The position numbers and the translations under genes were made by a program. Positions 1 to 64,000 of a stretch of 64,000 nt of DNA are shown in pieces. The notes beneath the pieces were generated by a model, which did not search any database, was not told the origin of the DNA, and saw only the letters and a program-made list of their open reading frames with translations. The DNA is taken from the sequence record LT960552.1. The stretch is one strand, 5' to 3'. Positions within the stretch are counted from its first letter, which is position 1. Every line of letters starts with the position of its first letter.

Positions 1-181
1 TGCAGATATGAAAAAATTATCAGTACTATATCCTGGAATTTTATTCACGGTTAACGTTAGTATTCCTGATTATGAAGTAAATGAACTGCATTACTTCTAT
101 GAAGGCAAAACTCACGAAGCTGTGATCACATTCTCACCATTCGATGAAGAACTTTTGAAATAAATAAAGTACCACAAAAGA

Positions 182-210
182 TGAAACAGTATATTTTTTT
201 GTGGTATAAT
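182..210 (+). promoter_or_regulatory. TGAAAC-N17-TATAAT promoter (RNA-gene class), upstream of tRNA-Arg
   Basis: TGAAAC 182-187, TGG-TATAAT ending 210; same spacing in 8 copies. Confidence 0.8.
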
Positions 211-219
211 ATTAGTATT

Positions 220-293
220 CTCCTGTTAGCTCAATTGGATAGAGCAACAAACTTCTAATTTGTAGGTTACTGGTTCGAATCCAGTATGGGAGA
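220..293 (+). tRNA. tRNA-Arg(TCT)
   Basis: Acceptor CTCCTGT/ATGGGAG, anticodon arm ACAAA-CTTCTAA-TTTGT, T-loop TTCGAAT; CCA not encoded. Confidence 0.93.
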
Positions 294-331
294 CAAACAA
301 TATAGCCTAAGCATATGCTTAGGTTTTTTTA

Positions 332-736
332 TTGGTAAAATATATGAAAGAATTAACATATCCAGAAGAAATTTTTAAAGCACTTGAAGATATACATACA
401 AAGTTCATTATACCTAATGGTAAAGTTGATAGATTTGTATCTTGGTATGATTTGGACCGTGATTTAACCGATTATGGATTTGAAATATATCCATATAAAA
501 ATGATGAATCACCAGATCAAATATGTTTGTATGGAAGTATAGGTACTACATATATAACAAATCACACTCTTATTTTTTTTATACATGGTGGCGGAATTCC
601 TCCTTCATATATTGATGATTATATAAATCTTACCGAAGAACAACATTTTCAACTTGGAACAACTACCTTCCTTGCTGGAGTTTTTGAATTTAATGATTTT
701 AAGAAAATACACGAATACTTTAAGAAGATTACATAA
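332..736 (+). CDS. hypothetical protein, EEQHFQ-motif family
   Basis: ORF track; C-terminal TEEQHFQL motif. Confidence 0.7.
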   Translation: MVKYMKELTYPEEIFKALEDIHTKFIIPNGKVDRFVSWYDLDRDLTDYGFEIYPYKNDESPDQICLYGSIGTTYITNHTLIFFIHGGGIPPSYIDDYINLTEEQHFQLGTTTFLAGVFEFNDFKKIHEYFKKIT

Positions 737-1212
737 TGGAAAGAATATTAGTTTTTAATTATGAATATGAAACTCATGTTGAATACCCAGGTGGTCCTGG
801 TTGTCTTGGAAAAATTGAATGGAACGAAATTAGTGAAACGATATTTGAAATATTCGAATTACAAACTGATGGTACATATAGATTAATAACTCAATTTGAC
901 CAAACAGCATATACATTTGATGAAATATGTAACTATCAATACGATTTATATTTGTTAGTACTAACAAATGAGGCATATCATTTTAATAATATTCATGAAG
1001 AAAGAGTTGATCTGTTTGAAGAATTGTGTAAGAATGAACTTAACACTTTAAACAACCGAATGTGGATTGAGTACTGGATACAGTACCATCATACTAGATG
1101 GATAAATGATTATGAAGAAAAACAAGCCAGAAAAGCCGCTGAAGAAGCCGAAAGCCAATCCATTACCGTGGCTTCAACAATGGTTGAAAACGCCTCAGAT
1201 GCCTGTCAGTGA
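736..1212 (+). CDS. hypothetical protein
   Basis: ORF track, coupled to previous stop. Confidence 0.7.
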   Translation: MERILVFNYEYETHVEYPGGPGCLGKIEWNEISETIFEIFELQTDGTYRLITQFDQTAYTFDEICNYQYDLYLLVLTNEAYHFNNIHEERVDLFEELCKNELNTLNNRMWIEYWIQYHHTRWINDYEEKQARKAAEEAESQSITVASTMVENASDACQ

Positions 1213-1372
1213 GCTTCCTGAAGTTAATAAAAATAAAGGGGTTGACAATGAATCCAAACAGTAGTATAGTACATAAATCAACAAGACTTAGTGATGAAAC
1301 AAAATCTCGGCTGAAAGAAATGTTAAATCCATTAAGTAATGTGGTATTTGTCAACTTCAATAGGAAGTGATT

Positions 1373-1567
1373 ATGTCTCATTTTACAAATATTGTTAAAT
1401 TAGATGTTCAGAATGGTTATTGGTACGATGTTTATATGGAAGCAATTAATATTGCTAAAATGCTTGACAAGAACGTTGAATTCTTGTTTAATGGTGTTCA
1501 AATTACATTGAATAAAAATTCAAGTCCTGAATGTTTCGTTAAACAGTATGGAAAAGCGGTAATTTGA
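1373..1567 (+). CDS. hypothetical protein
   Basis: ORF with AGGAAG SD before ATG. Confidence 0.6.
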   Translation: MSHFTNIVKLDVQNGYWYDVYMEAINIAKMLDKNVEFLFNGVQITLNKNSSPECFVKQYGKAVI

Positions 1568-1598
1568 ATTCCAACTGTTTGAAAGTACTAAAAAAACT

Positions 1599-1627
1599 TG
1601 AAACAGTTTCTGAAAGTGTGGTATAAT
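1599..1627 (+). promoter_or_regulatory. TGAAAC-N17-TATAAT promoter upstream of CUA tRNA
   Basis: TGAAAC 1599-1604, TATAAT 1622-1627. Confidence 0.8.
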
Positions 1628-1644
1628 ATACGTATTGAAAGAAT

Positions 1645-1720
1645 GCCTTTGTAGCTCAGTGGTTAGAGCGGGAATCTCTAAAATTCTTTGTCGTCGGTTC
1701 GAGTCCGACCATCGGCACCA
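1645..1720 (+). tRNA. tRNA with CTA anticodon (amber-suppressor type)
   Basis: Anticodon arm GGAAT-CTCTAAA-ATTCT, canonical D and T arms, encoded CCA; two mismatches in acceptor stem. Confidence 0.85.
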
Positions 1721-1757
1721 AAATATAAGTGAGCTTTAGTGGTTCATTGGAAACAAT

Positions 1758-1847
1758 GCGGGTATGAGGATGGCGTACCTCAAACAGACAAAATACGTTC
1801 TGTTGCTGAAAGATGCTAAGATGGTTCAATTCCATCTACCCGCCGCA
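1758..1847 (+). ncRNA. tRNA-like RNA without a canonical anticodon loop
   Basis: Perfect 7-bp acceptor GCGGGTA/TACCCGC, T arm GATGG-TTCAATT-CCATC, stem AACAGA/TCTGTT with 10-nt loop. Confidence 0.6.
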
Positions 1848-1921
1848 CTAAAGGTAGCATCGAAAGATGAGAAAATAACACGAGGCGTCGGAATACGCCT
1901 ACACTTATAATCGTACAATGG

Positions 1922-1989
1922 GGCATATAGCCGATAACACCCTTTGGCTTCCAACGCGGTGTAGGGTGCGGAATATCCCCGCCATGCCA
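1922..1989 (+). pseudogene. possible decayed tRNA
   Basis: GGCAT/ATGCC ends, GCGG/CCGC arm with aberrant loop, CTTCCAA loop without a good stem. Confidence 0.3.
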
Positions 1990-2032
1990 ACTTTAATGTT
2001 GCGTAAGCTAATGCGTCGTAATGGGAGTTAAG

Positions 2033-2182
2033 ATGAAACCTGATTATATTGAATGTTTAGCAAGTGGTGCTGGACATAATTATCAAAAGCAGTCTATACC
2101 ATCAGAGTATATCTGTGGTACTGAAGGTTTAGAACCAACTAAAGTAGTACAATGTCAGTACTGCGGTGAAGAAAAGAAATAA
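2033..2182 (+). CDS. small Cys-containing protein (49 aa), not in ORF track
   Basis: GGAG SD, MKPDYIEC...QCQYCGEEKK. Confidence 0.55.
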   Translation: MKPDYIECLASGAGHNYQKQSIPSEYICGTEGLEPTKVVQCQYCGEEKK

Positions 2183-2188
2183 TTAAAC

Positions 2189-2266
2189 GGCCCTTTACAC
2201 ACTCGCGTGAATGTGCTCTCCTCATAAGAGATGATAAGCTGGGTTAGACTCCCAGAAGGGCCACCA
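2189..2266 (+). tRNA. tRNA(CAT), Ile2-like acceptor, atypical D and T loops
   Basis: GGCCCTT/AAGGGCC-A-CCA, loop CTCATAA, T-loop TTAGACT. Confidence 0.75.
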
Positions 2267-2284
2267 TATTTTAAATGTATTTAA

Positions 2285-2686
2285 ATGAAAATTGAATTAG
2301 AATATCCATATAATCAAGATTGGAAAAGTGGATACCTTGTGGTAAATCCAGAAGGAAGAAAAACCGTAATACTATTCAATAGTGATAAAAATAGATCTTC
2401 AACTGCATATGCAAGATATTTGCTTGCAGTAAAAGAAGGTCGATATTTAACTGAAAATGAACAAGCGGATCACAAAGATACCGATAAAACAAATGATTCT
2501 ATTGATAATCTTCAAATTCTAAGTATTGAAGAACACAAAGAAAAAACTATTTTTGAATTTTCTGGTAAAACATATATTGACTTTATATGTGAAACATGTA
2601 ATAATCCTTTTAAGCGTGAAATTAGGCAAGTAAAGACCTATACAAAATATTGTAGTAGAGAATGCTCATACAAACGAACCAAATAA
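2285..2686 (+). CDS. HNH endonuclease with C-terminal Zn finger
   Basis: DHKDTDKTNDSIDNL HNH motif; CETC...YCSREC. Confidence 0.85.
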   Translation: MKIELEYPYNQDWKSGYLVVNPEGRKTVILFNSDKNRSSTAYARYLLAVKEGRYLTENEQADHKDTDKTNDSIDNLQILSIEEHKEKTIFEFSGKTYIDFICETCNNPFKREIRQVKTYTKYCSRECSYKRTK

Positions 2687-2701
2687 TCGGAGTACTGAAA
2701 C

Positions 2702-3022
2702 ATGAACCAGAACTACATGATGCCGTATCAAGGCAAAACCATCGCTGAAGAATCAATCGAATTGGCACAAACTTTCGTTGATCACTTCAAAGATAAGTTT
2801 GATTTCACTCCGCACATCAATGCGATTGCTGAAGATATTGAAAACTACGTGTTCAGCGGCAATTGGGATCATACCATTGAAGTTGAAGTTGACGGTGTTC
2901 CGTGGATTCGTGTTATTCAAGAAGATGAATACGACCAGCATATGGACGAAGACGACGAAGAAACACCATCTAATGATGATGTTGATTATGTCGGCGGCTA
3001 TTACGTCATGCTGGTGAATTAA
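2702..3022 (+). CDS. acidic hypothetical protein
   Basis: ORF track. Confidence 0.7.
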   Translation: MNQNYMMPYQGKTIAEESIELAQTFVDHFKDKFDFTPHINAIAEDIENYVFSGNWDHTIEVEVDGVPWIRVIQEDEYDQHMDEDDEETPSNDDVDYVGGYYVMLVN

Positions 3023-3024
3023 GA

Positions 3025-3186
3025 TACACGCTACTTGATCGTAGCTAGGGGAATTGTTATCCTCGAATGTAGCCAGTTAATCGCGGTAAAATAAACTCTA
3101 ATGTAAGAGTACTTACATCTTGACGTGGCAAGAATGGGATGGGGCTGGAGAGGAAACTCTGTGAAGGTCACGACCCCCAACCATTA
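3025..3186 (+). ncRNA. structured intergenic region, candidate small ncRNA
   Basis: Hairpins GCTAC/GTAGC, ATGTAAG/CTTACAT, AGAG-GAAA-CTCT, TGGGG/CCCCA. Confidence 0.35.
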
Positions 3187-3358
3187 ACTATTAATTGAGG
3201 TTATATGAATTACTTAAAACATAAGTTACATTTAATATTATTTTCAATATTAGTACTATCAGTATTGGGTATTATTACCAATTCTATTGCAGAAGGTATA
3301 GATCGTATAATTTCTCAAGAAATGGTAGATAATACTTATAAAATTAACAGGTGATAAA

Positions 3359-3604
3359 ATGACACTTGAAGAAATACAAAAAAAGCTTGACAATTCTTTT
3401 CAAAATGGTTATTATATTCGTCGCCCTCACTTTAATGCGGTTGATAATAATTTCGGAAATGTCAATGCTAAAATTGAATGTTATATTTCTCGTACAGGAA
3501 ATGTGTATGACATCCGTTATGAAAATAACAAGATTACATCAGTTGTTAGTACGGTTTTCACATTAATTGAAAAACAAACTGATGATTGGGAGATTGTAAT
3601 ATGA
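3359..3604 (+). CDS. hypothetical protein
   Basis: ORF track. Confidence 0.65.
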   Translation: MTLEEIQKKLDNSFQNGYYIRRPHFNAVDNNFGNVNAKIECYISRTGNVYDIRYENNKITSVVSTVFTLIEKQTDDWEIVI

Positions 3605-3791
3605 TATTAACCCTAATTTTTTTGTGGAGTCTATTAAACGGTATTTCATGTTGGACTATGGCTATTATGGCTATATTAACATCAGAATATCAAATATTTT
3701 GCAATAAGGCTGGGAATGGATTTTTATATACACTAATATGTATTGATTCATATCTACGAATTTTTTCTAATACCCATACAGGACTGTGGTA

Positions 3792-4226
3792 ATGAAAACA
3801 TTAACTACTTCAGATTTTAAAATTCAAGAACTTTCTAAAATGTGTATAGATTCACATCTATTTCATTCATATACATGGACAATGTTTCAATGTTTCAATG
3901 ATGTAATTGATGATGATGAAATAGCAAAAAATTCTGAAATAATCATTTTACAAGATGATTTTGGAAAAAATATTGGTGCTATATTTCATAACGATGAAAA
4001 TCATTATTTTGGTACTAATATTCAAGTATTTGTGTTAGAATCAAAACGTGGTAATGGTTATGGAAAATTTTTGTACAAAGAAATGAATAAATTTCTTATT
4101 AAACAAAAATTTGATGGGACATTGTATGCAGGATCAGGGATCGTTGGATCAATGGATTTTTGGGATAAAATGTCAAAATTACATGAAAGTACTGAATGCT
4201 TAGAACTACATGCTGAGTACTTTTAA
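3792..4226 (+). CDS. GNAT-family acetyltransferase
   Basis: Motif A VFVLESKRGNGYGKFLY. Confidence 0.75.
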   Translation: MKTLTTSDFKIQELSKMCIDSHLFHSYTWTMFQCFNDVIDDDEIAKNSEIIILQDDFGKNIGAIFHNDENHYFGTNIQVFVLESKRGNGYGKFLYKEMNKFLIKQKFDGTLYAGSGIVGSMDFWDKMSKLHESTECLELHAEYF

Positions 4227-4237
4227 TATATAATATT

Positions 4238-4322
4238 GCGTTTGTGGTGAAATTGGTAACCACAGGGGACTTAAAATCCCCCGCCCGTATAGGGCTTGTC
4301 GGTTCGAGTCCGACCAGACGCA
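4238..4322 (+). tRNA. tRNA-Leu(TAA)
   Basis: GGGGA-CTTAAAA-TCCCC, long variable arm, T-loop TTCGAGT. Confidence 0.95.
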
Positions 4323-4454
4323 CAAAAATTTTCAAGGCGATATGAGCTATCCACATAATATAATTAATGTATATGGTACTGAATAACCGTATTAAAAACT
4401 GCATAGTAATAATATTAAAGTTACGTATTATCGAAATGATGAAAAGGAACAATT

Positions 4455-4757
4455 ATGAAAAAGATCTTTGTAGTACCAAATGGTGAAAGTAATTTTGGTG
4501 TTAGTATGGTAGCACTTACCGAAGATGGTGATTGTATCGCTGGTCATCTAAGTAGTAATACTACATGGGGCCGCCATGACATGGGCATTGGTTCTGATTG
4601 GAAGCACGATCTTTATGATAAAGAATATGGTGCTGGTGAATGGGAACTGTTGTATGCTGATGATATCGTTATGAATTCACCTGAATTTTTACTCGCAGTT
4701 CAGCGTAATCATGAAAAAGCAGAACTCGCAGAAACTGAAGATGAAGAAACTGAGTAA
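4455..4757 (+). CDS. hypothetical protein
   Basis: ORF with AAGGA SD. Confidence 0.7.
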   Translation: MKKIFVVPNGESNFGVSMVALTEDGDCIAGHLSSNTTWGRHDMGIGSDWKHDLYDKEYGAGEWELLYADDIVMNSPEFLLAVQRNHEKAELAETEDEETE

Positions 4758-4814
4758 GTGTTCTGTTAACGGAATCTAATCTTTTATGTAATCAATAAAT
4801 TATAAAGGTAAAAT

Positions 4815-5048
4815 ATGAAAATTATCGAAGATGCAGTACTTGCAAAAATGAACCTACAGCGTTTGAAAACTCATCGTACTTCAGTACTGGCTAGCATCAA
4901 CAAAGAGTTTTTTGATTATACTAAAGATGACGACCAAATTCGTTTTCCGGTAAATCATGATACTCAAGAATATTTCGATGCAATTGAGTATCGTAATAAG
5001 GTTAATAAACATTACAATGCTGCTCGTACAGCAGTTAAGGTGAAATAA
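4815..5048 (+). CDS. hypothetical protein
   Basis: ORF track. Confidence 0.65.
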   Translation: MKIIEDAVLAKMNLQRLKTHRTSVLASINKEFFDYTKDDDQIRFPVNHDTQEYFDAIEYRNKVNKHYNAARTAVKVK

Positions 5049-5266
5049 TGTGGATTATATGTGATTCATTTGATAAAATACCAGTAGGTACTTGGCTTGG
5101 AACTGCATTAGAAACAGATCAAGATAACAATAAAGTACTGGTAAAGATTGAAGTGATCACAGCATCTACATTTACTTTATGTGTTGTCGATGGTGCTAAC
5201 GCATCTGACCGTGATTACTTGAAGCTTCTTGCATATTGCGAACCTCCTAAATTATTCGGAGAATAA
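5048..5266 (+). CDS. hypothetical protein
   Basis: ORF track, coupled. Confidence 0.65.
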   Translation: MWIICDSFDKIPVGTWLGTALETDQDNNKVLVKIEVITASTFTLCVVDGANASDRDYLKLLAYCEPPKLFGE

Positions 5267-5267
5267 T

Positions 5268-5732
5268 ATGATTGGTAGTACTGTAATATTTGAATATCAT
5301 GAAATGTGTTATCCTTACCATATTGCATGTTTTCATACCCATAAACAACTGACCAATGAAGAACTTGAAGCAGAGATGTGTAAAGTACTTGGTTGGGATG
5401 AAATGGATGATTGGCACCGCCATTCTTTAACTTTTATTGATCATAACCGTCTACGGGGATTATCAATTTTGGGTGAAGAAATTGATCCTGATGTTCATCG
5501 TGTGTTGAAACGATTCTTTCCTGAATCGTTAAAAGGTATAGCTGATGATGAATCATTCGGTAATTTTAGTTATCAGTACTATGATGCTAAAGCTAATGAA
5601 GTAGTTTGGATGAATTTGTATCAAGATGAACTAACTGAACGTTTACGTGAATTACAAAAAGCATCTGCTGCTGCATTTCAAGAACGCCGTGCACGTGAAA
5701 AAGAGGATATGAGAAATGTCAATAAAAGTTGA
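5268..5732 (+). CDS. hypothetical protein
   Basis: ATG after GGAG SD. Confidence 0.65.
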   Translation: MIGSTVIFEYHEMCYPYHIACFHTHKQLTNEELEAEMCKVLGWDEMDDWHRHSLTFIDHNRLRGLSILGEEIDPDVHRVLKRFFPESLKGIADDESFGNFSYQYYDAKANEVVWMNLYQDELTERLRELQKASAAAFQERRAREKEDMRNVNKS

Positions 5733-5912
5733 TCCAGAAACACAAAAAGCTGTAGATCCTGAGAGTATTGGTAAAGATTCATGGAAACGCTTTTTGTTAG
5801 CAGTACTTATAGTTTCTGCTGCAATCATCACTTATAAGATTTTGTAAAAAGTACTTGACATATAGAAAATTTTATAGTACTATATGTCGAGTTGAATTAA
5901 TTCATAGGTATT

Positions 5913-6143
5913 TTGATGAAAATTTTATTTTGTTGGTTAATTGGTGCAATGTCTGTTATTTTAGGTATGATGTTTACGGCTTGGAGAACGGCAACATTGC
6001 CACAAGGTAATTTGTATTTTTTATCTCCAGATGACCGGTTGTTAGTTAGTTTATGGACTGGTGGATTGTACTGTATGTGGTTTATAATTGTATCATTTTG
6101 TTTATGGTTAGTTTTTAAAGGTATTGATTATGCATATGAATAA
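5913..6143 (+). CDS. small membrane protein
   Basis: Two hydrophobic segments; sigma70-like promoter TTGACA-N17-TACTAT upstream. Confidence 0.6.
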   Translation: MMKILFCWLIGAMSVILGMMFTAWRTATLPQGNLYFLSPDDRLLVSLWTGGLYCMWFIIVSFCLWLVFKGIDYAYE

Positions 6144-6543
6144 AGTTCTTAATACTTGGATCGAAAATGTAAAAACTTATCCACCATCTGAAATCTTTTT
6201 TGAAAAGTACGGAAAAGATGCCAAAGCAGAAGAACGATTAAAAGTAATTTGCGAAGAGATGTATCGCTTTGTATTTCCAGAAGGAAAACCTAATTTATTG
6301 AGTAATCTTGGTTCTTCATATCGTGATTTTGAAGTTGCTTATATCATGGGTTTTGATGGTATGAAGCCTGAATATATTACCAAAGTTAAAGACCAATTTT
6401 TGATTGATGTTAAAGAAACAATCAAAGCGATGGATGATATGTGTAAAAAGGATCAAATCTTACAGCAATATTATACGCAATGGAAACTGAAATTTTCAGA
6501 TATTAATTCAATTGTTTATGATATGACTAAGGACTATGTATGA
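6136..6543 (+). CDS. hypothetical protein
   Basis: ORF track. Confidence 0.65.
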   Translation: MNKVLNTWIENVKTYPPSEIFFEKYGKDAKAEERLKVICEEMYRFVFPEGKPNLLSNLGSSYRDFEVAYIMGFDGMKPEYITKVKDQFLIDVKETIKAMDDMCKKDQILQQYYTQWKLKFSDINSIVYDMTKDYV

Positions 6544-6722
6544 AAATTTTCACCTTAGAGATGTCATATTATGGTTGCGTAGTGGTAATAGATGAAACAA
6601 TTGAATCAGCATGGATTCGTATTAAAAATGAACATCCAGTTGCTGTAAATTATAAAATATCTGATGTTAAAGAAAATGATATTGGAATTGATTTTATTTT
6701 CTCAAATTTTGGAGATTTATAA
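6540..6722 (+). CDS. hypothetical protein
   Basis: ORF track, coupled. Confidence 0.6.
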   Translation: MKIFTLEMSYYGCVVVIDETIESAWIRIKNEHPVAVNYKISDVKENDIGIDFIFSNFGDL

Positions 6723-7036
6723 TGAAAAAGTTTAATTATACAACTAAAAATATTTTAGTATCACCGATAATTGAATTAGTTGATCGTGCGATAGATTATG
6801 ATTATAATAATATCAGTTATTGGAATGAAGTTCGTGAAAGAATTGTCGATAATATACTAGAGGGTGTTTCATTAATTTGGGTGGAATATTTAACATTTGT
6901 ATTGACAATTGAAATATTAGATCCAGAATTAAATTATTCAGATAAACTTGATAAAGCTATTGACGATTTAGCTGGATACTGTTATGATTACGAATGTAAT
7001 ATTCGTATCGGTGGTGAAATAGTAAAGAGTGATTAA
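6722..7036 (+). CDS. hypothetical protein
   Basis: ORF track, coupled. Confidence 0.65.
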   Translation: MKKFNYTTKNILVSPIIELVDRAIDYDYNNISYWNEVRERIVDNILEGVSLIWVEYLTFVLTIEILDPELNYSDKLDKAIDDLAGYCYDYECNIRIGGEIVKSD

Positions 7037-7042
7037 AAATAC

Positions 7043-7156
7043 GCAGTGATCGTCTAGAGGCTTAGGACACGAAAAGCGATTCTTGATTAAGAATCTTACG
7101 GCATCCACAACTTTCATTCAACGAACGTAACGCAGGTTCGAATCCTGCTCACTGCA
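7043..7156 (+). ncRNA. CAGCA-module element 1: Glu-type tRNA body with anticodon arm replaced by module
   Basis: GCAGTGA/TCACTGC acceptor, D arm GTCTAGAGGCTTAGGAC, T arm GCAGG-TTCGAAT-CCTGC; insert GATTCTT..AAGAATC-TTACGGCAT. Confidence 0.8.
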
Positions 7157-7177
7157 CAAAAATTAAAAAGGTATTAT

Positions 7178-7552
7178 ATGAAACTTGAATATACTCCAGT
7201 ACCACATAAAATCGGTCCATTATTTGAAATTACGGTTGCACATGAACATGGTGATAGTGATAAATTAAACTACCATACATTGAAACTTGAAACTGCATCT
7301 GAAGATGAATTATTGACAGTACTAAAATATATAAATGAAACTTCAGACCAGATTAACGAAAAACGCTGGTATGATAAAAAACTTCCATTGAATTTTAGTT
7401 ATGACCATGATGTTCAATACGCTGAGGGTAAAACCTTGTATTTTGCATTACAACCAGATTCTATCTATAGTGAACCATATGCGGCGATTTCAATAAAAGA
7501 AGTTCGTTTTATTGATGCAAATGGTGTTGAATCAATAGTTCAAGGTTGGTAA
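7178..7552 (+). CDS. hypothetical protein, paralog of 9893..10498 (EHGD motif)
   Basis: HEHGDSD vs YEHGDAD N-terminal motif. Confidence 0.65.
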   Translation: MKLEYTPVPHKIGPLFEITVAHEHGDSDKLNYHTLKLETASEDELLTVLKYINETSDQINEKRWYDKKLPLNFSYDHDVQYAEGKTLYFALQPDSIYSEPYAAISIKEVRFIDANGVESIVQGW

Positions 7553-7553
7553 T

Positions 7554-7856
7554 ATGAAAAGTATTTTGATTTTTGAATATGCAGCAACTGGTGAAGGTTG
7601 TCGTACTGTAATTCGTTTTCATAATCAAAGCCGTATTACAGATGAAGCAGCGATTGAAACATTAAAAACAGAATTTGATCCGTATTTTCATGTAGGTTTT
7701 GAATTACATGATATCAGTACTGTAAAAGATAATGAATCAGTTATGCGAACTTTGAAAGAACATGTACCAATTTTATACAATTATGTTATGTTGCCGCCTG
7801 ATAGTTATCATCCGGTAATTCATGTAAAATATGAAGGTTATGTAAACTATTCATAA
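7554..7856 (+). CDS. hypothetical protein
   Basis: ORF track. Confidence 0.65.
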   Translation: MKSILIFEYAATGEGCRTVIRFHNQSRITDEAAIETLKTEFDPYFHVGFELHDISTVKDNESVMRTLKEHVPILYNYVMLPPDSYHPVIHVKYEGYVNYS

Positions 7857-7865
7857 AAGTAATTT

Positions 7866-7991
7866 GTGGGGTTAGCTCAGTTTGGTAGAGCAGCGAAAGA
7901 AACCAAAATGGAATCTTGAAAAGGATTCTAACAGCATTATATCTTCTACTGTAAATTCGCGGGTCGGTGTGTTCAAATCCACCACCCCACA
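7866..7991 (+). ncRNA. CAGCA-module element 2: tRNA interrupted by 51-nt module insert (GTA loop retained)
   Basis: GTGGGGT/ACCCCAC acceptor; GCGAA-[insert 7898-7948]-CTGTAAA-TTCGC; insert has GAATC..GATTC stem then TAACAGCAT. Confidence 0.85.
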
Positions 7992-8146
7992 CAAAATTGG
8001 TAAAAAAGCTCTGCGGTGGGACATTATATTCATCCACATGTTATTAGTTATTTTAAACAATCTGGTGAATATTTCAATGAATTGGATAAAACCGAACCAA
8101 GTAAATCAGATGTTAGTGGTGAACCAACAATAACTGGAAAATAAAA

Positions 8147-8509
8147 ATGAAAGTATATATTGATGACATTCGCGATCCAAAAAAGTACTTGACACCAGAA
8201 CAGGCCGATGGTATTGTATGGATTAAAGAAGCATGGAATGCACGTAACTTTTTAGTTGAACATGAATCCGTGATTGAAGTACTTCATCTTGATAATTACC
8301 TTGATGATGAATTCATTACCGGAACAGATATATTCTTTATGGTTGCAGGTGAAACCATATGGGGTGATCGGTCAGAATGGGCTAATCTTAAAACAATTTA
8401 TTTGCATTCATCAGATACTGATGTAATTGAAAAGTTGATGAAATATAAAGATGAGCTTCAAACAGCAGGGGTTGAATTAATTGACAACCACCAAGAAAGG
8501 AACTACTAA
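8147..8509 (+). CDS. cyclic-phosphate-processing receiver (cREC)-like domain protein
   Basis: KVYIDDIR..W..LHLDNYL..GTDI pattern of this receiver-fold family (recalled, not searched). Confidence 0.7.
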   Translation: MKVYIDDIRDPKKYLTPEQADGIVWIKEAWNARNFLVEHESVIEVLHLDNYLDDEFITGTDIFFMVAGETIWGDRSEWANLKTIYLHSSDTDVIEKLMKYKDELQTAGVELIDNHQERNY

Positions 8510-8869
8510 ATGAAAGTTTACGTAGATGATATTCGTAATCCAGCTAACCATCTCAGTACTGAACAGGCTGAAGGTATTATTTGGATTAAAGAGTGGTGGG
8601 AAGCACGTAACTTCATTTTGAAGAATGGATTAGATATTGAAGTATTGCACTTTGATAATTTTTTAGGTGATCCAAATCGTCGAACTGGTGGTGATATTCT
8701 AAGTTCAGTAATGTATCGTTTAAAACGTGGTAAATTTCCTAATTTGAAACAAATTTATTTACATAGTTCAGATAAAGAAGTAATTGATAAATTATATGAT
8801 TCATTTATTGAACATTGTAATGAATATGGAATTGAGTTAATAAAAAATTCACGTCCAAATCGTAGTTAA
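8510..8869 (+). CDS. cREC-like domain protein, tandem paralog
   Basis: KVYVDDIR..W..LHFDNFLG..GGDI; obvious paralog of upstream ORF. Confidence 0.7.
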   Translation: MKVYVDDIRNPANHLSTEQAEGIIWIKEWWEARNFILKNGLDIEVLHFDNFLGDPNRRTGGDILSSVMYRLKRGKFPNLKQIYLHSSDKEVIDKLYDSFIEHCNEYGIELIKNSRPNRS

Positions 8870-8875
8870 ACAAAT

Positions 8876-8996
8876 GGCGAGTTAGCTCAGTGGTAGAGCA
8901 CGTAGAAACCAAGGATTCTAGTACTAGATTCCCGCAGCAACAATAACTCATACTATGATAAAGTCGTGGTCGGGGGTTCAAATCCCTCACTCGCCG
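8876..8996 (+). ncRNA. CAGCA-module element 3: tRNA body with anticodon arm replaced by module
   Basis: GGCGAGT/ACTCGCC acceptor, canonical D and T arms; insert GGATTCTAG..CTAGATTCC-CGCAGCAA. Confidence 0.85.
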
Positions 8997-9061
8997 CAAA
9001 TAAATATCATTTTTCGAACCAACTGTGATAAATAAAAATAAATCATAGAGGGTTCGAAAAA

Positions 9062-9694
9062 ATGAAACAATGTTTAAATTGTAATAATGAAATTGATGAT
9101 AAGAAAAAGTTTTGCAATAGTTCGTGTGCTGCAAAGTACAATAATTCTCACAGGATATTATCGGAAGAAACAAAATCTAAAATTTCTAAATCTTTAAAAG
9201 GTCGAGAAGTTAAATTTATTGAAACTGAAAATGTTAAGTCTGGAAGACTTCGAGCGGGTGCTAAACGGAGAGAGGCAGCATTGGAACAATTGATGAAACG
9301 TGATTTTAATGATTTAAGTTTGGTAAGAAAAAAGAAACGTGTTAGAATAGAGCAAGAAAATAAATGTTTCAGGTGTGGATTGAATGAATGGATGAATGAA
9401 CCATTAATATTAGAAGTTGATCATATAGATGGTGATAATACTAATAATATAAGAGAAAATTTACGTGCATTATGTCCAAATTGTCACTCACAAACTGACA
9501 CATGGAGAGGTACGAATTCACGAAAAGTAAAAATTTCTGATGATGATTTAGTATCTATATTAAAAGAATCTAAATCCATACGAGATGCAATTTTAAAGGC
9601 TGGTATGTCAATTACCAGTCATAGTTATAAAAGAATAAACTTATTAATTGAGAAATATCATATTAATTTTTTACTAAGGGTAAAGGAGGTATAA
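9062..9694 (+). CDS. HNH homing endonuclease
   Basis: LEVDHIDGDNTNN..NLRALCPNCH; N-terminal CxxC/FCxxxC and NUMOD3-like HILSEETKSKIS. Confidence 0.9.
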   Translation: MKQCLNCNNEIDDKKKFCNSSCAAKYNNSHRILSEETKSKISKSLKGREVKFIETENVKSGRLRAGAKRREAALEQLMKRDFNDLSLVRKKKRVRIEQENKCFRCGLNEWMNEPLILEVDHIDGDNTNNIRENLRALCPNCHSQTDTWRGTNSRKVKISDDDLVSILKESKSIRDAILKAGMSITSHSYKRINLLIEKYHINFLLRVKEV

Positions 9695-9696
9695 TT

Positions 9697-9903
9697 ATGT
9701 TCCTTGATGAAATTAAACACGTTCCGTTTCCTAGTTATAAATCATTAGAAAAGGCACGTACTGAATCATCTAAATCAATTAATCCAACAACATATGATCG
9801 TTATAAAAAATATCATTATCCAGTAGGTACTGAATTTCGTTTAGCAAAAGCTATTGATTCTTTAATTGTTAAAATTAAAAAGGTAATTAAATATGTCAGT
9901 TAA
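9697..9903 (+). CDS. hypothetical protein
   Basis: GGAGG SD. Confidence 0.65.
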   Translation: MFLDEIKHVPFPSYKSLEKARTESSKSINPTTYDRYKKYHYPVGTEFRLAKAIDSLIVKIKKVIKYVS

Positions 9904-10498
9904 ATTTACTCCAGTAGTAACGTCGTTAACAAATACACTTGTTGTTGAATTAGAATACGAACATGGTGATGCAGATGCAACTACATATGACTATGCATCA
10001 ATCTCAGTACTTCCTGAACAGAAACAAACTATTGGGGGATTGCTTTCAATTATTGAGCATGGTTTAGAATGCCAGAATGCCGAACGATATGATGACACTA
10101 TTGATCCATTTTTTGTTGATGAAACAGTAACCTATGACAATGACCAAGGTATTCCATTAGTTGGAGTTGAAATTCGTTTTGGTTTTGATTATAATGCTCC
10201 GAAAGAGAAAGGAACTGTAATTGAAGTTGATAATGACCAGCAATATATTATTGTTCGTTCAGCAACGGGTGAAGTACACCAATTAGAATTTGATGAACTT
10301 GAAGATTGTATTACTTCATCGATTGGTATTATGGTAATGGATGGTAGTGAAATCAGCTTTACATATAATGGTATTAGTGTTAACATTGGTAGTGTTGGTG
10401 ATTGCACAGTTGACCAGCAATATAATGCATCAGGTGGTATTAACGCAGTTTATTACTATGATGAAAATGGTATTAAATACATTGTAACTGATTATTAA
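9893..10498 (+). CDS. hypothetical protein (EHGD motif)
   Basis: ORF track. Confidence 0.7.
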   Translation: MSVKFTPVVTSLTNTLVVELEYEHGDADATTYDYASISVLPEQKQTIGGLLSIIEHGLECQNAERYDDTIDPFFVDETVTYDNDQGIPLVGVEIRFGFDYNAPKEKGTVIEVDNDQQYIIVRSATGEVHQLEFDELEDCITSSIGIMVMDGSEISFTYNGISVNIGSVGDCTVDQQYNASGGINAVYYYDENGIKYIVTDY

Positions 10499-10704
10499 AA
10501 TTTGCGGGAACGCTTGACAAACTGCCAAACACCCCGTTAACATAGGGGGTTGTTTATGAAGTACTTTTATGAAGTATTAATTGTATTAGTAATTTTGGTT
10601 GGTCTTATTGCTTTCTGGTTAAAAAGTTTATTAATTTCAATACTAGGAATATTAATATTCTTAGTTGGATGTTTAATTGAATACGTTGTTAATAGGATAA
10701 AAAC

Positions 10705-11064
10705 ATGAAACATTTTCTTGAAGTATTATTTGTTGCTATTGCAGTAGTTGCTATGATGTTAGGTTATACAGTAATTTCAATTTGGTCAGCAATGTTTGCT
10801 ATTATCTTTTGGGCTGCTCCTAATTCATCAGTTAAAAAAACTCCCGAAGATTATCTTAATGAATCTCGTAAATTAAACGTATCAGGAGCAGAGGTTGAGT
10901 TTGAATTTTTATCGGATAAAGGTAAAACTTTTACAGTTAAATTAGAACCTCATTTGTATATTAATGATGATATGCTTATGGATAGTTTGGTAGAATATAT
11001 CGTTAAACACACTGGAATTCAAACCAGTTCTGAACGTTTAAATATCATTTCTATAAAAAAATAA
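10705..11064 (+). CDS. membrane-anchored hypothetical protein
   Basis: N-terminal hydrophobic segment. Confidence 0.65.
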   Translation: MKHFLEVLFVAIAVVAMMLGYTVISIWSAMFAIIFWAAPNSSVKKTPEDYLNESRKLNVSGAEVEFEFLSDKGKTFTVKLEPHLYINDDMLMDSLVEYIVKHTGIQTSSERLNIISIKK

Positions 11065-11070
11065 TTATTA

Positions 11071-11094
11071 AAAACCCTTTTTTAAGGGTTTTTT
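11071..11094 (+). terminator. intrinsic terminator
   Basis: AAAACCCTT-TTTT-AAGGGTTTT followed by T run. Confidence 0.6.
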
Positions 11095-11098
11095 AATT

Positions 11099-11184
11099 GG
11101 GGATATGGTGTAATGGTAGACGCAGGGGATTCAAAATCCCCCGCCCTTAGTGGCGTGTCAGTTCGAGTCTGACTATCCCCACCA
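11099..11184 (+). tRNA. tRNA-Leu(CAA)
   Basis: GGGGA-TTCAAAA-TCCCC, long variable arm, encoded CCA. Confidence 0.95.
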
Positions 11185-11304
11185 AATATTTTAATTAAAC
11201 TCATTTTTGTACTTGACATAAATCAAGAAATGTCTTACAATGTGTATATGTTCAGTAATGAACTAAACCGTTGTTAAACTATAAATTACCTTTTGGGTGA
11301 AAAA

Positions 11305-12918
11305 ATGAAAAAAACTTTATTAGCGTTATCTATTGTAGTAGCATCAATGACTGCATTTAACGCAACCGCAGCAGTCTCTTTAAAATCATCAGGCGACCAA
11401 TTTGGTCCGGCTATGTCTGATTTACTGAATTCAAATGAAAACGGTAACTGGAATCAGCAACGATTCATGAACACGTTCAATAATCGCTTTAATGGTACTG
11501 AAGCAGAAGCATTAGCATTGTTTAATGCTGTAAAAGGTGGTAATGTTCCAACATCACTTGATAGCTTTAATAGTACTTTACCATCTTCAGGTGGCACTGT
11601 CACTAAAGGTGATAAGGGCGACAAAGGTGACAAAGGCGAAAATGGTGCAGATGGTGCAGATGGTGCAGATGGTGCAGATGGTACAAAAGTATCATTAACT
11701 CCAGATGGTACTATTACATTGGATGATGGTAAAGGTGGAACCGTTCAACAAGATTTGGCTACACAAGCTGAATTAAATCAAGAACGTTATAAACTTGAAC
11801 AAAAAGATAAAGAACACGATGTTACTCTTACTGATCATGAAACTCGTTTAGATACAGTCGAAAATATGACGAATGGTTTAAATGTCGTTGTAGGGACTAA
11901 TAAACAAGATATCGAAGAATTAAAAGACGGTAAAGCAGACAAAAAAGATCTGGATAAAGAAGTTGCAGATCGTGATGCTGGTGATAAAGTACTAGATTCT
12001 AAAATTGATAATGTAGTATCAAATCAATCAAGTACTGATGCTGCACAAAATGCCGCCATTGATAGTAAAGTAGATAAAACTACACAAGCAGCGAAAGATT
12101 CAGCTCAAGATACTGCTATTGGTAATAAAGTTGACAAAAGTCAATATAATACTGATAAAGTAATTCAGGGTATTCATGATGCTGCACAAGACAATGCAAT
12201 TATCGGACTGGCAGTAACAAAAGCAGACAAAAAAGATCTGGATAAAGAAGTAGCTGACCGTAAAACCGCAGATAATAAATTGCAATCAAATATTGACAAT
12301 GAAGCAAATGTGCGTAATAATGCAGATGTTGCATTGAAAAACAATATTGATAAAAATAAAGCTGACCAACTTGGTGTTGATACTGCACAAAATGCCGTTA
12401 TTGATACTAAAGCAAGTAAGCAAGATTTAAACACTGAAGTTGATGAACGTAAAGTAGCTGATAAAAAGTTGCAGAAAAACATTGACAATGAAGCAAATGT
12501 ACGTAATAATGCAGACCAAGTTCTTAGTTCTCGCATTGATACAAATAGTACTACTTTAGTACAACACGACCAACGTATTACAAGTAACACACAACGTGTT
12601 GGTGTAGTTGAAAATCGTGTAACTAATTTAGAACAAAGTACTAATCGTCGGTTTACAGAATTAAAAAGTACTGTAGATGATAACCGTAAAGTTGCAAGTG
12701 CTGGTATTGCTGGTGCAGGTGCAATGGCAAATATTCCACAAGTATCGCAAAATAGTACTTTCTCTGTCGGTGCTGGTATTGGTGGTTATGATAGTGAGCA
12801 AGCAGTTGCTGTAGGATTCTCTGCTCGTATTAACAACAACATTGTAACTAAGGTTGCTGTAAGTACAAATACACAATCCGAGTTGTTATGGGGTGCTGGT
12901 GTAGGCGTAGAATGGTAA
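11305..12918 (+). CDS. YadA-like trimeric autotransporter adhesin with collagen-like repeat
   Basis: Signal peptide, (GDK)3/(GAD)4 Gly-X-Y repeat, coiled-coil stalk repeats, C-terminal anchor AGIAGAGAMANIPQ..GAGVGVEW. Confidence 0.9.
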   Translation: MKKTLLALSIVVASMTAFNATAAVSLKSSGDQFGPAMSDLLNSNENGNWNQQRFMNTFNNRFNGTEAEALALFNAVKGGNVPTSLDSFNSTLPSSGGTVTKGDKGDKGDKGENGADGADGADGADGTKVSLTPDGTITLDDGKGGTVQQDLATQAELNQERYKLEQKDKEHDVTLTDHETRLDTVENMTNGLNVVVGTNKQDIEELKDGKADKKDLDKEVADRDAGDKVLDSKIDNVVSNQSSTDAAQNAAIDSKVDKTTQAAKDSAQDTAIGNKVDKSQYNTDKVIQGIHDAAQDNAIIGLAVTKADKKDLDKEVADRKTADNKLQSNIDNEANVRNNADVALKNNIDKNKADQLGVDTAQNAVIDTKASKQDLNTEVDERKVADKKLQKNIDNEANVRNNADQVLSSRIDTNSTTLVQHDQRITSNTQRVGVVENRVTNLEQSTNRRFTELKSTVDDNRKVASAGIAGAGAMANIPQVSQNSTFSVGAGIGGYDSEQAVAVGFSARINNNIVTKVAVSTNTQSELLWGAGVGVEW

Positions 12919-12983
12919 TTGGTTGAATACGTTAGGGGTACACTGTACCCCTAAAATTTTAAGTTAGATAGCAGGAGAATTCA

Positions 12984-13493
12984 ATGTATACAGAAGAATA
13001 TTGTGAAAACAATTTGATAAACATTGGAAAAGGTGCTTCCCGAACAGTTTTTGCAATAAATCTTGATTATGTAGTTAAAGTTGCACATAATAAATTTGGT
13101 ATAGACCAAAATATTCAAGAGATAAAATTGTTTCAAAAATATGGAAAGATATTACCTCTTTGTAAAATAGATCTTTACCATAGTAATGAAAACTATATAA
13201 TAATGGAACGTATTAATACTTTTAATGTAGAGTATAATGCATTTGATATCACCCAAATAGATATGATATCACATTTGGTTTGTGTTGAACAAATTGATAA
13301 TGATTATATTAGCACATTACCTCCAGTACTGGCAGAATTTGCAAATAATTTACTCAGTAATGAATTAAGTAATGACGAAATTAGAAATGTATTGTATGAT
13401 GTTGTACATTATAATGTTGGTATAAAAGATGGTAAGATATTAATTCTTGATTATGGATTTACTGAAGAATTAGATTCTGAATATTGGGAATAA
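12984..13493 (+). CDS. minimal protein-kinase-like protein
   Basis: IGKGASRTVF Gly loop, VVKV lysine, DVVHYN catalytic loop, LDYG. Confidence 0.7.
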   Translation: MYTEEYCENNLINIGKGASRTVFAINLDYVVKVAHNKFGIDQNIQEIKLFQKYGKILPLCKIDLYHSNENYIIMERINTFNVEYNAFDITQIDMISHLVCVEQIDNDYISTLPPVLAEFANNLLSNELSNDEIRNVLYDVVHYNVGIKDGKILILDYGFTEELDSEYWE

Positions 13494-13615
13494 AAAATAG
13501 CTTGACATGATGATTTGAATTTGATATAATGTATATCACATCGACGGATGATAAACGTAACTCTGGTACTTATGATTAAGTACTTTTTTGAAAATAAAAT
13601 ATAAGGGCTTTATAA

Positions 13616-13840
13616 ATGGCTAAGAACACAATTACTGATATTGGCGAAGTTGAACGTACTGTGAATTATATCAAGTTCCAGATCTCTCAAGCTGACGAGC
13701 AGCTTGCACCATTCGCTAACAGCGATAAGCCAAAGATTTGCTATGCACATCTGTTGGAGTGGAAAAAGCAGTTGCAATCTGAACTGTATGAAATCCGTCA
13801 GGCTCAGCAGAAAGCACGTCATAACAATCCACACAAGTAA
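13616..13840 (+). CDS. hypothetical protein
   Basis: ORF downstream of TTGACA-N17-TATAAT (13502-13530). Confidence 0.7.
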   Translation: MAKNTITDIGEVERTVNYIKFQISQADEQLAPFANSDKPKICYAHLLEWKKQLQSELYEIRQAQQKARHNNPHK

Positions 13841-13900
13841 TAAGCCATGCCGCCAGCATTGTTGGCGGCGTCTTTTAAGTGATAACAAGAGTATATTATA

Positions 13901-14143
13901 ATGAAAAGTGCAACAGCGTTAAAAAATATGAATCAGCGTATTCAAACATTACGTTCTCAACTGGATTTAGCTTGGTCAGATTGGAGTAAGTTAAATAGTA
14001 TTGAGACTAAAACCAAAGATGAATCAAAAGATCTATCTAAAATTTCAGGTTTTATTAGTAAATTAAATTATGAAATTCGCGGTTTGGAATTGTCTTTTAA
14101 TGAATTGAAAAAACAAGTCATTGATGAAATCATTTTGTCTTAA
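13901..14143 (+). CDS. coiled-coil hypothetical protein
   Basis: ORF track. Confidence 0.6.
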   Translation: MKSATALKNMNQRIQTLRSQLDLAWSDWSKLNSIETKTKDESKDLSKISGFISKLNYEIRGLELSFNELKKQVIDEIILS

Positions 14144-14149
14144 TAAAAA

Positions 14150-14620
14150 ATGGGGTTAGTTATGGGTGTGATAGTTATTTACTGTATATTAGGTTCCCTT
14201 GGTTTATTCACATTGTATATGTTTGTAGTAACATCTGCAATGGGGACAGAACGACTTAAAACTTCTCAGTACTTTATGTCTTCATTGAGTTATTGTGAAG
14301 AAGCAACAACTAAAATTAATTTGTTGATTGATAAGTATGAAGCAGGGCTTATTAAAGCAAAATTAAAAAATAATGTAATTGAATTTACTGAAATGGAAAA
14401 AAATATTCCAGCAGGTGAAATCTGGATAGCAAATAAATATTTTTCATATGGTCAGTTACATCGTTATGGTGCGAATGGAAATATCTCTTGGCAATGTAAT
14501 AAACCAAGTTTAAAAACTTTTAAACGAATTATTAAACTTGAAAAACAGCTAAACGTTGCTCATCAAGAACCAGTACCGAAAAGTGCAAAATCAACAGATG
14601 AGCCTGTAATTTTGGACTAA
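14150..14620 (+). CDS. membrane-anchored hypothetical protein
   Basis: N-terminal TM segment. Confidence 0.65.
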   Translation: MGLVMGVIVIYCILGSLGLFTLYMFVVTSAMGTERLKTSQYFMSSLSYCEEATTKINLLIDKYEAGLIKAKLKNNVIEFTEMEKNIPAGEIWIANKYFSYGQLHRYGANGNISWQCNKPSLKTFKRIIKLEKQLNVAHQEPVPKSAKSTDEPVILD

Positions 14621-14724
14621 GGGCGTAATTGCCCTATTTTAATTAAGAGATTTAAAATATACATTTGAGAACTTCATGGTATGGGAAAAGTAGTGAATTT
14701 CTTTCAAATGTTATCGTAAATATT

Positions 14725-14753
14725 TGAAACAACTAAAAAAATTGTGGTATAAT
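14725..14753 (+). promoter_or_regulatory. TGAAAC-N17-TATAAT promoter upstream of module element 4
   Basis: TGAAAC 14725-14730, TATAAT 14748-14753. Confidence 0.8.
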
Positions 14754-14760
14754 ATAGTAC

Positions 14761-14886
14761 ATAAGGCAACGGAATCTTACAGCAAAAATACTAATTTTGA
14801 TGAAAACGAAACGACGAGGTTCGAATCCTCACCCACGAATTGCCTTATTATTAGTGGGAGCATGGTGCTGGATAAACAAAGATTCC
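14761..14886 (+). ncRNA. CAGCA-module element 4: minimal permuted tRNA-like cargo
   Basis: GGAATCT-TACAGCAA ... GAGG-TTCGAAT-CCTC, CCCAC/GTGGG closed acceptor, short D-like hairpin ... AGATTCC. Confidence 0.8.
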
Positions 14887-14907
14887 AAAATTTAAGTTAG
14901 AAAAATA

Positions 14908-14936
14908 TGAAACAAATCAAAAATTTGTGGTATAAT
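14908..14936 (+). promoter_or_regulatory. TGAAAC-N17-TATAAT promoter
   Basis: TGAAAC 14908-14913, TATAAT 14931-14936. Confidence 0.8.
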
Positions 14937-14945
14937 ATAAGAAGT

Positions 14946-15056
14946 AAAGCGGGATGGTGATTGATGAAAGCTGTTATTTGATTCTAGACAATCATAATAA
15001 GCGAGTAATAGAACAGGGTTCTTAATATCACATGGGTTCAAATCCCTGTCGCTGCA
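14946..15056 (+). pseudogene. degenerate class II (Ser-like) tRNA-like RNA with elongated anticodon arm
   Basis: T-loop TTCAAAT, weak acceptor AGCG/CGCT, long stem TTATTTGATT/AATCATAATAA with 6-nt loop CTAGAC. Confidence 0.5.
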
Positions 15057-15057
15057 C

Positions 15058-15188
15058 AAAAGCAACAAATGAAATCTTACAGCAAACACAACATTTTTTC
15101 CTTGCATAGAAAAACGGTGGGGTTCGATTCCCCAACATCCAAGTTGCTTTTTAGGATGTGTCTGGACGACCGTATGACACAGATTTCA
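15058..15188 (+). ncRNA. CAGCA-module element 5: minimal permuted tRNA-like cargo with TGC loop hairpin
   Basis: TGAAATCT-TACAGCAA ... TGGGG-TTCGATT-CCCCA, ACATCC/GGATGT closed acceptor ... AGATTTCA. Confidence 0.8.
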
Positions 15189-15193
15189 GTACT

Positions 15194-15268
15194 GTTCCGT
15201 TAGACAAATTGGTATAGTCACCACACTTTCAATGTGGATTTCTGAGGGTTCAAGTCCCTCACGGAACG
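15194..15268 (+). tRNA. tRNA-Glu(TTC)
   Basis: CCACA-CTTTCAA-TGTGG; GTTCCGT/ACGGAAC. Confidence 0.93.
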
Positions 15269-15272
15269 CTAA

Positions 15273-15387
15273 AGGATTCGTACAGCAACAATAAACTCTT
15301 AAAATTCAATTGGTGAAAACAACCTTGCAGTTCGATTCTGCTTCCACAATGCGTGGATCTGGTGGTGGATAGAAAAAACCGAATCCT
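15273..15387 (+). ncRNA. CAGCA-module element 6: minimal permuted tRNA-like cargo
   Basis: AGGATTCG-TACAGCAA ... GCAG-TTCGATT-CTGC, TCCAC/GTGGA ... CGAATCCT. Confidence 0.8.
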
Positions 15388-15416
15388 GATTTTAATTAAG
15401 AAGTACTAAAGAATTT

Positions 15417-15578
15417 GATACACACGGATTTATACAGCAAACATAATCCTAAAATAAAACATACGATAATGTTATTAACTCGGAATTCGTTCCTTTCGTT
15501 AGTACTTGGCAACTTGGGTACTTAAATAAGTTGTATCACCTCATGTGTATCGGATTAGTGGTGATTATAAATAAATCC
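15417..15578 (+). ncRNA. CAGCA-module element 7: multi-hairpin cargo
   Basis: GGATTTAT-ACAGCAA ... ATAAATCC; internal hairpins CAACTT/AAGTTG and ATCACC/GGTGAT. Confidence 0.7.
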
Positions 15579-15614
15579 AGTAAATCAAAAGTACCTTTAT
15601 CGGTACTTTTTTAT

Positions 15615-15707
15615 GGAAGATTGGCAGAGTTTGGTTTATTGCACAGGTCTTGAGTACCTGCGGGGGTTAATAGCCCTCCGTGAGTTCGAATCTCACATCT
15701 TCCTCCA
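15615..15707 (+). tRNA. tRNA-Ser(TGA), loop CTTGAGT
   Basis: CAGGT-CTTGAGT-ACCTG, long variable arm, encoded CCA. Confidence 0.9.
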
Positions 15708-15726
15708 AATTTTATGTAGTACAATG

Positions 15727-15800
15727 GGGTACGTAGCTCAGTCTGGTAGAGCAGCCATGCGAAAACGGTGTGTCGGTGGTTCGAATCCACTCGCTCCCCA
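15727..15800 (+). pseudogene. degenerate tRNA (Phe-like, loop GCGAAAA, poorly paired anticodon stem)
   Basis: Canonical D and T arms; mismatched acceptor and anticodon stems. Confidence 0.55.
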
Positions 15801-15804
15801 CTAA

Positions 15805-15861
15805 GGAATCTAGCAGCAACCATAACCCAATCAAACTTTTAATTTGACAATTATGGATTCC
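15805..15861 (+). ncRNA. CAGCA-module element 8: isolated Lys(TTT) anticodon stem-loop cargo
   Basis: GGAATC-TAGCAGCAA-CCATAA..TCAAA-CTTTTAA-TTTGA..TTATGG-ATTCC. Confidence 0.85.
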
Positions 15862-15884
15862 AGTTATTTTAAGTTGAGAATAGC

Positions 15885-16289
15885 ATGACGGATAACGAAA
15901 AACTTGAAAATATATTAATTGAAGCATTGACAATAATTAATACTTCAACATATAATTTTGAATCGTCCAAAGACGATTCAAAATCTAGATTTGTCTTATG
16001 CGGTAAAAGAGCACAACTTAAGTTGTACTTTTCTGCCAAATATGGTGAATTAAGTATAGAATTTATTCATCACTTGATTGGAGATACCCTATCATTTCAG
16101 ATTAATTATTATGATGATTCGGACGAAGATGATGATTACCATAATTTATATGGTGAAATACGTATTCCAAGAACTGAAGAACAATACTTTCAGTACTACA
16201 CAATTCAAGATCATGTTTTCTCTTTAGAGTTTTATAAATTATTAGAAAACATAATGAACGAATTATTGGTAAAGTGGCAGAGCGGCTGA
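15885..16289 (+). CDS. hypothetical protein, EEQHFQ-motif family
   Basis: TEEQYFQ motif; 3' end overlaps tRNA-Ser. Confidence 0.7.
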   Translation: MTDNEKLENILIEALTIINTSTYNFESSKDDSKSRFVLCGKRAQLKLYFSAKYGELSIEFIHHLIGDTLSFQINYYDDSDEDDDYHNLYGEIRIPRTEEQYFQYYTIQDHVFSLEFYKLLENIMNELLVKWQSG

Positions 16290-16358
16290 ATGCAACCGCT
16301 TGGAAAGCGGTCAGGTTAGGTGATACTAGCCTCGTAGGTTCAAATCCTATCTTTACCG
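16268..16358 (+). tRNA. tRNA-Ser(GGA)
   Basis: ACCGC-TTGGAAA-GCGGT, long variable arm, G73. Confidence 0.93.
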
Positions 16359-16408
16359 CAAAAGTAATAACCTCCTTATTAAAGAATACATACCCATAGG
16401 AGAATATT

Positions 16409-16765
16409 ATGTACGAGAAAGATGATGGTCCATTAACAGATGAACAATTGTGTATTATTCGTGAAATGAATAGTCATTTAGAACAATCTAATTTAAGTAT
16501 AGACTTGGATTGGTTAAATAGTGAAAAACAAGGAAATGCAATGTATTACGACTACTATTACAAAATTGATGGTGAACTTCGTCGTCATACCAGTAATCAA
16601 GAGTTAACTGATGCGGAAATCAATAATATTTTTGGTGCAAGCAAACATGTGGTAATGCTTACTCCAATTGTTTTTGAACGTGAGATTAGTACGGAAGATA
16701 AGTCTGGTAATAAAATTAAAAGTACTGAAAAAGTACACGTAGGATTTTTAGGTTACGTGGAATAA
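16409..16765 (+). CDS. hypothetical protein
   Basis: GGGAG SD. Confidence 0.65.
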   Translation: MYEKDDGPLTDEQLCIIREMNSHLEQSNLSIDLDWLNSEKQGNAMYYDYYYKIDGELRRHTSNQELTDAEINNIFGASKHVVMLTPIVFEREISTEDKSGNKIKSTEKVHVGFLGYVE

Positions 16766-16810
16766 TATAATTTATTGGATTCGAAAGAATCCTTTTTAAG
16801 TGAGATGATT

Positions 16811-17035
16811 ATGGATAATCAACATAAAAAGATTAAAGGGTATCGTGACCTTTCTCAAAAAGAAATCGATGCAATGAATGAAATTAAACAACTAGCAGCT
16901 ACTGTTGAAGAGTTAATTGAAAAACTTGAAGGAACTGACTCTATTGATAAACGCTGGCTTGCTATTGCAAAAACAGATTTACAAAAAGGGTTCATGTCAG
17001 CAGTGCGAAGCGTGGCTAAACCAGATTCCTTTTGA
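16811..17035 (+). CDS. acb2: anti-CBASS cyclic-oligonucleotide sponge Acb2
   Basis: [17 protein letters not shown]-terminus and [23 protein letters not shown]-terminus match the Acb2 family. Confidence 0.9.
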
Positions 17036-17043
17036 GGAAAATA

Positions 17044-17424
17044 ATGCATACAATTGATAACCATGCTGATATAATTGATGATGTTATAACTGAAATACTT
17101 GAAATTTATACGTGTAAAGTTGAAGTTTATAATTATGGTAATTTGTTTTCACAGCACGGCTATAGTACTAAACATAATATAAATTATCATATAAATGCAA
17201 AGTACTATAATAATAATTCAAAAAATGGTAGACGAGCTAATAGTCTTGTGATAGAATTTAAATTCACTAACAGAGTTCCTAAAGGACTAAAAGATTATTA
17301 TAGATTATCAATACCTGAAATACAAAGTATTACAGAAGAACGACATTTTCAATTAATGTTAGTTACTGATGATATGTACTTGGATTATGAAGTTATAAAT
17401 AAATTACGTACACATATTATGTAA
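17044..17424 (+). CDS. hypothetical protein, EEQHFQ-motif family
   Basis: TEERHFQL motif. Confidence 0.7.
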   Translation: MHTIDNHADIIDDVITEILEIYTCKVEVYNYGNLFSQHGYSTKHNINYHINAKYYNNNSKNGRRANSLVIEFKFTNRVPKGLKDYYRLSIPEIQSITEERHFQLMLVTDDMYLDYEVINKLRTHIM

Positions 17425-17433
17425 AAAAGTTTT

Positions 17434-17487
17434 TAGAATCTAACAGCAATCAAAACTCATTGGATATATGAAAAAAAATAGATTCTA
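17434..17487 (+). ncRNA. CAGCA-module element 9: small hairpin cargo with GAT-centred 7-nt loop
   Basis: TAGAATCTA-ACAGCAA..TCAT-TGGATAT-ATGA..TAGATTCTA; 5 nt upstream of tRNA-Ile(GAT). Confidence 0.75.
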
Positions 17488-17492
17488 GTATT

Positions 17493-17564
17493 TGGGAATT
17501 ATCTCAGCGGTAGAGAGCACAACTGATAATTGTGAGGTCACTGGTTCAAATCCAGTATTCCCAA
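17493..17564 (+). tRNA. tRNA-Ile(GAT)
   Basis: CACAA-CTGATAA-TTGTG; TGGGAAT/ATTCCCA. Confidence 0.92.
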
Positions 17565-17663
17565 CTAAGTAGTTCAGTACTGAAATATGTACAGTGAAAT
17601 TATTCAACACTATAGGTAGAACTTTGAATGAATCAGTAAGCCTATAAGTAACTATATTAAATT

Positions 17664-17794
17664 TGGAATTCAACAGCAATCTTCACTTACTAAAAACAGC
17701 TACCTCACGGTTTGTAGGTTCGAGTCCTACCTTGTACTTTCGAGTACATGTGGTGAAATCGGTAAACACGGCTGTCCAAAAGAAATGAATTCCA
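17664..17794 (+). ncRNA. CAGCA-module element 10: circularly permuted Leu-type tRNA
   Basis: TGGAATTCA-ACAGCAA, 3' half (ACAGC, variable arm, GTAGG-TTCGAGT-CCTAC, TGTACT), TTCG, 5' half (AGTACA, TGGTGAAATCGGTAAACAC, GCTGT), TGAATTCCA. Confidence 0.9.
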
Positions 17795-17847
17795 GTATTA
17801 ATTAAGACATAAATATTCTTATACATTATTTTTGTAGGAATATAGAT

Positions 17848-18447
17848 ATGGAAATGAAAAAGTTGATGGAAGAGATATCTTCCATAATGGAAGGACAATT
17901 ACCAGGATATTATTATCACGGTAGCTCTAGACCAATATCAAATTTCAGTGATGAGTTTGTGGGTAGAGGTAATGATGAATATGGTCCAGGTATATATTTT
18001 AGTTCTGCACCAAATACTTCAATAGGTTATGCAAAAGATGGTGGTTCTAATGGAATGGTATATCAATGCGAACTGAATTTAAGAAAAGAACTATCTAAAA
18101 AAACTAAAATTAATAAAGCAGTACTATTTAAATTAATACAAAATACACCTGATGAAGATGCTTATACTAACTGGAATGAAAATAAAAATGTTGCTTATAG
18201 AACAGCATTACAGGGTTACATCGATGAAGGAAATATGTACGATGCATTAATGGGTGTTTGGTACGATTGGTATCGGGAGTATCCTGTTCAATTCGTAAGA
18301 TCATTAGTACAATTAGGATATGACGGATACATATATACTTTTGGAAGCGGTGAACGTTTTATAATAGTATATAATCCAGCAAGTATTAAAGTTATAAACA
18401 CTTTCAATCCAGAAGAAGCTAAGCAGAAACTACTTGGAAGTGATTAA
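17848..18447 (+). CDS. ADP-ribosyltransferase-like protein
   Basis: YYHGS and YGPGIYFSS motifs typical of H-Y-type ART folds; inference. Confidence 0.6.
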   Translation: MEMKKLMEEISSIMEGQLPGYYYHGSSRPISNFSDEFVGRGNDEYGPGIYFSSAPNTSIGYAKDGGSNGMVYQCELNLRKELSKKTKINKAVLFKLIQNTPDEDAYTNWNENKNVAYRTALQGYIDEGNMYDALMGVWYDWYREYPVQFVRSLVQLGYDGYIYTFGSGERFIIVYNPASIKVINTFNPEEAKQKLLGSD

Positions 18448-18453
18448 AAAATT

Positions 18454-18573
18454 TGGAATTCAACAGCAAATCATTCAAAACACGTAGCATGTCGTAGGTT
18501 CAAGTCCTACCAGTACTTAATTGTACTGTAGCTCAGTCGGGAGAGCAGCCACCTTAAAAAGAAATGAATTCCA
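18454..18573 (+). ncRNA. CAGCA-module element 11: circularly permuted Val-type tRNA
   Basis: TGGAATTCA-ACAGCAA, 3' half (ACAC-GTAGC, GTAGG-TTCAAGT-CCTAC, CAGTAC), TTAATT, 5' half (GTACTG, TAGCTCAGTCGGGAGAGC, GCCAC-CTT), TGAATTCCA. Confidence 0.9.
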
Positions 18574-18730
18574 GTATTAATTACAAAGAGAACCAATAAT
18601 GTACACTAATATTTTTGATATATTAAAAGATTTAACAGTGTTTGGAAAAGTAACATATCCAGTAAAATAAAATAATTAGGTTATTTCGAAGTTCTAAAAC
18701 AACGAAACATTTACTAACGTAAAAAGAATT

Positions 18731-18789
18731 TGGAATCTATCAGCAACCATAACCCAATCAAACATTTAATTTGACAATTATGGATTCCA
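18731..18789 (+). ncRNA. CAGCA-module element 12: Lys-type anticodon stem-loop cargo with variant loop CATTTAA
   Basis: Near-identical copy of element 8; loop differs at position 33. Confidence 0.85.
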
Positions 18790-18811
18790 GCCTATTTTTT
18801 GGAGTACAAAA

Positions 18812-19078
18812 ATGTATTATGCTCGGTTAGAACATCCTGATAATGGATATGAAATTGAAAGAATACATCTTAAAACCTTAGATTGTGAAAAGTACTATCC
18901 AGTATATTCAATTAATATTGGAAGTTGGAGTACCAGTGTATATCTTAGAGATGATGAGTATGAATATAATAGTGTAAACTTTGAGTTCTACATCAAAAAT
19001 GGAGATGAATATATTCTCGAAGATATTTTCTCAGACCCTGATTTAAATCCGTACTTGATAGAAGACGATGAAGAATAA
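18812..19078 (+). CDS. hypothetical protein
   Basis: GGAG SD. Confidence 0.65.
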   Translation: MYYARLEHPDNGYEIERIHLKTLDCEKYYPVYSINIGSWSTSVYLRDDEYEYNSVNFEFYIKNGDEYILEDIFSDPDLNPYLIEDDEE

Positions 19079-19092
19079 ATATCACAAATAAA

Positions 19093-19121
19093 TGAAACGA
19101 TTAAAAAATTTGTGGTATAAT
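19093..19121 (+). promoter_or_regulatory. TGAAAC-N17-TATAAT promoter upstream of tRNA-Asn
   Basis: TGAAAC 19093-19098, TATAAT 19116-19121. Confidence 0.8.
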
Positions 19122-19144
19122 ATAAGTAAGAAAAACAACAAGAT

Positions 19145-19217
19145 GGTTACGTAGCTCAGTGGTTAGAGCGTTCGCCTGTTAAGCGAGTGGTCGCTGGTTC
19201 AAATCCAGCCGTGATCG
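19145..19217 (+). tRNA. tRNA-Asn(GTT)
   Basis: TTCGC-CTGTTAA-GCGAG, G73. Confidence 0.93.
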
Positions 19218-19265
19218 CAAATTGATGTTTGGTATGGTTTAAAAATATAATAACCAAACATTATA

Positions 19266-19308
19266 AAGAATCTTTCAGCATTAACACGGTGAAAATATAT
19301 AGATTCTT
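19266..19308 (+). ncRNA. CAGCA-module element 13: minimal module
   Basis: AAGAATCT-TTCAGCAT..GTGAAAA..AGATTCTT. Confidence 0.65.
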
Positions 19309-19312
19309 GATT

Positions 19313-19389
19313 AGGAGATTAGCATAGATGGCCTAATGCACCGGTCTTTGAAATCGGTATCGGTGGTTCGAATCCACCATCTCCTGCCA
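19313..19389 (+). tRNA. tRNA-Gln(TTG)
   Basis: CCGGT-CTTTGAA-ATCGG; AGGAGAT/ATCTCCT-G-CCA. Confidence 0.92.
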
Positions 19390-19408
19390 ATTTAAGTAGA
19401 ATAATAGT

Positions 19409-19831
19409 ATGAAGTTATGTAAGAGATGTAATCAGAATAAGCCATTAGAAGCTTTTTCAAAAAATAAATCCAAAAAAGACGGATTACAAGTGAGTTGTAA
19501 GGAATGTTTTAAAACAATAAACAACAATTCATATAAAAATGAATCTGGTGAACGTCGAAGAAAAGTTGGCGAGACTCGTGATAGAATTAAAGCTATTAAT
19601 AGATCGATTATATCAGAACATCGATCAGTAAATCCATGTCACTTTTGTGGAGAAACCGAACATTGTTGTTTAGACTTTCATCACTTAGACCCTACTGTCA
19701 AAGATAAAGAAATATCTGTGTTGGTACATTATAGTACTGCTAGATTGGTAAAGGAAATAGCTAAATGTATAGTTATTTGCTCAAATTGTCACCGGAAACA
19801 CCATGCTGGTATTGAAGGTTACGAATTATAA
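19409..19831 (+). CDS. HNH endonuclease
   Basis: CKRC..CKEC N-terminus; CHFC..LDFHHLDP..KCIVICSNCHRKHH. Confidence 0.85.
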   Translation: MKLCKRCNQNKPLEAFSKNKSKKDGLQVSCKECFKTINNNSYKNESGERRRKVGETRDRIKAINRSIISEHRSVNPCHFCGETEHCCLDFHHLDPTVKDKEISVLVHYSTARLVKEIAKCIVICSNCHRKHHAGIEGYEL

Positions 19832-19839
19832 AGTTTTCA

Positions 19840-19966
19840 TTTCCTTGGTGAAAACAAGCTGGCATGATTCCCCCTGCTTGTAAAATTATCGAACGGGAAC
19901 CGCGTAGCACCGGTACAGGTCAGATTGTAAAGATCAAGTATGTACAGTACTGAGAGCGGCAGTACA
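19840..19966 (+). ncRNA. structured intergenic region, candidate ncRNA
   Basis: CTTG-GTGAAAA-CAAG, TTCCC/GGGAA, GTACTG/CAGTAC hairpins. Confidence 0.4.
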
Positions 19967-19972
19967 AAAAAT

Positions 19973-20054
19973 GCGGGATTAGCTCAGTGGTAGAGCACTT
20001 GCCTTCCAAGCAAGAGGCGAATAGGTTCCATCGGTTCGAATCCGATATTCCGCT
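19973..20054 (+). tRNA. tRNA-Gly(TCC) with enlarged variable region
   Basis: CTTGC-CTTCCAA-GCAAG, U73, 15-nt variable region. Confidence 0.85.
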
Positions 20055-20173
20055 CAAATTAAACAAACAATAAGGTAAATCCTATGATGCTATAGAAAAA
20101 CAGTACTGGTCCTCCTGATAACTTTAATTCAGAACAAAACACTAAATTAAATATTATCCAAAAGGAACATACT

Positions 20174-20500
20174 ATGTTAAACAAAGAAAAATATATTACT
20201 GTAAAAAATACTTGGAAATTAGAAAAAGAGCATAACATTTTCGACCATGTGGTTTATAATGTTATTCGTGGCCTACCATCAGATAATGGGTTTGCACCAA
20301 TTACTGATAAAGGAAAACTTCAAGCAAATAATAACGACCCGTATAATATGTACAACTATGCAGTTCTTGAATTGCATTATGAGTTGAATGAAAAACGATA
20401 CAATTATGAAAAAACAGTACAACATTATTCTAAACTATTTGGCATTGAATTTACACCTGAACTTATCGAAGTAGTACTTACTTTGATTAAAGTTAAATAA
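20174..20500 (+). CDS. hypothetical protein
   Basis: AAGGA SD. Confidence 0.7.
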   Translation: MLNKEKYITVKNTWKLEKEHNIFDHVVYNVIRGLPSDNGFAPITDKGKLQANNNDPYNMYNYAVLELHYELNEKRYNYEKTVQHYSKLFGIEFTPELIEVVLTLIKVK

Positions 20501-20508
20501 CAGAATTA

Positions 20509-20572
20509 AAGAATCCAACAGCACCCATAAATGAAATCAACTGTTAATTGAAAAATTCAAAAATGGATTCTT
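20509..20572 (+). ncRNA. CAGCA-module element 14: isolated Asn(GTT) anticodon stem-loop cargo
   Basis: AAGAATCC-AACAGCAC..TGAA..TCAA-CTGTTAA-TTGA..TTCA..GGATTCTT. Confidence 0.85.
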
Positions 20573-20646
20573 GTTTTTATTTGGAAGTCTCATGAAAGAT
20601 AATTTTTATGAAGATTTAAGATTTAGATATATTGAAGTACATGAAT

Positions 20647-20676
20647 TTGACGTTATAGCACTGAACGTGCTATAAT
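20647..20676 (+). promoter_or_regulatory. sigma70-like promoter with internal 9-bp inverted repeat
   Basis: TTGACG-N17-TATAAT; TTATAGCAC-N5-GTGCTATAA. Confidence 0.7.
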
Positions 20677-20680
20677 AGCT

Positions 20681-20754
20681 GGAGCCGTAGTTCAGTTGGT
20701 TAGAACGCTTGCCTGTCACGCAAGAGGCCGTGGGTTCAAGTCCCATCGGTTCCG
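20681..20754 (+). tRNA. tRNA-Asp(GTC)
   Basis: CTTGC-CTGTCAC-GCAAG, G73. Confidence 0.95.
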
Positions 20755-20771
20755 CAAAAATAAGGAAAATT

Positions 20772-21035
20772 ATGAACAAGAAAGCAAAAACACGTATTTT
20801 TAATACTGTTATAGAAACGTCACCAGACCATTGTAAATACAATTTTTGGTATCATAATATGCTTAGAAAAACAATTTTACTTATGTCTAAGGGTAAGTAT
20901 CGTAAAACTGAAAAAGAAATTATACAAATACTTACTCGAAATCATGGTAAAAAACGATATAATCCTACACCAGAAGAACATGATGAAATGGTTCGTTTAG
21001 AACAAAGTGTTGGTCTAATGTGTGGTGTTAAATAA
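20772..21035 (+). CDS. hypothetical basic protein
   Basis: AAGGA SD before ATG. Confidence 0.65.
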   Translation: MNKKAKTRIFNTVIETSPDHCKYNFWYHNMLRKTILLMSKGKYRKTEKEIIQILTRNHGKKRYNPTPEEHDEMVRLEQSVGLMCGVK

Positions 21036-21038
21036 ATT

Positions 21039-21390
21039 GGTAATAAAGAGTGTAAGGGTTAGTACTTAGTATCATATTCCCCCTCTACCTTCTTCCCCCA
21101 TTATTTGGGTTCTAGTCGTAGACACAATGTAGTACTTTATTACCCGCGAATTAATATTTTATTGTGGGGTGGTAAGAGTAAGATACCGATTCAAACAAGG
21201 GTCAGAAAGATCCACTTAACCCGTTTTGAAACAATAAAATATCCCGAAAGGGTGACGATGTGAATAGTGCATATCCTTGTAGTATGGGACAGTACTACAT
21301 TTTTATAAATAAATTGGAATAGAGCATGAGACTGCCCTCACTATTCGACGCTTTAAGTAGCTTTCTAGAGAGTACTTTCGGGTACTCACC
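21039..21390 (+). ncRNA. large structured non-coding region (one or two RNAs), unknown family
   Basis: 10-bp, 12-bp and 8-bp long-range stems, GAAA and TTCG tetraloop hairpins, no ORF. Confidence 0.7.
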
Positions 21391-21407
21391 CAAATAAAAT
21401 AAAACAT

Positions 21408-21480
21408 GTTCTTATAGCTCAATTGGATAGAGTTGCCGCCTACGAAGCGGTCGATATAGGTTCAAATCCTTTTAGGAACA
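21408..21480 (+). tRNA. tRNA-Arg(ACG)
   Basis: GCCGC-CTACGAA-GCGGT. Confidence 0.9.
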
Positions 21481-21500
21481 CAAAATTAAGGTAATTAAAG

Positions 21501-21731
21501 ATGAAATCACTAGTAGCTATGGTAAAAGACAAAAAAGTCTATTTTAGCCATTATCAAAACAATGAACTATGGTACAGTACTGAATGCGGATTTATGTTTC
21601 CGGTTCCGGTATCTGATACTGGTAATGCAGAATTTAAAAATGAAGATAAAGCTACGTTCTTTATGCGTTGGATTCGGAAACATCTTGAAATGATTGCTGA
21701 TGAAAGTCAATCACAATCAGTTAATGGATGA
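21501..21731 (+). CDS. hypothetical protein
   Basis: ORF track. Confidence 0.7.
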   Translation: MKSLVAMVKDKKVYFSHYQNNELWYSTECGFMFPVPVSDTGNAEFKNEDKATFFMRWIRKHLEMIADESQSQSVNG

Positions 21732-22029
21732 TTTGAAAATTATACATGATGTATTAAATGTGTACTACACCACTGGTGAAGATGCTCTACATTATGGCAA
21801 CGTATATTATGAGTACTGGATGCGACAATGCACCTTTATGGGAACTGGCTTTAACTTTACGGATGAATACATTCAGTTTGGTGAAACACGTTCCGATATA
21901 GATAAAGTACTTGATGAAGAATCACATTTTCAATTAAGTACTGTGTATAATTTCTACGACCTAACGTTCGAAGATATTACAGCACTTAAAGAAATCTATA
22001 TATTCAAACGCGGGGAACCTACACCATAG
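21724..22029 (+). CDS. hypothetical protein, EEQHFQ-motif family
   Basis: DEESHFQL motif; TAG stop inside a terminator hairpin. Confidence 0.65.
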   Translation: MDDLKIIHDVLNVYYTTGEDALHYGNVYYEYWMRQCTFMGTGFNFTDEYIQFGETRSDIDKVLDEESHFQLSTVYNFYDLTFEDITALKEIYIFKRGEPTP

Positions 22030-22058
22030 GTTCCCTTTTTTATATCTGGAGTTTATGA

Positions 22059-22418
22059 ATGGAAGATATTAATTCGACTATAGTAAAAAATACAAAGATA
22101 GTTAGAACATTTGAACAAATATCTTTTGACGATATTAAAACATACTTACCACATCTTAATGTAGTTAGTGGTACTAAAGAGTCAATGACAGGAAGTACAA
22201 AATTGTTTAGTATTTTCTTTTCAGATAGTGAATCTGTATTAGTCTCACGTGATGTTATCATGTATATATTTGATAAAACTTTTGTTAAATTTAATACTAA
22301 TATTACTGAAGAACAAATGTTCCAAGATAGTACAAGAGTTAATTATGGTAATCTTGCACCAGAAACTTTACCGTACTTGAGAGAGTTAATACAACTACTT
22401 GACCATTTATGGAAATAA
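22059..22418 (+). CDS. hypothetical protein, EEQHFQ-motif family
   Basis: TEEQMFQ motif. Confidence 0.65.
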   Translation: MEDINSTIVKNTKIVRTFEQISFDDIKTYLPHLNVVSGTKESMTGSTKLFSIFFSDSESVLVSRDVIMYIFDKTFVKFNTNITEEQMFQDSTRVNYGNLAPETLPYLRELIQLLDHLWK

Positions 22419-22421
22419 ATT

Positions 22422-22847
22422 ATGAATGTATTTGAAACGTGTTTTTTATATGCAAGTAAGGGTGATTCAAATAAAACTATTAGAAGTACAAATGACGATA
22501 AAATTCTTTTCTCTTATAAAATACTAACTGAGTTTGATTCTGTAATAGAGCAAAATGTATGTATATTCATGATTGTAGTATATGTTGAAGATGATACTTT
22601 TATTTTTTCATTTGGTATATCTGAAGACTATCCTGATATTGGTATTTCAATTATGAAAGTACAAGGTAATATATCATTGCATTCCAGTGATGTATGCAAC
22701 GTAGAAGATTTGGAAGCACGTTTATTCCAAATAGAAACTATTGTAGATGTACATGATTTAGATACTACGATGATAGATAAAATGTATAAGCTTCGTGAAA
22801 TATATTTGAAGAAAAAAGATGAAACGGTGCTGAATAATCTGGTATAA
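22422..22847 (+). CDS. hypothetical protein, divergent EEQHFQ-motif family
   Basis: EARLFQIETI. Confidence 0.6.
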   Translation: MNVFETCFLYASKGDSNKTIRSTNDDKILFSYKILTEFDSVIEQNVCIFMIVVYVEDDTFIFSFGISEDYPDIGISIMKVQGNISLHSSDVCNVEDLEARLFQIETIVDVHDLDTTMIDKMYKLREIYLKKKDETVLNNLV

Positions 22848-22848
22848 T
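22820..22848 (+). promoter_or_regulatory. TGAAAC-N17-TATAAT promoter upstream of tRNA-Pro
   Basis: TGAAAC 22820-22825, TATAAT 22843-22848. Confidence 0.8.
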
Positions 22849-22860
22849 ATCAGTACCTTA

Positions 22861-22934
22861 CAGGGTGTAGGCAAATTGGTTTGTCACCTGCTTTGGGAGT
22901 AGGATTAATGCTGGTTCGAGTCCAGTCACCCTGA
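22861..22934 (+). tRNA. tRNA-Pro(TGG)
   Basis: CCTGC-TTTGGGA-GTAGG; CAGGGTG/CACCCTG. Confidence 0.93.
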
Positions 22935-22943
22935 CAAATATTA

Positions 22944-23018
22944 CGGAGTGTGGGCTAATTGGCTAAGCCGCCTGTTTTGGGAACAGGAAAATTGTAGGTT
23001 CGAGTCCTACCATTCCGA
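22944..23018 (+). tRNA. tRNA-Pro(TGG), second copy
   Basis: CCTGT-TTTGGGA-ACAGG; CGGAGTG/CATTCCG. Confidence 0.93.
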
Positions 23019-23024
23019 CAAATT

Positions 23025-23098
23025 GCTTGTTTAACTCAGTTGGTTAGAGTGCCATCTTTACACGGTGGAAGTCATTAGTTCAAATCTAATAACAAGCA
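23025..23098 (+). tRNA. tRNA-Val(TAC)
   Basis: CCATC-TTTACAC-GGTGG; GCTTGTT/AACAAGC. Confidence 0.93.
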
Positions 23099-23154
23099 CA
23101 AACTGAACTATTAAACTAAATATATTAAATTATAATAGTTTAGGAGTTCAGAAA

Positions 23155-23826
23155 ATGGAATGTTTAAATTGCGGTCATGAAACAAAAAATGTTAAGTTTT
23201 GTAGCAGATCATGTTCAGTGACGTTTAGTAATAAAAATAGAAAATTAAGTCAAGAAACCAAATCCAAAATATCTAAGAAGATGCAAAACAAAGTAAATCC
23301 TGAAGACATTAAACAATGTCATACTGATGGGCTTACTGTTCCAGAAATAGTTGATAAATTGGGTTGTACTAAAACAACAGTGTATAAATGGTTAGAATTT
23401 TATGGTCTTGAAAAACGTCCAGTAAAGTACAAGAATTCCGAAACTGGATATTATTGTAAATGTGGTGAAACTAATCCTGATAATTTTTATGGTAAAAAAC
23501 GAACAGTATGTTCAAAATGTCATAATAAATCAGTCGTTGAAGCTGGTAAAGATAAGCGTGAACATGCCCTATCAATACTAGGAAATAAATGTATTAATTG
23601 TGATTATAATGAATTTTCATGTTCATTAGATATACATCACTCCGACTCTAGCATCAAAGATACTAATTTTTCTTCTATGCGTGGTTGGAGTATTGAACGT
23701 ATAGAAAAAGAAATTAAATCATGTGTTTTATTATGTAGAAATTGTCATTCAGCATATCATTCTGGATTATTGAATATAGATGATAAAATACAAAAAGATA
23801 TTGAGAAAAGAAATGAAACGCAATAG
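23155..23826 (+). CDS. HNH endonuclease with Zn finger and HTH
   Basis: CLNC..FCSRSC, HTH-like TVPEIVDKLGCTKTTVYKWL, LDIHH..CVLLCRNCH. Confidence 0.85.
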   Translation: MECLNCGHETKNVKFCSRSCSVTFSNKNRKLSQETKSKISKKMQNKVNPEDIKQCHTDGLTVPEIVDKLGCTKTTVYKWLEFYGLEKRPVKYKNSETGYYCKCGETNPDNFYGKKRTVCSKCHNKSVVEAGKDKREHALSILGNKCINCDYNEFSCSLDIHHSDSSIKDTNFSSMRGWSIERIEKEIKSCVLLCRNCHSAYHSGLLNIDDKIQKDIEKRNETQ

Positions 23827-24130
23827 ACAAATGATATTAAGTACTGATTCAGTAACTTACGTTAAAGTTACTAAAATCAAAAATAAGTACCATGCACGAC
23901 TATTCGTTAATTGTATCTTATCTGATGAAATGGCATGTTCCTTACGTTCAGATATTGGTTGGATTTGTCGAGAAATGATGCGTTGGTGTGATAAGTTAGG
24001 TGCAGGTAATGCACATACTACATCAGCTAGACGCCGACATAATGAAGACTGTTCTCCACGTGGTAAAGTACTTTATTATAATGAGATTAAAAATAACATT
24101 GAAAAACACAAGGTTAATAAAAATGTTTAA
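23813..24130 (+). CDS. hypothetical protein
   Basis: ORF track. Confidence 0.65.
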   Translation: MKRNRQMILSTDSVTYVKVTKIKNKYHARLFVNCILSDEMACSLRSDIGWICREMMRWCDKLGAGNAHTTSARRRHNEDCSPRGKVLYYNEIKNNIEKHKVNKNV

Positions 24131-24503
24131 AGAGAGTGTTCTAGAAATAGTTCTTAATGATATTATTTCTGAAGTAAAATTGAAAGACTCAATGAAGCAT
24201 GATTATGAAATGCAATATGCCCGTCTAATCACTGAACTAACTACAATGATAGACCCTAATACGGGAATGGAACCTTGTATCACCATTAATGAAAAAATCT
24301 TTGGTGATACACGTGGTAGTGGTTTTAGAATGACTTCATCTAAGATTTATACTTGGAAAGGAATTGCTGACACTTCATCAATAACTGTACATTTCAATAA
24401 AGGTTATAAACAAGAACTTTTAGATTTTGGATATACCGAAGAAGAAGTTATGTACTTAGAGAAGATATTAGAAGTACTTAAAGAACATGAAAGTGAGTTT
24501 TAA
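24123..24503 (+). CDS. hypothetical protein
   Basis: AAGG SD before ATG. Confidence 0.65.
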   Translation: MFKESVLEIVLNDIISEVKLKDSMKHDYEMQYARLITELTTMIDPNTGMEPCITINEKIFGDTRGSGFRMTSSKIYTWKGIADTSSITVHFNKGYKQELLDFGYTEEEVMYLEKILEVLKEHESEF

Positions 24504-24689
24504 ATGCTAACTGACATAGAATTAGATTATCTTCAACGTATGGTTGATGTTGAATTTGATTTTGACTCATGTGGATTGGTAATATGTTTATGTATAATTA
24601 TGGAAATACTGAAAAAGAAGCAAAACATGTTGATGATAGTACTGAAAATTGCTTCATTCCGTACAGAAAAATAGATACTTAAAATCAGT

Positions 24690-24767
24690 GGTGGCTATGA
24701 GCGTAATTGGTTAACGTTCCTTCCTGTGAAGAAGATGATGTGGAATCGTACTCCACTAGCCACACCA
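24690..24767 (+). tRNA. tRNA-His(GTG), atypical T-loop and A73
   Basis: G-1 then GTGGCTA/TAGCCAC, loop CTGTGAA, T-loop ATCGTAC, encoded CCA. Confidence 0.8.
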
Positions 24768-24785
24768 AACAATAGGAGTACTATC

Positions 24786-25052
24786 ATGTGCGTAGAAAAA
24801 ATCCTCAGTAAGATGAGACAAAATAAGAGAGATTGGTCAATGCCGAAATTGCTGACAGTAGCAAACAAACTTAATATACCATATTCGAATTATAAATCAA
24901 GTCATTACATATTCAAGTATGATGGTATAACTGAAAACCTGAGTATCCCCGAAAACAAAAAAGATATTCATCCAGACTATATCACAAAATTCCTTAGATT
25001 TGTTGATAGAGTTCAGGAATTACAAATAGCAAAAGGGTCTGTAGCTCAGTAG
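24786..25052 (+). CDS. HicA-family (dsRBD-fold) mRNA interferase-like protein, no antitoxin nearby
   Basis: ~88 aa, KSSHYIFKY..LSIPENKKDIHPDYITKFL resembles HicA GSH..VP.H.K.l pattern; AGGAG SD. Confidence 0.65.
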   Translation: MCVEKILSKMRQNKRDWSMPKLLTVANKLNIPYSNYKSSHYIFKYDGITENLSIPENKKDIHPDYITKFLRFVDRVQELQIAKGSVAQ

Positions 25053-25112
25053 GTTTAGAGCGTTGGTTTGAAACACCAAAGGTCGAGGGTTCGATTCCCT
25101 CTGGACCCACCA
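25034..25112 (+). tRNA. tRNA-Phe(GAA)
   Basis: TTGGT-TTGAAAC-ACCAA; encoded CCA. Confidence 0.92.
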
Positions 25113-25182
25113 TAAATTTTTTGACAGCAATCGTTTCATGTGATAGAATGTTTACACAATTTATTCAATAGGAATATATTTC

Positions 25183-25617
25183 ATGGCATTACAAATTAAA
25201 GCAACAATTGAGTTTATCAAATCTAATTTAATTGATAATACCCGTACAGTAGAAAGTGTATCAATTACTGGAACTAGTAAAAAAGAATTACAATATGAAA
25301 TTTCAAATATTATTGATTCATGGACTAGTACTGAATTTGATGATTTAGGTAAAATGACATATCAATGTTATCTAAAAACTGTAAATTATTATGATATTAA
25401 TATTGCACCAGTTATTGACAGTAATTTAAGCATGATGACAAGTACTGAAATTCTTAATTACATTTCAACTCATGTTATAAATATTTCAAAAGATGAACGG
25501 TTGTGGGTCAATTCTGAAGGTAATATTCTTGATATTACACATCGCGTCAAAATTGAAAATAAATTTTATGATGGTATGACATTAGCTGATGCTATTGTTA
25601 CTCATATTAATAGTTGA
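25183..25617 (+). CDS. hypothetical protein
   Basis: Downstream of TTGACA-N17-TAGAAT. Confidence 0.7.
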   Translation: MALQIKATIEFIKSNLIDNTRTVESVSITGTSKKELQYEISNIIDSWTSTEFDDLGKMTYQCYLKTVNYYDINIAPVIDSNLSMMTSTEILNYISTHVINISKDERLWVNSEGNILDITHRVKIENKFYDGMTLADAIVTHINS

Positions 25618-25618
25618 T

Positions 25619-25789
25619 ATGAATTTCTTACGAAGACTATTTTGTGGGCATTATATAAGTATGGAAGTATGTAAAATACATTATCATGCTTCCAGTACTG
25701 AATTGGTTTATACTAAAATATGTAAAAAATGTGGTAAAAATCTTGGTGTAACCAAAGTAAAAAACATTGACAACAACAGAAGTGAGTGA
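25619..25789 (+). CDS. small Cys/His-rich phage protein
   Basis: RRLFCGH..CKKCGK pattern. Confidence 0.6.
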   Translation: MNFLRRLFCGHYISMEVCKIHYHASSTELVYTKICKKCGKNLGVTKVKNIDNNRSE

Positions 25790-26075
25790 TATAATGTCAA
25801 TCAATAAATCATTAAGAGACTTTATTCTCTCATCTGGAAATCTCAACGATGGATTTATACAACGTGGTAAAATTCATGGTAAAAATGTTAGAAGTATTTT
25901 AGATGAAGCGGCTAAATCAGGAAGTACTCATTTAAGTGGTTCAAAAGAAGAAAGATTATCTCAGTTAAGAAAACTTCGAAATGATGATCTTAACAACAAC
26001 GGAAATAGCAGATAAACTTTTAAAAATGTTCGAAGATCTTGGTGAAAACAAGATATAAAACAATGGCAATTAGAA

Positions 26076-26150
26076 GGGGTGTTAGCTCAGTAGGTTTAGA
26101 GCAGTTGACTTTTAATCAATTGGTCGTGGGTTCGATTCCCGCACACCTCA
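26076..26150 (+). tRNA. tRNA-Lys(TTT)
   Basis: GTTGA-CTTTTAA-TCAAT. Confidence 0.94.
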
Positions 26151-26202
26151 CAAATATAACAATATAATTGAATGTGGTATTAATTATAAAGGATAATTTA
26201 TT

Positions 26203-26739
26203 ATGTTCAGTACTGAAATGATCTCCACCAGTATAAGTTTCTCTTCACTCGTTGGTATAAGTGGTGAATTTCCACGTGGTCGTGGTAATTATATTAGCAC
26301 ACGTAATGATAGTACTGGTGAAAACTTTTCTATTATTAATCTAAGTTATGAAGATTTGGAAGATGCAAAAAAATTAGGTATCATTGGTGATACTATGCAA
26401 GCTGAAGTATATGGTGAAGGTACTGATAAAGTTGCTTTCATTATTGATGAACGTTTCCCTACAATTTGTCTTACACCAGAATGGTGGTACGGTAGCCGTC
26501 ATCAATACAAAATACAAATACTTCGTCGTAAGTATGGCGTTCCTGATGGAGTATGTTTATGTGAATTTGTTCCTTCACGGAACTCAGCAATTCATATAAA
26601 CCATTATGGATATTCACAAATACCAGGTTTTATTGTTAAAGATGGTACTTGTACTGAATGTGGTAATTCTTCTCGGTCAGTAGATATTGATCGTCGTCCT
26701 TCACTAGTAGGAAAAATTGTTACAGTAAAAGGTGCATAA
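26203..26739 (+). CDS. hypothetical protein
   Basis: ORF track. Confidence 0.7.
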   Translation: MFSTEMISTSISFSSLVGISGEFPRGRGNYISTRNDSTGENFSIINLSYEDLEDAKKLGIIGDTMQAEVYGEGTDKVAFIIDERFPTICLTPEWWYGSRHQYKIQILRRKYGVPDGVCLCEFVPSRNSAIHINHYGYSQIPGFIVKDGTCTECGNSSRSVDIDRRPSLVGKIVTVKGA

Positions 26740-26866
26740 TGAAACCAGAACAATGGGTTATTGATGATATGCGACGAATGCGTTCTATAAAAGAACGTAC
26801 TGAAATAGAACAATCATATTTGGAATTACTTCAATGGTACTGTTCAGTACTTAATGGAAAAGATAA

Positions 26867-27172
26867 ATGAATATAACATTATTAATAGTATCGGGTATGT
26901 TAATGTTAGCAGCTATATTTGTCTATCTAGCAAATAAAGAAATCGCAGCTAAATTATATGAAAACACATATCGTAAGAGTGAAGGGTTAGATACAAAAAG
27001 TCCATATTGTGTAATTAGAGAGAAAAAAAGTCAATACTCAGACGATTATGTGTATTATATCGGAAAAGGAACACAGAAAGTTGATAATAGAAGATTTTTT
27101 AAACTGTCTGAATTAATGCCATACCTTAATGAACTTGAAAAGATAAAAGGTCATGAGTTAACTAAATTTTAA
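26867..27172 (+). CDS. membrane-anchored protein, paralog 1 of 3
   Basis: N-terminal TM, IAAKLY..KSPY motif. Confidence 0.7.
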   Translation: MNITLLIVSGMLMLAAIFVYLANKEIAAKLYENTYRKSEGLDTKSPYCVIREKKSQYSDDYVYYIGKGTQKVDNRRFFKLSELMPYLNELEKIKGHELTKF

Positions 27173-27182
27173 TGAGGTCAAT

Positions 27183-27497
27183 ATGTCACTAACATCATTA
27201 GTACTGTTAATGTTTGTAACTGCATGTATTACATTAATAGCCAATAAATTGATAGCAGCAAACATATACAAAAAAACTGTGTTTGATATTCAAGGTCAAA
27301 AAAGTCCTTATGGAATATCAATTGAACAAGGTAAATCCAAATGGGGATATTGTATTACTAAGAATGGCAAAGTTCAATTTTCAATGAATGGTAGTGCACC
27401 TGTTTATCACACACTGGAAGACGTACTTAAAGCTATTAATATTCTTGAAAAGTTAGAAGGTTATATACTAACTACGATTAGTGTTGAACAGGAATAA
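27183..27497 (+). CDS. membrane-anchored protein, paralog 2 of 3
   Basis: IAANIYK..KSPYG..WGYCITKNGK. Confidence 0.7.
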   Translation: MSLTSLVLLMFVTACITLIANKLIAANIYKKTVFDIQGQKSPYGISIEQGKSKWGYCITKNGKVQFSMNGSAPVYHTLEDVLKAINILEKLEGYILTTISVEQE

Positions 27498-27499
27498 TT

Positions 27500-27811
27500 A
27501 TGAGTATTTTAATCATTTGTAGTACTATTATGTTTATTTCATCATTAATTGCTTTGATGGTAAATCGATCAATTGCAGCTAGCATTTATAAAAGAACGAT
27601 AGATGATATTAATCAATCTGAACTAAAGCCAAGTCCATATGGTGTTTCTCGTGAACCTCGTGGTGATGGATCATGGGGATATTGTATTACTAAGAATGGT
27701 AAAATACAATTCACCAGTGATAAAGCTCAAATATTTTCTAATATTAATTCAATAATTCGTGAAATTAATACATTAGAAAAAATAGAAGGATTTAAATTAA
27801 CTCGTGTTTAA
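27500..27811 (+). CDS. membrane-anchored protein, paralog 3 of 3
   Basis: IAASIYK..SPYG..WGYCITKNGK. Confidence 0.7.
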   Translation: MSILIICSTIMFISSLIALMVNRSIAASIYKRTIDDINQSELKPSPYGVSREPRGDGSWGYCITKNGKIQFTSDKAQIFSNINSIIREINTLEKIEGFKLTRV

Positions 27812-27958
27812 ATTAAAATGCCCATTATGTGGTTGTACTGGTATTCATGCATGTTTAGGTGACACAAAAAACATAAAAAGAGTTGACATGCAATCAATAA
27901 GCAAGTACGATACCTTAGATGAAGCGATTGAACATATTCGACGTGAGGAATCAAAATC

Positions 27959-28174
27959 ATGCAAGAAGAAAAAGAAACGGTAGCTGTAGTTGAATATTTC
28001 GAATCATGCTATGGAGTTGAAGAAAAACGAATATTTAAAGTCTTTAAAAGTACTGCATCATTTGAGCACTACTGTTATCAAAATAAAATTGATATTCGCA
28101 AAACTACATACGGAACATATTATAGTGATTCAACATATACCTATAATGTGAAAGTTATAGAGTTAAACCCGTAG
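27959..28174 (+). CDS. hypothetical protein
   Basis: GAGG SD. Confidence 0.6.
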   Translation: MQEEKETVAVVEYFESCYGVEEKRIFKVFKSTASFEHYCYQNKIDIRKTTYGTYYSDSTYTYNVKVIELNP

Positions 28175-28229
28175 TTATAAAAATAATTGACAGTACTGAT
28201 AGTTTGTAGTACTATCATAATTAAAAATT

Positions 28230-28311
28230 GGCATCATCGCATAGCGGCAATTGCAAAAGACTGTAAATCTTTCGCCTTCGGGCTTCGTTGGTTCGAGTCC
28301 AACCGGTGCCA
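28230..28311 (+). tRNA. tRNA-Tyr(GTA)
   Basis: AAAGA-CTGTAAA-TCTTT, long variable arm. Confidence 0.93.
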
Positions 28312-28334
28312 CCCAATTAAAAAAAAGAGATTAT

Positions 28335-28604
28335 ATGTATAATGAAGAAAATTATAAAAAATTAATAAATTCAAAAATTAATGAAGGACTAATTGAACTT
28401 CAATTACAAATTTCACGACATAAAAACGAAGGTTTTTTATGTTTGCCATTTAATTTTGTCATTGCTAATGATGTACAATTGGTATTTGGTTCAATTATAT
28501 CAATACTTCGTGATGAAGGTTATACTGTAGATATTACTTCACGTGAAGACGTGGTTTATATGAGTAGTAATACTGTAAAGTATACTGCAATTATCACATG
28601 GTAA
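28335..28604 (+). CDS. hypothetical protein
   Basis: ATG after tRNA-Tyr. Confidence 0.65.
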   Translation: MYNEENYKKLINSKINEGLIELQLQISRHKNEGFLCLPFNFVIANDVQLVFGSIISILRDEGYTVDITSREDVVYMSSNTVKYTAIITW

Positions 28605-28641
28605 TATTGTAATCTCTCACTTAATTAAAACTGGAGTCCTA

Positions 28642-28842
28642 ATGGTTCATGTGATAAAATACACCGAATCCGAACGTGGATGGGGTGGTGAAGTTTGGTA
28701 TCGTGAATTCAGTACTGAGCAAGAAGCTAAAGGGGAAGTATTTAACACGAATAAAGATTTACCAAAAGCTGTACCTGATTGGTATATTGCGGCTGAATAT
28801 ATTGGTGAAATGGAAAAATCACCAGAAGGTTATAAATTTTAA
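28642..28842 (+). CDS. hypothetical protein
   Basis: GGAG SD. Confidence 0.65.
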   Translation: MVHVIKYTESERGWGGEVWYREFSTEQEAKGEVFNTNKDLPKAVPDWYIAAEYIGEMEKSPEGYKF

Positions 28843-28998
28843 TAACTATATACAGGTTATGTTGTCATGCCTGTTTTTAATTAAGGTATTCATATATGTT
28901 AACTAAACTTTGGAATTTTTTCATATCATTGTTAGGTAAATTCTGGAATAGTTTAAAAGAAGAACCTGCAAATAATGTATTAGGTACTGATATATCTG

Positions 28999-29562
28999 AT
29001 GAAAGTGAAAGTACTGAAGCCACACCAGAGGAAAATGTACAGGACGATGAGCAACATACTAACTAGTGTTTCTAATTCATTTGAATTTGCAGTTGTTGTA
29101 ATAAACCAGTTGTCAAGATTATTTGAAACTACAATTGAACCTTATAAATTTGAAGTTTGTAATAATGGATTGTTGAAAATTTTAAATGATAAGAATGATA
29201 TAGTATTATCAATAACTTCAGATGAAATAACAATAAAAGATATAATTAAAAATGCACATGATGAAGTATTGTATACTGCTATTATTGAAAATAAAAAAGT
29301 TGTTTATGCTACAGTAATAAATGAATATCAAAAAAATAGTCATGATTTATCAGATCAATTCATTGAAGGTTTATTAATACCAGAAATTGATATGATGAAA
29401 AATATTGATAATGAAATAACATTTAAATACTTTAGTACTGAAGATGTATGGTTTCAACAAATGACTATTCATGATAATGTTTTACCATTTGAAACTGCAC
29501 AAGACCTTATAAAAATTAAAAAAATATTCATTGAAGAATTAAAAAATAAATGGAATTTGTAA
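28999..29562 (+). CDS. hypothetical protein, EEQHFQ-motif family
   Basis: TEDVWFQQMT motif. Confidence 0.65.
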   Translation: MKVKVLKPHQRKMYRTMSNILTSVSNSFEFAVVVINQLSRLFETTIEPYKFEVCNNGLLKILNDKNDIVLSITSDEITIKDIIKNAHDEVLYTAIIENKKVVYATVINEYQKNSHDLSDQFIEGLLIPEIDMMKNIDNEITFKYFSTEDVWFQQMTIHDNVLPFETAQDLIKIKKIFIEELKNKWNL

Positions 29563-30188
29563 ACATGAATGCGTTACAAAATAGAAAAAATATCGTACTA
29601 AACTTTTATAATAGTTTATCATTATTTGAAATAGATGAATTTGATGAATTAAAAATAGTCTTAAAAAAAGATGATGAATTGAAAATTGTCTTGAAAATGG
29701 ATGGTAGAATTGAGTTTTATAAAAAACTTGTAGGTGTATATAACATTGTCAGAAGTGGCATCAATGAACAGTGGAATACAAAAGATAGCGAAACTTCTCA
29801 TCAGATAGAAATGATGGGTTTAGTAATGGTGCTTGATGGTAATAATAAGTTTTCTATGATATCAGCAGGTAATGAAGAATGGGCAAAAGTAGTTAAAAAA
29901 ACAAGAAGTGTATCACATGGCATTACCTTTGATCCAAAGTATCAATTATTTACTGAAACATATTATGATATTGACACAGCACTAAACTTTACTTATAATA
30001 AATTACCATCATCTGAAGAAGAACATTTTCAATCAATGACTAATAATGATTTAGTACTTGATTTTGAAGAATGTATTAATATTGAAAAAATGAGTAAGAT
30101 CATTAGATCTATTGGTGAAGTTGTGGTAGTATCACCACAATTGAAAATTAATTTAATTTTTAAAGAAAATTTACGCAACGGTGCCTGA
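29550..30188 (+). CDS. hypothetical protein, EEQHFQ-motif family
   Basis: SEEEHFQSMT motif; 3' end overlaps tRNA-Cys. Confidence 0.65.
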   Translation: MEFVNMNALQNRKNIVLNFYNSLSLFEIDEFDELKIVLKKDDELKIVLKMDGRIEFYKKLVGVYNIVRSGINEQWNTKDSETSHQIEMMGLVMVLDGNNKFSMISAGNEEWAKVVKKTRSVSHGITFDPKYQLFTETYYDIDTALNFTYNKLPSSEEEHFQSMTNNDLVLDFEECINIEKMSKIIRSIGEVVVVSPQLKINLIFKENLRNGA

Positions 30189-30252
30189 GCTGGCCTAAAG
30201 GTACGGATTGCAAATCCGATATTCGGGGGTTCAAATCCCTCCCGTTGCTCCA
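30175..30252 (+). tRNA. tRNA-Cys(GCA)
   Basis: CGGA-TTGCAAA-TCCG, U73-CCA. Confidence 0.92.
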
Positions 30253-30267
30253 TAAAAAGGGCGGTAT

Positions 30268-30630
30268 ATGCATCACTTTGAATCACTTGATGAAATTGCA
30301 AGTTTCTATTATAATAATTACTATCATTTTTTAAGATACGATGATAATTCTATTAGATATGATGGAATTACCTATAAAATGGAATATGCAAATATTGCAC
30401 CTGTTCCAGTACTTAAATTTTCATACATTGATGATGATAACGAAGAACAAATATTGTTATGTATTGTTGATTTTGGATTAATTGTCAATTCTGAAAATAG
30501 TGTTGATAACCATCCTGATATTTTTGAGTACGTAGATATTATCAAAGAAGAATTATTTGGTTTAAATCTATTTGATATAGCTAGATTTAATTACATATTT
30601 GAAAAATATAAAAAAGACAAGGGCTGTTAA
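30268..30630 (+). CDS. hypothetical protein
   Basis: ORF track. Confidence 0.65.
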   Translation: MHHFESLDEIASFYYNNYYHFLRYDDNSIRYDGITYKMEYANIAPVPVLKFSYIDDDNEEQILLCIVDFGLIVNSENSVDNHPDIFEYVDIIKEELFGLNLFDIARFNYIFEKYKKDKGC

Positions 30631-30697
30631 CTCAGTTGGTTAGAGTAGCCGACTCTTAATCGGTTTGTCCAGGGTTCAACTCCCTGACAGCCCACCA
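30621..30697 (+). tRNA. tRNA-Lys(CTT)
   Basis: GCCGA-CTCTTAA-TCGGT, encoded CCA. Confidence 0.94.
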
Positions 30698-30764
30698 AAT
30701 TTTACTTGACATTTGGGAAATTATGTGCAATAATATTTGCACATTTTAAGTTAGAGGACATTAT

Positions 30765-30959
30765 ATGACTGAAGAACGTTTGAGCGAGATTGCAAAACAG
30801 CTTGAAGCATTAGAAGCAGAAATTAAAAATTCTGTATTCGACAATGTACCTGACTGTTCAGCAAAACATGAATTAGTTCAACATGTTAAAGAATCAGAAT
30901 GTTGGGCAAGATGTTTATTATCTTATGTTAAATTTCATAACAAAAGAGCATCATCATGA
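30765..30959 (+). CDS. hypothetical protein
   Basis: GAGG SD. Confidence 0.6.
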   Translation: MTEERLSEIAKQLEALEAEIKNSVFDNVPDCSAKHELVQHVKESECWARCLLSYVKFHNKRASS

Positions 30960-30971
30960 TTAGTACTCAAA

Positions 30972-31043
30972 GGTCAGTTAGTTCAATTGGTAGAACGCTT
31001 CACTCATGATGAAGCAGTCGCTGATCAAGCCCAGTACTGACCA
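30972..31043 (+). tRNA. tRNA(CAT) with degenerate T arm and loop CTCATGA
   Basis: CTTCA-CTCATGA-TGAAG; GGTCAGT/ACTGACC. Confidence 0.7.
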
Positions 31044-31072
31044 CTAATAAATTTAATTATTGAGGTTATAAA

Positions 31073-31261
31073 ATGTATATATTAATCGCTACACTGTTTA
31101 TGTTGTTATGTTGGGTAGTGGGTGTCTTTATCTTTATCAACCTCGGAATATCGCAACAAGGTAGTACTAAAGTAAAACTAAAACATCATATACTGTTTAT
31201 TTTAACTTTAGCAGTACTGTTCATCGGTCTTCCTTTTATGGGTTTTTATCTAATAGTATAA
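31073..31261 (+). CDS. small membrane protein
   Basis: Two hydrophobic segments, GAGG SD. Confidence 0.6.
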   Translation: MYILIATLFMLLCWVVGVFIFINLGISQQGSTKVKLKHHILFILTLAVLFIGLPFMGFYLIV

Positions 31262-31267
31262 AAAAGT

Positions 31268-31296
31268 TGAAACAGCAGAAAAAAATGTGGTATAAT
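31268..31296 (+). promoter_or_regulatory. TGAAAC-N17-TATAAT promoter upstream of tRNA-Met
   Basis: TGAAAC 31268-31273, TATAAT 31291-31296. Confidence 0.8.
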
Positions 31297-31311
31297 ATAC
31301 ACATAAACAAT

Positions 31312-31386
31312 TGCGGAGTAGAGCAGTGGTAGCTTGCAAGGCTCATAACCTTGAGGTCGTGTTTGGTTCGAATCCCACCTCCGCAT
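31312..31386 (+). tRNA. tRNA-Met(CAT), initiator-like
   Basis: TGCGGAG/CTCCGCA, D arm GAGC..GCTT, CAAGG-CTCATAA-CCTTG. Confidence 0.85.
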
Positions 31387-31409
31387 CAAAGTAGTAAAAT
31401 ATATAATTT

Positions 31410-31485
31410 GGGGAATGGGTCTGCTTGGGGTGGACGCCGCACTTGCACTGCGGAGATCAGATCGGTTCAAATCCGATACTCTCCA
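31410..31485 (+). tRNA. tRNA-Ala(TGC)
   Basis: CCGCA-CTTGCAC-TGCGG; G3:U70 pair present. Confidence 0.88.
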
Positions 31486-31608
31486 CGAATTAATGAAAGG
31501 TATCTGGATATCGATCCATACAGTAAGTGTTCCTCAATAGGAAACACCTTTCAAATTATATAGTAAAAAGTAACTAAGAGTCCTTAACAACCTAATGAGG
31601 TATTATCC

Positions 31609-32307
31609 ATGCAAGTACAATTCCAAACTGTTCTATTCAATTCTGAAGATTTTCGTTTCGCTGTAGTACTAGATGAAACCTTAGTACTGGTAACTGCTAA
31701 AGGTGAAATTGAACTTGAATTTGATTCAAGCGATGAAGCACTAGAAGGTCAGCGTGAGCTAGGTCGCCTACTTGATGCTGCTGGTGCAAAAGATAAAAAT
31801 GCTACATCTATTGTCAAAGACGTTGTGAATACTGTAAGTGAGCTGTTCAGCAATCTTGGTACTGTTAAATCCAAAGTATATGGTAAAGTTCAAGAAACTT
31901 CAGAAACAGTAAATTCTAACTTAGAAGATATTCTTCGTAAACTTGATTCAGCAATTAAAGCTGAAGAAACAAAACAACCTACTACTCAAGCACGAAATAC
32001 AAGTACTGCTGACGCAGAGGATGTTTTTGGTCGTAATCGCCAGTCTTCTTCACGCAATGTAGCAGACGCTAATAGCGTAATTAGTACTTTGTCTGATGCT
32101 GAATTGGAAACTGTTATTAATTCTAAAGTAGAACATCTACTTCTTACTAATACGCAAGTTCAGGGTTTAGTTGCACAACTTCGTCGTTTTCATAATGAAG
32201 ATGAAGTACAAGAAGTAATTTCATCACACAAAGAAATGGTATTCAACGTTTCTCGTGCTAATGATAATCTAACTGTAAATGAAGTAATTACACAACTTCT
32301 ACGTTAA
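31609..32307 (+). CDS. hypothetical protein
   Basis: GAGG SD, long ORF. Confidence 0.75.
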   Translation: MQVQFQTVLFNSEDFRFAVVLDETLVLVTAKGEIELEFDSSDEALEGQRELGRLLDAAGAKDKNATSIVKDVVNTVSELFSNLGTVKSKVYGKVQETSETVNSNLEDILRKLDSAIKAEETKQPTTQARNTSTADAEDVFGRNRQSSSRNVADANSVISTLSDAELETVINSKVEHLLLTNTQVQGLVAQLRRFHNEDEVQEVISSHKEMVFNVSRANDNLTVNEVITQLLR

Positions 32308-32315
32308 TATCAAAT

Positions 32316-32339
32316 AAAGGCAGCCAATGGCTGCCTTTT
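32316..32339 (+). terminator. intrinsic terminator
   Basis: AAAGGCAGCC-AAT-GGCTGCCTTTT. Confidence 0.8.
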
Positions 32340-32354
32340 GTCATTTGAGAGTAT

Positions 32355-32894
32355 ATGAAAATAACAGAACAATATAGAACTATTGGTGTTCAAAACTTTT
32401 ATTCAAATCCTAGTATCCAACAATCATACCTTAACCCACATAGTACTTACATAATTGAATGCCTGAATGATTCATTTTATCAGTACTTTACTGAAAATAC
32501 GTCAGTACTAGATTTGGCATCAGGAAATGGAATCATCAGCCATGCTTTAAAATCTTATGGTGTACATAATATTGAAGGTTCCGATAAGTATATGTATGAA
32601 AGGTATACTGAAGAAACTGGATTTTTATGCTATCCATACTCATTCGAAGATATAGCAGATTTTAATTGTATTTTTGAAAAAGAATATGATGTTATTATTT
32701 GTAGCTATGCTTTTGATTTAGTTCCTGAATCTTATAAAAATAAATTACTATATGCATTAAGTACCTATACAGATACCCTGATATTGATCAGGCCAAATTC
32801 ACATGAATTGTCATCTGATATATGGAAGGTAGTTCATAAAAACAAGATAGAAAAAACAAGATCAATAATTTATCAAAAAGAAAGGCACTCATAA
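32355..32894 (+). CDS. class I SAM-dependent methyltransferase
   Basis: VLDLASGNG motif I; YDVIICSYAF. Confidence 0.8.
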   Translation: MKITEQYRTIGVQNFYSNPSIQQSYLNPHSTYIIECLNDSFYQYFTENTSVLDLASGNGIISHALKSYGVHNIEGSDKYMYERYTEETGFLCYPYSFEDIADFNCIFEKEYDVIICSYAFDLVPESYKNKLLYALSTYTDTLILIRPNSHELSSDIWKVVHKNKIEKTRSIIYQKERHS

Positions 32895-32906
32895 GAGTGC
32901 CTTTTT
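32881..32906. terminator. bidirectional terminator between convergent genes
   Basis: AAAGGCACTC-ATAA-GAGTGCCTTT. Confidence 0.8.
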
Positions 32907-34039
32907 TATTGTATACCAGCGATAACAACTTTACCAGTAAAATTATCATTACTTAATAACGTAATATTATCTAAATTATCTATTTGAACTGTAATTGATA
33001 CTAATTCCGAACCATCGTAAACTGATACTGATACATATTGTTTATTATGAGTACTAAATGGTATTACCATTTGATACATAGAATCTACCAAATTCCACGA
33101 CAATGAAGTACTATATACAGTAGTTTGGTCAGTTGGTCCAATTATTACAATATCCATATCTTGAGCTGAATTTTGTTTAATTGTAAGGTTACCAGTACTA
33201 TCAACATTCACTTCAGGATTATAAATTACACCATTAGCATCTTGAATTTGTAATAATAGTTCAGAACCACGTTGATGAGAACTTTCAGTTAATGTATAAC
33301 TAAATGTGCCATCACCATTATCAGTAAATTGTGCGGCTGCAACTGGAATATTTGAAACAAAATCACTATCAGTTCCTGCTGGTAATACATCAAATGGTAT
33401 AGTAGCAGTATTATAATGAGGGGATGTTATTTCAATACTTCCTGTCCCTACATTTTCGAATACTACATTTTCAAAAATGAACACACGATTAACTACATTA
33501 GTTGTATATATTAATCCTTCTGGTGTAGTAAGTTTAACTATCATACCATCTTCATTTAAAATCCCACTAATAACTGATACTGAACCAGTTACTGTAGTAC
33601 TATCAACTGTAACGGTATTAACAATTATAGTTCCTAAATCTGGAATTGGTATATTGCATTCAGGTGTATACATATCAAATAAGTATGTTCCGTTACTTAG
33701 AACCATTTTATTTGATAAGAACCTTATAACAAATCCATATTCAGACATACTATCATTATACCCTCGCACAAAAAACGAATTCACTGGAATAACATTCAGT
33801 AATTCATCATCGGTAAGATCATAATCTAGTACTTTATTACTTGTATTATAACCAGTCAATTGTATTTTTTGATATACCACTTCAGAAATGGGGTCAATTA
33901 AGTCAAACATGTTTATAGACCTTTGCTTATATATTCTCATATTTTTAAGCTTAGTTCCATTTTTTAGCAATGCTGCATTAACAATAAACCCACAAACTCC
34001 ATATGGATAATCATTTATACCAGCAATAGGTTTAGCCAT
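32906..34039 (-). CDS. beta-rich, probable virion structural protein (minus strand; ORF track labels it +)
   Basis: CAT at 34037-34039 and TTA at 32906-32908 show that MAKPIAG.. reads on the minus strand; GGAGG SD upstream on minus strand. Confidence 0.7.
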   Translation of the reverse strand: MAKPIAGINDYPYGVCGFIVNAALLKNGTKLKNMRIYKQRSINMFDLIDPISEVVYQKIQLTGYNTSNKVLDYDLTDDELLNVIPVNSFFVRGYNDSMSEYGFVIRFLSNKMVLSNGTYLFDMYTPECNIPIPDLGTIIVNTVTVDSTTVTGSVSVISGILNEDGMIVKLTTPEGLIYTTNVVNRVFIFENVVFENVGTGSIEITSPHYNTATIPFDVLPAGTDSDFVSNIPVAAAQFTDNGDGTFSYTLTESSHQRGSELLLQIQDANGVIYNPEVNVDSTGNLTIKQNSAQDMDIVIIGPTDQTTVYSTSLSWNLVDSMYQMVIPFSTHNKQYVSVSVYDGSELVSITVQIDNLDNITLLSNDNFTGKVVIAGIQ

Positions 34040-34215
34040 ATAATACCCTCCTAGTTATTGTACTGTATTTATTTTAAGTACTTTAATTTTCCTTGACATT
34101 TGTCATCAATTTTTGTATAATAGATTTTGAAATGAGAAACCTCCCAATGAAAATTTGAGGGGTTGACAATACATTCATTTGATGTATAATGAATGAAAAT
34201 TAATTGAGGTGATGT

Positions 34216-34794
34216 ATGACACGTTTAATTATCCGTGAAGAAAAAATGAAAATCAGGCTGCATCAAGATGAGGCTGAAGCATTTATGGCTAAAGCCGCAG
34301 CAAAAGCCGAAAAGTACACCAAACTTGCACCGGATGGTAAATCCCCATATGGCTTCAATCATGCACATTCACACTTAGTAGGTATGGCGGCTGAACATGC
34401 CTCATGGATATTGTTTACTGAAATAGAAGAAATGCTTAATATCGATTTAAATATTGATCCAGCATTTCATGATGAACGCCGTGAAGGTGAATGTGATATA
34501 TATGTTGGTGGTAAACGAATTGAAGTAAAAGGTATCAAGTACGGTTCATGGTTACGATTCGGTCCATGTATTAGTGCTCGACAACTACCAAAGATAAAGA
34601 AAAAAGCAGACATTGTATTATGGGCTTTATACAACGAACGTTGCCAAGAATTTACATTTGAAGGATACAATTTAGTATCAGAAATTGATTCAATCCCAAC
34701 TATAATGACTGGTGCTGAAGGTCGTGATAAGATAGAAAACTATCCAGTACTAAGTATCATTAAACCACTACAGGATCTTAAATTTAATGATTAA
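34216..34794 (+). CDS. PD-(D/E)xK restriction-endonuclease-fold protein
   Basis: G..AE..A, CDIYVGGKRIEVKG; two tandem TTGACA/TATAAT promoters upstream. Confidence 0.65.
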   Translation: MTRLIIREEKMKIRLHQDEAEAFMAKAAAKAEKYTKLAPDGKSPYGFNHAHSHLVGMAAEHASWILFTEIEEMLNIDLNIDPAFHDERREGECDIYVGGKRIEVKGIKYGSWLRFGPCISARQLPKIKKKADIVLWALYNERCQEFTFEGYNLVSEIDSIPTIMTGAEGRDKIENYPVLSIIKPLQDLKFND

Positions 34795-34981
34795 AATTAC
34801 AGTAATTAATAAAATTAGTTCAAGTCGAATTAATTATTATTTTAATGAACTACCACGTAAAGACGAGTGGGTATCACTTGATGGTGATTTGTATTCAGTA
34901 CATCAAGTTATTCACTTACCACCTTCAGAATTGGATAATACTGATACTGGTTCTATTGAAATTATTGTTATTCCAGAATAA
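34787..34981 (+). CDS. hypothetical protein
   Basis: ORF track. Confidence 0.6.
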   Translation: MIKITVINKISSSRINYYFNELPRKDEWVSLDGDLYSVHQVIHLPPSELDNTDTGSIEIIVIPE

Positions 34982-34992
34982 GGTGATTTATA

Positions 34993-35298
34993 ATGAAATT
35001 TATTGGTATTATTTTTCTTGGATTAGTTTGTTACATTTTATATGTACAAGATTCTAATGCATCATCACCATCTTATCACAATGCGTATTGTTCTGGATAT
35101 GCATCTAAGATGGCATCTGTTTATCGTTTACAGTACTATCATAAAATGCAAAAGTACTTTGATAATTTAATTGACACAACAGGTAAACCTGAATTTATGT
35201 CTGAATATTATCAATCAGGTGAAGAATCAGTAAAACTTAATGTAGCAGTTTCTCAAAATTTAAATTCAATTTGCGAGAAACAATTTAAAAGGAAATGA
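34993..35298 (+). CDS. hypothetical protein with signal or anchor peptide
   Basis: N-terminal hydrophobic segment. Confidence 0.65.
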   Translation: MKFIGIIFLGLVCYILYVQDSNASSPSYHNAYCSGYASKMASVYRLQYYHKMQKYFDNLIDTTGKPEFMSEYYQSGEESVKLNVAVSQNLNSICEKQFKRK

Positions 35299-35768
35299 TG
35301 ATGTGGCAAATAGTAACCTTTTTTATATTATTTCAAATAATTTTTTCAATGGCTAATAGTTCAATTTTATTACGTTCAATATATGCATTGATATTAGCAA
35401 ACCATTATGGATGGAAATCATTTTTTAAATTTTATGCAGAATCATATTTAATACATGGTCATGCTATTAATAACCATGAACCTTTTCTACCAGAAATTAA
35501 TTCTAAGTTAGAAAGAATTTTATCTGAAGCATTAGCAGGAAAATCTTTTAGTGACATTAAAACAAATTACTATGATAACGATATATATCTCTACCTACAT
35601 AATAATGTAGAAGGTAATAATATAAAATTTTATTATAAATTAGGTAAAATTAACAATCAAGAATATATTCTTACACCTAGTGTATTTTTTATAGCGGATA
35701 AATTAATTAAAAAAATAGAAGAAGAAGAAGAAGCAAAAAAGTTAAAAGAAAAGAAATCTGCAATTTAA
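35295..35768 (+). CDS. membrane-anchored hypothetical protein
   Basis: ORF track. Confidence 0.6.
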   Translation: MMMWQIVTFFILFQIIFSMANSSILLRSIYALILANHYGWKSFFKFYAESYLIHGHAINNHEPFLPEINSKLERILSEALAGKSFSDIKTNYYDNDIYLYLHNNVEGNNIKFYYKLGKINNQEYILTPSVFFIADKLIKKIEEEEEAKKLKEKKSAI

Positions 35769-35830
35769 TATTGACTTTAAAAATTTAGATAGTATAATAA
35801 TTAATATCAACAAATGTGAGGGTTACACTT

Positions 35831-36331
35831 ATGTCAGCAATACTAGCAACCAATATGACCAACAACATGTCAAATCGTGCAGGTTACCTCACTTTCAATC
35901 AAATTATGGATGAAAACTTGATGTACTATACATTTAAAGATTGTATTAAGTACCACCAAGATGGATTTCATAGCTGGATTTGTTATTGGGAAGGTTCACC
36001 AATAGCAGTGAAATGTATTGTTAAAGCGTCAGTACTATCTAATGGCTTTACCAAGATTGCAATTCTATCTAAGGAACTTACCACTATTGATGAGATCGGT
36101 TTGTACCCTTCCAAGAAGTCATGGTGTTTAGGTTATATACTAGATGGAACAACTAAATTCATGACCAACAATGGTGTACAACGTTTTGTTACCACTACAA
36201 TGGTGAATGGATTTCCAGTTGAAACAACCAAAAATGAAATGAAATCATCTGATAATAAAGTACTTTCTGATGCAGAAGTTCAACACTTAAAAGCTGTTAT
36301 TGCAAGCAATTGGGGCTGTACTTTGAAATAA
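35831..36331 (+). CDS. hypothetical protein
   Basis: GAGGG SD; promoter upstream. Confidence 0.65.
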   Translation: MSAILATNMTNNMSNRAGYLTFNQIMDENLMYYTFKDCIKYHQDGFHSWICYWEGSPIAVKCIVKASVLSNGFTKIAILSKELTTIDEIGLYPSKKSWCLGYILDGTTKFMTNNGVQRFVTTTMVNGFPVETTKNEMKSSDNKVLSDAEVQHLKAVIASNWGCTLK

Positions 36332-36370
36332 TATCAATGGGGAGAAATCCCCATATTTTAGGATAATAAA

Positions 36371-36805
36371 ATGAAAAGATCTAACATCAATATCACAATA
36401 TTAATTATAGTAATGGTTGAAATATTTTTAAGTTTAATTAAAGTTAACGATACATACCATTTTGTTAATTATTCAGTAACTAACAAATATATTATGTTAT
36501 TATCAGGTACTTATGTTTTGTTTAATATAATTTCTTCATTTATGTTTTTTAATATTTCAAATGATAAAAAAACGATGCTTCATGTATATGGATATAATAA
36601 GTTCAGCCGATTATACACTTATCATTTTTTAATTTTTTCATTTGTAATGTTTCATTTAGAAAGTTGGGAATTCTGTTTAATGGGTATAAGTTTATTCTTG
36701 ATGTGGAATTATGAACGCAACAAACATAGTGAATACATTAATAAACATAACATCGAAGTACTTAAAGAAGAAGCTAAACATAAACCAGTAGTTACTTTAG
36801 ATTAA
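36371..36805 (+). CDS. membrane protein
   Basis: Multiple hydrophobic segments. Confidence 0.65.
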   Translation: MKRSNINITILIIVMVEIFLSLIKVNDTYHFVNYSVTNKYIMLLSGTYVLFNIISSFMFFNISNDKKTMLHVYGYNKFSRLYTYHFLIFSFVMFHLESWEFCLMGISLFLMWNYERNKHSEYINKHNIEVLKEEAKHKPVVTLD

Positions 36806-36814
36806 GGATATATT

Positions 36815-37243
36815 ATGTTTTCAAATGTAATATCAAAAACATTAGCTTTTTTGTACATAATATTCACTATTACATTGTATGGTCTGCTGGCTAATGTACA
36901 TGGATTACCAACCTTTTTAGCACCACAATGGTTTAAGCTAAGCAACACTTTGTTAGTATCAATTTCATCAATATCAAGTTTTAGTATTATATCAATTTTA
37001 ATGATTCTTTTTGGAATTGATAAACAATCAACCGAAATAAAAGTACAATTATATAATATCATAGGTGATAATGTTTATAGTAAAGGATGGTATATATTAA
37101 TGTTCATATATACTATCATATGTTTTCAGTACGCTTTGTATTGGTATGCATTTGCTTATTTTATGATAGCATTAGGTATATTGTCATTTTATATTTTACA
37201 TAAAAATATCATAAAAAATGCAATGATCACTACATTAAAATAA
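36815..37243 (+). CDS. membrane protein
   Basis: Four hydrophobic segments. Confidence 0.65.
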   Translation: MFSNVISKTLAFLYIIFTITLYGLLANVHGLPTFLAPQWFKLSNTLLVSISSISSFSIISILMILFGIDKQSTEIKVQLYNIIGDNVYSKGWYILMFIYTIICFQYALYWYAFAYFMIALGILSFYILHKNIIKNAMITTLK

Positions 37244-37310
37244 AAAATTGACACGTGTTAAACGGTATGATATAGTACTAGTATAAATTCAATTACAAAT
37301 GGATAATTAA

Positions 37311-37556
37311 ATGGAAATTTCAAAATTAGTTTCTATTATTAAAGAAAAAGAATTAGAGATTCAGGAACAGCGTAATACAATTAAACAACTATATGAGGAT
37401 AACATGGCACGTTTTTCTGTGTCTAAAAATATTATCACTCCAGAAATTAATGAAAATTATAAAAAAATTGATAGTACTTTTAGTGCTAAAGCTAAACTTG
37501 AAGCAGGTGTTCGTAGTTTACAAAAACAAATTCTTTGTAATTTATTGGAGGAATAA
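37311..37556 (+). CDS. coiled-coil hypothetical protein
   Basis: ORF track. Confidence 0.65.
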   Translation: MEISKLVSIIKEKELEIQEQRNTIKQLYEDNMARFSVSKNIITPEINENYKKIDSTFSAKAKLEAGVRSLQKQILCNLLEE

Positions 37557-37558
37557 TC

Positions 37559-38182
37559 ATGCCAAGGTATAGTGCAGCAAAAACAGAAGTAGCCCGTAAG
37601 TTAAGTACTAGTAAGTATCGTTACTCTAGTATCTTTCCTACTGCATTATCACAACTAGACCATATCTTTTTTGTGATTGGCAATGGAATGAGTTTTGAAC
37701 AAAAAGAAGGTGTATATTTCCAAAATTATTGTATTGAAATGGCAAAAAGTGAGAGAAATATCAAGATTGAACGTTGTCATGAACAAATGAGAAAATTGCG
37801 TGATATAGTTGGGGATGCTGGTTCACGCTTTGATAACATATATCTAGAAGAAATTAAAGAACTTGAACAAGATTATGTTCAAATGCCAGTCAGTTATTAT
37901 TTTGATGCAGATGCTATGGCGGCTGAGCAAATTTCTTATAATGAAACTGCACAGTACAAACTTACTCCATACCCTGTTTGTGAGTACTCAATTATTACGC
38001 ATGTTAACCATAAAAGCAATAAAACTACTTTAGCATTAGCAATTGCTTGTACTAAAGGCTGGTTGAAAGTTGTTCAGCATGAACTTAATGTAGAACAAAA
38101 CGAAGAACAGAAAACAATAATTGAGAAATGGATTGTTTTCTTTAATGAAACTATTGAACGTTTGGAGAATAAAAATGCTTAA
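37559..38182 (+). CDS. hypothetical protein
   Basis: GGAGG SD. Confidence 0.7.
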   Translation: MPRYSAAKTEVARKLSTSKYRYSSIFPTALSQLDHIFFVIGNGMSFEQKEGVYFQNYCIEMAKSERNIKIERCHEQMRKLRDIVGDAGSRFDNIYLEEIKELEQDYVQMPVSYYFDADAMAAEQISYNETAQYKLTPYPVCEYSIITHVNHKSNKTTLALAIACTKGWLKVVQHELNVEQNEEQKTIIEKWIVFFNETIERLENKNA

Positions 38183-38297
38183 ACCATTAATCCTGTTAAT
38201 CGTAGTACTGGCAATCGGTGTTGGTATCGGTTATAATGTTGGACAAAAAGCTCCATCTGCTGGTGATTGCTTAAACTCACTAATTGGGAAATAACAA

Positions 38298-38777
38298 ATG
38301 AAAATCAGTACTAATTCGTGGCATTACAAAATGAATGAGTATGTATATGATATGTTGAATAAAAATATATCAAACTCATTATGTGGTTATTTTTGGCAAA
38401 CAGTGTTTGCTCCTATCATAACATTAACAATTGTTCTTTTAGGGTTAGTTGTTATTTCCATACTAAGTTGGGGAGCATTTTATCTTGTAGGTGCACTATT
38501 CTCCAATTTTTTAGTTTGGATCAACGTTTTACCAGAATCGTTCCAGTTACTAAAAAAAGTATTCAACTGGCGGTTCATTCCAATGTCAATACTTTTTGAT
38601 GTATTAGTAGTTGGTGTATTTTATAGTAAGCACAAATATTCTTCTTATAAAGAACGTAAAATTGAAGAAGCTAAAGAAAAAGGTATACAGATTGATTCTA
38701 AACCATTATTGGTGGTTGAGTATATCAAAGCTAAGAAACGTAAAATTTGTCCATTGATTGAATTTACTAAAGATTAA
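38298..38777 (+). CDS. membrane protein
   Basis: ISTNSWHY..SLCGYFW then TM segments. Confidence 0.7.
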   Translation: MKISTNSWHYKMNEYVYDMLNKNISNSLCGYFWQTVFAPIITLTIVLLGLVVISILSWGAFYLVGALFSNFLVWINVLPESFQLLKKVFNWRFIPMSILFDVLVVGVFYSKHKYSSYKERKIEEAKEKGIQIDSKPLLVVEYIKAKKRKICPLIEFTKD

Positions 38778-38843
38778 TATCAAAATTATAGTACTAGAAA
38801 TTAGTCTAGTACTTTTTAAGTTAATATAAAACAGGGGGTCATT

Positions 38844-39185
38844 ATGGCTCTATATAAAAAAGGTGATGAAGTTTGTTTTTTATATGAAAATAAAATTCTA
38901 ACTGGTATCATTAAAACCACTGGTAAATTGTATGGAATAACCATACCATCCGGTGAAGTACTATACGCTAGCTTAAAATATATAGCAGCCATCGATGCTA
39001 AATTTAGTATCGTTGAATCAGATCCGATTTTTTCAAATCATAAAAATCTAAGAATTGATTTTACTACATATCTATCAAGAAATAAAACATGGGAAAATTG
39101 GGTTAATAAAGAATCTTGGATACAAGAAGCATTTGATCCAATTAATTTATGTCTTAAAGTTACAATATATGGATTGGAGATTTAA
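38844..39185 (+). CDS. hypothetical protein
   Basis: ORF track. Confidence 0.65.
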   Translation: MALYKKGDEVCFLYENKILTGIIKTTGKLYGITIPSGEVLYASLKYIAAIDAKFSIVESDPIFSNHKNLRIDFTTYLSRNKTWENWVNKESWIQEAFDPINLCLKVTIYGLEI

Positions 39186-39186
39186 C

Positions 39187-39735
39187 ATGTTTAAAAAAGG
39201 TGATTGGGTTGAATTAGTAGATGTTGAAGGTTTTAAAAACTCACATAATCAAAACAAAGAACTAATTGAAGCTATGAAAGGATTTCCAATTCAATTAACT
39301 AATTTTACTATAAATGGTGATGTTGACCAACTTAAAACACATGATGGTAACACTTCTCTTATTGGTATATATGAAAGAGAATTGATTAGGTATTTTAAAT
39401 TAATAAAGTCACATAGTGAATTTGGTTCGTTTAAATTAATTATTACTTATATCGAAAATGGTAAAACCATTGAAGAAGAAGGGGTTAATTATATCCAACT
39501 TAGTAATGAACAGGTATCGTATACGTTTAATCGAAAAAAACTTGGATTCATTACATACAAAGGTGAAATTACCTTAAAAATTGACGATCTTAAACAAATT
39601 ACTATAAGTACACCACAATATGAACGAGTGTTTCATATTGAAAATGGTAAAGTTATTCGTGAACATATAATGTATGATAATGAACGTACATTTAGTTCAT
39701 TTTCTTTACAAGGCAACAACGGTAAAATGAACTAA
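39187..39735 (+). CDS. hypothetical protein
   Basis: GGAG SD. Confidence 0.65.
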   Translation: MFKKGDWVELVDVEGFKNSHNQNKELIEAMKGFPIQLTNFTINGDVDQLKTHDGNTSLIGIYERELIRYFKLIKSHSEFGSFKLIITYIENGKTIEEEGVNYIQLSNEQVSYTFNRKKLGFITYKGEITLKIDDLKQITISTPQYERVFHIENGKVIREHIMYDNERTFSSFSLQGNNGKMN

Positions 39736-39747
39736 AAGGTTTATAAT

Positions 39748-40017
39748 ATGGTATTCATAAAAGTACAGAATACATTTGAACATAAGTTTATAAAAATTGA
39801 TAAATGGAATACTCCAGTACTTACAATTAGTATTGATAGTGCATATAAATTTGAATCATTAAATTCTGCTATTGAATTCATTAGTAAATTTAATTTAGTA
39901 AAAACATCATATGTTCATCAAATATATGATTGTAGTACTGATAAATTACTTGCAACTTGTACATTAGTCCGAGATAATACCGGTAAATTTATCGTTGGTG
40001 TTCAATTACAAAAATAA
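39748..40017 (+). CDS. hypothetical protein
   Basis: ORF track. Confidence 0.6.
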   Translation: MVFIKVQNTFEHKFIKIDKWNTPVLTISIDSAYKFESLNSAIEFISKFNLVKTSYVHQIYDCSTDKLLATCTLVRDNTGKFIVGVQLQK

Positions 40018-40234
40018 AAAAAATCACTTGACATGTTTGGTCTAAGCTGGCATAATTAAGTCTCTAAAGAAGAACATTTCGATTAACTAAAATGAGGATT
40101 GAACGAAAATGTAACAGTTCAACTATAACTTTAATAAATCAAGAAATATCAAACTAGTTCATGTCATGTTGCAGTACTGGAAGCATAATTTTGGCGTATC
40201 ATCACATTATATAAGACAAAAAATCTTGTATAAT

Positions 40235-40565
40235 GGGGTCACGAGGGGATTATCAGCAGAACTTTGTATGAATTGAAATTCGACCACTTACAACAGGTGG
40301 ATTAAGCTTCAAGATAGCTTTCCCTAAAAATGATAGGGTTCCAGTAAAAAAATCTAGGCTGGAGAGAATTTCAAACAAATATTTGTGGTACAACGTAGGT
40401 ATCACACTCCTTTCGAGGATGGCTTGAGAAGCGATATTTGTAGAACAATCCAAACATTGTTCATAATATACTTGCACTACTACGAAGTTTAATATTATAA
40501 TCAGTTTGGTGATAAATGATGTTAAGCGAATAATCAACAGGTGGCTGAAATATCAGCCACCAACT
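40235..40565 (+). ncRNA. structured non-coding RNA (~330 nt), unknown family
   Basis: Long-range pairs, multi-hairpin junction, terminal 9-bp hairpin GGTGGCTGA/TCAGCCACC. Confidence 0.65.
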
Positions 40566-40592
40566 TTAAAATTTTAATTTAGAGTAATTTTT

Positions 40593-40973
40593 ATGAATGA
40601 TGAACGATCAGATAAACTTTTTTTGATAGCTTTATTAATTATGGTTTTATCAATGATAGCATTTGCAGGTTACGGAATTTGGACAACTAAAGTTGAACTG
40701 GCTTCCAGAACAAATACTTACCATAGAACTGCAATTGTTGTTGACGTTTACAATCATTTGAGTTATAGTGAACGTCATGGGAAACGGTCAGAGCAGTTTA
40801 CTCCCATCAAGATAAAAGAAGGTAGTGAGTATACAGAATTTGCATTTGAAGGTAAGCCCACAGTCGGAAATCTACTATTTAAAGATTGCTGGACTGATGC
40901 AAAAGGGTTATCATGGTGTAAATCAGAATGGTCATACACATTTGAGTATCAAAATTTAAGTGAGGATAATTAA
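40593..40973 (+). CDS. membrane-anchored hypothetical protein
   Basis: N-terminal TM. Confidence 0.65.
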   Translation: MNDERSDKLFLIALLIMVLSMIAFAGYGIWTTKVELASRTNTYHRTAIVVDVYNHLSYSERHGKRSEQFTPIKIKEGSEYTEFAFEGKPTVGNLLFKDCWTDAKGLSWCKSEWSYTFEYQNLSEDN

Positions 40974-41140
40974 TATGAAAGAATATATTGTTGAATACTT
41001 TATGCCAAAAAGTTCAGTCCCAATGGCAACACGCACATTTGCACATTCAGAAGCCAATGCACGTGCAGCAGCAAAGAAAGAAAAAGGGAATGACATTATT
41101 ATTCGCAGTACTCGCTTAGTATAATAAGCGTTAAAAATTT

Positions 41141-41165
41141 AAAAGCCAGTTCATTCTGGCTTTTT
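41141..41165 (+). terminator. intrinsic terminator
   Basis: AAAAGCCAG-TTCATT-CTGGCTTTTT. Confidence 0.75.
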
Positions 41166-41209
41166 CTATTGGAAAAAATCAATTGTTGCATTTTTGTACG
41201 GAGATAAAT

Positions 41210-42202
41210 GTGAGCATTAAAAAACTAAACTTAGATGAAATTCAGGATGAGATTCTAGACGAGTGCTTTGAAAATGATGATAAAACACTTGACTCATTAG
41301 TAATCGATGAAGATGATTTCGATAATGAAAGTACTGAAGAAGTTATCGATAATGGTTTAACAATGGATAAAATTAAATCTAAAGTTAAATCAGATCAATA
41401 CGTCAGTAATGAAGATTTAGTTCGTAAAGTTCAAAACAATATTGATGTTGAACGTTCTAAAGAACTTCTTATCATGTTTAATAGTGGTTTGGTTTACAAT
41501 GAAGCAAAAAACTGTACTTGTAACATTCCATTTCAAGATAAAGTTCAATACGGTTTCGAAGGTCTAATCAAAGCCATTCATGGTTTTAATACTAATTTTA
41601 AAACACTTTTTAGTACTTATGCTACAACTGCAATCCGTCAGCATATGTATCGTAATGGAAATAACGATGTGCGTATGGTCGCATTACCTGAGCATCTTTC
41701 TATGTTCAATATCCGCATCCAAGGCTTCATAGAGAGGTCAATGAATGATGCTGGTGGCTACCCTACTCATGAGCAAATCGCCGCTGGTACTGGCATTGAC
41801 ATACGTTCAGTTAAGCGTATAATGAACTACAACAGCAACACATTCAGCATTGATACCCCTATGGTACGTGGTGGTGATGAGGGGTCACAGCAGACTCTTA
41901 AAGATATGATTGCAGGGGATAGTGCGGATTACTTTGTTGATGAACGTTGTGTCAGTAAAGATTTTCTAAGTACTATGGATGAAATATTGAATGAACTACT
42001 TGAACATGAGCGAGTACTTATCGGCTTAGTTCATGGATTAGATGGATATCGTACACATACTTTCGATGAAATTATTAGTACGGGATACATTGATAGTAAT
42101 GGTTCATATGTTACTTCAAAGGCTACACTATCCCGCCGTTATAACAATATAATGGATAAAGTGCGTCGAATTGTGGAACGTAAAGAAATAAGTTTTGATT
42201 AA
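41210..42202 (+). CDS. RNA polymerase sigma70-family factor
   Basis: Region 2 (QYGFEGLIKAIHGF..FSTYATTAIRQ), region 3 (PTHEQIA), region 4 HTH; GTG start after GGAG. Confidence 0.88.
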   Translation: MSIKKLNLDEIQDEILDECFENDDKTLDSLVIDEDDFDNESTEEVIDNGLTMDKIKSKVKSDQYVSNEDLVRKVQNNIDVERSKELLIMFNSGLVYNEAKNCTCNIPFQDKVQYGFEGLIKAIHGFNTNFKTLFSTYATTAIRQHMYRNGNNDVRMVALPEHLSMFNIRIQGFIERSMNDAGGYPTHEQIAAGTGIDIRSVKRIMNYNSNTFSIDTPMVRGGDEGSQQTLKDMIAGDSADYFVDERCVSKDFLSTMDEILNELLEHERVLIGLVHGLDGYRTHTFDEIISTGYIDSNGSYVTSKATLSRRYNNIMDKVRRIVERKEISFD

Positions 42203-42213
42203 GAGGGAAAATT

Positions 42214-42705
42214 ATGAGCCGTCGTGGTAAAATCAGTACTATTCTAAATTATACAATTGATGAATTAGTTCAAATGATGATGTCAAATGATATTCTTAAA
42301 GAAAACATTCGGTTATATCAAAAGAACTACAACATGAATGAAATTACCAAACGTCATGCTATGGCGGCATATAAAGCTTTCAAAAAATATAAGAAACAAG
42401 TACGAGATGAAGAAAAAATCAAACGTATAAAATTAAACAAAGAACTACGTATAATGAAATACAACGAGGATAATCCATTATCATTTCGTTATCGTACAGT
42501 TGAAGAAATTTATGTTCTTATTCGTGATAACCAATCATGTTTTAATTTAGCATGGAACTATGTATCACCATGTAAAACAAAAACAAAATTGGAACCGTTG
42601 TTAATAGAGCGTACTCGCAAAGCATTAGTACGCTATTATAAAAAGAAAGACCGTAACAATCCAAAACTTAAAAAATTATTGGATCGAGATCCAGCTAACA
42701 TATAA
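42214..42705 (+). CDS. basic hypothetical protein
   Basis: ORF track. Confidence 0.7.
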   Translation: MSRRGKISTILNYTIDELVQMMMSNDILKENIRLYQKNYNMNEITKRHAMAAYKAFKKYKKQVRDEEKIKRIKLNKELRIMKYNEDNPLSFRYRTVEEIYVLIRDNQSCFNLAWNYVSPCKTKTKLEPLLIERTRKALVRYYKKKDRNNPKLKKLLDRDPANI

Positions 42706-42710
42706 TAAAA

Positions 42711-42743
42711 GGGTTGACTTCGGTCAGCCCTTTTTGCTATACT
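42711..42743 (+). promoter_or_regulatory. terminator hairpin overlapping a sigma70-like promoter
   Basis: GGGTTGAC-TTCG-GTCAGCCC-TTTTT with TTGACT in 5' arm and TGc-TATACT downstream. Confidence 0.7.
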
Positions 42744-42773
42744 CCCTGTACTGACAGCAAAGAGGGTAAGACA

Positions 42774-43013
42774 ATGAATAACGACAATGAAATCACCATT
42801 AAGTTGAAAAAATTTGATGGCACTGAATCATCATGTGACACTTTGTACAGTAATTCTTTGTATGATGATTCATTTAAAGTACGAACAATATATGATGATA
42901 TTGTTAATGTTAATTTTGGATGGGAGCAAGGGCGTGGGAATAACTATCGCTTTTATGTCAACGATACGAAATATTATCTACCAGATGAAATTACGCATAT
43001 AGAAGTAAAATAA
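42774..43013 (+). CDS. hypothetical protein
   Basis: GAGGG SD. Confidence 0.6.
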   Translation: MNNDNEITIKLKKFDGTESSCDTLYSNSLYDDSFKVRTIYDDIVNVNFGWEQGRGNNYRFYVNDTKYYLPDEITHIEVK

Positions 43014-43040
43014 AATGTTCTAATTGGGAGTGCTGGAAGC

Positions 43041-43226
43041 ATGAATTCAAATCGCAAGTTCACAATAGCCTTTTGGGGAGGTCAAGCAATAGGTGCAGTA
43101 GGCGTTGCGATGGGCTGTTATTTCATGATGGAGTTCAACAACTTTTGGTACTTCGTCGGGACAGCACTTGCTGGTTTACTGTGTGCTTTTATTTTCATTA
43201 ACTTTATGTACAGGAAGAAAAAATGA
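43041..43226 (+). CDS. small membrane protein
   Basis: Two TM segments. Confidence 0.6.
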   Translation: MNSNRKFTIAFWGGQAIGAVGVAMGCYFMMEFNNFWYFVGTALAGLLCAFIFINFMYRKKK

Positions 43227-43480
43227 CTATCGTTCATGAGTACGCTGTGGTAGACAATACTACTGAACAAGTGATTGGTAAGTACGTTGGTACAAAACCA
43301 TCAAAGATGCAGAACATTCCTTATACTTTGATGAAAACTACCAGTACTGGTAGTACCACACAACAAGGTACTGCATTCTTAACTAAAGCCCAAAAGTTTT
43401 GGAATGTAGTATCTGATCCACTGTATCTGGTATCACCAGAACAAAATCGCACATCATTAAAGTTGGAAGGGTTCATCTAA
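43223..43480 (+). CDS. hypothetical protein
   Basis: Coupled ORF. Confidence 0.65.
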   Translation: MTIVHEYAVVDNTTEQVIGKYVGTKPSKMQNIPYTLMKTTSTGSTTQQGTAFLTKAQKFWNVVSDPLYLVSPEQNRTSLKLEGFI

Positions 43481-43740
43481 TGGCAATTGGATTTGGTTCT
43501 TGTGATAACTTTCAGGAAACAATTCAGGCTACAGTGGATAATGGCATTGACTTTGCTCGTTCACAATTACCTACTGGTGAATCTGAAAAGTTATGTTTAG
43601 ACTGTGGAAATGAAATACCACAAAAACGTAGGGAAGTACTAAAAGGTGTTAAGTACTGTGTGAACTGTCAAAGTACTAAAGATACTAAGATCAGTTCAAT
43701 GTATAATCGTCGTGGATCTAAAGATTCACAATTGAGGTAA
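43480..43740 (+). CDS. TraR/DksA-family C4 zinc-finger protein (YbiI-like)
   Basis: CLDCGNEIPQKRREVLKGVKYCVNCQ. Confidence 0.88.
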   Translation: MAIGFGSCDNFQETIQATVDNGIDFARSQLPTGESEKLCLDCGNEIPQKRREVLKGVKYCVNCQSTKDTKISSMYNRRGSKDSQLR

Positions 43741-43743
43741 TAA

Positions 43744-44016
43744 ATGACACATTTAAATAAAAGCAATCTTGTTGAAAACCATTCAAATATTTTGGAATTT
43801 GAATATAATGGTTGTACTTTCTACCGTAATTCAAAACTTCGTCGTTTCCTGAATGAACTATTTGGTGCTACATTAGTAGCAGTTTACAGTACTAATAAAG
43901 ATTCAGACACAAATCATGGGTTAGATTGGAGTGGTGAGGATATAGTAACTGTAACTGCAAATGGTGTTGTTTCACATCTTGGTAACTCTGAGTGGGCACA
44001 TTTTACTAAACTTTAA
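43744..44016 (+). CDS. hypothetical protein
   Basis: GAGG SD. Confidence 0.65.
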   Translation: MTHLNKSNLVENHSNILEFEYNGCTFYRNSKLRRFLNELFGATLVAVYSTNKDSDTNHGLDWSGEDIVTVTANGVVSHLGNSEWAHFTKL

Positions 44017-44035
44017 TAAATTTATAGGTTCTTAT

Positions 44036-44347
44036 ATGTTAGAAGGTTTCACTAAAGTTGGTTCTGGTCATAGTCATAATAATGTACTACCAAAAGAAAG
44101 TGGTGCATACAATGTGGTAATTATATCACGTGATGGACTTCCTGTTATTCAAGTAATGTACTTTGATAAAAATGCAGCAGATCGTTTTGAACGTGATCGT
44201 CAATGGATATATTTTAAAATTTCAGAGTATGGCTACTTCGACCATCAGCGTACCAATGGAGAATCCATTGATGCGTGGAAGAAAATTGAAGGTATTAATC
44301 TTAAAATTATTCCTGAAAAAATTGAAATTACATTCAACAGTATTTAA
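44036..44347 (+). CDS. hypothetical protein
   Basis: ORF track. Confidence 0.6.
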   Translation: MLEGFTKVGSGHSHNNVLPKESGAYNVVIISRDGLPVIQVMYFDKNAADRFERDRQWIYFKISEYGYFDHQRTNGESIDAWKKIEGINLKIIPEKIEITFNSI

Positions 44348-44364
44348 ATTACTGATGAATAATA

Positions 44365-44393
44365 TGAAACAGATTTAAAAAATCTGGTATAAT
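44365..44393 (+). promoter_or_regulatory. TGAAAC-N17-TATAAT promoter upstream of large ncRNA
   Basis: TGAAAC 44365-44370, TATAAT 44388-44393. Confidence 0.8.
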
Positions 44394-44399
44394 CAATAT

Positions 44400-44970
44400 G
44401 TAAAATTCTGTTTGATAGGGGCTTAATGCCCCTAAAGTTGTTTTTATCCTGATGTTATCGAAAAGTAGATACCAGTTGAGAAGTTCAAACAGTTCGCAGA
44501 GCAAAAGAAACCCGTTAGAAGTACGTGCAGTCAATCAAATGCGACATAAGACACCGAGATCACGGCAATGCGGCTCTATAAAGAAGTATATCTAATCATT
44601 ACTAATACTTCCTCGATAGACATATAAGATGCATCTTACCATATATGATAAGGGAGATTATGCATCGAATTTGTACAATATAGATCCGTCCAGAATTTGA
44701 TGTTATAATCAAGTACTTGGATTGATTGTATAGTCCAAGTATTAAGTGAGCTAAAACCTCGACCGTTGTTAGAACTGAAATAGGAAGAAATAGAACAACC
44801 CGCTTCCGTACTGTAAAGTAATTTTCAATACAATATTGCCGACGACTATCAGCGTCAGACTTTTCATCTCCCTGCGGGGGGATGAAATTGCCTCAACAAA
44901 TCGCGTCAGTATTATTAGGTCAAGTACAATTAAAAATTGATTTTCTTGCAACGAAGTAAAAGAAAATCCT
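44400..44970 (+). ncRNA. large structured non-coding RNA (~570 nt), unknown family
   Basis: No plus-strand ORF of 60 aa or more; at least six 7-9 bp hairpins; own RNA-gene-class promoter. Confidence 0.7.
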
Positions 44971-45032
44971 TGACTTGCTTTAGCAAGGCGAGTACAATAT
45001 ATTTCATTGAAGAAGTTATCTTTTAACAAAAA

Positions 45033-45842
45033 ATGAGGCATTCCAAAATGGGTGATATCTATTTAAAACTACGTCCAGAAGAACTTACTATGGATGTATT
45101 AAAAAACATGGATTTAAGTTCTTTAAATTCGGATGATCGTAGTCTTTTGTGTTCTATAGATGGTGCTCGTACGGTGTTGACCACCCTTGATATGCCCATT
45201 CGGTTACAAAACAAATTGAATGATATATCAAACCTTACATATGATGAATGTGTTGCTATTATAAACAATAGTACACGTGTCAGTGGTGACATTCAGCAAA
45301 AATATCATAATTATAGTATTAATTTATTATCAAAACATTTCAAAAAATTTGATCTATCTAACATCGAACGTCAAGAAAATATTAATCTTGAATTTGTTAA
45401 TAGTCATTGTAATGATATGGATATATCTGCATTCGTCCGAATTCGTATGAAACGTGGTGATGTTATGGATTTTTATGAAAATAAATCTGTTCGTAACAAA
45501 CTATTGCGTATTGGTGGTATTAAATGGAGTGAAACTAAAGATGAAATGCGTAACTCTATATTAAATTTTGCACCTAATACATTGGATAAAATTAATCCAG
45601 TACTGGATGAAATTTTCAATTTAACACTTAATAAAACTGTCTTTGCCAATTATTACGAGGATGGTAAAGGAAGTCATGGTGTTGATGCTATTGTTAATTT
45701 TTATATTAATAACTTTGATCCAGACGTAACTTATTCATGGTCTGAATTTGTGAAAACATCTATTGATAAAAATCGCGATGCATTAATTGATGTTTTTTGG
45801 CGTGATTATATCCAAGATAAAATCATTAATTGCCTAAAATAA
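45033..45842 (+). CDS. hypothetical helical-repeat protein
   Basis: ORF track; similar repeat character to 45900, 46921, 47466 and 53981. Confidence 0.7.
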   Translation: MRHSKMGDIYLKLRPEELTMDVLKNMDLSSLNSDDRSLLCSIDGARTVLTTLDMPIRLQNKLNDISNLTYDECVAIINNSTRVSGDIQQKYHNYSINLLSKHFKKFDLSNIERQENINLEFVNSHCNDMDISAFVRIRMKRGDVMDFYENKSVRNKLLRIGGIKWSETKDEMRNSILNFAPNTLDKINPVLDEIFNLTLNKTVFANYYEDGKGSHGVDAIVNFYINNFDPDVTYSWSEFVKTSIDKNRDALIDVFWRDYIQDKIINCLK

Positions 45843-45899
45843 TTTTCTTTTACATGGCACATAATGTGTGCCATATAACTAACGGTAGGACATAAAACT

Positions 45900-46853
45900 A
45901 TGTTAGCTGCAAAATCAACAAAAACAAGTTTATTAGATTTAAGTATTGATGAAATTCGCCAAATTGCATGGCTTTATATGAATGTTAATTCTTTTCAAAA
46001 AGATATGAATAATACTGATTTTTTACGCCGTGCTTATCTGGCTGATAAAGAATTACTTGTTAAGTTTTTAACAGATGACGATATGATCAGGTGTTTATCG
46101 TTAGGAACTATTAACTTCATACTTGAAATGTTGGAAGATTCGTTATCTGAATTGTTTGATGATGATAAAATTAGTCGTTATATTGTACTTGAACATCAAT
46201 TACCAATTGAATTTTTAGAACGTTATGCTACAATACTTCCATTGTATCATGCAGAGCACCAATTATCTATTACCCCTGAATTTTATTCTAAATATCATTC
46301 GCTTTTTGATGTTGAAGCATTTTGGGGGCATTTTGCATCTAATCATACATCAGACTTTAATACTTGGGCTACATATAATGATGGTGAATTAGTAGATAAA
46401 GTATTTAATAACTCAGTAACACGTTACTTTACAAAAGCTAAACTCATTGAACACAACATTACGGTTCCTAATTTTTATGATAATGTAGTTAATGAACAAC
46501 GTGTTATGGCTGGAGAACCGTGTTCTGATGGTCAACGTTCATATGCAATTTGGTTACGTAAGTATCGTCGTACTTATAATGATCAAACTGGTTATCCAAC
46601 ATGGGGACAACTTCTTGAATTGTTTGAAAAACATCCTCGTATGAATCATGATGGATATATTGATTGGTTGTTCAATCGTGTTGTACGTGACGAGTTTGAT
46701 GAAGATGATGAACATATAACACTTGAAATTGACGTACAGCAGGTTGATGAAGACGAATATGAATATGAATATGGTGAAAAAGAACGTGATGATGAAGATG
46801 AATCATATGAAGATGAAGAAGAATCATGTGAAGATGAAATGTTGCACGATTAA
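45900..46853 (+). CDS. helical-repeat protein, C-S-D-G motif family, acidic tail
   Basis: AGEPCSDG motif. Confidence 0.7.
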   Translation: MLAAKSTKTSLLDLSIDEIRQIAWLYMNVNSFQKDMNNTDFLRRAYLADKELLVKFLTDDDMIRCLSLGTINFILEMLEDSLSELFDDDKISRYIVLEHQLPIEFLERYATILPLYHAEHQLSITPEFYSKYHSLFDVEAFWGHFASNHTSDFNTWATYNDGELVDKVFNNSVTRYFTKAKLIEHNITVPNFYDNVVNEQRVMAGEPCSDGQRSYAIWLRKYRRTYNDQTGYPTWGQLLELFEKHPRMNHDGYIDWLFNRVVRDEFDEDDEHITLEIDVQQVDEDEYEYEYGEKERDDEDESYEDEEESCEDEMLHD

Positions 46854-46920
46854 TAAAAAACATTAATAAATTATGCCGAACAAAGTGTTCGGCATTTTCT
46901 TTATAAAAAGGCCACTACTA

Positions 46921-47469
46921 ATGAGTAAAGTTAATGCAGTACAAAAAGAACATGTTGAAACGTTAGCTAAACTAATTTCAGCAATTGACACTTATGGAAC
47001 TGAAAATGTTACAATAAGATCAGTAGGTGATCTTAATGCCATATTTAATTCAGATAGTACAATTAACGATTTGTATAATATTCTACTACCTAAGTTAAAT
47101 GATTTTAGTGCTAAAGAACTATTTTCTGATATTATCCGTACCAATACTATAATTACACGTCATAAAGATGTACTTGGTATTTCTAAAAATAAACTTCTTG
47201 ATAATTTATTTAATATGATTATTGAACGACGTATTATGATACATAATCTACCAAATAATACTAGTCTTAAACATTTAAATTTACTAGCAGATCATGAGTT
47301 GGTTAATTTATATAATATTGAAAATGTTAAATCTATTGACTTGGAATTTGTTAAAAAATATGGTAATAAAATGGATTTAAAACGTTTAAATCGATGCACA
47401 AATAAACCAGAAGTACTTGAATACAGTTCAGTATTAGGTACTTCTTTGGAAAGCGAAGGTACAAAATGA
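46921..47469 (+). CDS. hypothetical helical-repeat protein
   Basis: ORF track. Confidence 0.65.
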   Translation: MSKVNAVQKEHVETLAKLISAIDTYGTENVTIRSVGDLNAIFNSDSTINDLYNILLPKLNDFSAKELFSDIIRTNTIITRHKDVLGISKNKLLDNLFNMIIERRIMIHNLPNNTSLKHLNLLADHELVNLYNIENVKSIDLEFVKKYGNKMDLKRLNRCTNKPEVLEYSSVLGTSLESEGTK

Positions 47470-48269
47470 TTATTGAAATTGAATCAGTATGTGATGTAGA
47501 AAAAATTATTAAAAATAGCCATAGTTATACTGTTAAAAATGAAGATATTACCAAAGAAGTATTCATTGAATTCTTTGAAAAATGTTCTCCATCTGAATAT
47601 GAACGTCTATATTACCTTAACGTACTAAAGTACTACGATGAAGTACTAGATGATAATATTGCAAAAGTACTTCTATCTGGAAAATATGCACTAAGTTGGC
47701 TACTTAATGAAGCTAAATTATCACCAACTATGATAACATATATTGTTGATAATCTTGAGGTTCCATTAGATACTATTATAGCAAAACAGCCAATAACTTT
47801 CGACCAAATAATTAAACTTTTATCTAATAAAAGTTTTCATCTTAATTCTGGTGACCTTGGTGAAGCAATTGGGTCAACTGGTAATATTGAAATGGCAAAA
47901 CAGTTCATTACAGAATGGGATAATATTTTACCATTAATGAATAAAAGTTTAAGGAATGTAGATTTATCAGAATTTCGTTACCATATGTTTAATAACTTTG
48001 GAGATATTATAATCGATCCGGTAGATGAATTGACATTATTTGGTGTTAATCGTCCATCAATAAGTACTGAAGAATTGCGAACTTATGAACCATGTTCTGA
48101 TGGTTGGAAACGTGTTCTTAAATGGGCACCACGAAATGATACCCAATATTCATGGAATACATTTGTGGCCTTTCATACAATTGCAAATAAAGATGAATTG
48201 CATAATGTACAATCAGACTTAATTTGGTTAGCATCTACTTATCTAGAAACTCACAATCTTATAAAATAA
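47466..48269 (+). CDS. helical-repeat protein, C-S-D-G motif family
   Basis: YEPCSDGW motif. Confidence 0.7.
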   Translation: MIIEIESVCDVEKIIKNSHSYTVKNEDITKEVFIEFFEKCSPSEYERLYYLNVLKYYDEVLDDNIAKVLLSGKYALSWLLNEAKLSPTMITYIVDNLEVPLDTIIAKQPITFDQIIKLLSNKSFHLNSGDLGEAIGSTGNIEMAKQFITEWDNILPLMNKSLRNVDLSEFRYHMFNNFGDIIIDPVDELTLFGVNRPSISTEELRTYEPCSDGWKRVLKWAPRNDTQYSWNTFVAFHTIANKDELHNVQSDLIWLASTYLETHNLIK

Positions 48270-48330
48270 AACTTGACTTTTATTGATCTGTAATGTAATA
48301 TGGACTCTCATAATATAGAAGGGAGTCCAT

Positions 48331-48831
48331 ATGATTAAGTTAGAGCTGAATAATATTGCACCCAATGCATACCGAAATACATGTTGTATGTGTTGTGGAA
48401 TACCACAAATATCAAGGCAGTTTTTTAAAACACATGATGGAAAACTCGTACAAGCTACAGTTGACCACGTTGTACTACGTTCACTTGGTGGTTCATCAGA
48501 GGCTGAAAACCTCGTGATGATGTGTTACGATTGTAATCAGTTACGTGCAAATTTATTTGCAGAATTAAATCAATTTATTGATTGGTATTGGAGTGACGAC
48601 GAGTTGCCTAGGACTAAAAATTTTAGTTACCTCAAAGATAACCCAAAATATAAACATAAGTTCACATTCAATAAAACATATACTAAACATAAATCACCTA
48701 GTAGTGTTGGAATAGTACTTCCAAGTAAAAATTCATCAGTTGCATTAAATGTTATTGAAATGAATGGTGTTAAATATCAAGAATATAAACATCCATTATT
48801 CGGAAATAGTCTTATTAAGATAGAGGATTGA
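48331..48831 (+). CDS. HNH endonuclease-like protein
   Basis: CCMCCG, TVDHVVLRSLGG..NLVMMCYDCN. Confidence 0.8.
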   Translation: MIKLELNNIAPNAYRNTCCMCCGIPQISRQFFKTHDGKLVQATVDHVVLRSLGGSSEAENLVMMCYDCNQLRANLFAELNQFIDWYWSDDELPRTKNFSYLKDNPKYKHKFTFNKTYTKHKSPSSVGIVLPSKNSSVALNVIEMNGVKYQEYKHPLFGNSLIKIED

Positions 48832-49064
48832 ATATGACTACATTGATTGTTATGATAATTATTTTTTTTCCATCGCTATTATGTTTAGTACGATATCCTA
48901 ATGAAATTGTAAAGATAACATTACTTAATTTTGTATTGGGTTTTTTATGGGTTATGCATCCACCATCATACGGTTGGTTAAATGGTTTATTTCATTTAAT
49001 TGCATGGATATGCTGGTTCATGTTGATTGATGTTGATAACAACTTGAAAAAGGTAACTACATGA
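48828..49064 (+). CDS. small membrane protein
   Basis: Hydrophobic; ITLLNFVLG resembles immunity-type membrane proteins (weak). Confidence 0.55.
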   Translation: MNMTTLIVMIIIFFPSLLCLVRYPNEIVKITLLNFVLGFLWVMHPPSYGWLNGLFHLIAWICWFMLIDVDNNLKKVTT

Positions 49065-49381
49065 CATTGTTCGGATTTATAATTAGTAGTACTTTAGTCA
49101 ATAGTTTATTTTTATTTGACTTGTACGTAACTAAGTATACCCAACGTAGCTCATTATGGGGAGCATCACTTTCTCTTTGTATTAAACAAAGTGGATTATG
49201 TGAACTTATACCTTTTTGCACTATGATAGTACTATGGAGTTCTGGATTGTTTATAGGTAACAATACTTCATATGTTCAATTTTTATTCAGTAGTATATTT
49301 TGGATTTGGTTTAGTTTTGAATTCATTTCTACCACAATATTTTATTATGTTTTCAAAATAGATAAAATACCTAAGAGTTAA
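49061..49381 (+). CDS. membrane protein
   Basis: Three hydrophobic segments. Confidence 0.6.
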   Translation: MTLFGFIISSTLVNSLFLFDLYVTKYTQRSSLWGASLSLCIKQSGLCELIPFCTMIVLWSSGLFIGNNTSYVQFLFSSIFWIWFSFEFISTTIFYYVFKIDKIPKS

Positions 49382-49395
49382 TATATAGGAAAAAT

Positions 49396-50529
49396 ATGCA
49401 AACAAAATCAGTAGATGTAAGAATAAGAGAAACCAGAAAATTAAAACCACCAGGATCAATAATGACTGATACAAATTTAACACCCATTCAGCAACAAATT
49501 AAATCACTATTTTCTGATGCTATGGAATATTCTGCAAATCTTCGTATTACCGATATTGTAAATTATAACATGGCATCTAATTTTATTAATACAGTACAAG
49601 ATATAATTTATTATGTATCGAATGATGAGCCTATGGGTAAAAATACTTACAATAAAATTATTGAAATGTTTTGTGATAAACATGAATTTGAAAAAATCAA
49701 TTTCGGTAATTATTGTATAATTTATGATAATGTTAATATTCATGGTGCATTTTCTTATCATGAATATACAGAAAAAACATATGGATTGTACTATATCATT
49801 AACCAATCATATGTAGAAAGTCTTAACGATGTTGCGGATAATCGTCCCGATAAAAATGATACGCCTATAATTTCACGTATTAGTGTGGATAATCGTGGTT
49901 GCCTTGAAATGAATAATATTTTGTTTAATGCACCTAAAATTGACATTCCCTCTAATATTATGTATCCTTGGTTTGAATATACACCAGAAGAATATGCATT
50001 GAAATTCATAGAATCAAATGCTAATATTCTTCTATTGTATGGTGATCCAGGAACAGGTAAAACTACATTCATTAAGAAAATGCTACAAGGTATTGGATTT
50101 ACTGAAGCACGTAAAATTAATGTAGTTGATACCCCTGATGTTATGAATTCACCTGAACTAGTGAATAGAATATATATCTCTAAACATAAAGATATTTTTA
50201 TATTTGAAGATGTTGATAAACATCTATATTCACGTTCAGATGGTAATGAAATCATGGCGGGTTTATTAAATGCTGCTGAAGGTTTAGCATCACCTGATGT
50301 AAAAATTATTATCAGTACTAACATAAAACGTTTATCTGATATTGATAGTGCATTAATCCGTCCAGGTCGTTGTTATAAAACACTTGAATTCCATACACTA
50401 GATCAAGAACAACAAATTGGTATTCGTAATTTCTTAGATCTTGATACCGAAGTATGCAGTGGTAAACAATCTCTTGCTGAAGTTATGAATGAAAAATCAG
50501 CAAAAATTCAAGCATTTGGGTTTAACTAA
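49396..50529 (+). CDS. AAA+ ATPase
   Basis: Walker A GDPGTGKT, Walker B FIFEDVD, SRH ALIRPGR. Confidence 0.9.
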   Translation: MQTKSVDVRIRETRKLKPPGSIMTDTNLTPIQQQIKSLFSDAMEYSANLRITDIVNYNMASNFINTVQDIIYYVSNDEPMGKNTYNKIIEMFCDKHEFEKINFGNYCIIYDNVNIHGAFSYHEYTEKTYGLYYIINQSYVESLNDVADNRPDKNDTPIISRISVDNRGCLEMNNILFNAPKIDIPSNIMYPWFEYTPEEYALKFIESNANILLLYGDPGTGKTTFIKKMLQGIGFTEARKINVVDTPDVMNSPELVNRIYISKHKDIFIFEDVDKHLYSRSDGNEIMAGLLNAAEGLASPDVKIIISTNIKRLSDIDSALIRPGRCYKTLEFHTLDQEQQIGIRNFLDLDTEVCSGKQSLAEVMNEKSAKIQAFGFN

Positions 50530-50575
50530 TAATATAGAGAAGGGTTAATTCCCTTCTCTTTTTAAGGATAAAACA

Positions 50576-50887
50576 ATGGATTTAATATCATCAGTACTTA
50601 TATTTGTTTCATTAATTGGATTAATTTTGTTTATGTATGCTAACCTATCATCATTTATTCAAATATCATTCAATAAAAATTTTGATATAGATAAACATGA
50701 AGATAAATGGCAAATGAAAACATCTCCATTTTATGTAATATTAATCATAGGTTTTATTAATTTGGTTAATTTTTTTGTGCAATCACCAACATTGAAATTT
50801 ATTACTGATGTGGCATTTATCGCAGGAAGTTTAGCATATACAGTAGCACTTTGTGTTAATTTTTATAAAATGTACAAAATTTCTTGA
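50576..50887 (+). CDS. membrane protein
   Basis: Three hydrophobic segments. Confidence 0.6.
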   Translation: MDLISSVLIFVSLIGLILFMYANLSSFIQISFNKNFDIDKHEDKWQMKTSPFYVILIIGFINLVNFFVQSPTLKFITDVAFIAGSLAYTVALCVNFYKMYKIS

Positions 50888-50913
50888 TATTTTTTGATAA
50901 GTAAGGTACAATA

Positions 50914-51138
50914 ATGTTAAGGTATAAAATCACTCTAAAAGGTCTTAAACCTAATGCTGAAGAGTACATAACTGAAATATTGATTGTATGTGCTAGTACT
51001 GAATTTGAAATTGAAGCATTCATAAATGATGCTATATATGAATTGCGAAATCGTAATAAGTACTATCAAATGAAATATATATCTAAGGAATTGTATAATG
51101 GAAATGAAGAGTGTACATGCGGAATTAAACAAGTATAA
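50914..51138 (+). CDS. hypothetical protein
   Basis: ORF track. Confidence 0.6.
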   Translation: MLRYKITLKGLKPNAEEYITEILIVCASTEFEIEAFINDAIYELRNRNKYYQMKYISKELYNGNEECTCGIKQV

Positions 51139-51358
51139 ATCCAATTGGCGTACTCAAGCTGATGTAAATTCTACAATATCCAATTTAGTTAAAAAAATAA
51201 AACATTTAAAAAAACTTCGTGATAAAGAATTAAAAACAGCAAATACATTAGATGAAGTTAAATCTATTAGAACAAATCGTGGCAATGAAATAAAATTTTA
51301 TGATTTTCTATTGTACTCTATAAAACTTGATTACTATGAAATTATTGGGAACTTATGA
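51098..51358 (+). CDS. hypothetical protein
   Basis: ORF track. Confidence 0.55.
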   Translation: MEMKSVHAELNKYKSNWRTQADVNSTISNLVKKIKHLKKLRDKELKTANTLDEVKSIRTNRGNEIKFYDFLLYSIKLDYYEIIGNL

Positions 51359-51554
51359 TATATCAAATGTTGATACATGAACTAAATCAAATTAAAAATG
51401 AAGGTACTGATATTGGTAATTCAATTAAGTACTGTACTGAAAACGCATTTGATTTAGTTCAAAAATACAATGATGGATCAACTGTTAACGAATTGGTACA
51501 AGTATGTTTAGCACATAAATAAACTAAAGGAAATCATACTATAAGGATATTAAA

Positions 51555-51827
51555 ATGATTCATCCAAATATGAATGTTATACAACACTGGCAAGGTGTTA
51601 AAATCTCAGAACTCGGTGATCTTTTAAAATCACAAGGATTCCATTTTGTCAAATCATTTAGTACTGACGAAATGCGAATTTTTGTCAGTGAAGACCATAC
51701 ATTGATGATTATTTTTGAACGAAATGTTGGTAAAGTATATAATACTAAAGATAAGAAAAATACATTACACTCATTTAGTGTAGTTCCTGATGATGGACCT
51801 AAACTAAATCAAGTGAAACGTGCATAA
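51555..51827 (+). CDS. hypothetical protein
   Basis: AAGGA SD. Confidence 0.65.
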   Translation: MIHPNMNVIQHWQGVKISELGDLLKSQGFHFVKSFSTDEMRIFVSEDHTLMIIFERNVGKVYNTKDKKNTLHSFSVVPDDGPKLNQVKRA

Positions 51828-51832
51828 AAAAA

Positions 51833-51864
51833 GGGTTGACTTAGGTCAGCCCTTTTGCTATTAT
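51833..51864 (+). promoter_or_regulatory. terminator hairpin overlapping a sigma70-like promoter
   Basis: GGGTTGAC-TTAG-GTCAGCCC-TTTT; TTGACT-N17-TATTAT. Confidence 0.7.
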
Positions 51865-51913
51865 AACTGTACTGAAACTGATACCAATACCAATTTTAAG
51901 TGAGATTCTTCCC

Positions 51914-52774
51914 ATGATTAATGTTAAAAATGTTAAATTTAAACCTTCATATGTAATGAATTTTGACACTAATGTTAATGGTGTTAAAATGTCAAAAAAT
52001 GTACAAAAAGTTGTTGCAGTTATGAAGCGTGATGGCGTTAAATGTCATTGCTGTGAAAATGAGTCAGTATTTTTTGAAATTATTGATAAAAATCAGATGG
52101 CAGCATTTATTGACAAAAATGGTAAAAAAATTCGTCTTACATTAGACCATGATAAATTGGATTCATTGGGCGGTCAAAATATTATAAAAAATTTTCATGT
52201 ACTATGCGAAGAATGTAATATGATTCGTGGAGATTCCTTTGCAGAGTATGGTGCTTTCAAAGAATGGTATGATGAAAAGAAAAAATCTGGAAAGAAAATC
52301 AATAAATCAAAACACTATAATTATAATAGGATTGATTTTGATCATAATGTAAAATACCACTTTGATACTATTTTGTTTGAAAATGGTATTCCTAATCCAA
52401 TGAAACAAAAAATTATTAATGTATTCAAAACTAAAAATACATTATCAGGAATCTATGCATTGAAAGTAATGAGGAAAGTTGGTAAAGAACATCTTAATAA
52501 ATTCTTATCTGAACTGATTTATAGTACTGTAGCTGAACGTTTGAATATTAAACCTATTACTAATCAAAAAGTATTCAACCTTTTTCCAAAAAATGAGTCG
52601 TTAATATCAACTCAATTTTTTGCTAATTTAAACAGTAATATGAAAAATCAGTTAGCTCAAGTTACTAAAGAATATCAAAATAATTCAGTACAAAAAGAAG
52701 TTATTGAAATACATAATAACAGTACTTCCTTGTGGACACGTCTTTATACTGCATTACGTTCAATAATTTCATAA
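51914..52774 (+). CDS. HNH endonuclease-like protein, paralog of 48331
   Basis: CHCC, TLDHDKLDSLGG..NFHVLCEECN. Confidence 0.75.
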   Translation: MINVKNVKFKPSYVMNFDTNVNGVKMSKNVQKVVAVMKRDGVKCHCCENESVFFEIIDKNQMAAFIDKNGKKIRLTLDHDKLDSLGGQNIIKNFHVLCEECNMIRGDSFAEYGAFKEWYDEKKKSGKKINKSKHYNYNRIDFDHNVKYHFDTILFENGIPNPMKQKIINVFKTKNTLSGIYALKVMRKVGKEHLNKFLSELIYSTVAERLNIKPITNQKVFNLFPKNESLISTQFFANLNSNMKNQLAQVTKEYQNNSVQKEVIEIHNNSTSLWTRLYTALRSIIS

Positions 52775-52837
52775 AAACACTTGACTACCTTCGGGGAGTC
52801 TGTTATACTATCTTCATTAAGTGAGAGGGAGTATAAA

Positions 52838-53620
52838 ATGATTGATCGCCGTGAAGTACTAAAACTACGTATCGCTGAGAATTTTGATGCTATGATGGAT
52901 ACACTTGAGTGTGTCTTGAATCCATTGAATCCTATTAAATCCATGACTATTACTGGAGCGAGTGGTATTGGTAAATCATATAACGTTATTAAACGTTTAA
53001 AAGAAGCTGATGAATCAGGTTTTTGTAATTATCACTACCTTAACAGTAAATGTACTACCCTTGGCCTATACCAAGCACTGTGGAATGCACGTGAAATTGG
53101 TTCAGTACTGTTACTTGATGACGTTGATGTATTCGATACTGAAGATAAGTTGAACTTATTAAAAGCTTCATTGGAAACTGATGAAGAACGTATTATTACA
53201 TATATGAGTACTTCTCGTCATTTAGCTGATAATGATATCCCAACACAATTTGATTTTCGTGGTAAGATTGTATTCATTACTAACAAAGATTTAGTCAAAA
53301 TTTCAGAATCTAATTCAGCACTCTCACCACATGTGGATGCGTTGATGACTCGTGGTGTGTTTATTGATTTGGAAATTCATGATAATGAAAGTATTATGGT
53401 TCATATTGAAAACATCATGAATAGTACTAATATTGTCGCTAAATTTGGTATTAATAGCGAAGGAGCAAAAAGTATACTCAACTTCATGTTGAAGAATTCT
53501 GCTAATCTTCGTAAACCATCTTTACGTATGCCAGTACAATTGGCAGGATTGTTTTTGCAATATCCTGATAAATGGGAAGTACATGCAACTAAAATGTATG
53601 TAAAATCTAAGAAGGTATAA
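52838..53620 (+). CDS. P-loop/AAA-type ATPase
   Basis: GASGIGKS Walker A, LLLDDVD Walker B. Confidence 0.85.
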   Translation: MIDRREVLKLRIAENFDAMMDTLECVLNPLNPIKSMTITGASGIGKSYNVIKRLKEADESGFCNYHYLNSKCTTLGLYQALWNAREIGSVLLLDDVDVFDTEDKLNLLKASLETDEERIITYMSTSRHLADNDIPTQFDFRGKIVFITNKDLVKISESNSALSPHVDALMTRGVFIDLEIHDNESIMVHIENIMNSTNIVAKFGINSEGAKSILNFMLKNSANLRKPSLRMPVQLAGLFLQYPDKWEVHATKMYVKSKKV

Positions 53621-53621
53621 A

Positions 53622-53969
53622 ATGAACGAAATATTTTTAATTGCATCTTATGTAAATGTTTCTATATGGTTAATAGTATTAATAGTTATGTTCATTGGAT
53701 TTTGGACGTATGCAGACTATTATACTAATATGGATAAATTTACAAGTTTATTTATTTTAGTAGCAGGAGCACTTAAATTTATATTTGGAGCTATTATATT
53801 CAGTGCTGCATATAGCATTGATAATGATCTTAAGCATTCAATTGATGTTACTGTATACTTGGTTAGTATTATAAGTTCAGTTATATATGCATTTATTCTT
53901 TTTGTTATAATTATTCTTTTCTTCATACACTCACGCCAATACTTTGGTCGTAAACGTAATAAACTTTAA
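53622..53969 (+). CDS. membrane protein, W-x-F-x-x-D family paralog
   Basis: GFWTYADYY, basic C-tail. Confidence 0.65.
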   Translation: MNEIFLIASYVNVSIWLIVLIVMFIGFWTYADYYTNMDKFTSLFILVAGALKFIFGAIIFSAAYSIDNDLKHSIDVTVYLVSIISSVIYAFILFVIIILFFIHSRQYFGRKRNKL

Positions 53970-53980
53970 AGGTAATATAA

Positions 53981-54760
53981 ATGATTAAATTATTAATGGA
54001 TGTACCATTGTCAGCATTGAGTACTGAACAATTAAAGTTGTTAGATTGGAAATCATTAAATCGTACCGATATTGAATCTGTCGATGATGAATTCATTTCT
54101 GCTAATTTTAATAAATTTAGTACTAATCTTGTAAAACATCTTATTATAAATGGTCGTGTTACTCCAAATGTAATGCAACATGACCAATGGATTGAATTCA
54201 TTAATACACAACATGAAATTAATGTATTTAAATATATCCAATTTCCTTACAGTATTATTAATGAACTTCTTGAAAATAACAAAAGTACTCAGTTTCAACG
54301 AAAAATTATTGACACACAACATTCCGTTCCAATTGAAACGATTATTAATAACATTTCACCATCTTCACTAAATGATATGTTGCTAAGTAATTCAAATCCA
54401 GCGGTAATTGATTATATTCAAACTCCTGAAGGTTCTGAATTATTAAAAAAACGCGGTACTGGAATGATGAATAACTTGAATTTTTTAACGAGTACTGAAG
54501 CAAACAACATGGGATTTGTTATTAAAAATCATACAATCAGTGTTGAAGTACTTCGCCGTGCTGGTGCGTGTAGTGATGGCTGTAACTATGCTCGTCGTAT
54601 CCTTAAAGAACTTAATGTGAGCCATATTAAATGGGATGATGCGATTTTACTTATTCGTAATAGCCCAAAATTACAAAATCGTACATCTATTCGTAACTAT
54701 TTGTCATGGATAATTGAATCACGTTCTCGTGTAGTACGTGCTTCATCTGAATTGTTTTAA
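53981..54760 (+). CDS. helical-repeat protein, C-S-D-G motif family
   Basis: RAGACSDGC motif. Confidence 0.7.
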   Translation: MIKLLMDVPLSALSTEQLKLLDWKSLNRTDIESVDDEFISANFNKFSTNLVKHLIINGRVTPNVMQHDQWIEFINTQHEINVFKYIQFPYSIINELLENNKSTQFQRKIIDTQHSVPIETIINNISPSSLNDMLLSNSNPAVIDYIQTPEGSELLKKRGTGMMNNLNFLTSTEANNMGFVIKNHTISVEVLRRAGACSDGCNYARRILKELNVSHIKWDDAILLIRNSPKLQNRTSIRNYLSWIIESRSRVVRASSELF

Positions 54761-54801
54761 AACTAAACTCTCTTCGGGGAGTTTTTAATAGGTATTAATT
54801 T

Positions 54802-55152
54802 ATGATATTATCTGAAAATATATTTTATATGCTTCTATCTGGATTTACATTTGGAATTACTTTTACAGTACTGTTAGTAATAGGATGGTTCTTCTGTGCA
54901 GACTATTACTATAAAGTATATAATATTCTTGATGAAGTTGGTTTGTTTGTAATTTACTTTATGAGCATATTAGTGTCCATCATTTTTACTGTCTTTTATA
55001 TAGAAGGTGATTATAAGGCAATGACTATGATACTCGTAATGTATAATATTACTATAGCATGTGCATTGTTATTGGTATTCTTTAATTTTATTATACCTCA
55101 TGTCCATAATATGCGAAAACATTTTGCCACTAAACGTGGACGAACATTATGA
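54802..55152 (+). CDS. membrane protein, W-x-F-x-x-D family paralog
   Basis: GWFFCADYY, C-tail KRGR. Confidence 0.65.
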   Translation: MILSENIFYMLLSGFTFGITFTVLLVIGWFFCADYYYKVYNILDEVGLFVIYFMSILVSIIFTVFYIEGDYKAMTMILVMYNITIACALLLVFFNFIIPHVHNMRKHFATKRGRTL

Positions 55153-55502
55153 TTGAGTTAATTACTAATTCATATAAGGTACTCACTGAGTATCCAAATA
55201 TTGTTAGCATCCCATTGTATCTCAGTACTCTATTTGTAGGATTGGTTATTATTGGCTGGTATTTCAGTACTGACTATTATGATGAGATAGAAAATTTCAT
55301 TGAGTGTGATGGTGTCGAATTTATAATCTTTAATGTAATAATACTAGCTACTAACTATATTATAATTTATAATCATGGTCTTTCTAATATTGTTAATATT
55401 ATATTTAATTTTATATTGTTCATAGCAGTAGTACTACCATTAATAATTAGTTGGCTAAATTGTTATCGTTTGTGTATTCGTAATAAACGAGGTAAACTAT
55501 GA
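55149..55502 (+). CDS. membrane protein, W-x-F-x-x-D family paralog
   Basis: GWYFSTDYY, C-tail KRGK. Confidence 0.65.
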   Translation: MIELITNSYKVLTEYPNIVSIPLYLSTLFVGLVIIGWYFSTDYYDEIENFIECDGVEFIIFNVIILATNYIIIYNHGLSNIVNIIFNFILFIAVVLPLIISWLNCYRLCIRNKRGKL

Positions 55503-55846
55503 GTGGTATGCAATGGTTAGAATCTAATCAAATTGTTTTCGGAGTCCCGACTTTTATTTTCATGACATTGTATATGTATATTTTTATAACATGGGTATTT
55601 GCAACCGATTTTTATGATAAGTTTCATGTAAATCATAAAGATGATTTAACAATGTTTAATATCTTGTTTTTCTTTAGTGTAATTAACTTCGTAATAGGAT
55701 TATTTTATTCATGGTTTAACCCAATTTCGTGTATAATAAATGGATTCATTTTTTTAGTTTTATTATTGTTCTTTGTTGATTTTTTGTATAATATTTTAAA
55801 AAAAATCAATAACCATTTTCTCATTAAACGAGGTAAGAAATGTTAA
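55499..55846 (+). CDS. membrane protein, W-x-F-x-x-D family paralog
   Basis: TWVFATDFY, C-tail KRGK. Confidence 0.65.
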   Translation: MSGMQWLESNQIVFGVPTFIFMTLYMYIFITWVFATDFYDKFHVNHKDDLTMFNILFFFSVINFVIGLFYSWFNPISCIINGFIFLVLLLFFVDFLYNILKKINNHFLIKRGKKC

Positions 55847-56175
55847 CATTTATTATTGATGCATATAACACACTTTTCATCGCAGCATTATTTTTCATTT
55901 TATTAGACTGGATGTTCGCATTGGATAAAATTAATCCTGTACTTGATCGTACTATCATGTCTGGTGATGATTACTTAGTTCCAGTTATTGGTTCTGAATT
56001 TATTGCATTGTTTACACTCTTCGTTGCCGTAATTACAAAAATCGAATTCTTCGTGATTGTAAGTTCAGGATTAACTATAATGTCTATGGGTTTGCTAGTG
56101 TTGGGATTGTTTTTTTACAGTATATTTGTTGTGCTGTCTAAAGTTAGGAAATATTTTATTACACGGAAAGTATAA
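55840..56175 (+). CDS. membrane protein, W-x-F-x-x-D family paralog
   Basis: DWMFALD, basic C-tail. Confidence 0.65.
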   Translation: MLTFIIDAYNTLFIAALFFILLDWMFALDKINPVLDRTIMSGDDYLVPVIGSEFIALFTLFVAVITKIEFFVIVSSGLTIMSMGLLVLGLFFYSIFVVLSKVRKYFITRKV

Positions 56176-56242
56176 ATGTACTTGACTTAAAATAAATTGT
56201 ATAGTATAATTTTACCTATCAACTGATAAAGAGGAATTTCCT

Positions 56243-56527
56243 ATGAAAGAAGAAATTATGTTAGAAGTAGCTAAACGTACCCTTAATGAAGTAAAAGAAC
56301 AAGTTCTTTCTACACCATTTATTGTATCCCCATTTGCATTTCTTGGTGTTATCGTTAGTCCATTGTGGGCTACTCTTGTAGTTGCATTAGTGGCGATGGC
56401 TTATATTGCTTATGAAGAATATAAGTACTATATTGATGAGTTGTATACTACTAAGTATGAAGACCCAAATAAAGTAGACCCCATCGAAAAAGAAGTTCAA
56501 AAACAAAAAGATTCTGAACAGAAATAA
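56243..56527 (+). CDS. membrane protein
   Basis: GAGG SD, central hydrophobic hairpin. Confidence 0.65.
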   Translation: MKEEIMLEVAKRTLNEVKEQVLSTPFIVSPFAFLGVIVSPLWATLVVALVAMAYIAYEEYKYYIDELYTTKYEDPNKVDPIEKEVQKQKDSEQK

Positions 56528-56577
56528 TAAAAAATCCCCCTGAATAGGGGATTATTAATTAAGATTAAAGGTGAAAA

Positions 56578-57201
56578 ATGAAACGTACTAAGAATATCAA
56601 TCATACTCGCTTTCGTAAAGTACATTCTTTTTGGAAGTACTCTGCGTTATTTTTAGCTATTGGAAGTACTTTCTTTCTAACAGCGTGTGATGATTTTCAA
56701 GAAGAAAATGTTTCAGTTTATAAAACAATTCAGGATTGTGAGAACAGTGCAAGTACTCAATCAGATAAAGACCGTTGTGCTTTGGATTATCAAAATGCAT
56801 TAGGGCAAGCTGAAAAGGTTGCACCTAAGTACGATTCTAAAGTATCATGTGAAGAAGAATTCGGTACTTCACAATGTACACAAAAAAGTACTAATACAAG
56901 TTCAGGTATTATGTGGTTCCCAATTATGAGCGGCTTTAGTTCTTCTAATGCTAATTATTCTAGTCAACCTTTATATTCCAGTTCCCGTTATTCATCTGCA
57001 ATGCATAATAAATTTGTTGATGCAAATGGAAATTCTTTTGGTGACTATAAAAATTCAGGTAAAGTATCAGTATCTAAATCTTCATTAGAACCAAAACGTA
57101 CAGTAACAAATACTATTACTCGTGCAGGTTTTGGAAGTACTGTAAAAGCAAAGGCTTCTTCAGTCTCGCATTCATCCAGTAGTCGTAGCTTCGGCGGGTA
57201 A
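56578..57201 (+). CDS. DUF1190 (YgiB-like) lipoprotein
   Basis: MKRTKNINH.RFRK N-terminus, LTAC lipobox, C..C..APKY.S...CEEEFG..QC, Ser/Gly tail. Confidence 0.85.
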   Translation: MKRTKNINHTRFRKVHSFWKYSALFLAIGSTFFLTACDDFQEENVSVYKTIQDCENSASTQSDKDRCALDYQNALGQAEKVAPKYDSKVSCEEEFGTSQCTQKSTNTSSGIMWFPIMSGFSSSNANYSSQPLYSSSRYSSAMHNKFVDANGNSFGDYKNSGKVSVSKSSLEPKRTVTNTITRAGFGSTVKAKASSVSHSSSSRSFGG

Positions 57202-57215
57202 CTCCTTAACCAAAA

Positions 57216-57233
57216 AAGCCCCAAATGGGGCTT
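57216..57233. terminator. terminator between convergent genes
   Basis: AAGCCCC-AAAT-GGGGCTT. Confidence 0.7.
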
Positions 57234-57238
57234 CTATG

Positions 57239-58387
57239 TTATACTACTATAATAATTTCTTCAAATATTAATACATTTGAACTGTGTGTAGTACTGTATC
57301 CACCATCAACTGCACCACATGCATATAACTTATTATTATCGGTTAATATATAAGTATTTTGATTACTACCAATAATTAATTTTATTATTGAACTTCCCCA
57401 AACAGGAGTAATTGAACTAAATGTTAACACATTAGTAGTATTTCCCCTACCTAACTGACCACTCACATTATAACCCGTATTCATGTAAATTCCATTATTA
57501 ACTAAATGTGTATTGATTGAATTAAGACCTACGAATAATTTTGAAATTGATGAACCGGCAGTTGTTATTTCAGTTAAAGTTTGATACACTGTTATTGTAC
57601 CACCATTTCCAAATTCACCATATATATTTGAACCACCTAATGTTGTACCTGTTATATATAATTTATTGTCCTTTATTACAAAGGTTGAAGTACCACCACT
57701 ACCAGCATCAAATGTGCTAATATTAGTCATTACCGAAATAAATGTTGTAGTACTTGTTGTGTTTCCGGTTCCTAACTGATATGAACCGTTAATACCACAA
57801 CCCAATAAGTTGTTTGATGAATCCTTTATGAAATTACCTCTAGCCTCTTTTACATCTGAACGAATAAATCTTAAAACATTCACTGAATTAGTATTGGTTC
57901 CATCACCAAAAGACGATATTGTAGTTACATTATTTTTCCCTGAACAATAATATGAACCATCTTTTAGTACTACTTGCATTTTTGCACCGTAATGGAAATA
58001 TATATCAGAAATTTGTGCGTCAGTTGTGATACCTACTGGACTGAATAAATCAGTTCTATTGACAAATGTAGTATTAAAATTTAAAGTGTCTGAACCAGAT
58101 AGTACTCTTGTATCTCCAGCGAACCAAAATTGATTACTAATGTCAATGTATAGTACTACTTGTGTACTTCCAGATGCCCATACGTCTTTAACACTAGAAC
58201 GTATAAAAATAAATTTAGGTACTGGATTAGTATGCCCTAATCCTAATTCACCATTTCTATTTGAACCAGCACCATATAAGTCACCACCAGTGGTTAAGTA
58301 TAATACCGCATTGGCTGAAGTGACAAGTTTCTTTATTCCTGGTATCGGTAATATATTAGTATTGCTTATTATTGGAAAAGGTAACAT
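57239..58387 (-). CDS. RCC1/BLIP-II-like beta-propeller protein (MLPF family)
   Basis: MLPFPII start; repeated LYGAGSN..GELGLG motifs. Confidence 0.8.
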   Translation of the reverse strand: MLPFPIISNTNILPIPGIKKLVTSANAVLYLTTGGDLYGAGSNRNGELGLGHTNPVPKFIFIRSSVKDVWASGSTQVVLYIDISNQFWFAGDTRVLSGSDTLNFNTTFVNRTDLFSPVGITTDAQISDIYFHYGAKMQVVLKDGSYYCSGKNNVTTISSFGDGTNTNSVNVLRFIRSDVKEARGNFIKDSSNNLLGCGINGSYQLGTGNTTSTTTFISVMTNISTFDAGSGGTSTFVIKDNKLYITGTTLGGSNIYGEFGNGGTITVYQTLTEITTAGSSISKLFVGLNSINTHLVNNGIYMNTGYNVSGQLGRGNTTNVLTFSSITPVWGSSIIKLIIGSNQNTYILTDNNKLYACGAVDGGYSTTHSSNVLIFEEIIIVV

Positions 58388-58397
58388 TTTATTCTCC

Positions 58398-59528
58398 TTA
58401 TACTGTTACTAATGTTATTGGTTGGAATGTTAGTACATTGGAACTAGGAGTTACGTTAAATCCACCATTTACCCCACCACACGCAACTAAACTGTTATCT
58501 TCGTATACTATATATGTATTTAAGTTACATGAGAAAATAGTAGCAGTACTAGGTACTGTAATATTCGGTACTAATCCAAATGTATAAACTACTCCTGAAC
58601 TTCCTCGTCCTAACTGACCGTTAGTACCATTACCAGTATTCATATACCCACCAGAATTGTGTACATGAGTTAATACATTACCAACGTTTTGTACTAATTG
58701 TGTTATCCCACTCCCAGCTTGTACTATATTGGTTAATGTACTATAAGTAACAGCAGAAGTACTTCCATCACCAAATTCACCGTATATACCTAATGATGAA
58801 CCCATTATATATAATAATCCATCCTTAACGCAAAATATTGACCTAAGTCCAGACCGGATTAATGATACTCCTGTACTCAATTGCACGTATGTCGTACTCC
58901 CTGAACTCACTACCGATGACCCCAACTGCATATAAGTGTTTGTTCCACATCCATGTAAATTATTATCAAAATCCAATATGTAATTACCATTAACCGATAA
59001 TACATTATTTCTAATAAATCTAAATGCATTGAATGAATCAACGTTAGTACCATCACCAAAAGATGTACTAGTACTTATATTGTTCTTACCCGTGCAATAC
59101 AATCTACCATCATTAAGCAACACACTCATCTTCGCATTAGAATAGAAATCTATATCCTTTATGTCCAATATGGATATGTTCGCAACAGAAAACATTGTGG
59201 TTATATTCACAAAACCATTAGTTGATCCAGCCGATCCAGTGTATATATAGGGATTGCCAGAAAACATTACTTTACCATCAGTGTCCATAACTATTATAGC
59301 TGCACTCGATAAACTAGCATAAATATCCCTTACTCCTGTCCTTATTAATATAAATTGTGGCTTTGCCCCTGTACTACCCAACTCACCTTGTACGTTTGCT
59401 CCCGCTCCGTATAAATTACCTGTAGCAGTTAAATATAATAATGCAGTACTACTAGAAACAAATTTCTTTATGTTCTTTGGATATACAGGTGATGACTTTG
59501 TATTACTTATTATCGGAAATGGTAACAT
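58398..59528 (-). CDS. RCC1/BLIP-II-like beta-propeller protein (MLPF family)
   Basis: Close paralog of adjacent gene. Confidence 0.8.
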   Translation of the reverse strand: MLPFPIISNTKSSPVYPKNIKKFVSSSTALLYLTATGNLYGAGANVQGELGSTGAKPQFILIRTGVRDIYASLSSAAIIVMDTDGKVMFSGNPYIYTGSAGSTNGFVNITTMFSVANISILDIKDIDFYSNAKMSVLLNDGRLYCTGKNNISTSTSFGDGTNVDSFNAFRFIRNNVLSVNGNYILDFDNNLHGCGTNTYMQLGSSVVSSGSTTYVQLSTGVSLIRSGLRSIFCVKDGLLYIMGSSLGIYGEFGDGSTSAVTYSTLTNIVQAGSGITQLVQNVGNVLTHVHNSGGYMNTGNGTNGQLGRGSSGVVYTFGLVPNITVPSTATIFSCNLNTYIVYEDNSLVACGGVNGGFNVTPSSNVLTFQPITLVTV

Positions 59529-59537
59529 AATTCCTCC

Positions 59538-60638
59538 TTATAATGGTAATGTTATTTGTGCGAATTTTCCTGAAGCAGATGTCGTTCCAGGTAATAATCC
59601 CGCTGTACCACCTGTGCCATATACTTTCCCATTCTTAACGTAATATACACAATTGTTAGTACTCACTAATTGACTTATACCTATGTCTGTACCAGTAGCT
59701 GTACTGTCGATATTACACTTAGTATATACAAATACCTGACTTTGGGTTAATCCTATATATGAACCCTGACCTGTACCATATATCCCAGCAGCCGTTCCTA
59801 GTACTGAACCATACGTAACACATGCACTCATTAATGGCTGAACTCCTGCACTCGGTACTACTACTGTACTCAATGCAGTCTTGTTACTCGTACCACCATT
59901 ACCTAATACTCCTAATGCACCATTACCTACAGTGTACCAACCATTACTCTTTAATACATATAATGTTAAATTACCTGCCTGTACACCTATAACACTACTC
60001 CCATTAGTCACTGCTACCCATTGCATCTGATTAGCCGCCGATGTGTTTACTATCTGATAATAATTGTTTACCCCTGTACCATATAATACATTACTGGTAT
60101 CTAAATAATATGAAGTACTTATCCCTAAACTTATCGATAAACAAAGGCTACTCCTTAATACAGGTAATGCATAATTACCACCTACATATCCTACCCATGA
60201 ACCACTCATGTATAATGCATTGTTACTCAGTACAAAACTTAATGTATTACTATTGCACTGCAAATCACGTACTGAATGAGTAGTCCCTGAAATCGTTAAA
60301 TCAAATAATATAGTACTTGTACTAGTGAAACTTGTACCTGAACCTGATAACCATTCAGTCTTCCCACTGTAATATAACTTGTTATCCTGCTGTACTACCA
60401 TCGTGTAACTAAATTGTCCTCCACACCATACATCCTGTACGTTACTCTTTATCTTAAACCAACTGCTTAATGAACCAGTATTACCTAAACCAAACTGACC
60501 ATATGCATTAGTACCTAAACCGTATAAATCTCCATTAGTATATAGTACTACTATGAAATTATACCCAGTACTTATCTTCTTTATTGTCCCTGTAGGTATT
60601 ATATTACCGTACTTTACTATCACCGGAAATGGTAACAT
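59538..60638 (-). CDS. RCC1/BLIP-II-like beta-propeller protein (MLPF family)
   Basis: LYGLGTNAYGQFGLG repeats. Confidence 0.8.
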   Translation of the reverse strand: MLPFPVIVKYGNIIPTGTIKKISTGYNFIVVLYTNGDLYGLGTNAYGQFGLGNTGSLSSWFKIKSNVQDVWCGGQFSYTMVVQQDNKLYYSGKTEWLSGSGTSFTSTSTILFDLTISGTTHSVRDLQCNSNTLSFVLSNNALYMSGSWVGYVGGNYALPVLRSSLCLSISLGISTSYYLDTSNVLYGTGVNNYYQIVNTSAANQMQWVAVTNGSSVIGVQAGNLTLYVLKSNGWYTVGNGALGVLGNGGTSNKTALSTVVVPSAGVQPLMSACVTYGSVLGTAAGIYGTGQGSYIGLTQSQVFVYTKCNIDSTATGTDIGISQLVSTNNCVYYVKNGKVYGTGGTAGLLPGTTSASGKFAQITLPL

Positions 60639-60649
60639 CTCTTCTCTCC

Positions 60650-61816
60650 TTAAAATGGTAATGTTAATTCTATAAATGATGTGCCTAATGTATTAGACGT
60701 TATACCCAATGAAGTACTACCACACCCCAATATTATATTATTCATCCTTCCTATATAACTCGTGTATGTCCCTATCCTTATTATATCTGTACTAGATATT
60801 AATACAGGTACTATCGTATAACTTCCTATTACTGATGTACTTACTCCTAATCCCAATGCACCACCATTGTTATTACCACCACATACATGTAATTTGTCAT
60901 CTATTCCAATGTAACTCGATGTCGGCGGAGATGATATGAATACCATATCTTTACTAGGAGAACTCTTGTATTGAACTGGCAACTGTACCTGTATCATTAA
61001 TCCAGTACTGTTCGTATTCGTGAAACTCGTATTACCATCACCAAATGTACCAGAATCATTAGAACCTAAACAATATCCAGTACCAGATGTATAGGCTATT
61101 ACCTTTGACTCACTTACCCTTACCCCTAATATCGGATCTGTAACTGTACTGAACATACGTGTTAATGATAATATACTCGCATTTAATACCCCTCCCTCTG
61201 TACTACTCTGTAAACAATATGTCGCGTTCCTTCCCGCTCCCCATACAGTTCCATCAGTTAACATCAGTACAGTACTGTTCCCTGTACTCGTTACATCTAA
61301 TACATTACTGCGTATGAATGTTAATGCCTTATAACCTACCGCAACTCCTGTACCTAACTCCCCGTACCTGTTTAATCCTATACCGTATAAATCATTATTG
61401 TTCATCAATACCATCGTGGTGAAACCAAAACTTATCTTCTTTATCTGTGATATGTCTATAGTACTAAAATATGAACTTACATCAGTAAACACCGTTACTT
61501 CATTCGATGTACCACCTAAATTAAATACATCCCTAGCACCACTTATATATACTTTGTTAGTATTCGTTACTATCATTGTACTCGAAGCATTACATGACAT
61601 CAATCGTACATCATTCCTTATGTATGTCAGTACGTTAAATCTGTTTACCTTATTACCTACACCTAATTGTCCACTCGTGTTATATCCACTCGTGTAAAAT
61701 AATCCAGTATTCAATAATACTATAGTCTGAAATAAATTACTGTATCCAGTTTGTATATCCTTGATGAACGCAGGTTCAGGTATATTTGTGTTGCTTATTA
61801 TCGGAAATGGTAACAT
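60650..61816 (-). CDS. RCC1/BLIP-II-like beta-propeller protein (MLPF family)
   Basis: GYNTSGQLGVG, GLNRYGELGTG repeats. Confidence 0.8.
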   Translation of the reverse strand: MLPFPIISNTNIPEPAFIKDIQTGYSNLFQTIVLLNTGLFYTSGYNTSGQLGVGNKVNRFNVLTYIRNDVRLMSCNASSTMIVTNTNKVYISGARDVFNLGGTSNEVTVFTDVSSYFSTIDISQIKKISFGFTTMVLMNNNDLYGIGLNRYGELGTGVAVGYKALTFIRSNVLDVTSTGNSTVLMLTDGTVWGAGRNATYCLQSSTEGGVLNASILSLTRMFSTVTDPILGVRVSESKVIAYTSGTGYCLGSNDSGTFGDGNTSFTNTNSTGLMIQVQLPVQYKSSPSKDMVFISSPPTSSYIGIDDKLHVCGGNNNGGALGLGVSTSVIGSYTIVPVLISSTDIIRIGTYTSYIGRMNNIILGCGSTSLGITSNTLGTSFIELTLPF

Positions 61817-61827
61817 CTCTTCTCTCC

Positions 61828-62976
61828 TTATTCTGGTGTGCTTACTATAATGAAATCATATGTGTTTATTCCTAACCATGTGCTAGTACCACATCCATAT
61901 ACTGTGTTATTGCTTAATATAAATGTACAACCATTTACTACATGGGCTGAACTTATTGAACCTATTTCTGTTCCTAAATTGAATGTACTAAATCCAGTAC
62001 TCCTATCAGTACTACTACCCATCTGATATCCAGCCAGCCCCGCACCATATAAAGAACTGTTGTTATAGTAAAAAGATTTTAATGTCTGTGATACAGTCTG
62101 AACTATACCTGTCGCAAAATCTTGTACTGAACCATTTTGACCACCATTACCTATGGTGAAAACAAATACTGTGTTATTAGGCCATGCAGGAATTCTTCCC
62201 CCAGGATTCGCACTAGTATTGCCACAAAATAATATCCTTGTATCCTGCATCGTACTGTCAGTACTAGCATATAGTAAACTATGTGTAGGATGCTCCTTAG
62301 CTTGTATAGGATATGTATAAGGAGATGGTAATGCTATCTGTGTCCAGCCTTGTTGTATAGTATTCGTATTCGTCCCTAACTTACCATTATTACTGTTCCC
62401 TGTACCATATAACTTATTGTCATTCGTTATAGCAAATGATGCGTTCGTATTATGTTGTACTGACCGTACATTACTTAATGATTGTGTGTATGTAGTCCTA
62501 TAGGTAGAATCAGCTCCTAACCAGTACTGATTGTTAAACCCTATTCCATATAATATACCATTAGTTAATAATATAAATGTTGAATTCGTCCCACAACATA
62601 TCTGCTTTACCGTAGTCTCAGGTGTACTCGTTAATGTATATAACTTATCATACCTAACCCATAACTTTCCTTGTGGACTATCATCATATCCTAATGGCCT
62701 AAAATATCCTGCACATTGATATTCTCCTGTACTTGTCCTTATTATTGTATGTGTAGGACCAACCCATACATCATCTACTCCTGTCTTGACTAATACCCAA
62801 TTCAAACTGTCAGATGCATGATCTATTCCAAATGCCCTCAGTTGATTCGTTCCCCTCATGTATAAATTACCATTACTGTATAATAATGCTATCGTCTGAT
62901 ATGAAGATACTATCTTCTTTATCTGTGACTTTATTATTATATTACCATAATGATTAATAATTGAAAATGGTAACAT
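61828..62976 (-). CDS. RCC1/BLIP-II-like beta-propeller protein (MLPF family)
   Basis: MLPFSII start; LYGTGNSNNGKLG repeats. Confidence 0.8.
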   Translation of the reverse strand: MLPFSIINHYGNIIIKSQIKKIVSSYQTIALLYSNGNLYMRGTNQLRAFGIDHASDSLNWVLVKTGVDDVWVGPTHTIIRTSTGEYQCAGYFRPLGYDDSPQGKLWVRYDKLYTLTSTPETTVKQICCGTNSTFILLTNGILYGIGFNNQYWLGADSTYRTTYTQSLSNVRSVQHNTNASFAITNDNKLYGTGNSNNGKLGTNTNTIQQGWTQIALPSPYTYPIQAKEHPTHSLLYASTDSTMQDTRILFCGNTSANPGGRIPAWPNNTVFVFTIGNGGQNGSVQDFATGIVQTVSQTLKSFYYNNSSLYGAGLAGYQMGSSTDRSTGFSTFNLGTEIGSISSAHVVNGCTFILSNNTVYGCGTSTWLGINTYDFIIVSTPE

Positions 62977-63259
62977 ATGTTTCTCCATACAAATCTAGTA
63001 CTCTATTGTACTTGTAATCATATTTACCCACTTTATACCCCTCTTGTACCTTTTTAATACTATAACATGTACCACAATATACCCCCTAAAACCTCTCCAG
63101 TACTTCATAGCAAGCACGTGTTTGCTTCCTGTAGTATCGCTTCGCGATATCGAAAGGATTCAAACAAGACAAAACTACGTTTCTTAAAAGTTATGTATAT
63201 ATTAACAGTACTATATGTTTGTACATATATATTGAAATATCTAACCTTGGACTATAAAG

Positions 63260-63281
63260 TACTTGATAGTACTATCAAGTA
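63260..63281. repeat. 22-bp perfect palindrome centred on AGTACT
   Basis: TACTTGATAGT-ACTATCAAGTA. Confidence 0.85.
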
Positions 63282-64000
63282 TAATTGAGTACTGTTGAGA
63301 ATAGTTCAGTACTATTGTAAACTGTTCAGTACTACCCCCTGCCGCTATATCTTCTCCTGAAGTCGAATAGTACTTCGCACTTTTTGCTACATAACCTTTT
63401 TTCCAAAATGTTAACATGAGGTTCAGGAAAATCTCGAAGGTGCGTGAAATCAAATACGAATCCTATAAAATTTGGAGCACCCTCTAGACTTTTTTCCAGT
63501 ACTCAAAAGTTCAAAAAACATTTAAGGATTCTTTAAAATTAATTTAAAAGTATATAGTACTGTTCATTTATACAGTACTAAAAATAATTAAAGAAAAATG
63601 AATAAAAGTACAAAAAAGGGTTGACGAGATAAGCTGGTGATGATAAGATGTATCCAAGATGAAGAACACAGTTAGACACCTCTCTCGTTGAAGCTGAAGA
63701 AATCATCTAGTACTAGTAAATTGCCGAACATGTTGCCGCATGTTATTACTGGTACGAAATGGGAAACAATCTTTCCCCACCTCTCTTTCTCGCTATTGTT
63801 CAGGAAAGATTTAGTACTGAACGTATGGAAGTAATATTGATAAAATTAGGATAGTACTTTATAATAAGTTCTCATAAAGCACACGCTGGAGAGTATATTA
63901 TAAAGTACTATCCTTTTTATATTGAAGGATTGTTAAGTACTATACTTAGATTTATATTGTGGGTTCTTTGAATTTTGATTGTACTATCCCTATCTGCTAT

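Follow-up and report, generated by a model that had tools for sequence, protein, structure and literature searches.

Why does one short palindrome, AGTACT, recur so densely along this stretch of DNA, and what might read it? The window, the whole 64,000-nucleotide stretch analysed here, is the last 64 kb of the 352.6-kb genome of Yersinia phage fHe-Yen9-03 (record LT960552.1), with a GC content of 28-35%. AGTACT ranks first among its hexamers by count, with 205 copies, 9.5x the number expected from base composition (21.6). In 100 dinucleotide-preserving shuffles, the count was 16.18 ± 3.97 and never exceeded 27. A preliminary description had reported about 16 copies in positions 63001-64000 from a hand count, and had extended the over-representation to coding and non-coding DNA throughout the window. 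Exactly 16 copies start in that interval (63099, 63207, 63258, 63268, 63288, 63308, 63328, 63369, 63498, 63556, 63574, 63709, 63813, 63853, 63904 and 63936), and the wider excess is real. The scattered copies, to which no strand is assigned, extend over positions 1-64000: 158 lie in annotated coding sequences, where all three reading frames are used (84, 22 and 52 per frame), and 47 in non-coding DNA, at densities of 3.0 and 4.0 per kb, respectively.

The excess might be a codon, dipeptide or composition artefact, and the encoded proteins are somewhat rich in Ser-Thr and Val-Leu dipeptides. In that case, as the preliminary description anticipated, it should vanish once codon and dipeptide usage are controlled for. 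This was not seen. Within-gene synonymous codon shuffling, which keeps the proteins, yielded 37.8 ± 5.1 copies in coding sequences (maximum 50) against the 158 observed, and shuffling the codon order yielded 20.3 ± 4.3. Given also the higher density in non-coding DNA and the use of all frames, we regard an artefact as almost certainly the wrong explanation. The Ser-Thr excess (142 dipeptides versus 84 expected) is instead due to the word itself, since 83 of the 142 are spelled AGT-ACT where 21 would be expected. AGTACT thus also bends the protein sequence.

The Markov-corrected score, a check proposed in the same description, gave z = 4.6 for AGTACT at the highest-order model. This value is modest because the excess of GTAC (z 13.5) and of AGTAC/GTACT (z 10.5) in the window is itself carried by the hexamer. 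Other palindromes with a GTAC core are scarce or less frequent (GGTACC 0, CGTACG 1, TGTACA 28). The enriched word is exactly the hexamer, accompanied by a weak symmetric flank rule: at -1, G occurs at about 0.36x and C at 1.8x, and at +6 the same values apply to C and G, respectively. Symmetric flanks are present in five genomes. A Chi-like orientation bias is absent, both AGTACT and its flanks being symmetric.

The enrichment is not confined to the window. The complete fHe-Yen9-03 genome contains 1012 copies, compared with 136 of the reversed word, and every 5-kb bin holds at least one, with doubled density in the first 20 kb. Ten relatives carry 1008, 1072 (Serratia phage BF), 1078, 1011, 1114, 941, 1313, 891, 937 (RaK2) and 850 copies. 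The enrichment is therefore common to the whole Rak2-like jumbo-phage clade, whose genera have sigma-factor proteins just ~30% identical. Enrichment is absent from a jumbo phage of Vibrio that has a distant sigma homologue (81 versus 98 for the control), and E. coli K-12 has 400 sites in 4.64 Mb, so that the phage is ~33 times denser. Palindromes are expected to be lost from phages whose DNA is unmodified. The preliminary description started from the premise that phages usually deplete palindromic hexamers because of restriction, and the depletion holds here: most GC-containing palindromic hexamers, as well as GCGC, are at zero in fHe-Yen9-03, and GCGC is missing from the clade altogether. AGTACT behaves opposite to a restriction-avoidance target, being enriched rather than depleted. 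Barring modification or protection of its site, ScaI should cleave the phage DNA at intervals of about 350 bp. The stretch was matched in the contigs of one wastewater metagenome alone and in no RNA run, and the word receives no mention in the CBB, RaK2, BF or Eneladusvirus papers or in literature text searches.

Comparison with Serratia phage BF, 17.5% diverged, indicates what holds the word in place. AGTACT is retained at its position in 64.0% of cases, the highest rate among 981 hexamers, whose overall figure is 37.5%. Divergence at third codon positions is 0.225 inside the sites and 0.342 outside, and at non-coding positions 0.068 and 0.140, respectively; the comparison with fHe-Yen9-04 shows the same trend. 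Because the word is conserved by position, including synonymous third and non-coding positions, these data support maintenance at the level of the DNA and not a codon or dipeptide effect. The proposal that AGTACT is a positively selected site for a phage protein is thereby upheld as to selection on DNA; its tie to a phage protein found no backing, as described below.

Biased repair would equally produce conservation at synonymous and non-coding positions. A very-short-patch-type repair or a modification-coupled process could convert near-cognate words to AGTACT and leave the word functionless, and a link with orphan methyltransferases has been reported for HIP1, the highly iterated palindrome of cyanobacteria (PMC4390886). 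However, the transition neighbours AGTATT and AATACT are not depleted (53 each versus ~49 expected from base composition, hand-calculated), and neither the 401 family profiles nor the methyltransferase families tested revealed an enzyme common to all carriers. Such a drive would also leave unexplained the fixed placement of AGTACT at promoters and beside the predicted terminus, and the retention of the signature by a provirus but not by the surrounding host DNA. We consider it improbable. The earlier idea of a mutational sink created by a phage enzyme is conceivable but improbable, as neither a candidate enzyme nor neighbour-word depletion was found.

The spacing of the sites is close to random (mean 313 bp in the window, CV 0.98). 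The spacing and periodicity analysis suggested earlier gave pairs within 110 bp at the Poisson expectation, and no helical phasing or clustering beyond one pair class, at 20-21 bp. There are no long gaps, the largest being 2.7 kb against ~2.4 kb expected, and this genome has no gene block free of AGTACT. This even, near-random distribution would suit a preferred start word for a phage primase, its density selected to shorten lagging-strand gaps; a palindrome serves both strands, a small additive benefit per site fits the in-place conservation, and the enriched G at +6 creates CTG, the start triplet of E. coli DnaG. Known primases, however, read trinucleotides, and a primase word would not account for the promoter positions, the terminal array or the doubled density of the early region. 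Nor do the unrelated proviruses described below share a replication protein with the jumbo clade. Such a role seems quite improbable to us.

The pair spacing spikes at 20-21 bp in fHe-Yen9-03, and also in BF and RaK2. Pairs of this class lie directly against the -35 and -10 boxes of predicted strong early promoters, with the consensus AAAAAGTAC-TTGCAT-N10/11-AGTACT(G/T)-TATAAT. In ~15 strong predicted early promoters (record positions 2-14 kb), AGTACT is fixed relative to the -35 and -10 boxes, as it is in a few pairs of the window; more than 95% of the sites lie outside promoters. One promoter-type pair on the plus strand (5850-5881) reads AAAAGTAC-TTGACA, spacer, AGTACT-ATATGT, 40-66 bp upstream of g431. 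Another on the plus strand (28192-28213) overlies two boxes, TTGACA (as TTGAC-AGTACT) and TATCAT (as AGTAC-TATCAT), 21-37 bp upstream of tRNA-Tyr. Two further pairs are 18 bp apart: an intergenic one at 38790-38813 (plus strand), upstream of g498, and one at 63556-63579 (no strand assigned), within the predicted terminal repeat.

The sites are most concentrated close to that repeat. Eight copies fall within 168 bp (63207-63374, no strand assigned) in a gene-free region of ~1 kb that has the densest 300-bp AGTACT windows of the entire 352.6-kb genome. Five of them form an iteron-like array (63258-63333, no strand assigned) with spacings of 10, 20, 20 and 20 bp and a unit of approximately TTCAGTACTnTTG; units 1-3 lie within an imperfect longer palindrome. 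The left physical terminus, or start of the terminal repeat, is predicted within 63334-63368 (no strand assigned), between 63347 and 63348 (ACCCCCTGCCGCTA|TATCTTCTCCTGAAGTCGAAT), by homology to the record break of phage BF and to the point where the repeat is annotated to begin in phage CBB, whose terminus is mapped (PMC5259590). AGTACT flanks this predicted cut 14 bp upstream and 21 bp downstream. The array beside the predicted terminus lends indirect support to a possible packaging link.

None of the binding, modifying, packaging or recombination proteins invoked in the preliminary description could be tied to AGTACT. An HU/TF1-like reader was rejected, as no PF00216 gene occurs in fHe-Yen9-03, BF, RaK2 or the proviruses, and a Pfam search of the neighbours of the phage's sigma-factor gene returned a DksA/TraR zinc finger as the sole match. 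Among the methyltransferases, the 247-aa phrog_3820 protein is 48% identical between fHe-Yen9-03 and one provirus (G003); among carriers, it is present in the Yersinia members and that provirus alone, and BF and RaK2 lack it. As a common T4-like gene, it also occurs in phages with zero AGTACT. PF01555 is present in fHe-Yen9-03 and BF and absent from RaK2 and the proviruses, and PF02086 is in no AGTACT carrier scanned. Dependence on a methyltransferase was thus rejected for the three families tested (phrog_3820, PF01555 and PF02086), because none is common to all carriers.

A second group of carriers bears on where the reader comes from. Siphovirus-type proviruses, unrelated to the jumbo clade, show ~10x AGTACT, the same flank rule and zero GCGC. 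One (G002) has 103 sites in 31.8 kb; G003 and a Mangrovibacter island have 85-88. The AGTACT-rich island is sharply bounded against the host DNA, which lacks the signature. Counting TATAAATA in the proviruses gave no useful signal. BLAST, together with profiles of 401 ORF families conserved across the jumbo clade, turned up a lysozyme domain and a weak capsid match in the proviruses and nothing else; a single phage-encoded reader common to both groups therefore appears unlikely. We also rejected the possibility that the provirus is a satellite packaged by the jumbo phage, as it neither resembles the terminal region nor contains a cut-site motif.

It is possible, though on balance we doubt it, that a conserved enterobacterial DNA-binding factor is the reader and that unrelated phages converged on its word. 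The shared enrichment, flanks and GCGC loss, the sharp island boundary and the near-absence of common genes all favour such a host protein. So do the early promoters with AGTACT pairs, which are of host sigma-70 type by sequence, and the ~15-fold enrichment in jumbo phages, fHe-Yen9-03 included, of another host word, Chi. However, the flank preference varies by lineage (C at -1 is 3.1x in RaK2 versus 1.8x in fHe-Yen9-03), and the enterobacterial phages RB43, Phi1 and JA11 have zero copies, so that binding brings no general benefit. Nor does any known host protein match. In the case of the nucleoid-occlusion factor SlmA, the 12-bp palindromic site GTGAGTACTCAC has AGTACT as its central six bases and needs G1, T2, A4 and G5 plus a purine at position 3 (PMC3020112). 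On this identity, the sites could act as decoys that titrate or activate SlmA and so block cell division. Yet full sites GTRAGTACTYAC account for 0 of 1012 copies in fHe-Yen9-03, 0 of 1072 in BF and 1 of 937 in RaK2, and the half-site flanks are depleted (GTR 10 versus 34 expected, YAC 17 versus 28 expected). The SlmA site was rejected on its flanks as the identity of AGTACT, and a decoy role is very improbable.

We propose, with slightly better than even confidence, that selection maintains AGTACT across the genome as a recognition word and that a putative two-fold symmetric (dimeric) factor reads it in double-stranded DNA. The scattered copies would let this factor coat or mark phage DNA over host DNA; the gain per copy would be small, in keeping with near-random spacing alongside site-by-site conservation. 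Paired promoter copies may let the same factor switch early transcription, and the terminal array may nucleate a higher-order complex for end formation, packaging or replication. As to whether the reader is phage-encoded, virion-borne or a host protein, our opinion is divided: a phage factor comes first without reaching even likelihood, a host factor follows, and different readers per lineage are the least probable. A more speculative version, which we think rather unlikely, is that AGTACT acts as a sequence-encoded "self" label of unmodified phage DNA. One reader, host-encoded or virion-carried, would coat the incoming genome, gate the sigma-70 early promoters and set the end cut. The unrelated temperate siphovirus lineage would have adopted the same label, flank rule and GCGC ban since it depends on, or needs to survive, the same machinery, a dialect mimicry between phages sharing hosts.

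The retention of ~1000 copies of one palindrome against the palindrome purge, across distant genera, implies an important, undescribed DNA-reading system. Its reader, if found, could explain how, without base modification, these jumbo phages discriminate self from host DNA, what switches their early transcription and how fixed genome ends arise. The word is, in addition, a simple marker of this phage group.

Several known systems resemble the recognition word proposed here. TF1 of phage SPO1 is an abundant HU-like protein that prefers phage DNA, recognises its modified base hmU, and has strong sites at the early promoters of the terminal repeat. The would-be AGTACT system parallels it in phage-DNA marking, in special early-promoter sites and in concentration in the terminal-repeat region; in contrast, the signal in the DNA would be a sequence word, and a search for HU-like genes found none. 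The pac site of phage P1 is built from repeated hexamers and replication origins carry iterons, much as five AGTACT units at 10/20-bp spacing adjoin the predicted end-forming cut. Those elements are local, whereas AGTACT is also dispersed ~1000 times genome-wide. Chi, DNA uptake sequences and KOPS, which are kept because a protein machine reads them, are likewise over-represented genome-wide and reach into genes in all frames, but they are asymmetric and orientation-dependent, whereas AGTACT is palindromic with symmetric flanks. The SlmA site has the same central hexamer, with its required flanks depleted 2-3 fold around AGTACT. A further parallel is HIP1 (GCGATCGC), likewise a short palindrome that is hyper-abundant in coding and non-coding DNA, position-conserved and selected, and whose reader and function have long been unknown (PMC5861425, PMC4390886, PMC13756078). 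Unlike HIP1, AGTACT is a hexamer of virus genomes, enriched ~9x rather than 15-300x, without quasi-periodic spacing and without a methyltransferase of the tested families common to all its carriers; it also occupies fixed promoter positions and forms an array by the predicted genome end. If its reader is found, AGTACT would offer a tractable viral counterpart of the long-unsolved HIP1 problem.

The window is identical (100%) to record positions 288597–352596 of Yersinia phage fHe-Yen9-03 (LT960552.1, 352,596 bp, genus Eneladusvirus). AGTACT is its top-ranking hexamer, with 205 copies against 16.2 ± 4.0 in dinucleotide-preserving shuffles, or 9.5 times the base-composition expectation. The 16 copies previously counted by hand in the last kilobase proved exact. 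Other palindromes of the form NGTACN show no excess (GGTACC 0, CGTACG 1 and TGTACA 28 in the window). The bases just outside the hexamer follow a weak, symmetric rule: G at position −1 and C at +6 occur at about 0.36 times expectation, and C at −1 and G at +6 are favored, at about 1.8 times expectation. The whole genome contains 1012 copies, compared with 136 of the reversed word, which served as the control. Copies are present in every 5-kb bin, and record 1–20 kb has twice the usual density, with about 32 copies per 5 kb. Their spacing is near-random (CV 0.98): the number of pairs within 110 bp matches the Poisson expectation, and the largest gap is 2.7 kb versus about 2.4 kb expected.

The preliminary description had considered that the enrichment might disappear after controlling for codon and dipeptide usage, and had called for a codon-shuffle control. 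Within the coding sequences of the window, 158 copies are observed, whereas shuffling the codon order leaves 20.3 ± 4.3 and synonymous shuffling within genes, with the protein kept, leaves 37.8 ± 5.1. All three reading frames are occupied (84/22/52), and the density is 4.0 per kb outside coding sequences versus 3.0 per kb within them. The excess withstands these codon and frame controls and therefore does not reduce to codon or dipeptide usage. AGTACT even distorts protein sequences: the proteins of the window contain 142 Ser-Thr dipeptides versus 84 expected, and 83 of these dipeptides are spelled AGT-ACT, against 21 expected.

Individual copies are also conserved in place. In a comparison with phage BF (294 kb aligned, 17.5% different), 64.0% of the AGTACT sites are kept. 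The corresponding values are 37.5% over all hexamers and 35.1% over those matched in composition, and AGTACT is the most conserved of 981 hexamers. At third codon positions in the window, divergence is 0.225 inside the sites versus 0.342 elsewhere, and at aligned noncoding positions it is 0.068 versus 0.140. At first and second codon positions in the window, divergence inside the sites does not differ from that elsewhere. Between the close pair fHe-Yen9-03 and fHe-Yen9-04, 2.9% of the AGTACT copies are lost, compared with 4.7% for all hexamers (28 losses, 18 gains). The conservation by position and at silent sites therefore means that single copies are protected as DNA sequence, although some turnover occurs. 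Biased repair as the source of the excess is given low weight, as is the proposal that AGTACT is a primase word.

The abundance extends across the Rak2-like jumbo phages: fHe-Yen9-04 carries 1008 copies, Serratia BF 1072, Erwinia pEa_SNUABM_50 1078, Cronobacter GAP32 1011, Erwinia Kaldavass 1114, Klebsiella fENko-Kae01 941, Erwinia Hallingskeid 1313, E. coli PBECO4 891, Klebsiella RaK2 937 and Salmonella Munch 850. The sigma factors of the AGTACT-rich relatives fall to 29–35% identity with the fHe-Yen9-03 factor. AGTACT is not enriched in a Vibrio jumbo phage whose sigma homologue is distant (81 versus 98 for the control). The 4.64 Mb of E. coli K-12 contain 400 copies, compared with 1147 of the reversed word, and the phage density is about 33 times that of E. 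coli K-12.

This abundance stands against a general loss of palindromes. GCGC is absent from fHe-Yen9-03, fHe-Yen9-04, BF and RaK2, versus 215–308 expected (217 for the fHe-Yen9-03 genome). GC-containing palindromic hexamers mostly have counts of zero or close to it, and at least 17 palindromic hexamers, each expected about 4.6 times, are missing from the window; the same picture was seen in BF, RaK2 and the small proviruses discussed below. Such absences fit an extreme form of restriction avoidance, or else immunity to a nuclease that cuts GCGC. AGTACT is the lone, extreme exception to this purge in the jumbo clade. The T4-like phages RB43 and Phi1, which have ordinary bases, and Dickeya phage JA11 contain no AGTACT, with control counts of 81, 79 and 69. 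Neighboring lineages therefore treat AGTACT as a dangerous restriction-type word, and among enterobacterial phages with unmodified DNA it is either banned or hyperabundant. Many further 6-bp palindromes are purged in these three phages too.

The spacing of the copies shows a spike at 20–21 bp, in BF and RaK2 too. Its source is the strong predicted early promoters of record 2–14 kb, which have the form AAAAAGTAC-TTGCAT-N10/11-AGTACT(G/T)-TATAAT, so that one AGTACT abuts the −35 box and another the −10 box, with the canonical 16–17 bp spacer. Promoter-type pairs in the window lie at 5850/5876, 28192/28208 (before tRNA-Tyr), 38790/38808 and 63556/63574. The window has about 124 annotated genes, mostly small and nearly all on the plus strand, and 27 tRNA genes. 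A sigma-70-family factor, g503, is encoded at 41210–42202, and g508, a DksA/TraR-type C4 zinc-finger protein that may be an RNA-polymerase secondary-channel regulator, follows 1.3 kb downstream (43480–43740); Pfam gave no other match among the sigma factor's neighboring genes. In the whole record, TATAAATA, the late promoter word of T4-type phages, is four-fold under-represented (17 + 4 copies versus about 71 expected per strand) and strand-biased, as would be anticipated for a word whose stray copies do harm. The window also includes a tRNA whose anticodon, CUA, is amber-reading, together with three tRNA-like genes that are over-long (114–126 nt) and may carry inserts (regions 1645–1720, 7043–7156, 7866–7991 and 8876–8996); one of the over-long genes includes an AGTACT at 8920.

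The densest 300-bp AGTACT windows of the whole genome fall at 63099–63554. Here, in a gene-free region, five AGTACT units form an array with 10/20/20/20 bp spacing (63258–63333). In the related phage CBB, read depth revealed a terminal repeat, with support from PFGE (PMC5259590); its annotated start reads ...AGTACTgttgaccccttccgcta before and tatccgttcctgaagtcgaat after the boundary, and the BF record breaks at the same junction. The corresponding junction in the window lies between 63347 and 63348 (ACCCCCTGCCGCTA followed by TATCTTCTCCTGAAGTCGAAT), 14 bp past the last array unit and 21 bp ahead of the next AGTACT, and the CBB repeat end aligns near record 17135. Junction homology with CBB and BF thus predicts a physical genome end inside the window, a left end at 63348 (record 351944), and the terminus probably lies there rather than at the record end. 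The predicted terminal repeat would span about 17.8 kb and roughly coincide with the early region of high AGTACT density. The sole long minus-strand block (57239–62988) consists of five tandem paralogs of 366–388 aa, annotated as RCC1/beta-propeller-like, and reaches the gene-free terminal region. Chi (GCTGGTGG), the recombination word of the host, exceeds expectation about 15-fold, with 13 forward copies versus 0.9 expected; six cluster in the predicted terminal repeat (record 8170–16371, outside the window), and the word is also noted at window position 41750. BF has 30 Chi copies and RaK2 18.

A pattern scan of viral contigs, followed by word counts on the matches, revealed small proviruses in which AGTACT is the commonest hexamer, at about 10 times expectation: G002 with 103 copies in 31.8 kb, and G003 with 85 in 29.5 kb. 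They follow the flank rule of the jumbo phages and lack GCGC. The genes of G003 mark it as siphovirus-type, since they encode a lambda-J-type tail fiber, a tape measure, a portal, a terminase and a fused protease-capsid. It resides in Mangrovibacter plantisponsor (NZ_QGTS01000014.1, about 51.5–85 kb) as an island of ~34 kb, integrated by a serine recombinase (an adjoining serine integrase) next to a truncated HAD-hydrolase gene. The island has 36% GC overall, compared with about 51% in the host, and its boundaries are sharp: GC 0.32–0.40, 3–11 AGTACT and no GCGC per 2.5 kb inside, versus GC about 0.5, 0–2 AGTACT and 7–29 GCGC per 2.5 kb outside. Its early genes gave no Pfam matches. A 41-kb viral contig, IMGVR_UViG_3300028603_000131, has 48 AGTACT versus 7 for the control, but it does contain GCGC, and its commonest hexamer is GAGTAC; the word it carries may be a different and longer one with AGTACT inside.

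These proviruses raise the weight of a recognizing factor that is host-encoded or otherwise common to both lineages, since two unrelated lineages have the same word, flank rule and GCGC ban without shared proteins: BLAST and profiles of 401 clade-conserved ORF families found only a lysozyme domain common to the proviruses and the jumbo clade. However, the strength of the flank rule is lineage-specific, and AGTACT is wholly purged in other enterobacterial phages. A 247-aa methyltransferase is shared only between G003 and the Yersinia phages. It belongs to a widespread T4-like gene and was ruled out as the cause of the excess, because BF and RaK2 lack it whereas phages with zero AGTACT have it. 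Among fHe-Yen9-03, BF, RaK2 and the proviruses, an N6/N4 methyltransferase occurs in fHe-Yen9-03 and BF only, Dam-D12 methyltransferase in none, and HU/TF1-like proteins are absent. The SlmA site GTGAGTACTCAC contains AGTACT (PMC3020112). SlmA was rejected as the recognizing protein, with its required flanks depleted and full sites numbering 0, 0 and 1 in fHe-Yen9-03, BF and RaK2, and a role of the copies as an SlmA decoy is given low weight.

The symmetric palindrome and flanks, silent-position conservation, promoter geometry and terminal array point to recognition of AGTACT on duplex DNA, and indicate a putative symmetric protein. We propose that the many scattered copies would each be weakly beneficial, and that a few structured sites would act as high-order sites. 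AGTACT is unmentioned in the papers on CBB, RaK2, BF and the Erwinia Eneladusviruses, and literature text searches returned no description of it. Among described phenomena, cyanobacterial HIP1 comes closest. AGTACT differs from HIP1 in being viral and nonperiodic, in not depending on any methyltransferase yet found, and in its links to predicted promoters and a predicted genome end.

Follow-up and report, generated by a model that had tools for sequence, protein, structure and literature searches.

A predicted phage-specific promoter class with a lineage-specific -35 word heads stable-RNA and protein genes in Rak2-like jumbo phages

Eight exact motif matches in the final 64 kb of the fHe-Yen9-03 genome

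The window, the whole 64,000-nt stretch of LT960552.1 that was analyzed, is the final 64 kb of Yersinia phage fHe-Yen9-03. Motif scanning for TGAAAC-N17-TATAAT returned exactly 8 matches in it, all on the + strand and all carrying TGGTATAAT, starting at the first position of each class promoter listed below. A sequence-only reading of this DNA had described eight copies with identical spacing and sequence and TGG before the -10 element, and the exact matches bear this out. Shuffled sequence of the window gave a mean of 0.08 matches (maximum 1), and tolerating one or two mismatches brought 36 matches against 30.8 expected; since looser matching adds chance-level matches alone, the eight exact sites form a discrete set. 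All eight are already annotated as -35/-10 signals in the GenBank record. The features discussed here are as follows.

182..210, + strand: class promoter TGAAAC-N14-TGGTATAAT, heading tRNA-Arg(TCT) at 220-294 (+10 nt)
~306-331: hairpin and T7 terminator after the tRNA-Arg(TCT) of the same unit
1599..1627, + strand: class promoter, heading an amber-suppressor tRNA(CTA) at 1645-1720 (+18)
14725..14753, + strand: class promoter, heading a tRNA-like module RNA
14908..14936, + strand: class promoter, heading module RNA(s), then tRNA-Glu (15194), tRNA-Ser (15615) and a tRNA-Ser-like gene (15727)
19093..19121, + strand: class promoter, heading tRNA-Asn (19145, +24) and tRNA-Gln (19313)
20624..20680, + strand: canonical-type promoter TTGACG-N17-TGCTATAAT, directly 5' of tRNA-Asp (20681), a counter-example
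22820..22848, + strand: class promoter overlapping the 3' end of ORF g462, heading tRNA-Pro/Pro/Val at 22861-23099 (+13)
31268..31296, + strand: class promoter, heading tRNA-Met (31312, +16) and tRNA-Ala (31410)
40028..40056, + strand: canonical TTGACA-N17-(TG)CATAAT promoter with an A-rich upstream stretch, the nearest strong promoter 5' of the sigma gene
41210..42202, + strand: g503, RpoD-like sigma of 330 aa, candidate reader of the class
43480..43740, + strand: g508, DksA/TraR-type zinc-finger protein (PF01258, E 2e-9)
44365..44393, + strand: class promoter, heading an ornate non-coding RNA of ~600 nt (~44394-45040)

Just downstream of each of the eight sites lies a tRNA, a module RNA or the ~600-nt non-coding RNA, and TTGAC(A/T)-N16-18-TAYAAT sites stand before protein genes in the window, both in line with the sequence-only reading. 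The amber-suppressor tRNA is followed by a 312-nt stretch without an ORF that contains a tRNA-like T-arm, and 14620-15885 is free of annotated ORFs. tRNA-Gln and the start of ORF g456 are 19 nt apart, without an intervening terminator, so that the two are probably co-transcribed. In Rfam searches tRNAs alone passed the gathering threshold, and the interval 39900-45100 gave no match at E <= 1.

Architecture and targets of the class across the genome

Genome-wide counts, made on the fHe-Yen9-03 genome taken from the sequence record, extended the set to 37 sites with the consensus TG(A/G)AA(C/T)-N14-TGnTATAAT. All are on the + strand and co-directional with genes, the opposite strand of the genome having no class site; 22 sites carry the strict TGAAAC form, and a PWM scan of the genome added one weak site. 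In order, each has an A-rich stretch upstream, the -35 word, 14 nt of A-rich spacer, the extended -10 TGnTATAAT without a mismatch, and a discriminator rich in A and T. The -35 element occupies the canonical position, 17 bp from the -10 hexamer, and G2, A4, A5 and C6 of its word are near-invariant across the 37 sites. As judged in silico, this is a distinct, sharply bounded promoter class, unlike the TTGACA class. With respect to canonical sigma70 promoters, the -10 TATAAT and the extended TG are both present; TTGACA at 16-18 bp is not, only two of six bases matching in the 17-bp register. Read in an 18-bp register, nTGAAA matches 4-5 of the 6 bases of TTGACA, with T-35 not conserved and the invariant C unexplained.

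Fourteen sites head RNA genes and 23 head protein genes. The 14 stable-RNA units comprise tRNAs, tRNA-derived module RNAs and five ornate ncRNAs, all five genome copies of the latter being preceded by a class promoter. A search for RNA-seq runs of this phage returned none. Wastewater RNA-seq runs contained just 5-13% of the ornate-RNA words; their reads yielded six short contigs, all internal to the ornate RNA and showing no start sites, and one of the runs is probably DNA. Protein-gene targets include a gp32-like SSB, DNA primase, topoisomerase II, a PD-(D/E)XK nuclease and a gp55-like late sigma (phrog_12791 match, E 6e-154), and class promoters head a replication and nucleotide-metabolism module.

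The sequence-only reading held that the motif occurs only in front of RNA genes, and proposed a genome-wide motif scan as a check. Of the 22 strict sites, 10 proved to lie before protein genes in such a scan, as did 23 of the full set of 37, and exclusivity is refuted. RNA genes are strongly enriched behind the class (14/37 against ~9% expected, p ~2e-6). That reading's model of a dedicated stable-RNA regulon, marked by TGAAAC-N17-TGGTATAAT and set apart from every protein-gene promoter, draws on the RNA genes behind all eight window sites and behind 10 of the 11 class sites beyond 260 kb, and on the unequal targets of the word variants: strict TGAAAC sites head RNA and protein genes in a ratio of 12/10, the G/T variants of 2/13 (Fisher p = 0.016, with sites that are non-independent). 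Besides the protein genes behind strict sites, RNA genes with the other word speak against it: TGGAAC heads two ornate-RNA copies in fHe-Yen9-03 and tRNA-Met and a suppressor tRNA in relatives, position 3 flipping among orthologs. The motif is also missing at most tRNAs (the window has 28 tRNA-like genes, of which only 12 belong to class-headed units), tRNA-Asp has its canonical promoter, and most RNA units have no terminator and run on into ORFs. We therefore regard such a regulon as highly improbable. A rule by which A at hexamer position 3 would mark RNA genes and G protein genes was rejected, its p of 0.016 being weak and orthologs contradicting it.

The motif itself is an already published in-silico class and not a discovery of this study. 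Buttimer et al. 2017 described a "divergent RpoD-like promoter" with -35 TGAAACG and -10 TATAAT in Pectobacterium phage CBB and Cronobacter phage GAP32 (PMC5259590, Table S6), citing Abbasifar et al. 2014 for GAP32; their 18 sites came from MEME on 100 bp upstream of ORFs only (PMC5259590). The sites of fHe-Yen9-03 share with that class the word with its 17 bp, an identical 29-nt architecture with TGGAAC, TGGAAT and TGAAAT variants, A-rich spacer and TGnTATAAT, and syntenic positions; the genes downstream include those for DNA synthesis and for the gp55-like sigma in both. The publication differs in lacking the full count of 37, the tRNA and ncRNA targets, the lineage-specific switching of the word and an assigned reader. 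What appears new is that tRNA and ncRNA units, in relatives too, stand behind class promoters, and that the -35 word switches between lineages at orthologous promoters, two Erwinia phages having different words. The PA5oct transcriptome paper gives TTGAC/TATAATA motifs only, and the RaK2, EJP2 and fEgEco12 papers contain no promoter analysis.

The -35 word changes with phage lineage

At syntenic sites the class recurs in BF, CBB, GAP32, XbC2 and pEa_SNUABM_12, with 34-37 copies each; CBB, GAP32 and BF have 37 sites each, with matching coordinates and orthologous genes downstream, and in GAP32 and XbC2 the class heads the same tRNAs and ornate RNAs. We assign the eight window sites to this second, phage-specific class of predicted promoters of Eneladusvirus/Mimasvirus jumbo phages. 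Comparison of orthologous promoters in 10 Rak2-like genomes revealed that each -35 word, TGRAAC, TGRGAC, TGGGAT or TTGAAC, is exclusive to a lineage. TGRAAC was counted 34 times in fHe-Yen9-03 and 33 times each in GAP32 and XbC2, TGRGAC-N15 26 times in Munch, TGRGAY-N14 17, 27 and 11 times in EJP2, Hallingskeid and 121Q, and TTGAAC 6 times in RaK2, and canonical TTGACA-N17-TATAAT is found in every one of the genomes compared. The switch is concerted at the orthologous promoters of gp32, topoII, nuclease, NadR and ClpB: in each genome the same base has changed at more than 25 orthologous promoters, between lineages that share host families and once a host genus, two Erwinia phages having word counts of 34/0 versus 0/27. 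In Vibrio phage 2.275.O a distant sigma is present and the class is not recognisable. Because the word changes with phage lineage and not with host, it is likely read by a phage-encoded factor.

These comparisons also bear on whether host sigma70 alone might suffice, the sites being very strong promoters of the extended -10 type that also have a UP-like A-tract, and TGAAAC an inherited, degenerate -35 without a dedicated reader. Extended -10 promoters can function without a -35 element, a consensus scan scores 44364 as ATGAAA-N18-TATAAT (10/12, with TG), and the CBB authors chose the name "RpoD-like" for the class (PMC5259590). A dispensable -35 would drift, however, and here four bases are near-invariant while the T-35-aligned base is the one not conserved; the concerted change of more than 25 promoters per genome, with the canonical class staying TTGACA, also speaks against it. 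We consider host sigma70 acting alone unlikely.

Candidate readers and a proposed middle programme

Among the readers offered by the sequence-only reading, a phage factor thus explains the data better than host sigma70 alone, and the sigma at 41210 is the best candidate, as the -35 word comparisons support. Its gene, g503, is the sole sigma70-type gene in the genome. Pfam detects Sigma70_r2 (30 bits, cut-off 24) and Sigma70_r3 just below its cut-off (24 bits against 25.3), and matches to SigA/RpoD/RpoS in PDB reach E 1e-16; the C-terminal 90 residues alone gave no significant Pfam or PDB sequence match. Structure prediction, with an alignment from database homologs, yielded a four-helix C-terminal domain (AlphaFold, pLDDT 80-91) with a region 4.2 HTH that is not detectable by sequence, and Foldseek aligned 270-310 columns of g503 to full-length sigmaS/sigmaA. 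The modelled protein has a full sigma2-3-4 fold. In the AlphaFold model region 4 departs from the usual form: a beta-hairpin is inserted into the turn of the HTH, and the recognition helix has diverged, differing from sigma70 at all classical -35-contact positions. The protein lacks the W433/W434 pair, a point against it as the reader. Helix types follow lineage. Two metagenomic sigmas, 46-47% identical and with the group-A helix, adjoin perfect TGAAAC-N14-TGGTATAAT sites; metagenomic contigs P0047 and P0040, also with the group-A helix, have no class promoter within 10 kb and are uninformative. The correlation of helix to word is imperfect, RaK2 having the R/H helix type yet an AAC-ending word, and it spans ~6 lineages, with shared ancestry as a confounder. 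No class promoter lies upstream of g503, and g508 beside it is a possible RNAP secondary-channel modulator, judging by its domain match.

Our best overall explanation, to which we give a probability of about 0.5, is a phage-specific class with g503 as its reader that drives a middle programme. The lineage-specific switching of the word beside a persistent TTGACA favours a phage -35 reader, most likely g503, although we infer both this assignment and the timing. Canonical TTGACA promoters of the early arm, where g503 lies, would be read by host sigma70; g503 would then join host core RNAP and read the class promoters, recognising TGnTATAAT through its conserved region 2/3 and TGRAAC through its diverged region 4.2; and a middle programme that includes stable RNAs and the late sigma would be switched on.

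Phage sigma cascades offer a precedent, with Bacillus phage SPO1 gp28 serving middle promoters and T4 gp55 late promoters. As there, host core RNAP would be steered by a phage sigma to promoters with a private word, which drive the next temporal class, and here the gp55-like late sigma gene stands behind a class promoter. The class differs in that its -10 is perfect, host-type and extended and the -35 word alone is private.

In T4 middle promoters a MotA box accompanies a sigma70 -10 and AsiA remodels region 4. They share with the class a host-type -10, a phage-specific upstream element, and replication genes and tRNAs as targets. By analogy, host sigma70 might occupy the extended -10 while the -35 word is bound by another DNA-binding protein of the phage, be it an activator, an adaptor or a timing repressor, and the phage sigma serves other promoters. 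The perfect sigma70 extended -10 fits host sigma70 reading it, as TGnTATAAT stays invariant in 121Q and RaK2, where IRQ in sigma region 2.4 becomes IYM; a lineage-specific word suits any phage-encoded reader equally; and numerous small ORFs with no assigned function populate the early arm, together with the TraR/DksA-type protein beside the sigma gene. Against this, the element lies exactly at the canonical -35, 17 bp from the -10, whereas a MotA box lies at -30, and there is no TGCTT box. Searches for AsiA and the MotA C-terminal domain (PF09010, PF09158) were empty, a weak argument given that the controls were silent too. Such an arrangement leaves no promoter class for the RpoD-like sigma, the early one being TTGACA and the late one, for gp55, TATAAATA-like as in CBB (PMC5259590). 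We see it as improbable, if less so than host sigma70 alone.

Two further promoter types resemble the class in part. Bacillus subtilis sigmaW (ECF) promoters have an identical -35 word, TGAAAC, with the AAC core (PMC5758882); their -10 is CGTA-like (ECF promoters in general having a CGT/TCTGA-type -10 read by a two-domain sigma2-sigma4 factor) where the class has TATAAT, and g503 is not an ECF factor, since it possesses region 3, its region 2 is group-1/2-like and it aligns to group 1/2 sigmas. Stringent host rRNA/tRNA promoters have a GC-rich discriminator, in contrast to the AT-rich ATA(T/C/A) of the class.

The class is hereby shown to be wider in scope than the 18 sites published: it has 37, and some of them head units of tRNA, module RNA or ornate ncRNA, which places phage stable RNAs in one programme with replication genes and the late sigma. 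That the -35 word has changed in concert from lineage to lineage at orthologous promoters, against a constant host-type class, supplies comparative evidence that the phage encodes the reader. The class also provides a simple handle for temporal-class annotation of Rak2-like jumbo phages, a group with several candidates for phage therapy or biocontrol. More tentatively, and with slightly less confidence than in the explanation above, we suggest that these phages possess a private, evolvable -35 code: a sigma with host-type -10 recognition and a remodelled region 4.2 would have shifted specificity repeatedly among the four words, with 25-37 promoters per genome co-evolving and stable RNAs in its regulon beside replication genes and the late sigma. 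If true, the phages would between them hold a naturally evolved series of orthogonal sigma/promoter pairs that share a single host core RNAP, ready for probing the specificity determinants of region 4.2.

A second promoter class ahead of RNA and protein genes

The window is identical in sequence to positions 288597-352596 of Yersinia phage fHe-Yen9-03 (LT960552.1), a 352,596-bp Eneladusvirus and Rak2/GAP32-like jumbo myovirus. We scanned it for the strict motif TGAAAC-N17-TATAAT and found exactly eight copies, all on the + strand and all with TGGTATAAT, against a mean of 0.08 expected from shuffles; allowing one or two mismatches added only chance-level matches. The sequence-only reading had reported eight copies with identical spacing, each directly upstream of a tRNA, a module RNA (a tRNA-like RNA without an ORF) or a 570-nt non-coding stretch, and both the positions and the placement were borne out by scan and annotation. 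All eight sites also carry -35/-10 signal annotation by the depositors.

Strict-motif sites in the window and the RNAs they head
182, 1599, 19093, 22820, 31268 (+): 10-24 nt from -10 end to tRNA 5' end
14725, 14908 (+): tRNA-like module RNAs without ORFs downstream
44365 (+): heads the ornate RNA
44394-45040 (+): ornate RNA, a ~600-nt non-coding RNA

The whole record holds 22 forward copies. To delimit the class we took an unbiased census of every TGnTATAAT genome-wide, in which the strict motif proved to belong to a broader class, TG(A/G)AA(C/T)-N14-TGnTATAAT, with 37 sites against ~0.1 expected by chance and none on the opposite strand. Upstream of its members, and in their spacers, the sequence is A-rich; the discriminator is AT-rich. 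The class is discrete, since a PWM scan gains only one weaker site.

RNA genes are headed by 14 of the 37 sites (seven tRNA units, two module RNAs and all five ornate RNA copies) and protein genes by the other 23, which refutes the earlier claim that the motif stands only in front of RNA genes. The link to stable RNAs is nevertheless real as an enrichment (14/37 against ~9% expected, p about 2e-6), and in the arm past 260 kb RNAs follow 10 of 11 sites. Exclusivity fails in the other direction too: class-headed units account for only 12 of the 28 tRNA-like genes in the window, and the tRNA-Asp promoter is of the canonical type, TTGACG-N17-TGCTATAAT. A clear terminator was seen only at the end of the tRNA-Arg unit; the remaining RNA units continue into ORFs, with 19 nt between tRNA-Gln and the start of g456.

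Protein targets of the class include
gp32-like SSB: two tandem promoters
DNA primase
topoisomerase II subunit
PD-(D/E)XK nuclease
NadR/NUDIX enzyme
ClpB-like ATPase
gp55-like late sigma factor (phrog_12791, E 6e-154)

The tandem pair before the gp32-like SSB lies outside the window at record positions 201399 and 201487, 88 bp apart, and is kept in BF, CBB, GAP32, XbC2 and pEa_SNUABM_12.

Ornate RNA, further non-coding stretches and a frequent palindrome

Copies of the ornate RNA lie near 27.7, 93.7, 174.7, 259.1 and 333.0 kb of the record, each with its own class promoter (TGAAAC in three, TGGAAC in two of all five genome copies). Blastn detected copies in GAP32, XbC2, Munch and 121Q; Rfam gave no match, with E allowed up to 1. 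Wastewater RNA-seq contigs contain short pieces of it at 95-99% identity, and the flanking genes were not seen there.

Two other regions of the window lack ORFs. The 312 nt at 1721-2032, after the amber-suppressor tRNA, are probably a further module RNA of that unit, judging by their tRNA-like T-arm (GGTTCAATTCC). A 535-nt stretch (40057-40592) behind a canonical promoter at 40028 has no Rfam match. It ends in a hairpin (40540-40561) shortly before g501 and may represent a long leader or one more non-coding RNA. Across the whole genome the palindrome AGTACT occurs 1012 times against 118 expected from base composition (~8.5-fold excess), most densely in the first 20 kb. The excess is comparable in GAP32, XbC2, Munch, EJP2, Hallingskeid, 121Q and RaK2 and absent from Vibrio phage 2.275.O (81 vs 115 expected).

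Lineage-specific -35 words and the candidate reader g503

Homologs of g503, the phage RpoD-like sigma (window 41210-42202, +, 330 aa) and candidate reader of the class, span the Rak2-like clade at 99% down to 29% identity; roughly 100 phage records bear such a sigma. Phages whose sigma is at least 71% identical to it (BF, pEa_SNUABM_12, CBB, GAP32 and XbC2, the last with a Xanthomonas host) carry 34-37 syntenic class sites, which in GAP32 and XbC2 head the same tRNAs (Ser, Leu, Arg or suppressor, Asn, Pro, Met) and likewise the ornate RNAs. Where the sigma is at most 45% identical, 0-3 TGRAAC sites are found; the extended -10 architecture is kept and the -35 word, the hexamer used by the lineage, is altered.

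-35 words in phages with a low-identity sigma
Munch: TGGGAC/TGAGAC, one bp further upstream; 26 class sites
EJP2: TGAGAC/T; 17 class sites
Hallingskeid: TGGGAT; 27 class sites
121Q: TG(G/A)GAC; 11 class sites
RaK2: TTGAAC; 6 class sites

The word-by-genome matrix is almost diagonal, and canonical TTGACA-N17-TATAAT is found in every genome of the matrix at 2-21 copies. Two Erwinia phages have no word in common: pEa_SNUABM_12 has 34 TGRAAC and 0 TGRGAY, Hallingskeid 0 and 27. The word switches in concert at the orthologous promoters of gp32, topoisomerase II, the nuclease, NadR and ClpB, and the local word also stands at tRNA-Ser and tRNA-Arg in Munch, tRNA-Ser in RaK2 and the ornate RNAs of Munch and 121Q. 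An A or G at hexamer position 3 was ruled out as a mark of RNA versus protein genes, because it flips between orthologs, tRNA promoters included.

Hosts of these phages are mostly Enterobacterales, in which sigma70 region 4.2 is essentially invariant. Since the second class changed in concert, the host-type class stayed unchanged and host region 4.2 is essentially invariant, the comparison argues for a phage-encoded -35 reader; with about six lineages, phylogenetic coincidence is a possible source of the pattern.

The site orthologous to record position 244091, outside the window (TGAAATGGTA...TG(G/A)TATAAT), keeps TGAAAT in EJP2, 121Q and Hallingskeid, where other class promoters are TGRGAY. 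Towards the end of MT939486.1 (pEa_SNUABM_12) the class promoters orthologous to 22820, 31268 and 44365 are found on the reverse strand, which suggests an inversion of this part of the assembly compared with the other Eneladusviruses.

The fHe-Yen9-03 genome encodes one sigma70-type protein, g503, and one gp55-like protein. Pfam region 2 is matched in g503 and region 3 slightly below its cut-off, and the protein can be aligned to SigA, RpoD and RpoS as far as residue 289, the start of the region 4.2 HTH. Searched alone, its C-terminus is unrecognisable by sequence, and the W433/W434 pair is absent from g503. An AlphaFold model that drew on 40 database homologs predicts, with confidence (pLDDT 80-91), a C-terminal domain of four helices with a long final helix (304-325) and a beta-hairpin within the HTH turn; these 12 residues (292-303) would replace the tight turn of region 4. 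Foldseek matched the model to full-length sigmaS and sigmaA from holoenzymes over 270-310 aligned columns. With E. coli numbering taken from SigA alignments plus general knowledge, sigmas of the TGRAAC group have the recognition helix VTSKATLSRRYN, and the sigma70 contact residues R584, E585, R588 and Q589 are S, K, L and S on that mapping. In the other lineages the second of these four residues is R (or H) and the last is H. Munch-type sigmas have two extra residues in the hairpin, and their promoters have the -35 word 1 bp further from the -10; RaK2 is an exception to a simple helix-to-word rule. Two metagenomic sigmas, 46-47% identical overall and with the group-A helix, adjoin perfect TGAAAC-N14-TGGTATAAT sites, and one of these sites immediately follows its sigma gene, which is also the case in the window; two further contigs with such a sigma were uninformative.

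A serious rival is a separate phage -35-binding factor that reads the class together with host sigma70. It is favoured by the -10, which remains host-type even in phages whose sigma region 2.4 differs. Searches for the T4 sigma-appropriation proteins AsiA and MotA were empty, with the control searches silent too. The separate regulon proposed earlier is partly borne out, as a distinct class read probably by a phage factor, and refuted as an RNA-only regulon.

Prior description and a proposed cascade

A second promoter type was described in CBB, and noted for GAP32, by Buttimer et al. 2017 (PMC5259590) as "classic -10 ... -35 TGAAACG instead of TTGACA". Their list holds 18 copies, mainly preceding DNA-synthesis ORFs and the gp55-like gene, and their Table S6 has the same 29-nt architecture, TGGAAC and TGGAAT variants included. 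That search covered only the 100 bp in front of each ORF and so could not sample RNA genes. The motif itself has been described before in sister phages, in silico only; its placement ahead of RNA genes and a -35 code that differs by lineage are additions of modest size, apparently unreported.

No class promoter lies upstream of the g503 gene, where the nearest strong signal is the canonical TTGACA-N17-(TG)CATAAT at 40028. This arrangement fits a cascade, in which we infer both the timing and the identity of the reader: host sigma70 would act first and lead to g503, g503 would activate the class and with it replication genes, stable RNAs and the gp55-like sigma, and the latter would direct the late genes.

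Follow-up and report, generated by a model that had tools for sequence, protein, structure and literature searches.

The window examined, a 64,000-nt stretch of the genome of the Yersinia jumbo phage fHe-Yen9-03 (LT960552.1), carries 14 copies of a repeated RNA element (E1 to E14, Table 1), and a check of the sequence bore out their positions in the preliminary description, with every copy on the plus strand. This is the strand of the tRNA genes, among which each copy is set, often directly adjoining one (E6, E8, E9 and E13); tRNA-Glu immediately precedes E6, and E9 and E13 lie directly upstream of tRNA-Ile and tRNA-Gln, respectively. E1 and E2 are annotated as tRNA-Pseudo in the deposit. A promoter-like site is located just upstream of E4 (14742-14755), and the identical 14-mer occurs upstream of several tRNAs and of gene g179. 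HNH endonuclease genes are found near the elements, and the tandem cREC_REC genes between E2 and E3, a domain whose role in RNA repair has been discussed (PMC7824862), provide an RNA-repair context and may belong to the same system.

Table 1 Positions of the 14 elements and of the cREC_REC genes in the window
Feature	Class	Coordinates	Strand	Parts	Score
E1	A	7043..7156	+	P1 hairpin 7078-7084/7089-7095, loop 7085-7088, core CGGCA 7099-7103	Rfam tRNA 38.6 bits
E2	A	7866..7991	+	P1 hairpin 7910-7917/7922-7929, GAAA cap 7918-7921, core CAGCA 7932-7936	
cREC_REC (cyclic-phosphate-processing receiver), two tandem genes		8147..8869	+		Pfam PF20274, E 2.9e-8 and 7.6e-10
E3	A	8876..8996	+	P1 hairpin 8913-8920/8925-8932 (one mismatch), loop 8921-8924, core CAGCA 8935-8939	Rfam tRNA 48.3 bits
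E4	B (permuted tRNA-like)	14771..14886	+	P1a 14771-14778, core 14780-14784, P1b 14879-14886	
E5	B	15070..15188	+	P1a 15070-15077, core 15080-15084, P1b 15181-15188	
E6	B	15273..15387	+	P1a 15273-15280, core 15283-15287, T arm, P1b 15380-15387	
E7		15426..15578	+	P1a 15426-15433, core 15435-15439, P1b 15571-15578	
E8	short	15805..15861	+	P1a 15805-15812, core 15814-15818, P1b 15854-15861	R1 49.6 bits
E9	short	17434..17487	+	P1a 17434-17442, core 17444-17448, P1b 17479-17487	R1 72.8 bits
E10	B	17664..17794	+	P1a 17664-17672, core 17674-17678, P1b 17786-17794	
E11	B	18454..18573	+	P1a 18454-18462, core 18464-18468, P1b 18565-18573	R1 31.6 bits
E12	short, E8 paralog	18731..18789	+	P1a 18731-18740, core 18741-18745, P1b 18780-18789	R1 53.9 bits
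E13	short, shortest copy	19266..19308	+	P1a 19266-19273, core 19276-19280, P1b 19301-19308	R1 41.8 bits
E14	short	20509..20572	+	P1a 20509-20517, core 20519-20523, P1b 20564-20572	R1 63.5 bits

The pattern RRAWTYNNNCRGCA matched 15 times in the window against 1.02 matches expected, and none of 100 shuffles gave 15 or more. The 15th match, at 12807 on the minus strand within a 541-aa ORF, looks like chance; the rule-based module detector has a background of approximately 0.05 matches per kb. The repeated RNA family of 14 copies is real, and syntenic copies occur in the phages Serratia BF, Erwinia pEa_SNUABM_49, Pectobacterium CBB, Cronobacter GAP32, and Salmonella Munch.

The constant module consists of a closing helix, P1, a linker of 0-3 nt, a single-stranded CAGCAA core, and an A-rich opposite strand, with P1 starting 9-10 nt before the CAGCA(A) core. 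The stem starts proposed earlier are the outer ends of P1, though the helix measures 7-10 bp in each of the 14 copies rather than 6-9 bp. A spacing of exactly 2 nt between stem and core was not confirmed: 3 nt separate the six-base stem word from the core, and the unpaired spacer is 0-2 nt when the full helix of 8-10 bp is counted. The single CGGCA core is that of E1, and the sixth core base in the window is U in E2 and E13, C in E14, and A in the remaining 11 copies. Across 44 copies from 13 lineages, core positions 0 to 5 are C in 44, A in 43, G in 44, C in 44, A in 43, and A in 42, and the helix starts at position -10 in 41. Covariation of P1 between copies, as first proposed, was evident: within the phage group 96% of cells are paired and five of nine pairs show double changes, a result matched by 0 of 500 shuffles, and in unrelated environmental phages 92% of cells are paired, with double changes in eight of nine pairs. 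On alignment A4, which like alignment A5 was fitted to the model, all nine pairs show double changes. The compensatory changes include G-U pairs. P1 is a long-range, AT-rich helix. Folding of single sequences gave modest energies (z -0.8 to -3.2), and a G followed by a U-rich stretch is common after P1b.

The cargo carried by the module varies, with a T arm in eight copies. As noted in the preliminary description, the first three copies are the circular permutation of the others, P1 with a 4-nt loop lying inside a body of normal tRNA topology. In E1 the acceptor, D, and T arms are in their normal arrangement and the module replaces the anticodon loop, and the body of E3 is likewise tRNA-shaped. 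In E2, also tRNA-shaped, an outer stem (GCGAA/UUCGC) encloses the insert, and a Tyr-like loop is retained beside it. Normal and circularly permuted orders of one body are also known from two-piece tmRNA and permuted tRNA genes, and the phage RNAs share this feature. The permuted tRNA-like class stood for E4, E5, E6, E10, and E11, in which a T arm, a D arm, and a closed acceptor-like stem lie between the helix strands, an arrangement absent from E7 and the short copies. In E4 the order is P1a, core, T arm, acceptor-like hairpin, D-like arm, A-rich tract, and P1b; an anticodon-arm-like hairpin, a T arm, and a closed acceptor stem lie between core and P1b in E5; E10 carries a T arm and an acceptor hairpin with a UUCG cap; and E11 has canonical T and D arms with a closed acceptor hairpin. 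Stable tetraloops cap the acceptor stems of both E10 and E11. A plausible anticodon-arm hairpin was found only in E5, most permuted copies being without an anticodon arm. E7 had to be set apart, since its 137-nt cargo is structured but has no T arm. The preliminary description had included bare anticodon stem-loops as cargo; among the five short copies (E8, E9, and E12 to E14; 41-62 nt), this fits E8, E14, and nearly E12 but not E9 and E13. The inner-hairpin loops of E8 (CUUUUAA) and E14 (CUGUUAA) are identical to the anticodon loops of two tRNAs of the phage, tRNA-Lys(UUU) and tRNA-Asn, respectively. No tRNA-like part is present in E7, E9, or E13.

Known families were considered for these RNAs. 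Ordinary tRNA (RF00005) was rejected, as the copies do not form a cloverleaf that includes an anticodon arm with its 7-nt loop and ARAGORN called none of the 14. E1 and E3 do exceed the RF00005 gathering score, but solely on the strength of the acceptor, D, and T arms, and both contain an insert of 45-60 nt. tmRNA was also rejected: no tag reading frame starting with the core GCA is conserved among orthologs, G3:U70 is missing from the E1-E3 acceptor stems, and ARAGORN found none. A search of positions 6500-21500 against Rfam 15, with matches accepted up to an E value of 10, returned nothing but tRNA and weak YrlA matches, and five related loci added nothing further; neither a known self-cleaving ribozyme nor any other Rfam family matched the module.

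The preliminary description found no Ro60 gene because the gene concerned lies outside the window. The idea of a system without Ro60 is not supported, as the same phage encodes, approximately 190 kb upstream of the window, the Ro60-like g179, a DUF2828+DUF7788 protein (PF11443+PF25043). The Foldseek comparison used an AF2 model (pLDDT 89.5) of a relative 92% identical to g179, and the only PDB matches below an E value of 1e-3 were four Ro60 structures aligned over the full length of the model (9KOP, the best, 1YVR, 2NVO, and 9NEN; E 1.8e-8 to 6e-6). The predicted fold of g179 is thus Ro60-like. The genome search suggested earlier also yielded repair genes around g179, with an RNA ligase (g177) adjoining and a 2H phosphoesterase (g182) close by, and in Listeria phage LP-064 RtcB adjoins the DUF2828 gene.

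In fHe-Yen9-03 and its jumbo relatives the RNAs lie approximately 190 kb from the protein gene, and adjacency is therefore shown only in other lineages. There, module and DUF2828 gene are neighbours on one strand in a gut phage, Citrobacter phage Michonne (four copies just downstream of gp140), Listeria LP-064, Campylobacter CP30A, and Vibrio BUCT194, and likewise in Enterococcus Porthos, Bacillus Izhevsk, Cronobacter S13, and Sinorhizobium phiM12. Among 72 unrelated IMG/VR DUF2828 loci, 49 have at least one copy within 500 nt of the gene, and all 79 copies in this interval share the gene's strand, with 0 on the opposite one (p = 3e-24). Model R1, trained on jumbo-phage copies only, gave 39 of its 40 matches in IMG/VR DUF2828 loci on the gene's strand. 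RNA and gene are thus tightly linked on the same strand across phages. Furthermore, of the 38 DUF2828 loci at which no tRNA gene is present, 21 carry a module within 500 nt of the DUF2828 gene, and no module was found in phage KNP2, the sole negative-control genome, which has 19 tRNAs and is without DUF2828. A GTDB scan of 185,579 bacterial and archaeal genomes with a common P1 variant gave a single, chance-looking match.

YrlA, a bacterial Y RNA bound by Ro60 (Rsr), is among the nearest known counterparts (RF02553; PMC4201824). In both, the 5' and 3' ends pair into a terminal helix that adjoins a conserved motif, and the permuted tRNA-like domain comprises a T arm, a D arm, and a closed acceptor-like stem, as the preliminary description had seen in the permuted copies; E1-E3 show the opposite order. 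In most lineages the phage RNAs are, like YrlA, encoded beside a Ro60-type gene on the same strand in an RNA-repair neighbourhood. The Rfam YrlA model matched the tRNA-like domain significantly but below its gathering score of 69 bits, at best with 36.2 bits in the window (18487-18549 in E11, model positions 24-84 only) and 47.8 bits among relatives (Enterococcus phage Porthos). YrlA carries a GNCGAA(N)G motif close to its 5' end (PMC4201824), which is absent from the phage RNAs; in these, CAGCAA, 10 nt from the helix start, is kept in 42-44 of 44 copies, and P1 and core are unmatched in the YrlA alignment. The phage protein belongs to the DUF2828+DUF7788 branch and not to Pfam TROVE, the 14 copies are distant from its gene, and only part of the cargo is tRNA-like. 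The short YrlB of Salmonella, a docking region without a tRNA-like domain, resembles E8, E9, and E12-E14 and differs in motif and sequence, a comparison based on the published description only (PMC4201824).

Ro60 of Thermus phage phiLo binds two RNAs whose genes adjoin its own, and in each of them a terminal stem borders a conserved motif (PMC12135203). These RNAs, Yrl1 and Yrl2 (PDB 9KOP, 9L5Y), share with the present family a phage Ro60 homolog, several short partner RNAs beside its gene, and a 5'-3' stem flanking a bulge that carries the motif. They differ in that the motif is CGAA, there are only two, and tRNA-like or circularly permuted forms are not reported. Bas63 gp130 of a Felixounavirus, known from a preprint, is a Ro60-like protein encoded upstream of tRNAs that counters the Ppl defence, and its authors guessed that some adjoining 'tRNA genes' may be Y RNAs (bioRxiv 10.1101/2024.10.10.617714). 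The locus is of the type of Michonne gp140, though partner RNAs were not identified in that work.

The family has two of the broad-sense traits of Y RNAs, a Ro60-type protein in the genome and a covarying terminal helix with a motif at a fixed distance. Considering the same-strand linkage, the tRNA-free loci, and the control without the gene, we propose that the 14 elements are, with good probability, Y-RNA-like partners of the phage's own Ro60 homolog, the module serving as docking site and the cargo as adaptor or gate. The earlier suggestion of a shared protein-docking handle agrees with this, as the module behaves as such and is linked across phages to the Ro60-like gene. In the proposed scenario, the elements would be expressed as discrete RNAs and physically bound by the Ro60-like protein, P1, linker, CAGCAA, and the A-rich strand forming the docking site for the g179 ring. 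The variable cargo, whether a tRNA-like domain in normal or permuted order, a small hairpin with an anticodon-like loop, or another fold, may work as an adaptor or gate in the manner of known Ro60/Y-RNA particles. In infected cells it could link the ring with enzymes that handle tRNA or RNA, for RNA repair, quality control of RNA, or counter-defence. As the phage has a Ro60-like gene and the module adjoins that gene elsewhere, the module is a new putative docking motif (CAGCAA, not CGAA) within the Ro60/Y-RNA kind and not a categorically new system. New here are this motif, the modular cargo, and the expansion to 14 copies.

It is very unlikely that the elements are free-standing tRNA or anticodon-loop decoys that sequester anticodon nucleases or tRNA-modifying enzymes of the host, the module merely stabilising them. 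The loops of E8 and E14, the T arms of eight copies, and the RNA-repair genes of the phage suit such decoys; however, constancy lies in the module and not in the cargo, which has no tRNA-like part in E7, E9, and E13 and contains a T-loop motif in only 4 of 31 long copies of other lineages. A decoy function is compatible with Ro60 docking and may be a sub-function of it. We regard as very unlikely a processing or stability clamp of tRNA-operon transcripts, in which a host RNase or RNA chaperone reads helix and motif and the Ro60-like protein is uninvolved. The setting of all window copies among tRNA genes and the G and U-rich sequence after P1b favour a clamp, but the module persists beside the gene at tRNA-free loci, and is missing from the 19-tRNA cluster of KNP2, a common P1 variant gave only one chance-looking match in the GTDB genomes, and the AT-rich, long-range P1 is unlike intrinsic terminators. 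Intron-containing or permuted tRNA genes are processed at bulge-helix-bulge junctions in archaea and some algae. Excision of the module and joining of the ends into working tRNAs is highly improbable here: the module does occur both inside tRNA-shaped bodies (E1-E3) and at permuted termini, E2 keeps its Tyr-like loop beside the outer stem, and RNA ligases are encoded, but most permuted copies have no anticodon arm, the distance from module to would-be splice site varies, tetraloops close the E10 and E11 acceptor stems, the short copies have no tRNA body, and no splicing endonuclease was seen. A DNA-level repeat spread over the tRNA region, such as a miniature inverted-repeat element or nuclease site, is hardly credible despite the inverted repeats P1a and P1b around variable cargo and the nearby HNH genes, given the strict strand bias (14 of 14 on the tRNA strand, 79 versus 0 beside the gene), the compensatory helix changes with G-U pairs, and the asymmetric single-stranded core and closed-hairpin forms in tRNA-like bodies, which point to RNA.

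Within the preferred reading of the elements as Y-RNA-like partners of g179, a more tentative and, in our estimate, rather unlikely extension is that the Ro60-like ring is a chassis and the 14 RNAs interchangeable adaptors, each mimicking a tRNA for a different host enzyme or defence nuclease. The library would then span tRNA-shaped RNAs with real acceptor ends and copies of the tRNA-Lys and tRNA-Asn anticodon loops. If so, this would be a programmable, RNA-specified counter-defence or repair platform and not a single Y-RNA particle.

DUF2828 Ro60-like proteins are very widespread among phages and occur in 711 GenBank phage records, including Felix O1-like, Listeria P100-like, T4-like, and jumbo phages, and the protein collection holds at least 5,760 relatives. 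Though hundreds of phages encode such a protein, the RNA family seems to be undescribed, and the RNA partners of phage Ro60-like proteins had previously only been guessed at. The module family explains many phage "pseudo-tRNA" and "tRNA-OTHER" annotations. It supplies a searchable RNA family with a defined candidate docking motif, three topologies, and modular cargo, and makes the content and role of phage Ro60 particles directly testable by sequencing and structure work.

The pattern RRAWTYNNNCRGCA occurred 15 times in the window against 1.02 expected, and no shuffle approached this count. Fourteen of the matches, all on the + strand, fell at the 14 repeated RNA elements (E1–E14, numbered along this strand) reported in the preliminary description, and the fifteenth lay on the minus strand within a 541-aa ORF, without a partner strand. 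Each element combines a module, consisting of helix P1 (strands P1a and P1b) and the core CAGCA(A), with variable cargo. The element starts assigned earlier were the outer ends of P1, a helix of 7–10 bp whose closing 3′ strand lies at a distance in 11 of the 14 copies. E1–E3 are, as had been proposed, the circular permutation of the others: a P1 hairpin with a four-base cap replaces the anticodon loop, and the tRNA topology is ordinary. The proposed spacing of 2 nt is slightly off, as CAGCA lies three bases beyond the six-base stem word; counting the full helix of 8–10 bp, the unpaired linker from P1 to the core has 0–2 bases.

The cargo differs between elements, as described before, and falls into four classes (see the table). 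In the permuted tRNA-like class, the module is followed by the T arm, a closed acceptor-like stem, the D arm, an A-rich tract and P1b. The anticodon-loop likeness proposed for short elements held for E8 and E14, whose inner-hairpin loops are identical to those holding the anticodon in tRNA-Lys(UUU) and tRNA-Asn of the same phage, but not for E9 and E13, which have nothing alike. In E4 and E5, bases immediately 5′ of P1a complement the closing loop of the acceptor-like stem, a feature preserved in phages BF, CBB and GAP32, without covariation. The elements lie in a long tract rich in tRNAs (23 by ARAGORN, 27 tRNA matches by Rfam) of LT960552.1, the 352.6-kb genome of Yersinia jumbo phage fHe-Yen9-03 (Eneladusvirus), of which the window forms the final 64 kb and in which window position 7000 corresponds to record position 295596. 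The deposited annotation covers E1–E3 only, labelled as pseudo or undetermined tRNAs.

Coordinates of the RNA elements and accompanying features (window positions unless stated; L043, stretch of LT960552.1 around g179; L047, stretch of Cronobacter phage S13)
Feature	Position	Remarks
E1–E3		Class 1, normal tRNA topology
E4, E5, E6, E10, E11		Class 2, permuted tRNA-like
E7		Class 3, other structured cargo, 137 nt
E8, E9, E12–E14		Class 4, short, 41–62 nt
E4 complementarity	14764–14768; 14838–14842	Just 5′ of P1a; closing loop of acceptor-like stem
E5 complementarity	15059–15064; 15162–15167	Just 5′ of P1a; closing loop of acceptor-like stem
Promoter-like 14-mer	199, 1616, 14742, 14925, 19110, 31285; L043 2822	L043 site about 170 nt upstream of g179
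CTA-anticodon tRNA	1645–1720	Suppressor-like; Pyl per ARAGORN
Rfam tRNAs	15727–15799; 30972–31043	Absent from ARAGORN
Degenerate unannotated tRNA-like stretch	14941–15048	3′ of 14925 promoter-like site; CAGCA absent; no Rfam tRNA match, only a tmRNA 3′-end match (9.4 bits, 15034–15046)
cREC_REC tandem paralogs	8147–8509; 8510–8869	Cyclic-phosphate-processing receiver domain; between E2 and E3
541-aa ORF	11293–12918	YadA-like membrane anchor domain (adhesin-like); mid tRNA region
ART-PolyVal ADP-ribosyltransferase gene	17848–18447	Between paralogous E10 and E11
Five tandem ORFs	57239–62988, minus strand	366–388 aa, apparent paralogs
RNA ligase g177	L043 1288–2541	Flanks g179
Ro60-like g179	L043 2995–4521	Record 102192–103718
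2H phosphoesterase g182	L043 4994–5416	Near g179
g177/g179/g182 group	LT960552.1 100485–104613	
S13 "long tRNAs"	L047 5878–5998; 6008–6120	E1–E3-type module RNAs, encoded CCA end

Serratia phage BF, Erwinia phage pEa_SNUABM_49, Pectobacterium phage CBB and Cronobacter phage GAP32 each carry 12–13 syntenic copies, and Salmonella phage Munch has module copies too. "tRNA-OTHER" and oversized-tRNA annotations in CBB, GAP32 and BF correspond to comparable E1–E3-type elements. A scan of IMG/VR placed the module in numerous contigs of roughly 355–371 kb and in unrelated lineages, in which the P1 sequence differs and the core is identical. Among 44 open copies from 13 lineages, counted by column, the core was C 44, A 43, G 44, C 44, A 43 and A 42; the preceding base was A in 38, the helix began 10 nt upstream of the core in 41, G directly followed P1b in 35, and the eight bases 5′ of P1b were 59% A against a background of 36%. 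Because a strict detector fixed at −10 missed several window copies whose helix starts at −9, it was relaxed to accept either start.

The covariation of the stem pairs noted earlier was borne out in 28 short jumbo-group copies, with 96% of cells paired, five of nine pairs changed on both sides and no shuffle equal to this. In alignments fitted to R1 (an RNA model trained only on jumbo-phage module copies), a fitting that favours pairing, all nine pairs showed double changes in 49 matches, and 40 matches from unrelated environmental phages were 92% paired with eight of nine pairs double-changed, compared with 34–48% in slid controls. These controls, and the differences between helix sequences visible on inspection, speak for a genuine signal. 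A MAFFT alignment of all lineages (A3) had several rows one column off register and was therefore dropped for model building in favour of the R1-fitted alignments A4 and A5.

On a gut-phage contig, modules lie just downstream of, and on the same strand as, the gene for a 593-aa protein with the Pfam domains DUF2828 and DUF7788. Eight more lineages (Citrobacter phage Michonne, Listeria LP-064, Campylobacter CP30A, Vibrio BUCT194, Enterococcus Porthos, Bacillus Izhevsk, Cronobacter S13 and Sinorhizobium phiM12) carry one to five modules in intergenic DNA beside this gene, on its strand and with a lineage-specific P1 sequence. In a blind test, 80 IMG/VR loci were chosen by protein alone, the gene was set to the + strand, and both strands were scanned with a simple rule, a crude detector. 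Jumbo relatives aside, 72 loci remained, and in these the scan found 79 copies on the gene's strand and none on the opposite strand within 500 nt of the gene (binomial p = 3e-24), with at least one such copy in 49 loci. Module density per kb was 1.13 near the gene; it fell to 0.115 on the gene's strand at greater distance and was 0.047 on the opposite strand. Furthermore, 39 of the 40 R1 matches in these loci were on the gene's strand. Since 21 of the 38 non-jumbo loci with no tRNA gene within 5 kb still had an adjacent copy, the module is tied to the DUF2828 gene rather than to tRNA clusters. Klebsiella phage KNP2, the sole negative-control genome, has 19 tRNAs, no DUF2828 gene and no module.

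The preliminary description saw no Ro60 gene in the window and called for a search of the remaining genome, which located a Ro60-like gene, g179, outside the window and widely separated from the element RNAs. The promoter-like 14-mer TTGTGGTATAATAT matched the window six times (0.2 expected), every time a short way 5′ of a gene for a tRNA or tRNA-like RNA (E4 and five others), and occurs once upstream of g179; this shared motif hints that g179 might be co-expressed with the tRNA and E4 genes. The DUF2828+DUF7788 family, named "RNA-binding protein" in RefSeq, is found in 455–711 GenBank phage records, including the phage of the window and all its relatives, and the protein collection contains at least 5,760 relatives. 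A structure model of a g179 relative with 92% identity (pLDDT 89.5, pTM 0.88) gave four matches below E 1e-3, all of them to Ro60 and aligned over the full length: 9KOP (Thermus phage phiLo), 1YVR (Xenopus Ro), 2NVO (Deinococcus Rsr) and 9NEN (human Ro60); isolated vWA domains ranked next. Searching the PDB by sequence for the DUF2828 protein gave no match, and the predicted Ro60 relation is visible only by fold comparison. Together, g177, g179 and g182 look like an RNA-repair cluster, and in Listeria phage LP-064 genes for RtcB and further RNA-end enzymes come after the DUF2828 gene. These neighbourhoods of the phage gene mirror bacterial rsr-yrlA-rtcB loci (PMC4201824). In GAP32 and CBB, too, the cREC_REC pair of the window precedes the ortholog of E3. 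ART-PolyVal was rejected as partner protein: Xanthomonas phage XaC1 has a homolog that lies outside tRNA regions, and the gene is partly missing in the sister phage fHe-Yen9-04.

Spliced or permuted tRNA genes were rejected: an anticodon arm is missing from most permuted copies, and the acceptor stems of E10 and E11 have stable tetraloop caps in relatives, so splicing of the elements into working tRNAs is unlikely. The Rfam YrlA model, whose use had been recommended, reached 36.2 bits on the window and at most 47.8 bits on an Enterococcus phage, below the gathering score of 69; the matches were confined to the tRNA-like domain and left P1 and the core unaligned. An intrinsic terminator was rejected since P1 is AT-rich and long-range and is not consistently followed by a U-run, and a tmRNA-like tag ORF from the core GCA since its peptides shift frame from one ortholog to another and the frame-0 length is unremarkable. 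A ribozyme or other Rfam family was also rejected, the module itself having no Rfam 15 match in the window region and five related loci. Scanning 185,579 bacterial and archaeal genomes of GTDB with one common P1 variant yielded a single, chance-looking match.

By the working definition in use for bacterial and phage Y RNAs, such an RNA has a terminal helix flanked by a conserved motif, is encoded beside a Ro60-type gene in the same orientation and frequently includes a tRNA-like domain (PMC4201824, PMC12135203). The elements fall within this definition, the gene adjacency being that of the other lineages. They differ in their core, CAGCAA instead of CGAA, in the branch to which the putative partner protein belongs and in including normal-topology and cargo-free versions; the jumbo-phage elements differ also in copy number and distance to the gene. 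According to a preprint, the Ro60-like gp130 of Bas63 (Felixounavirus) is encoded upstream of tRNA genes and counters Ppl defence; its authors went no further than to guess that Y RNAs might be among those neighbouring tRNA genes (10.1101/2024.10.10.617714). Our literature searches found no paper describing the module RNAs and none on DUF2828 in phages. With these differences, we read the elements as Y-RNA-like, putative partners of the phage Ro60 homolog; their binding, like their expression, RNA ends and function, is what we infer. In the scenario that we propose, the module would be a docking site for the phage Ro60 homolog, and the cargo may act as an adaptor or gate.
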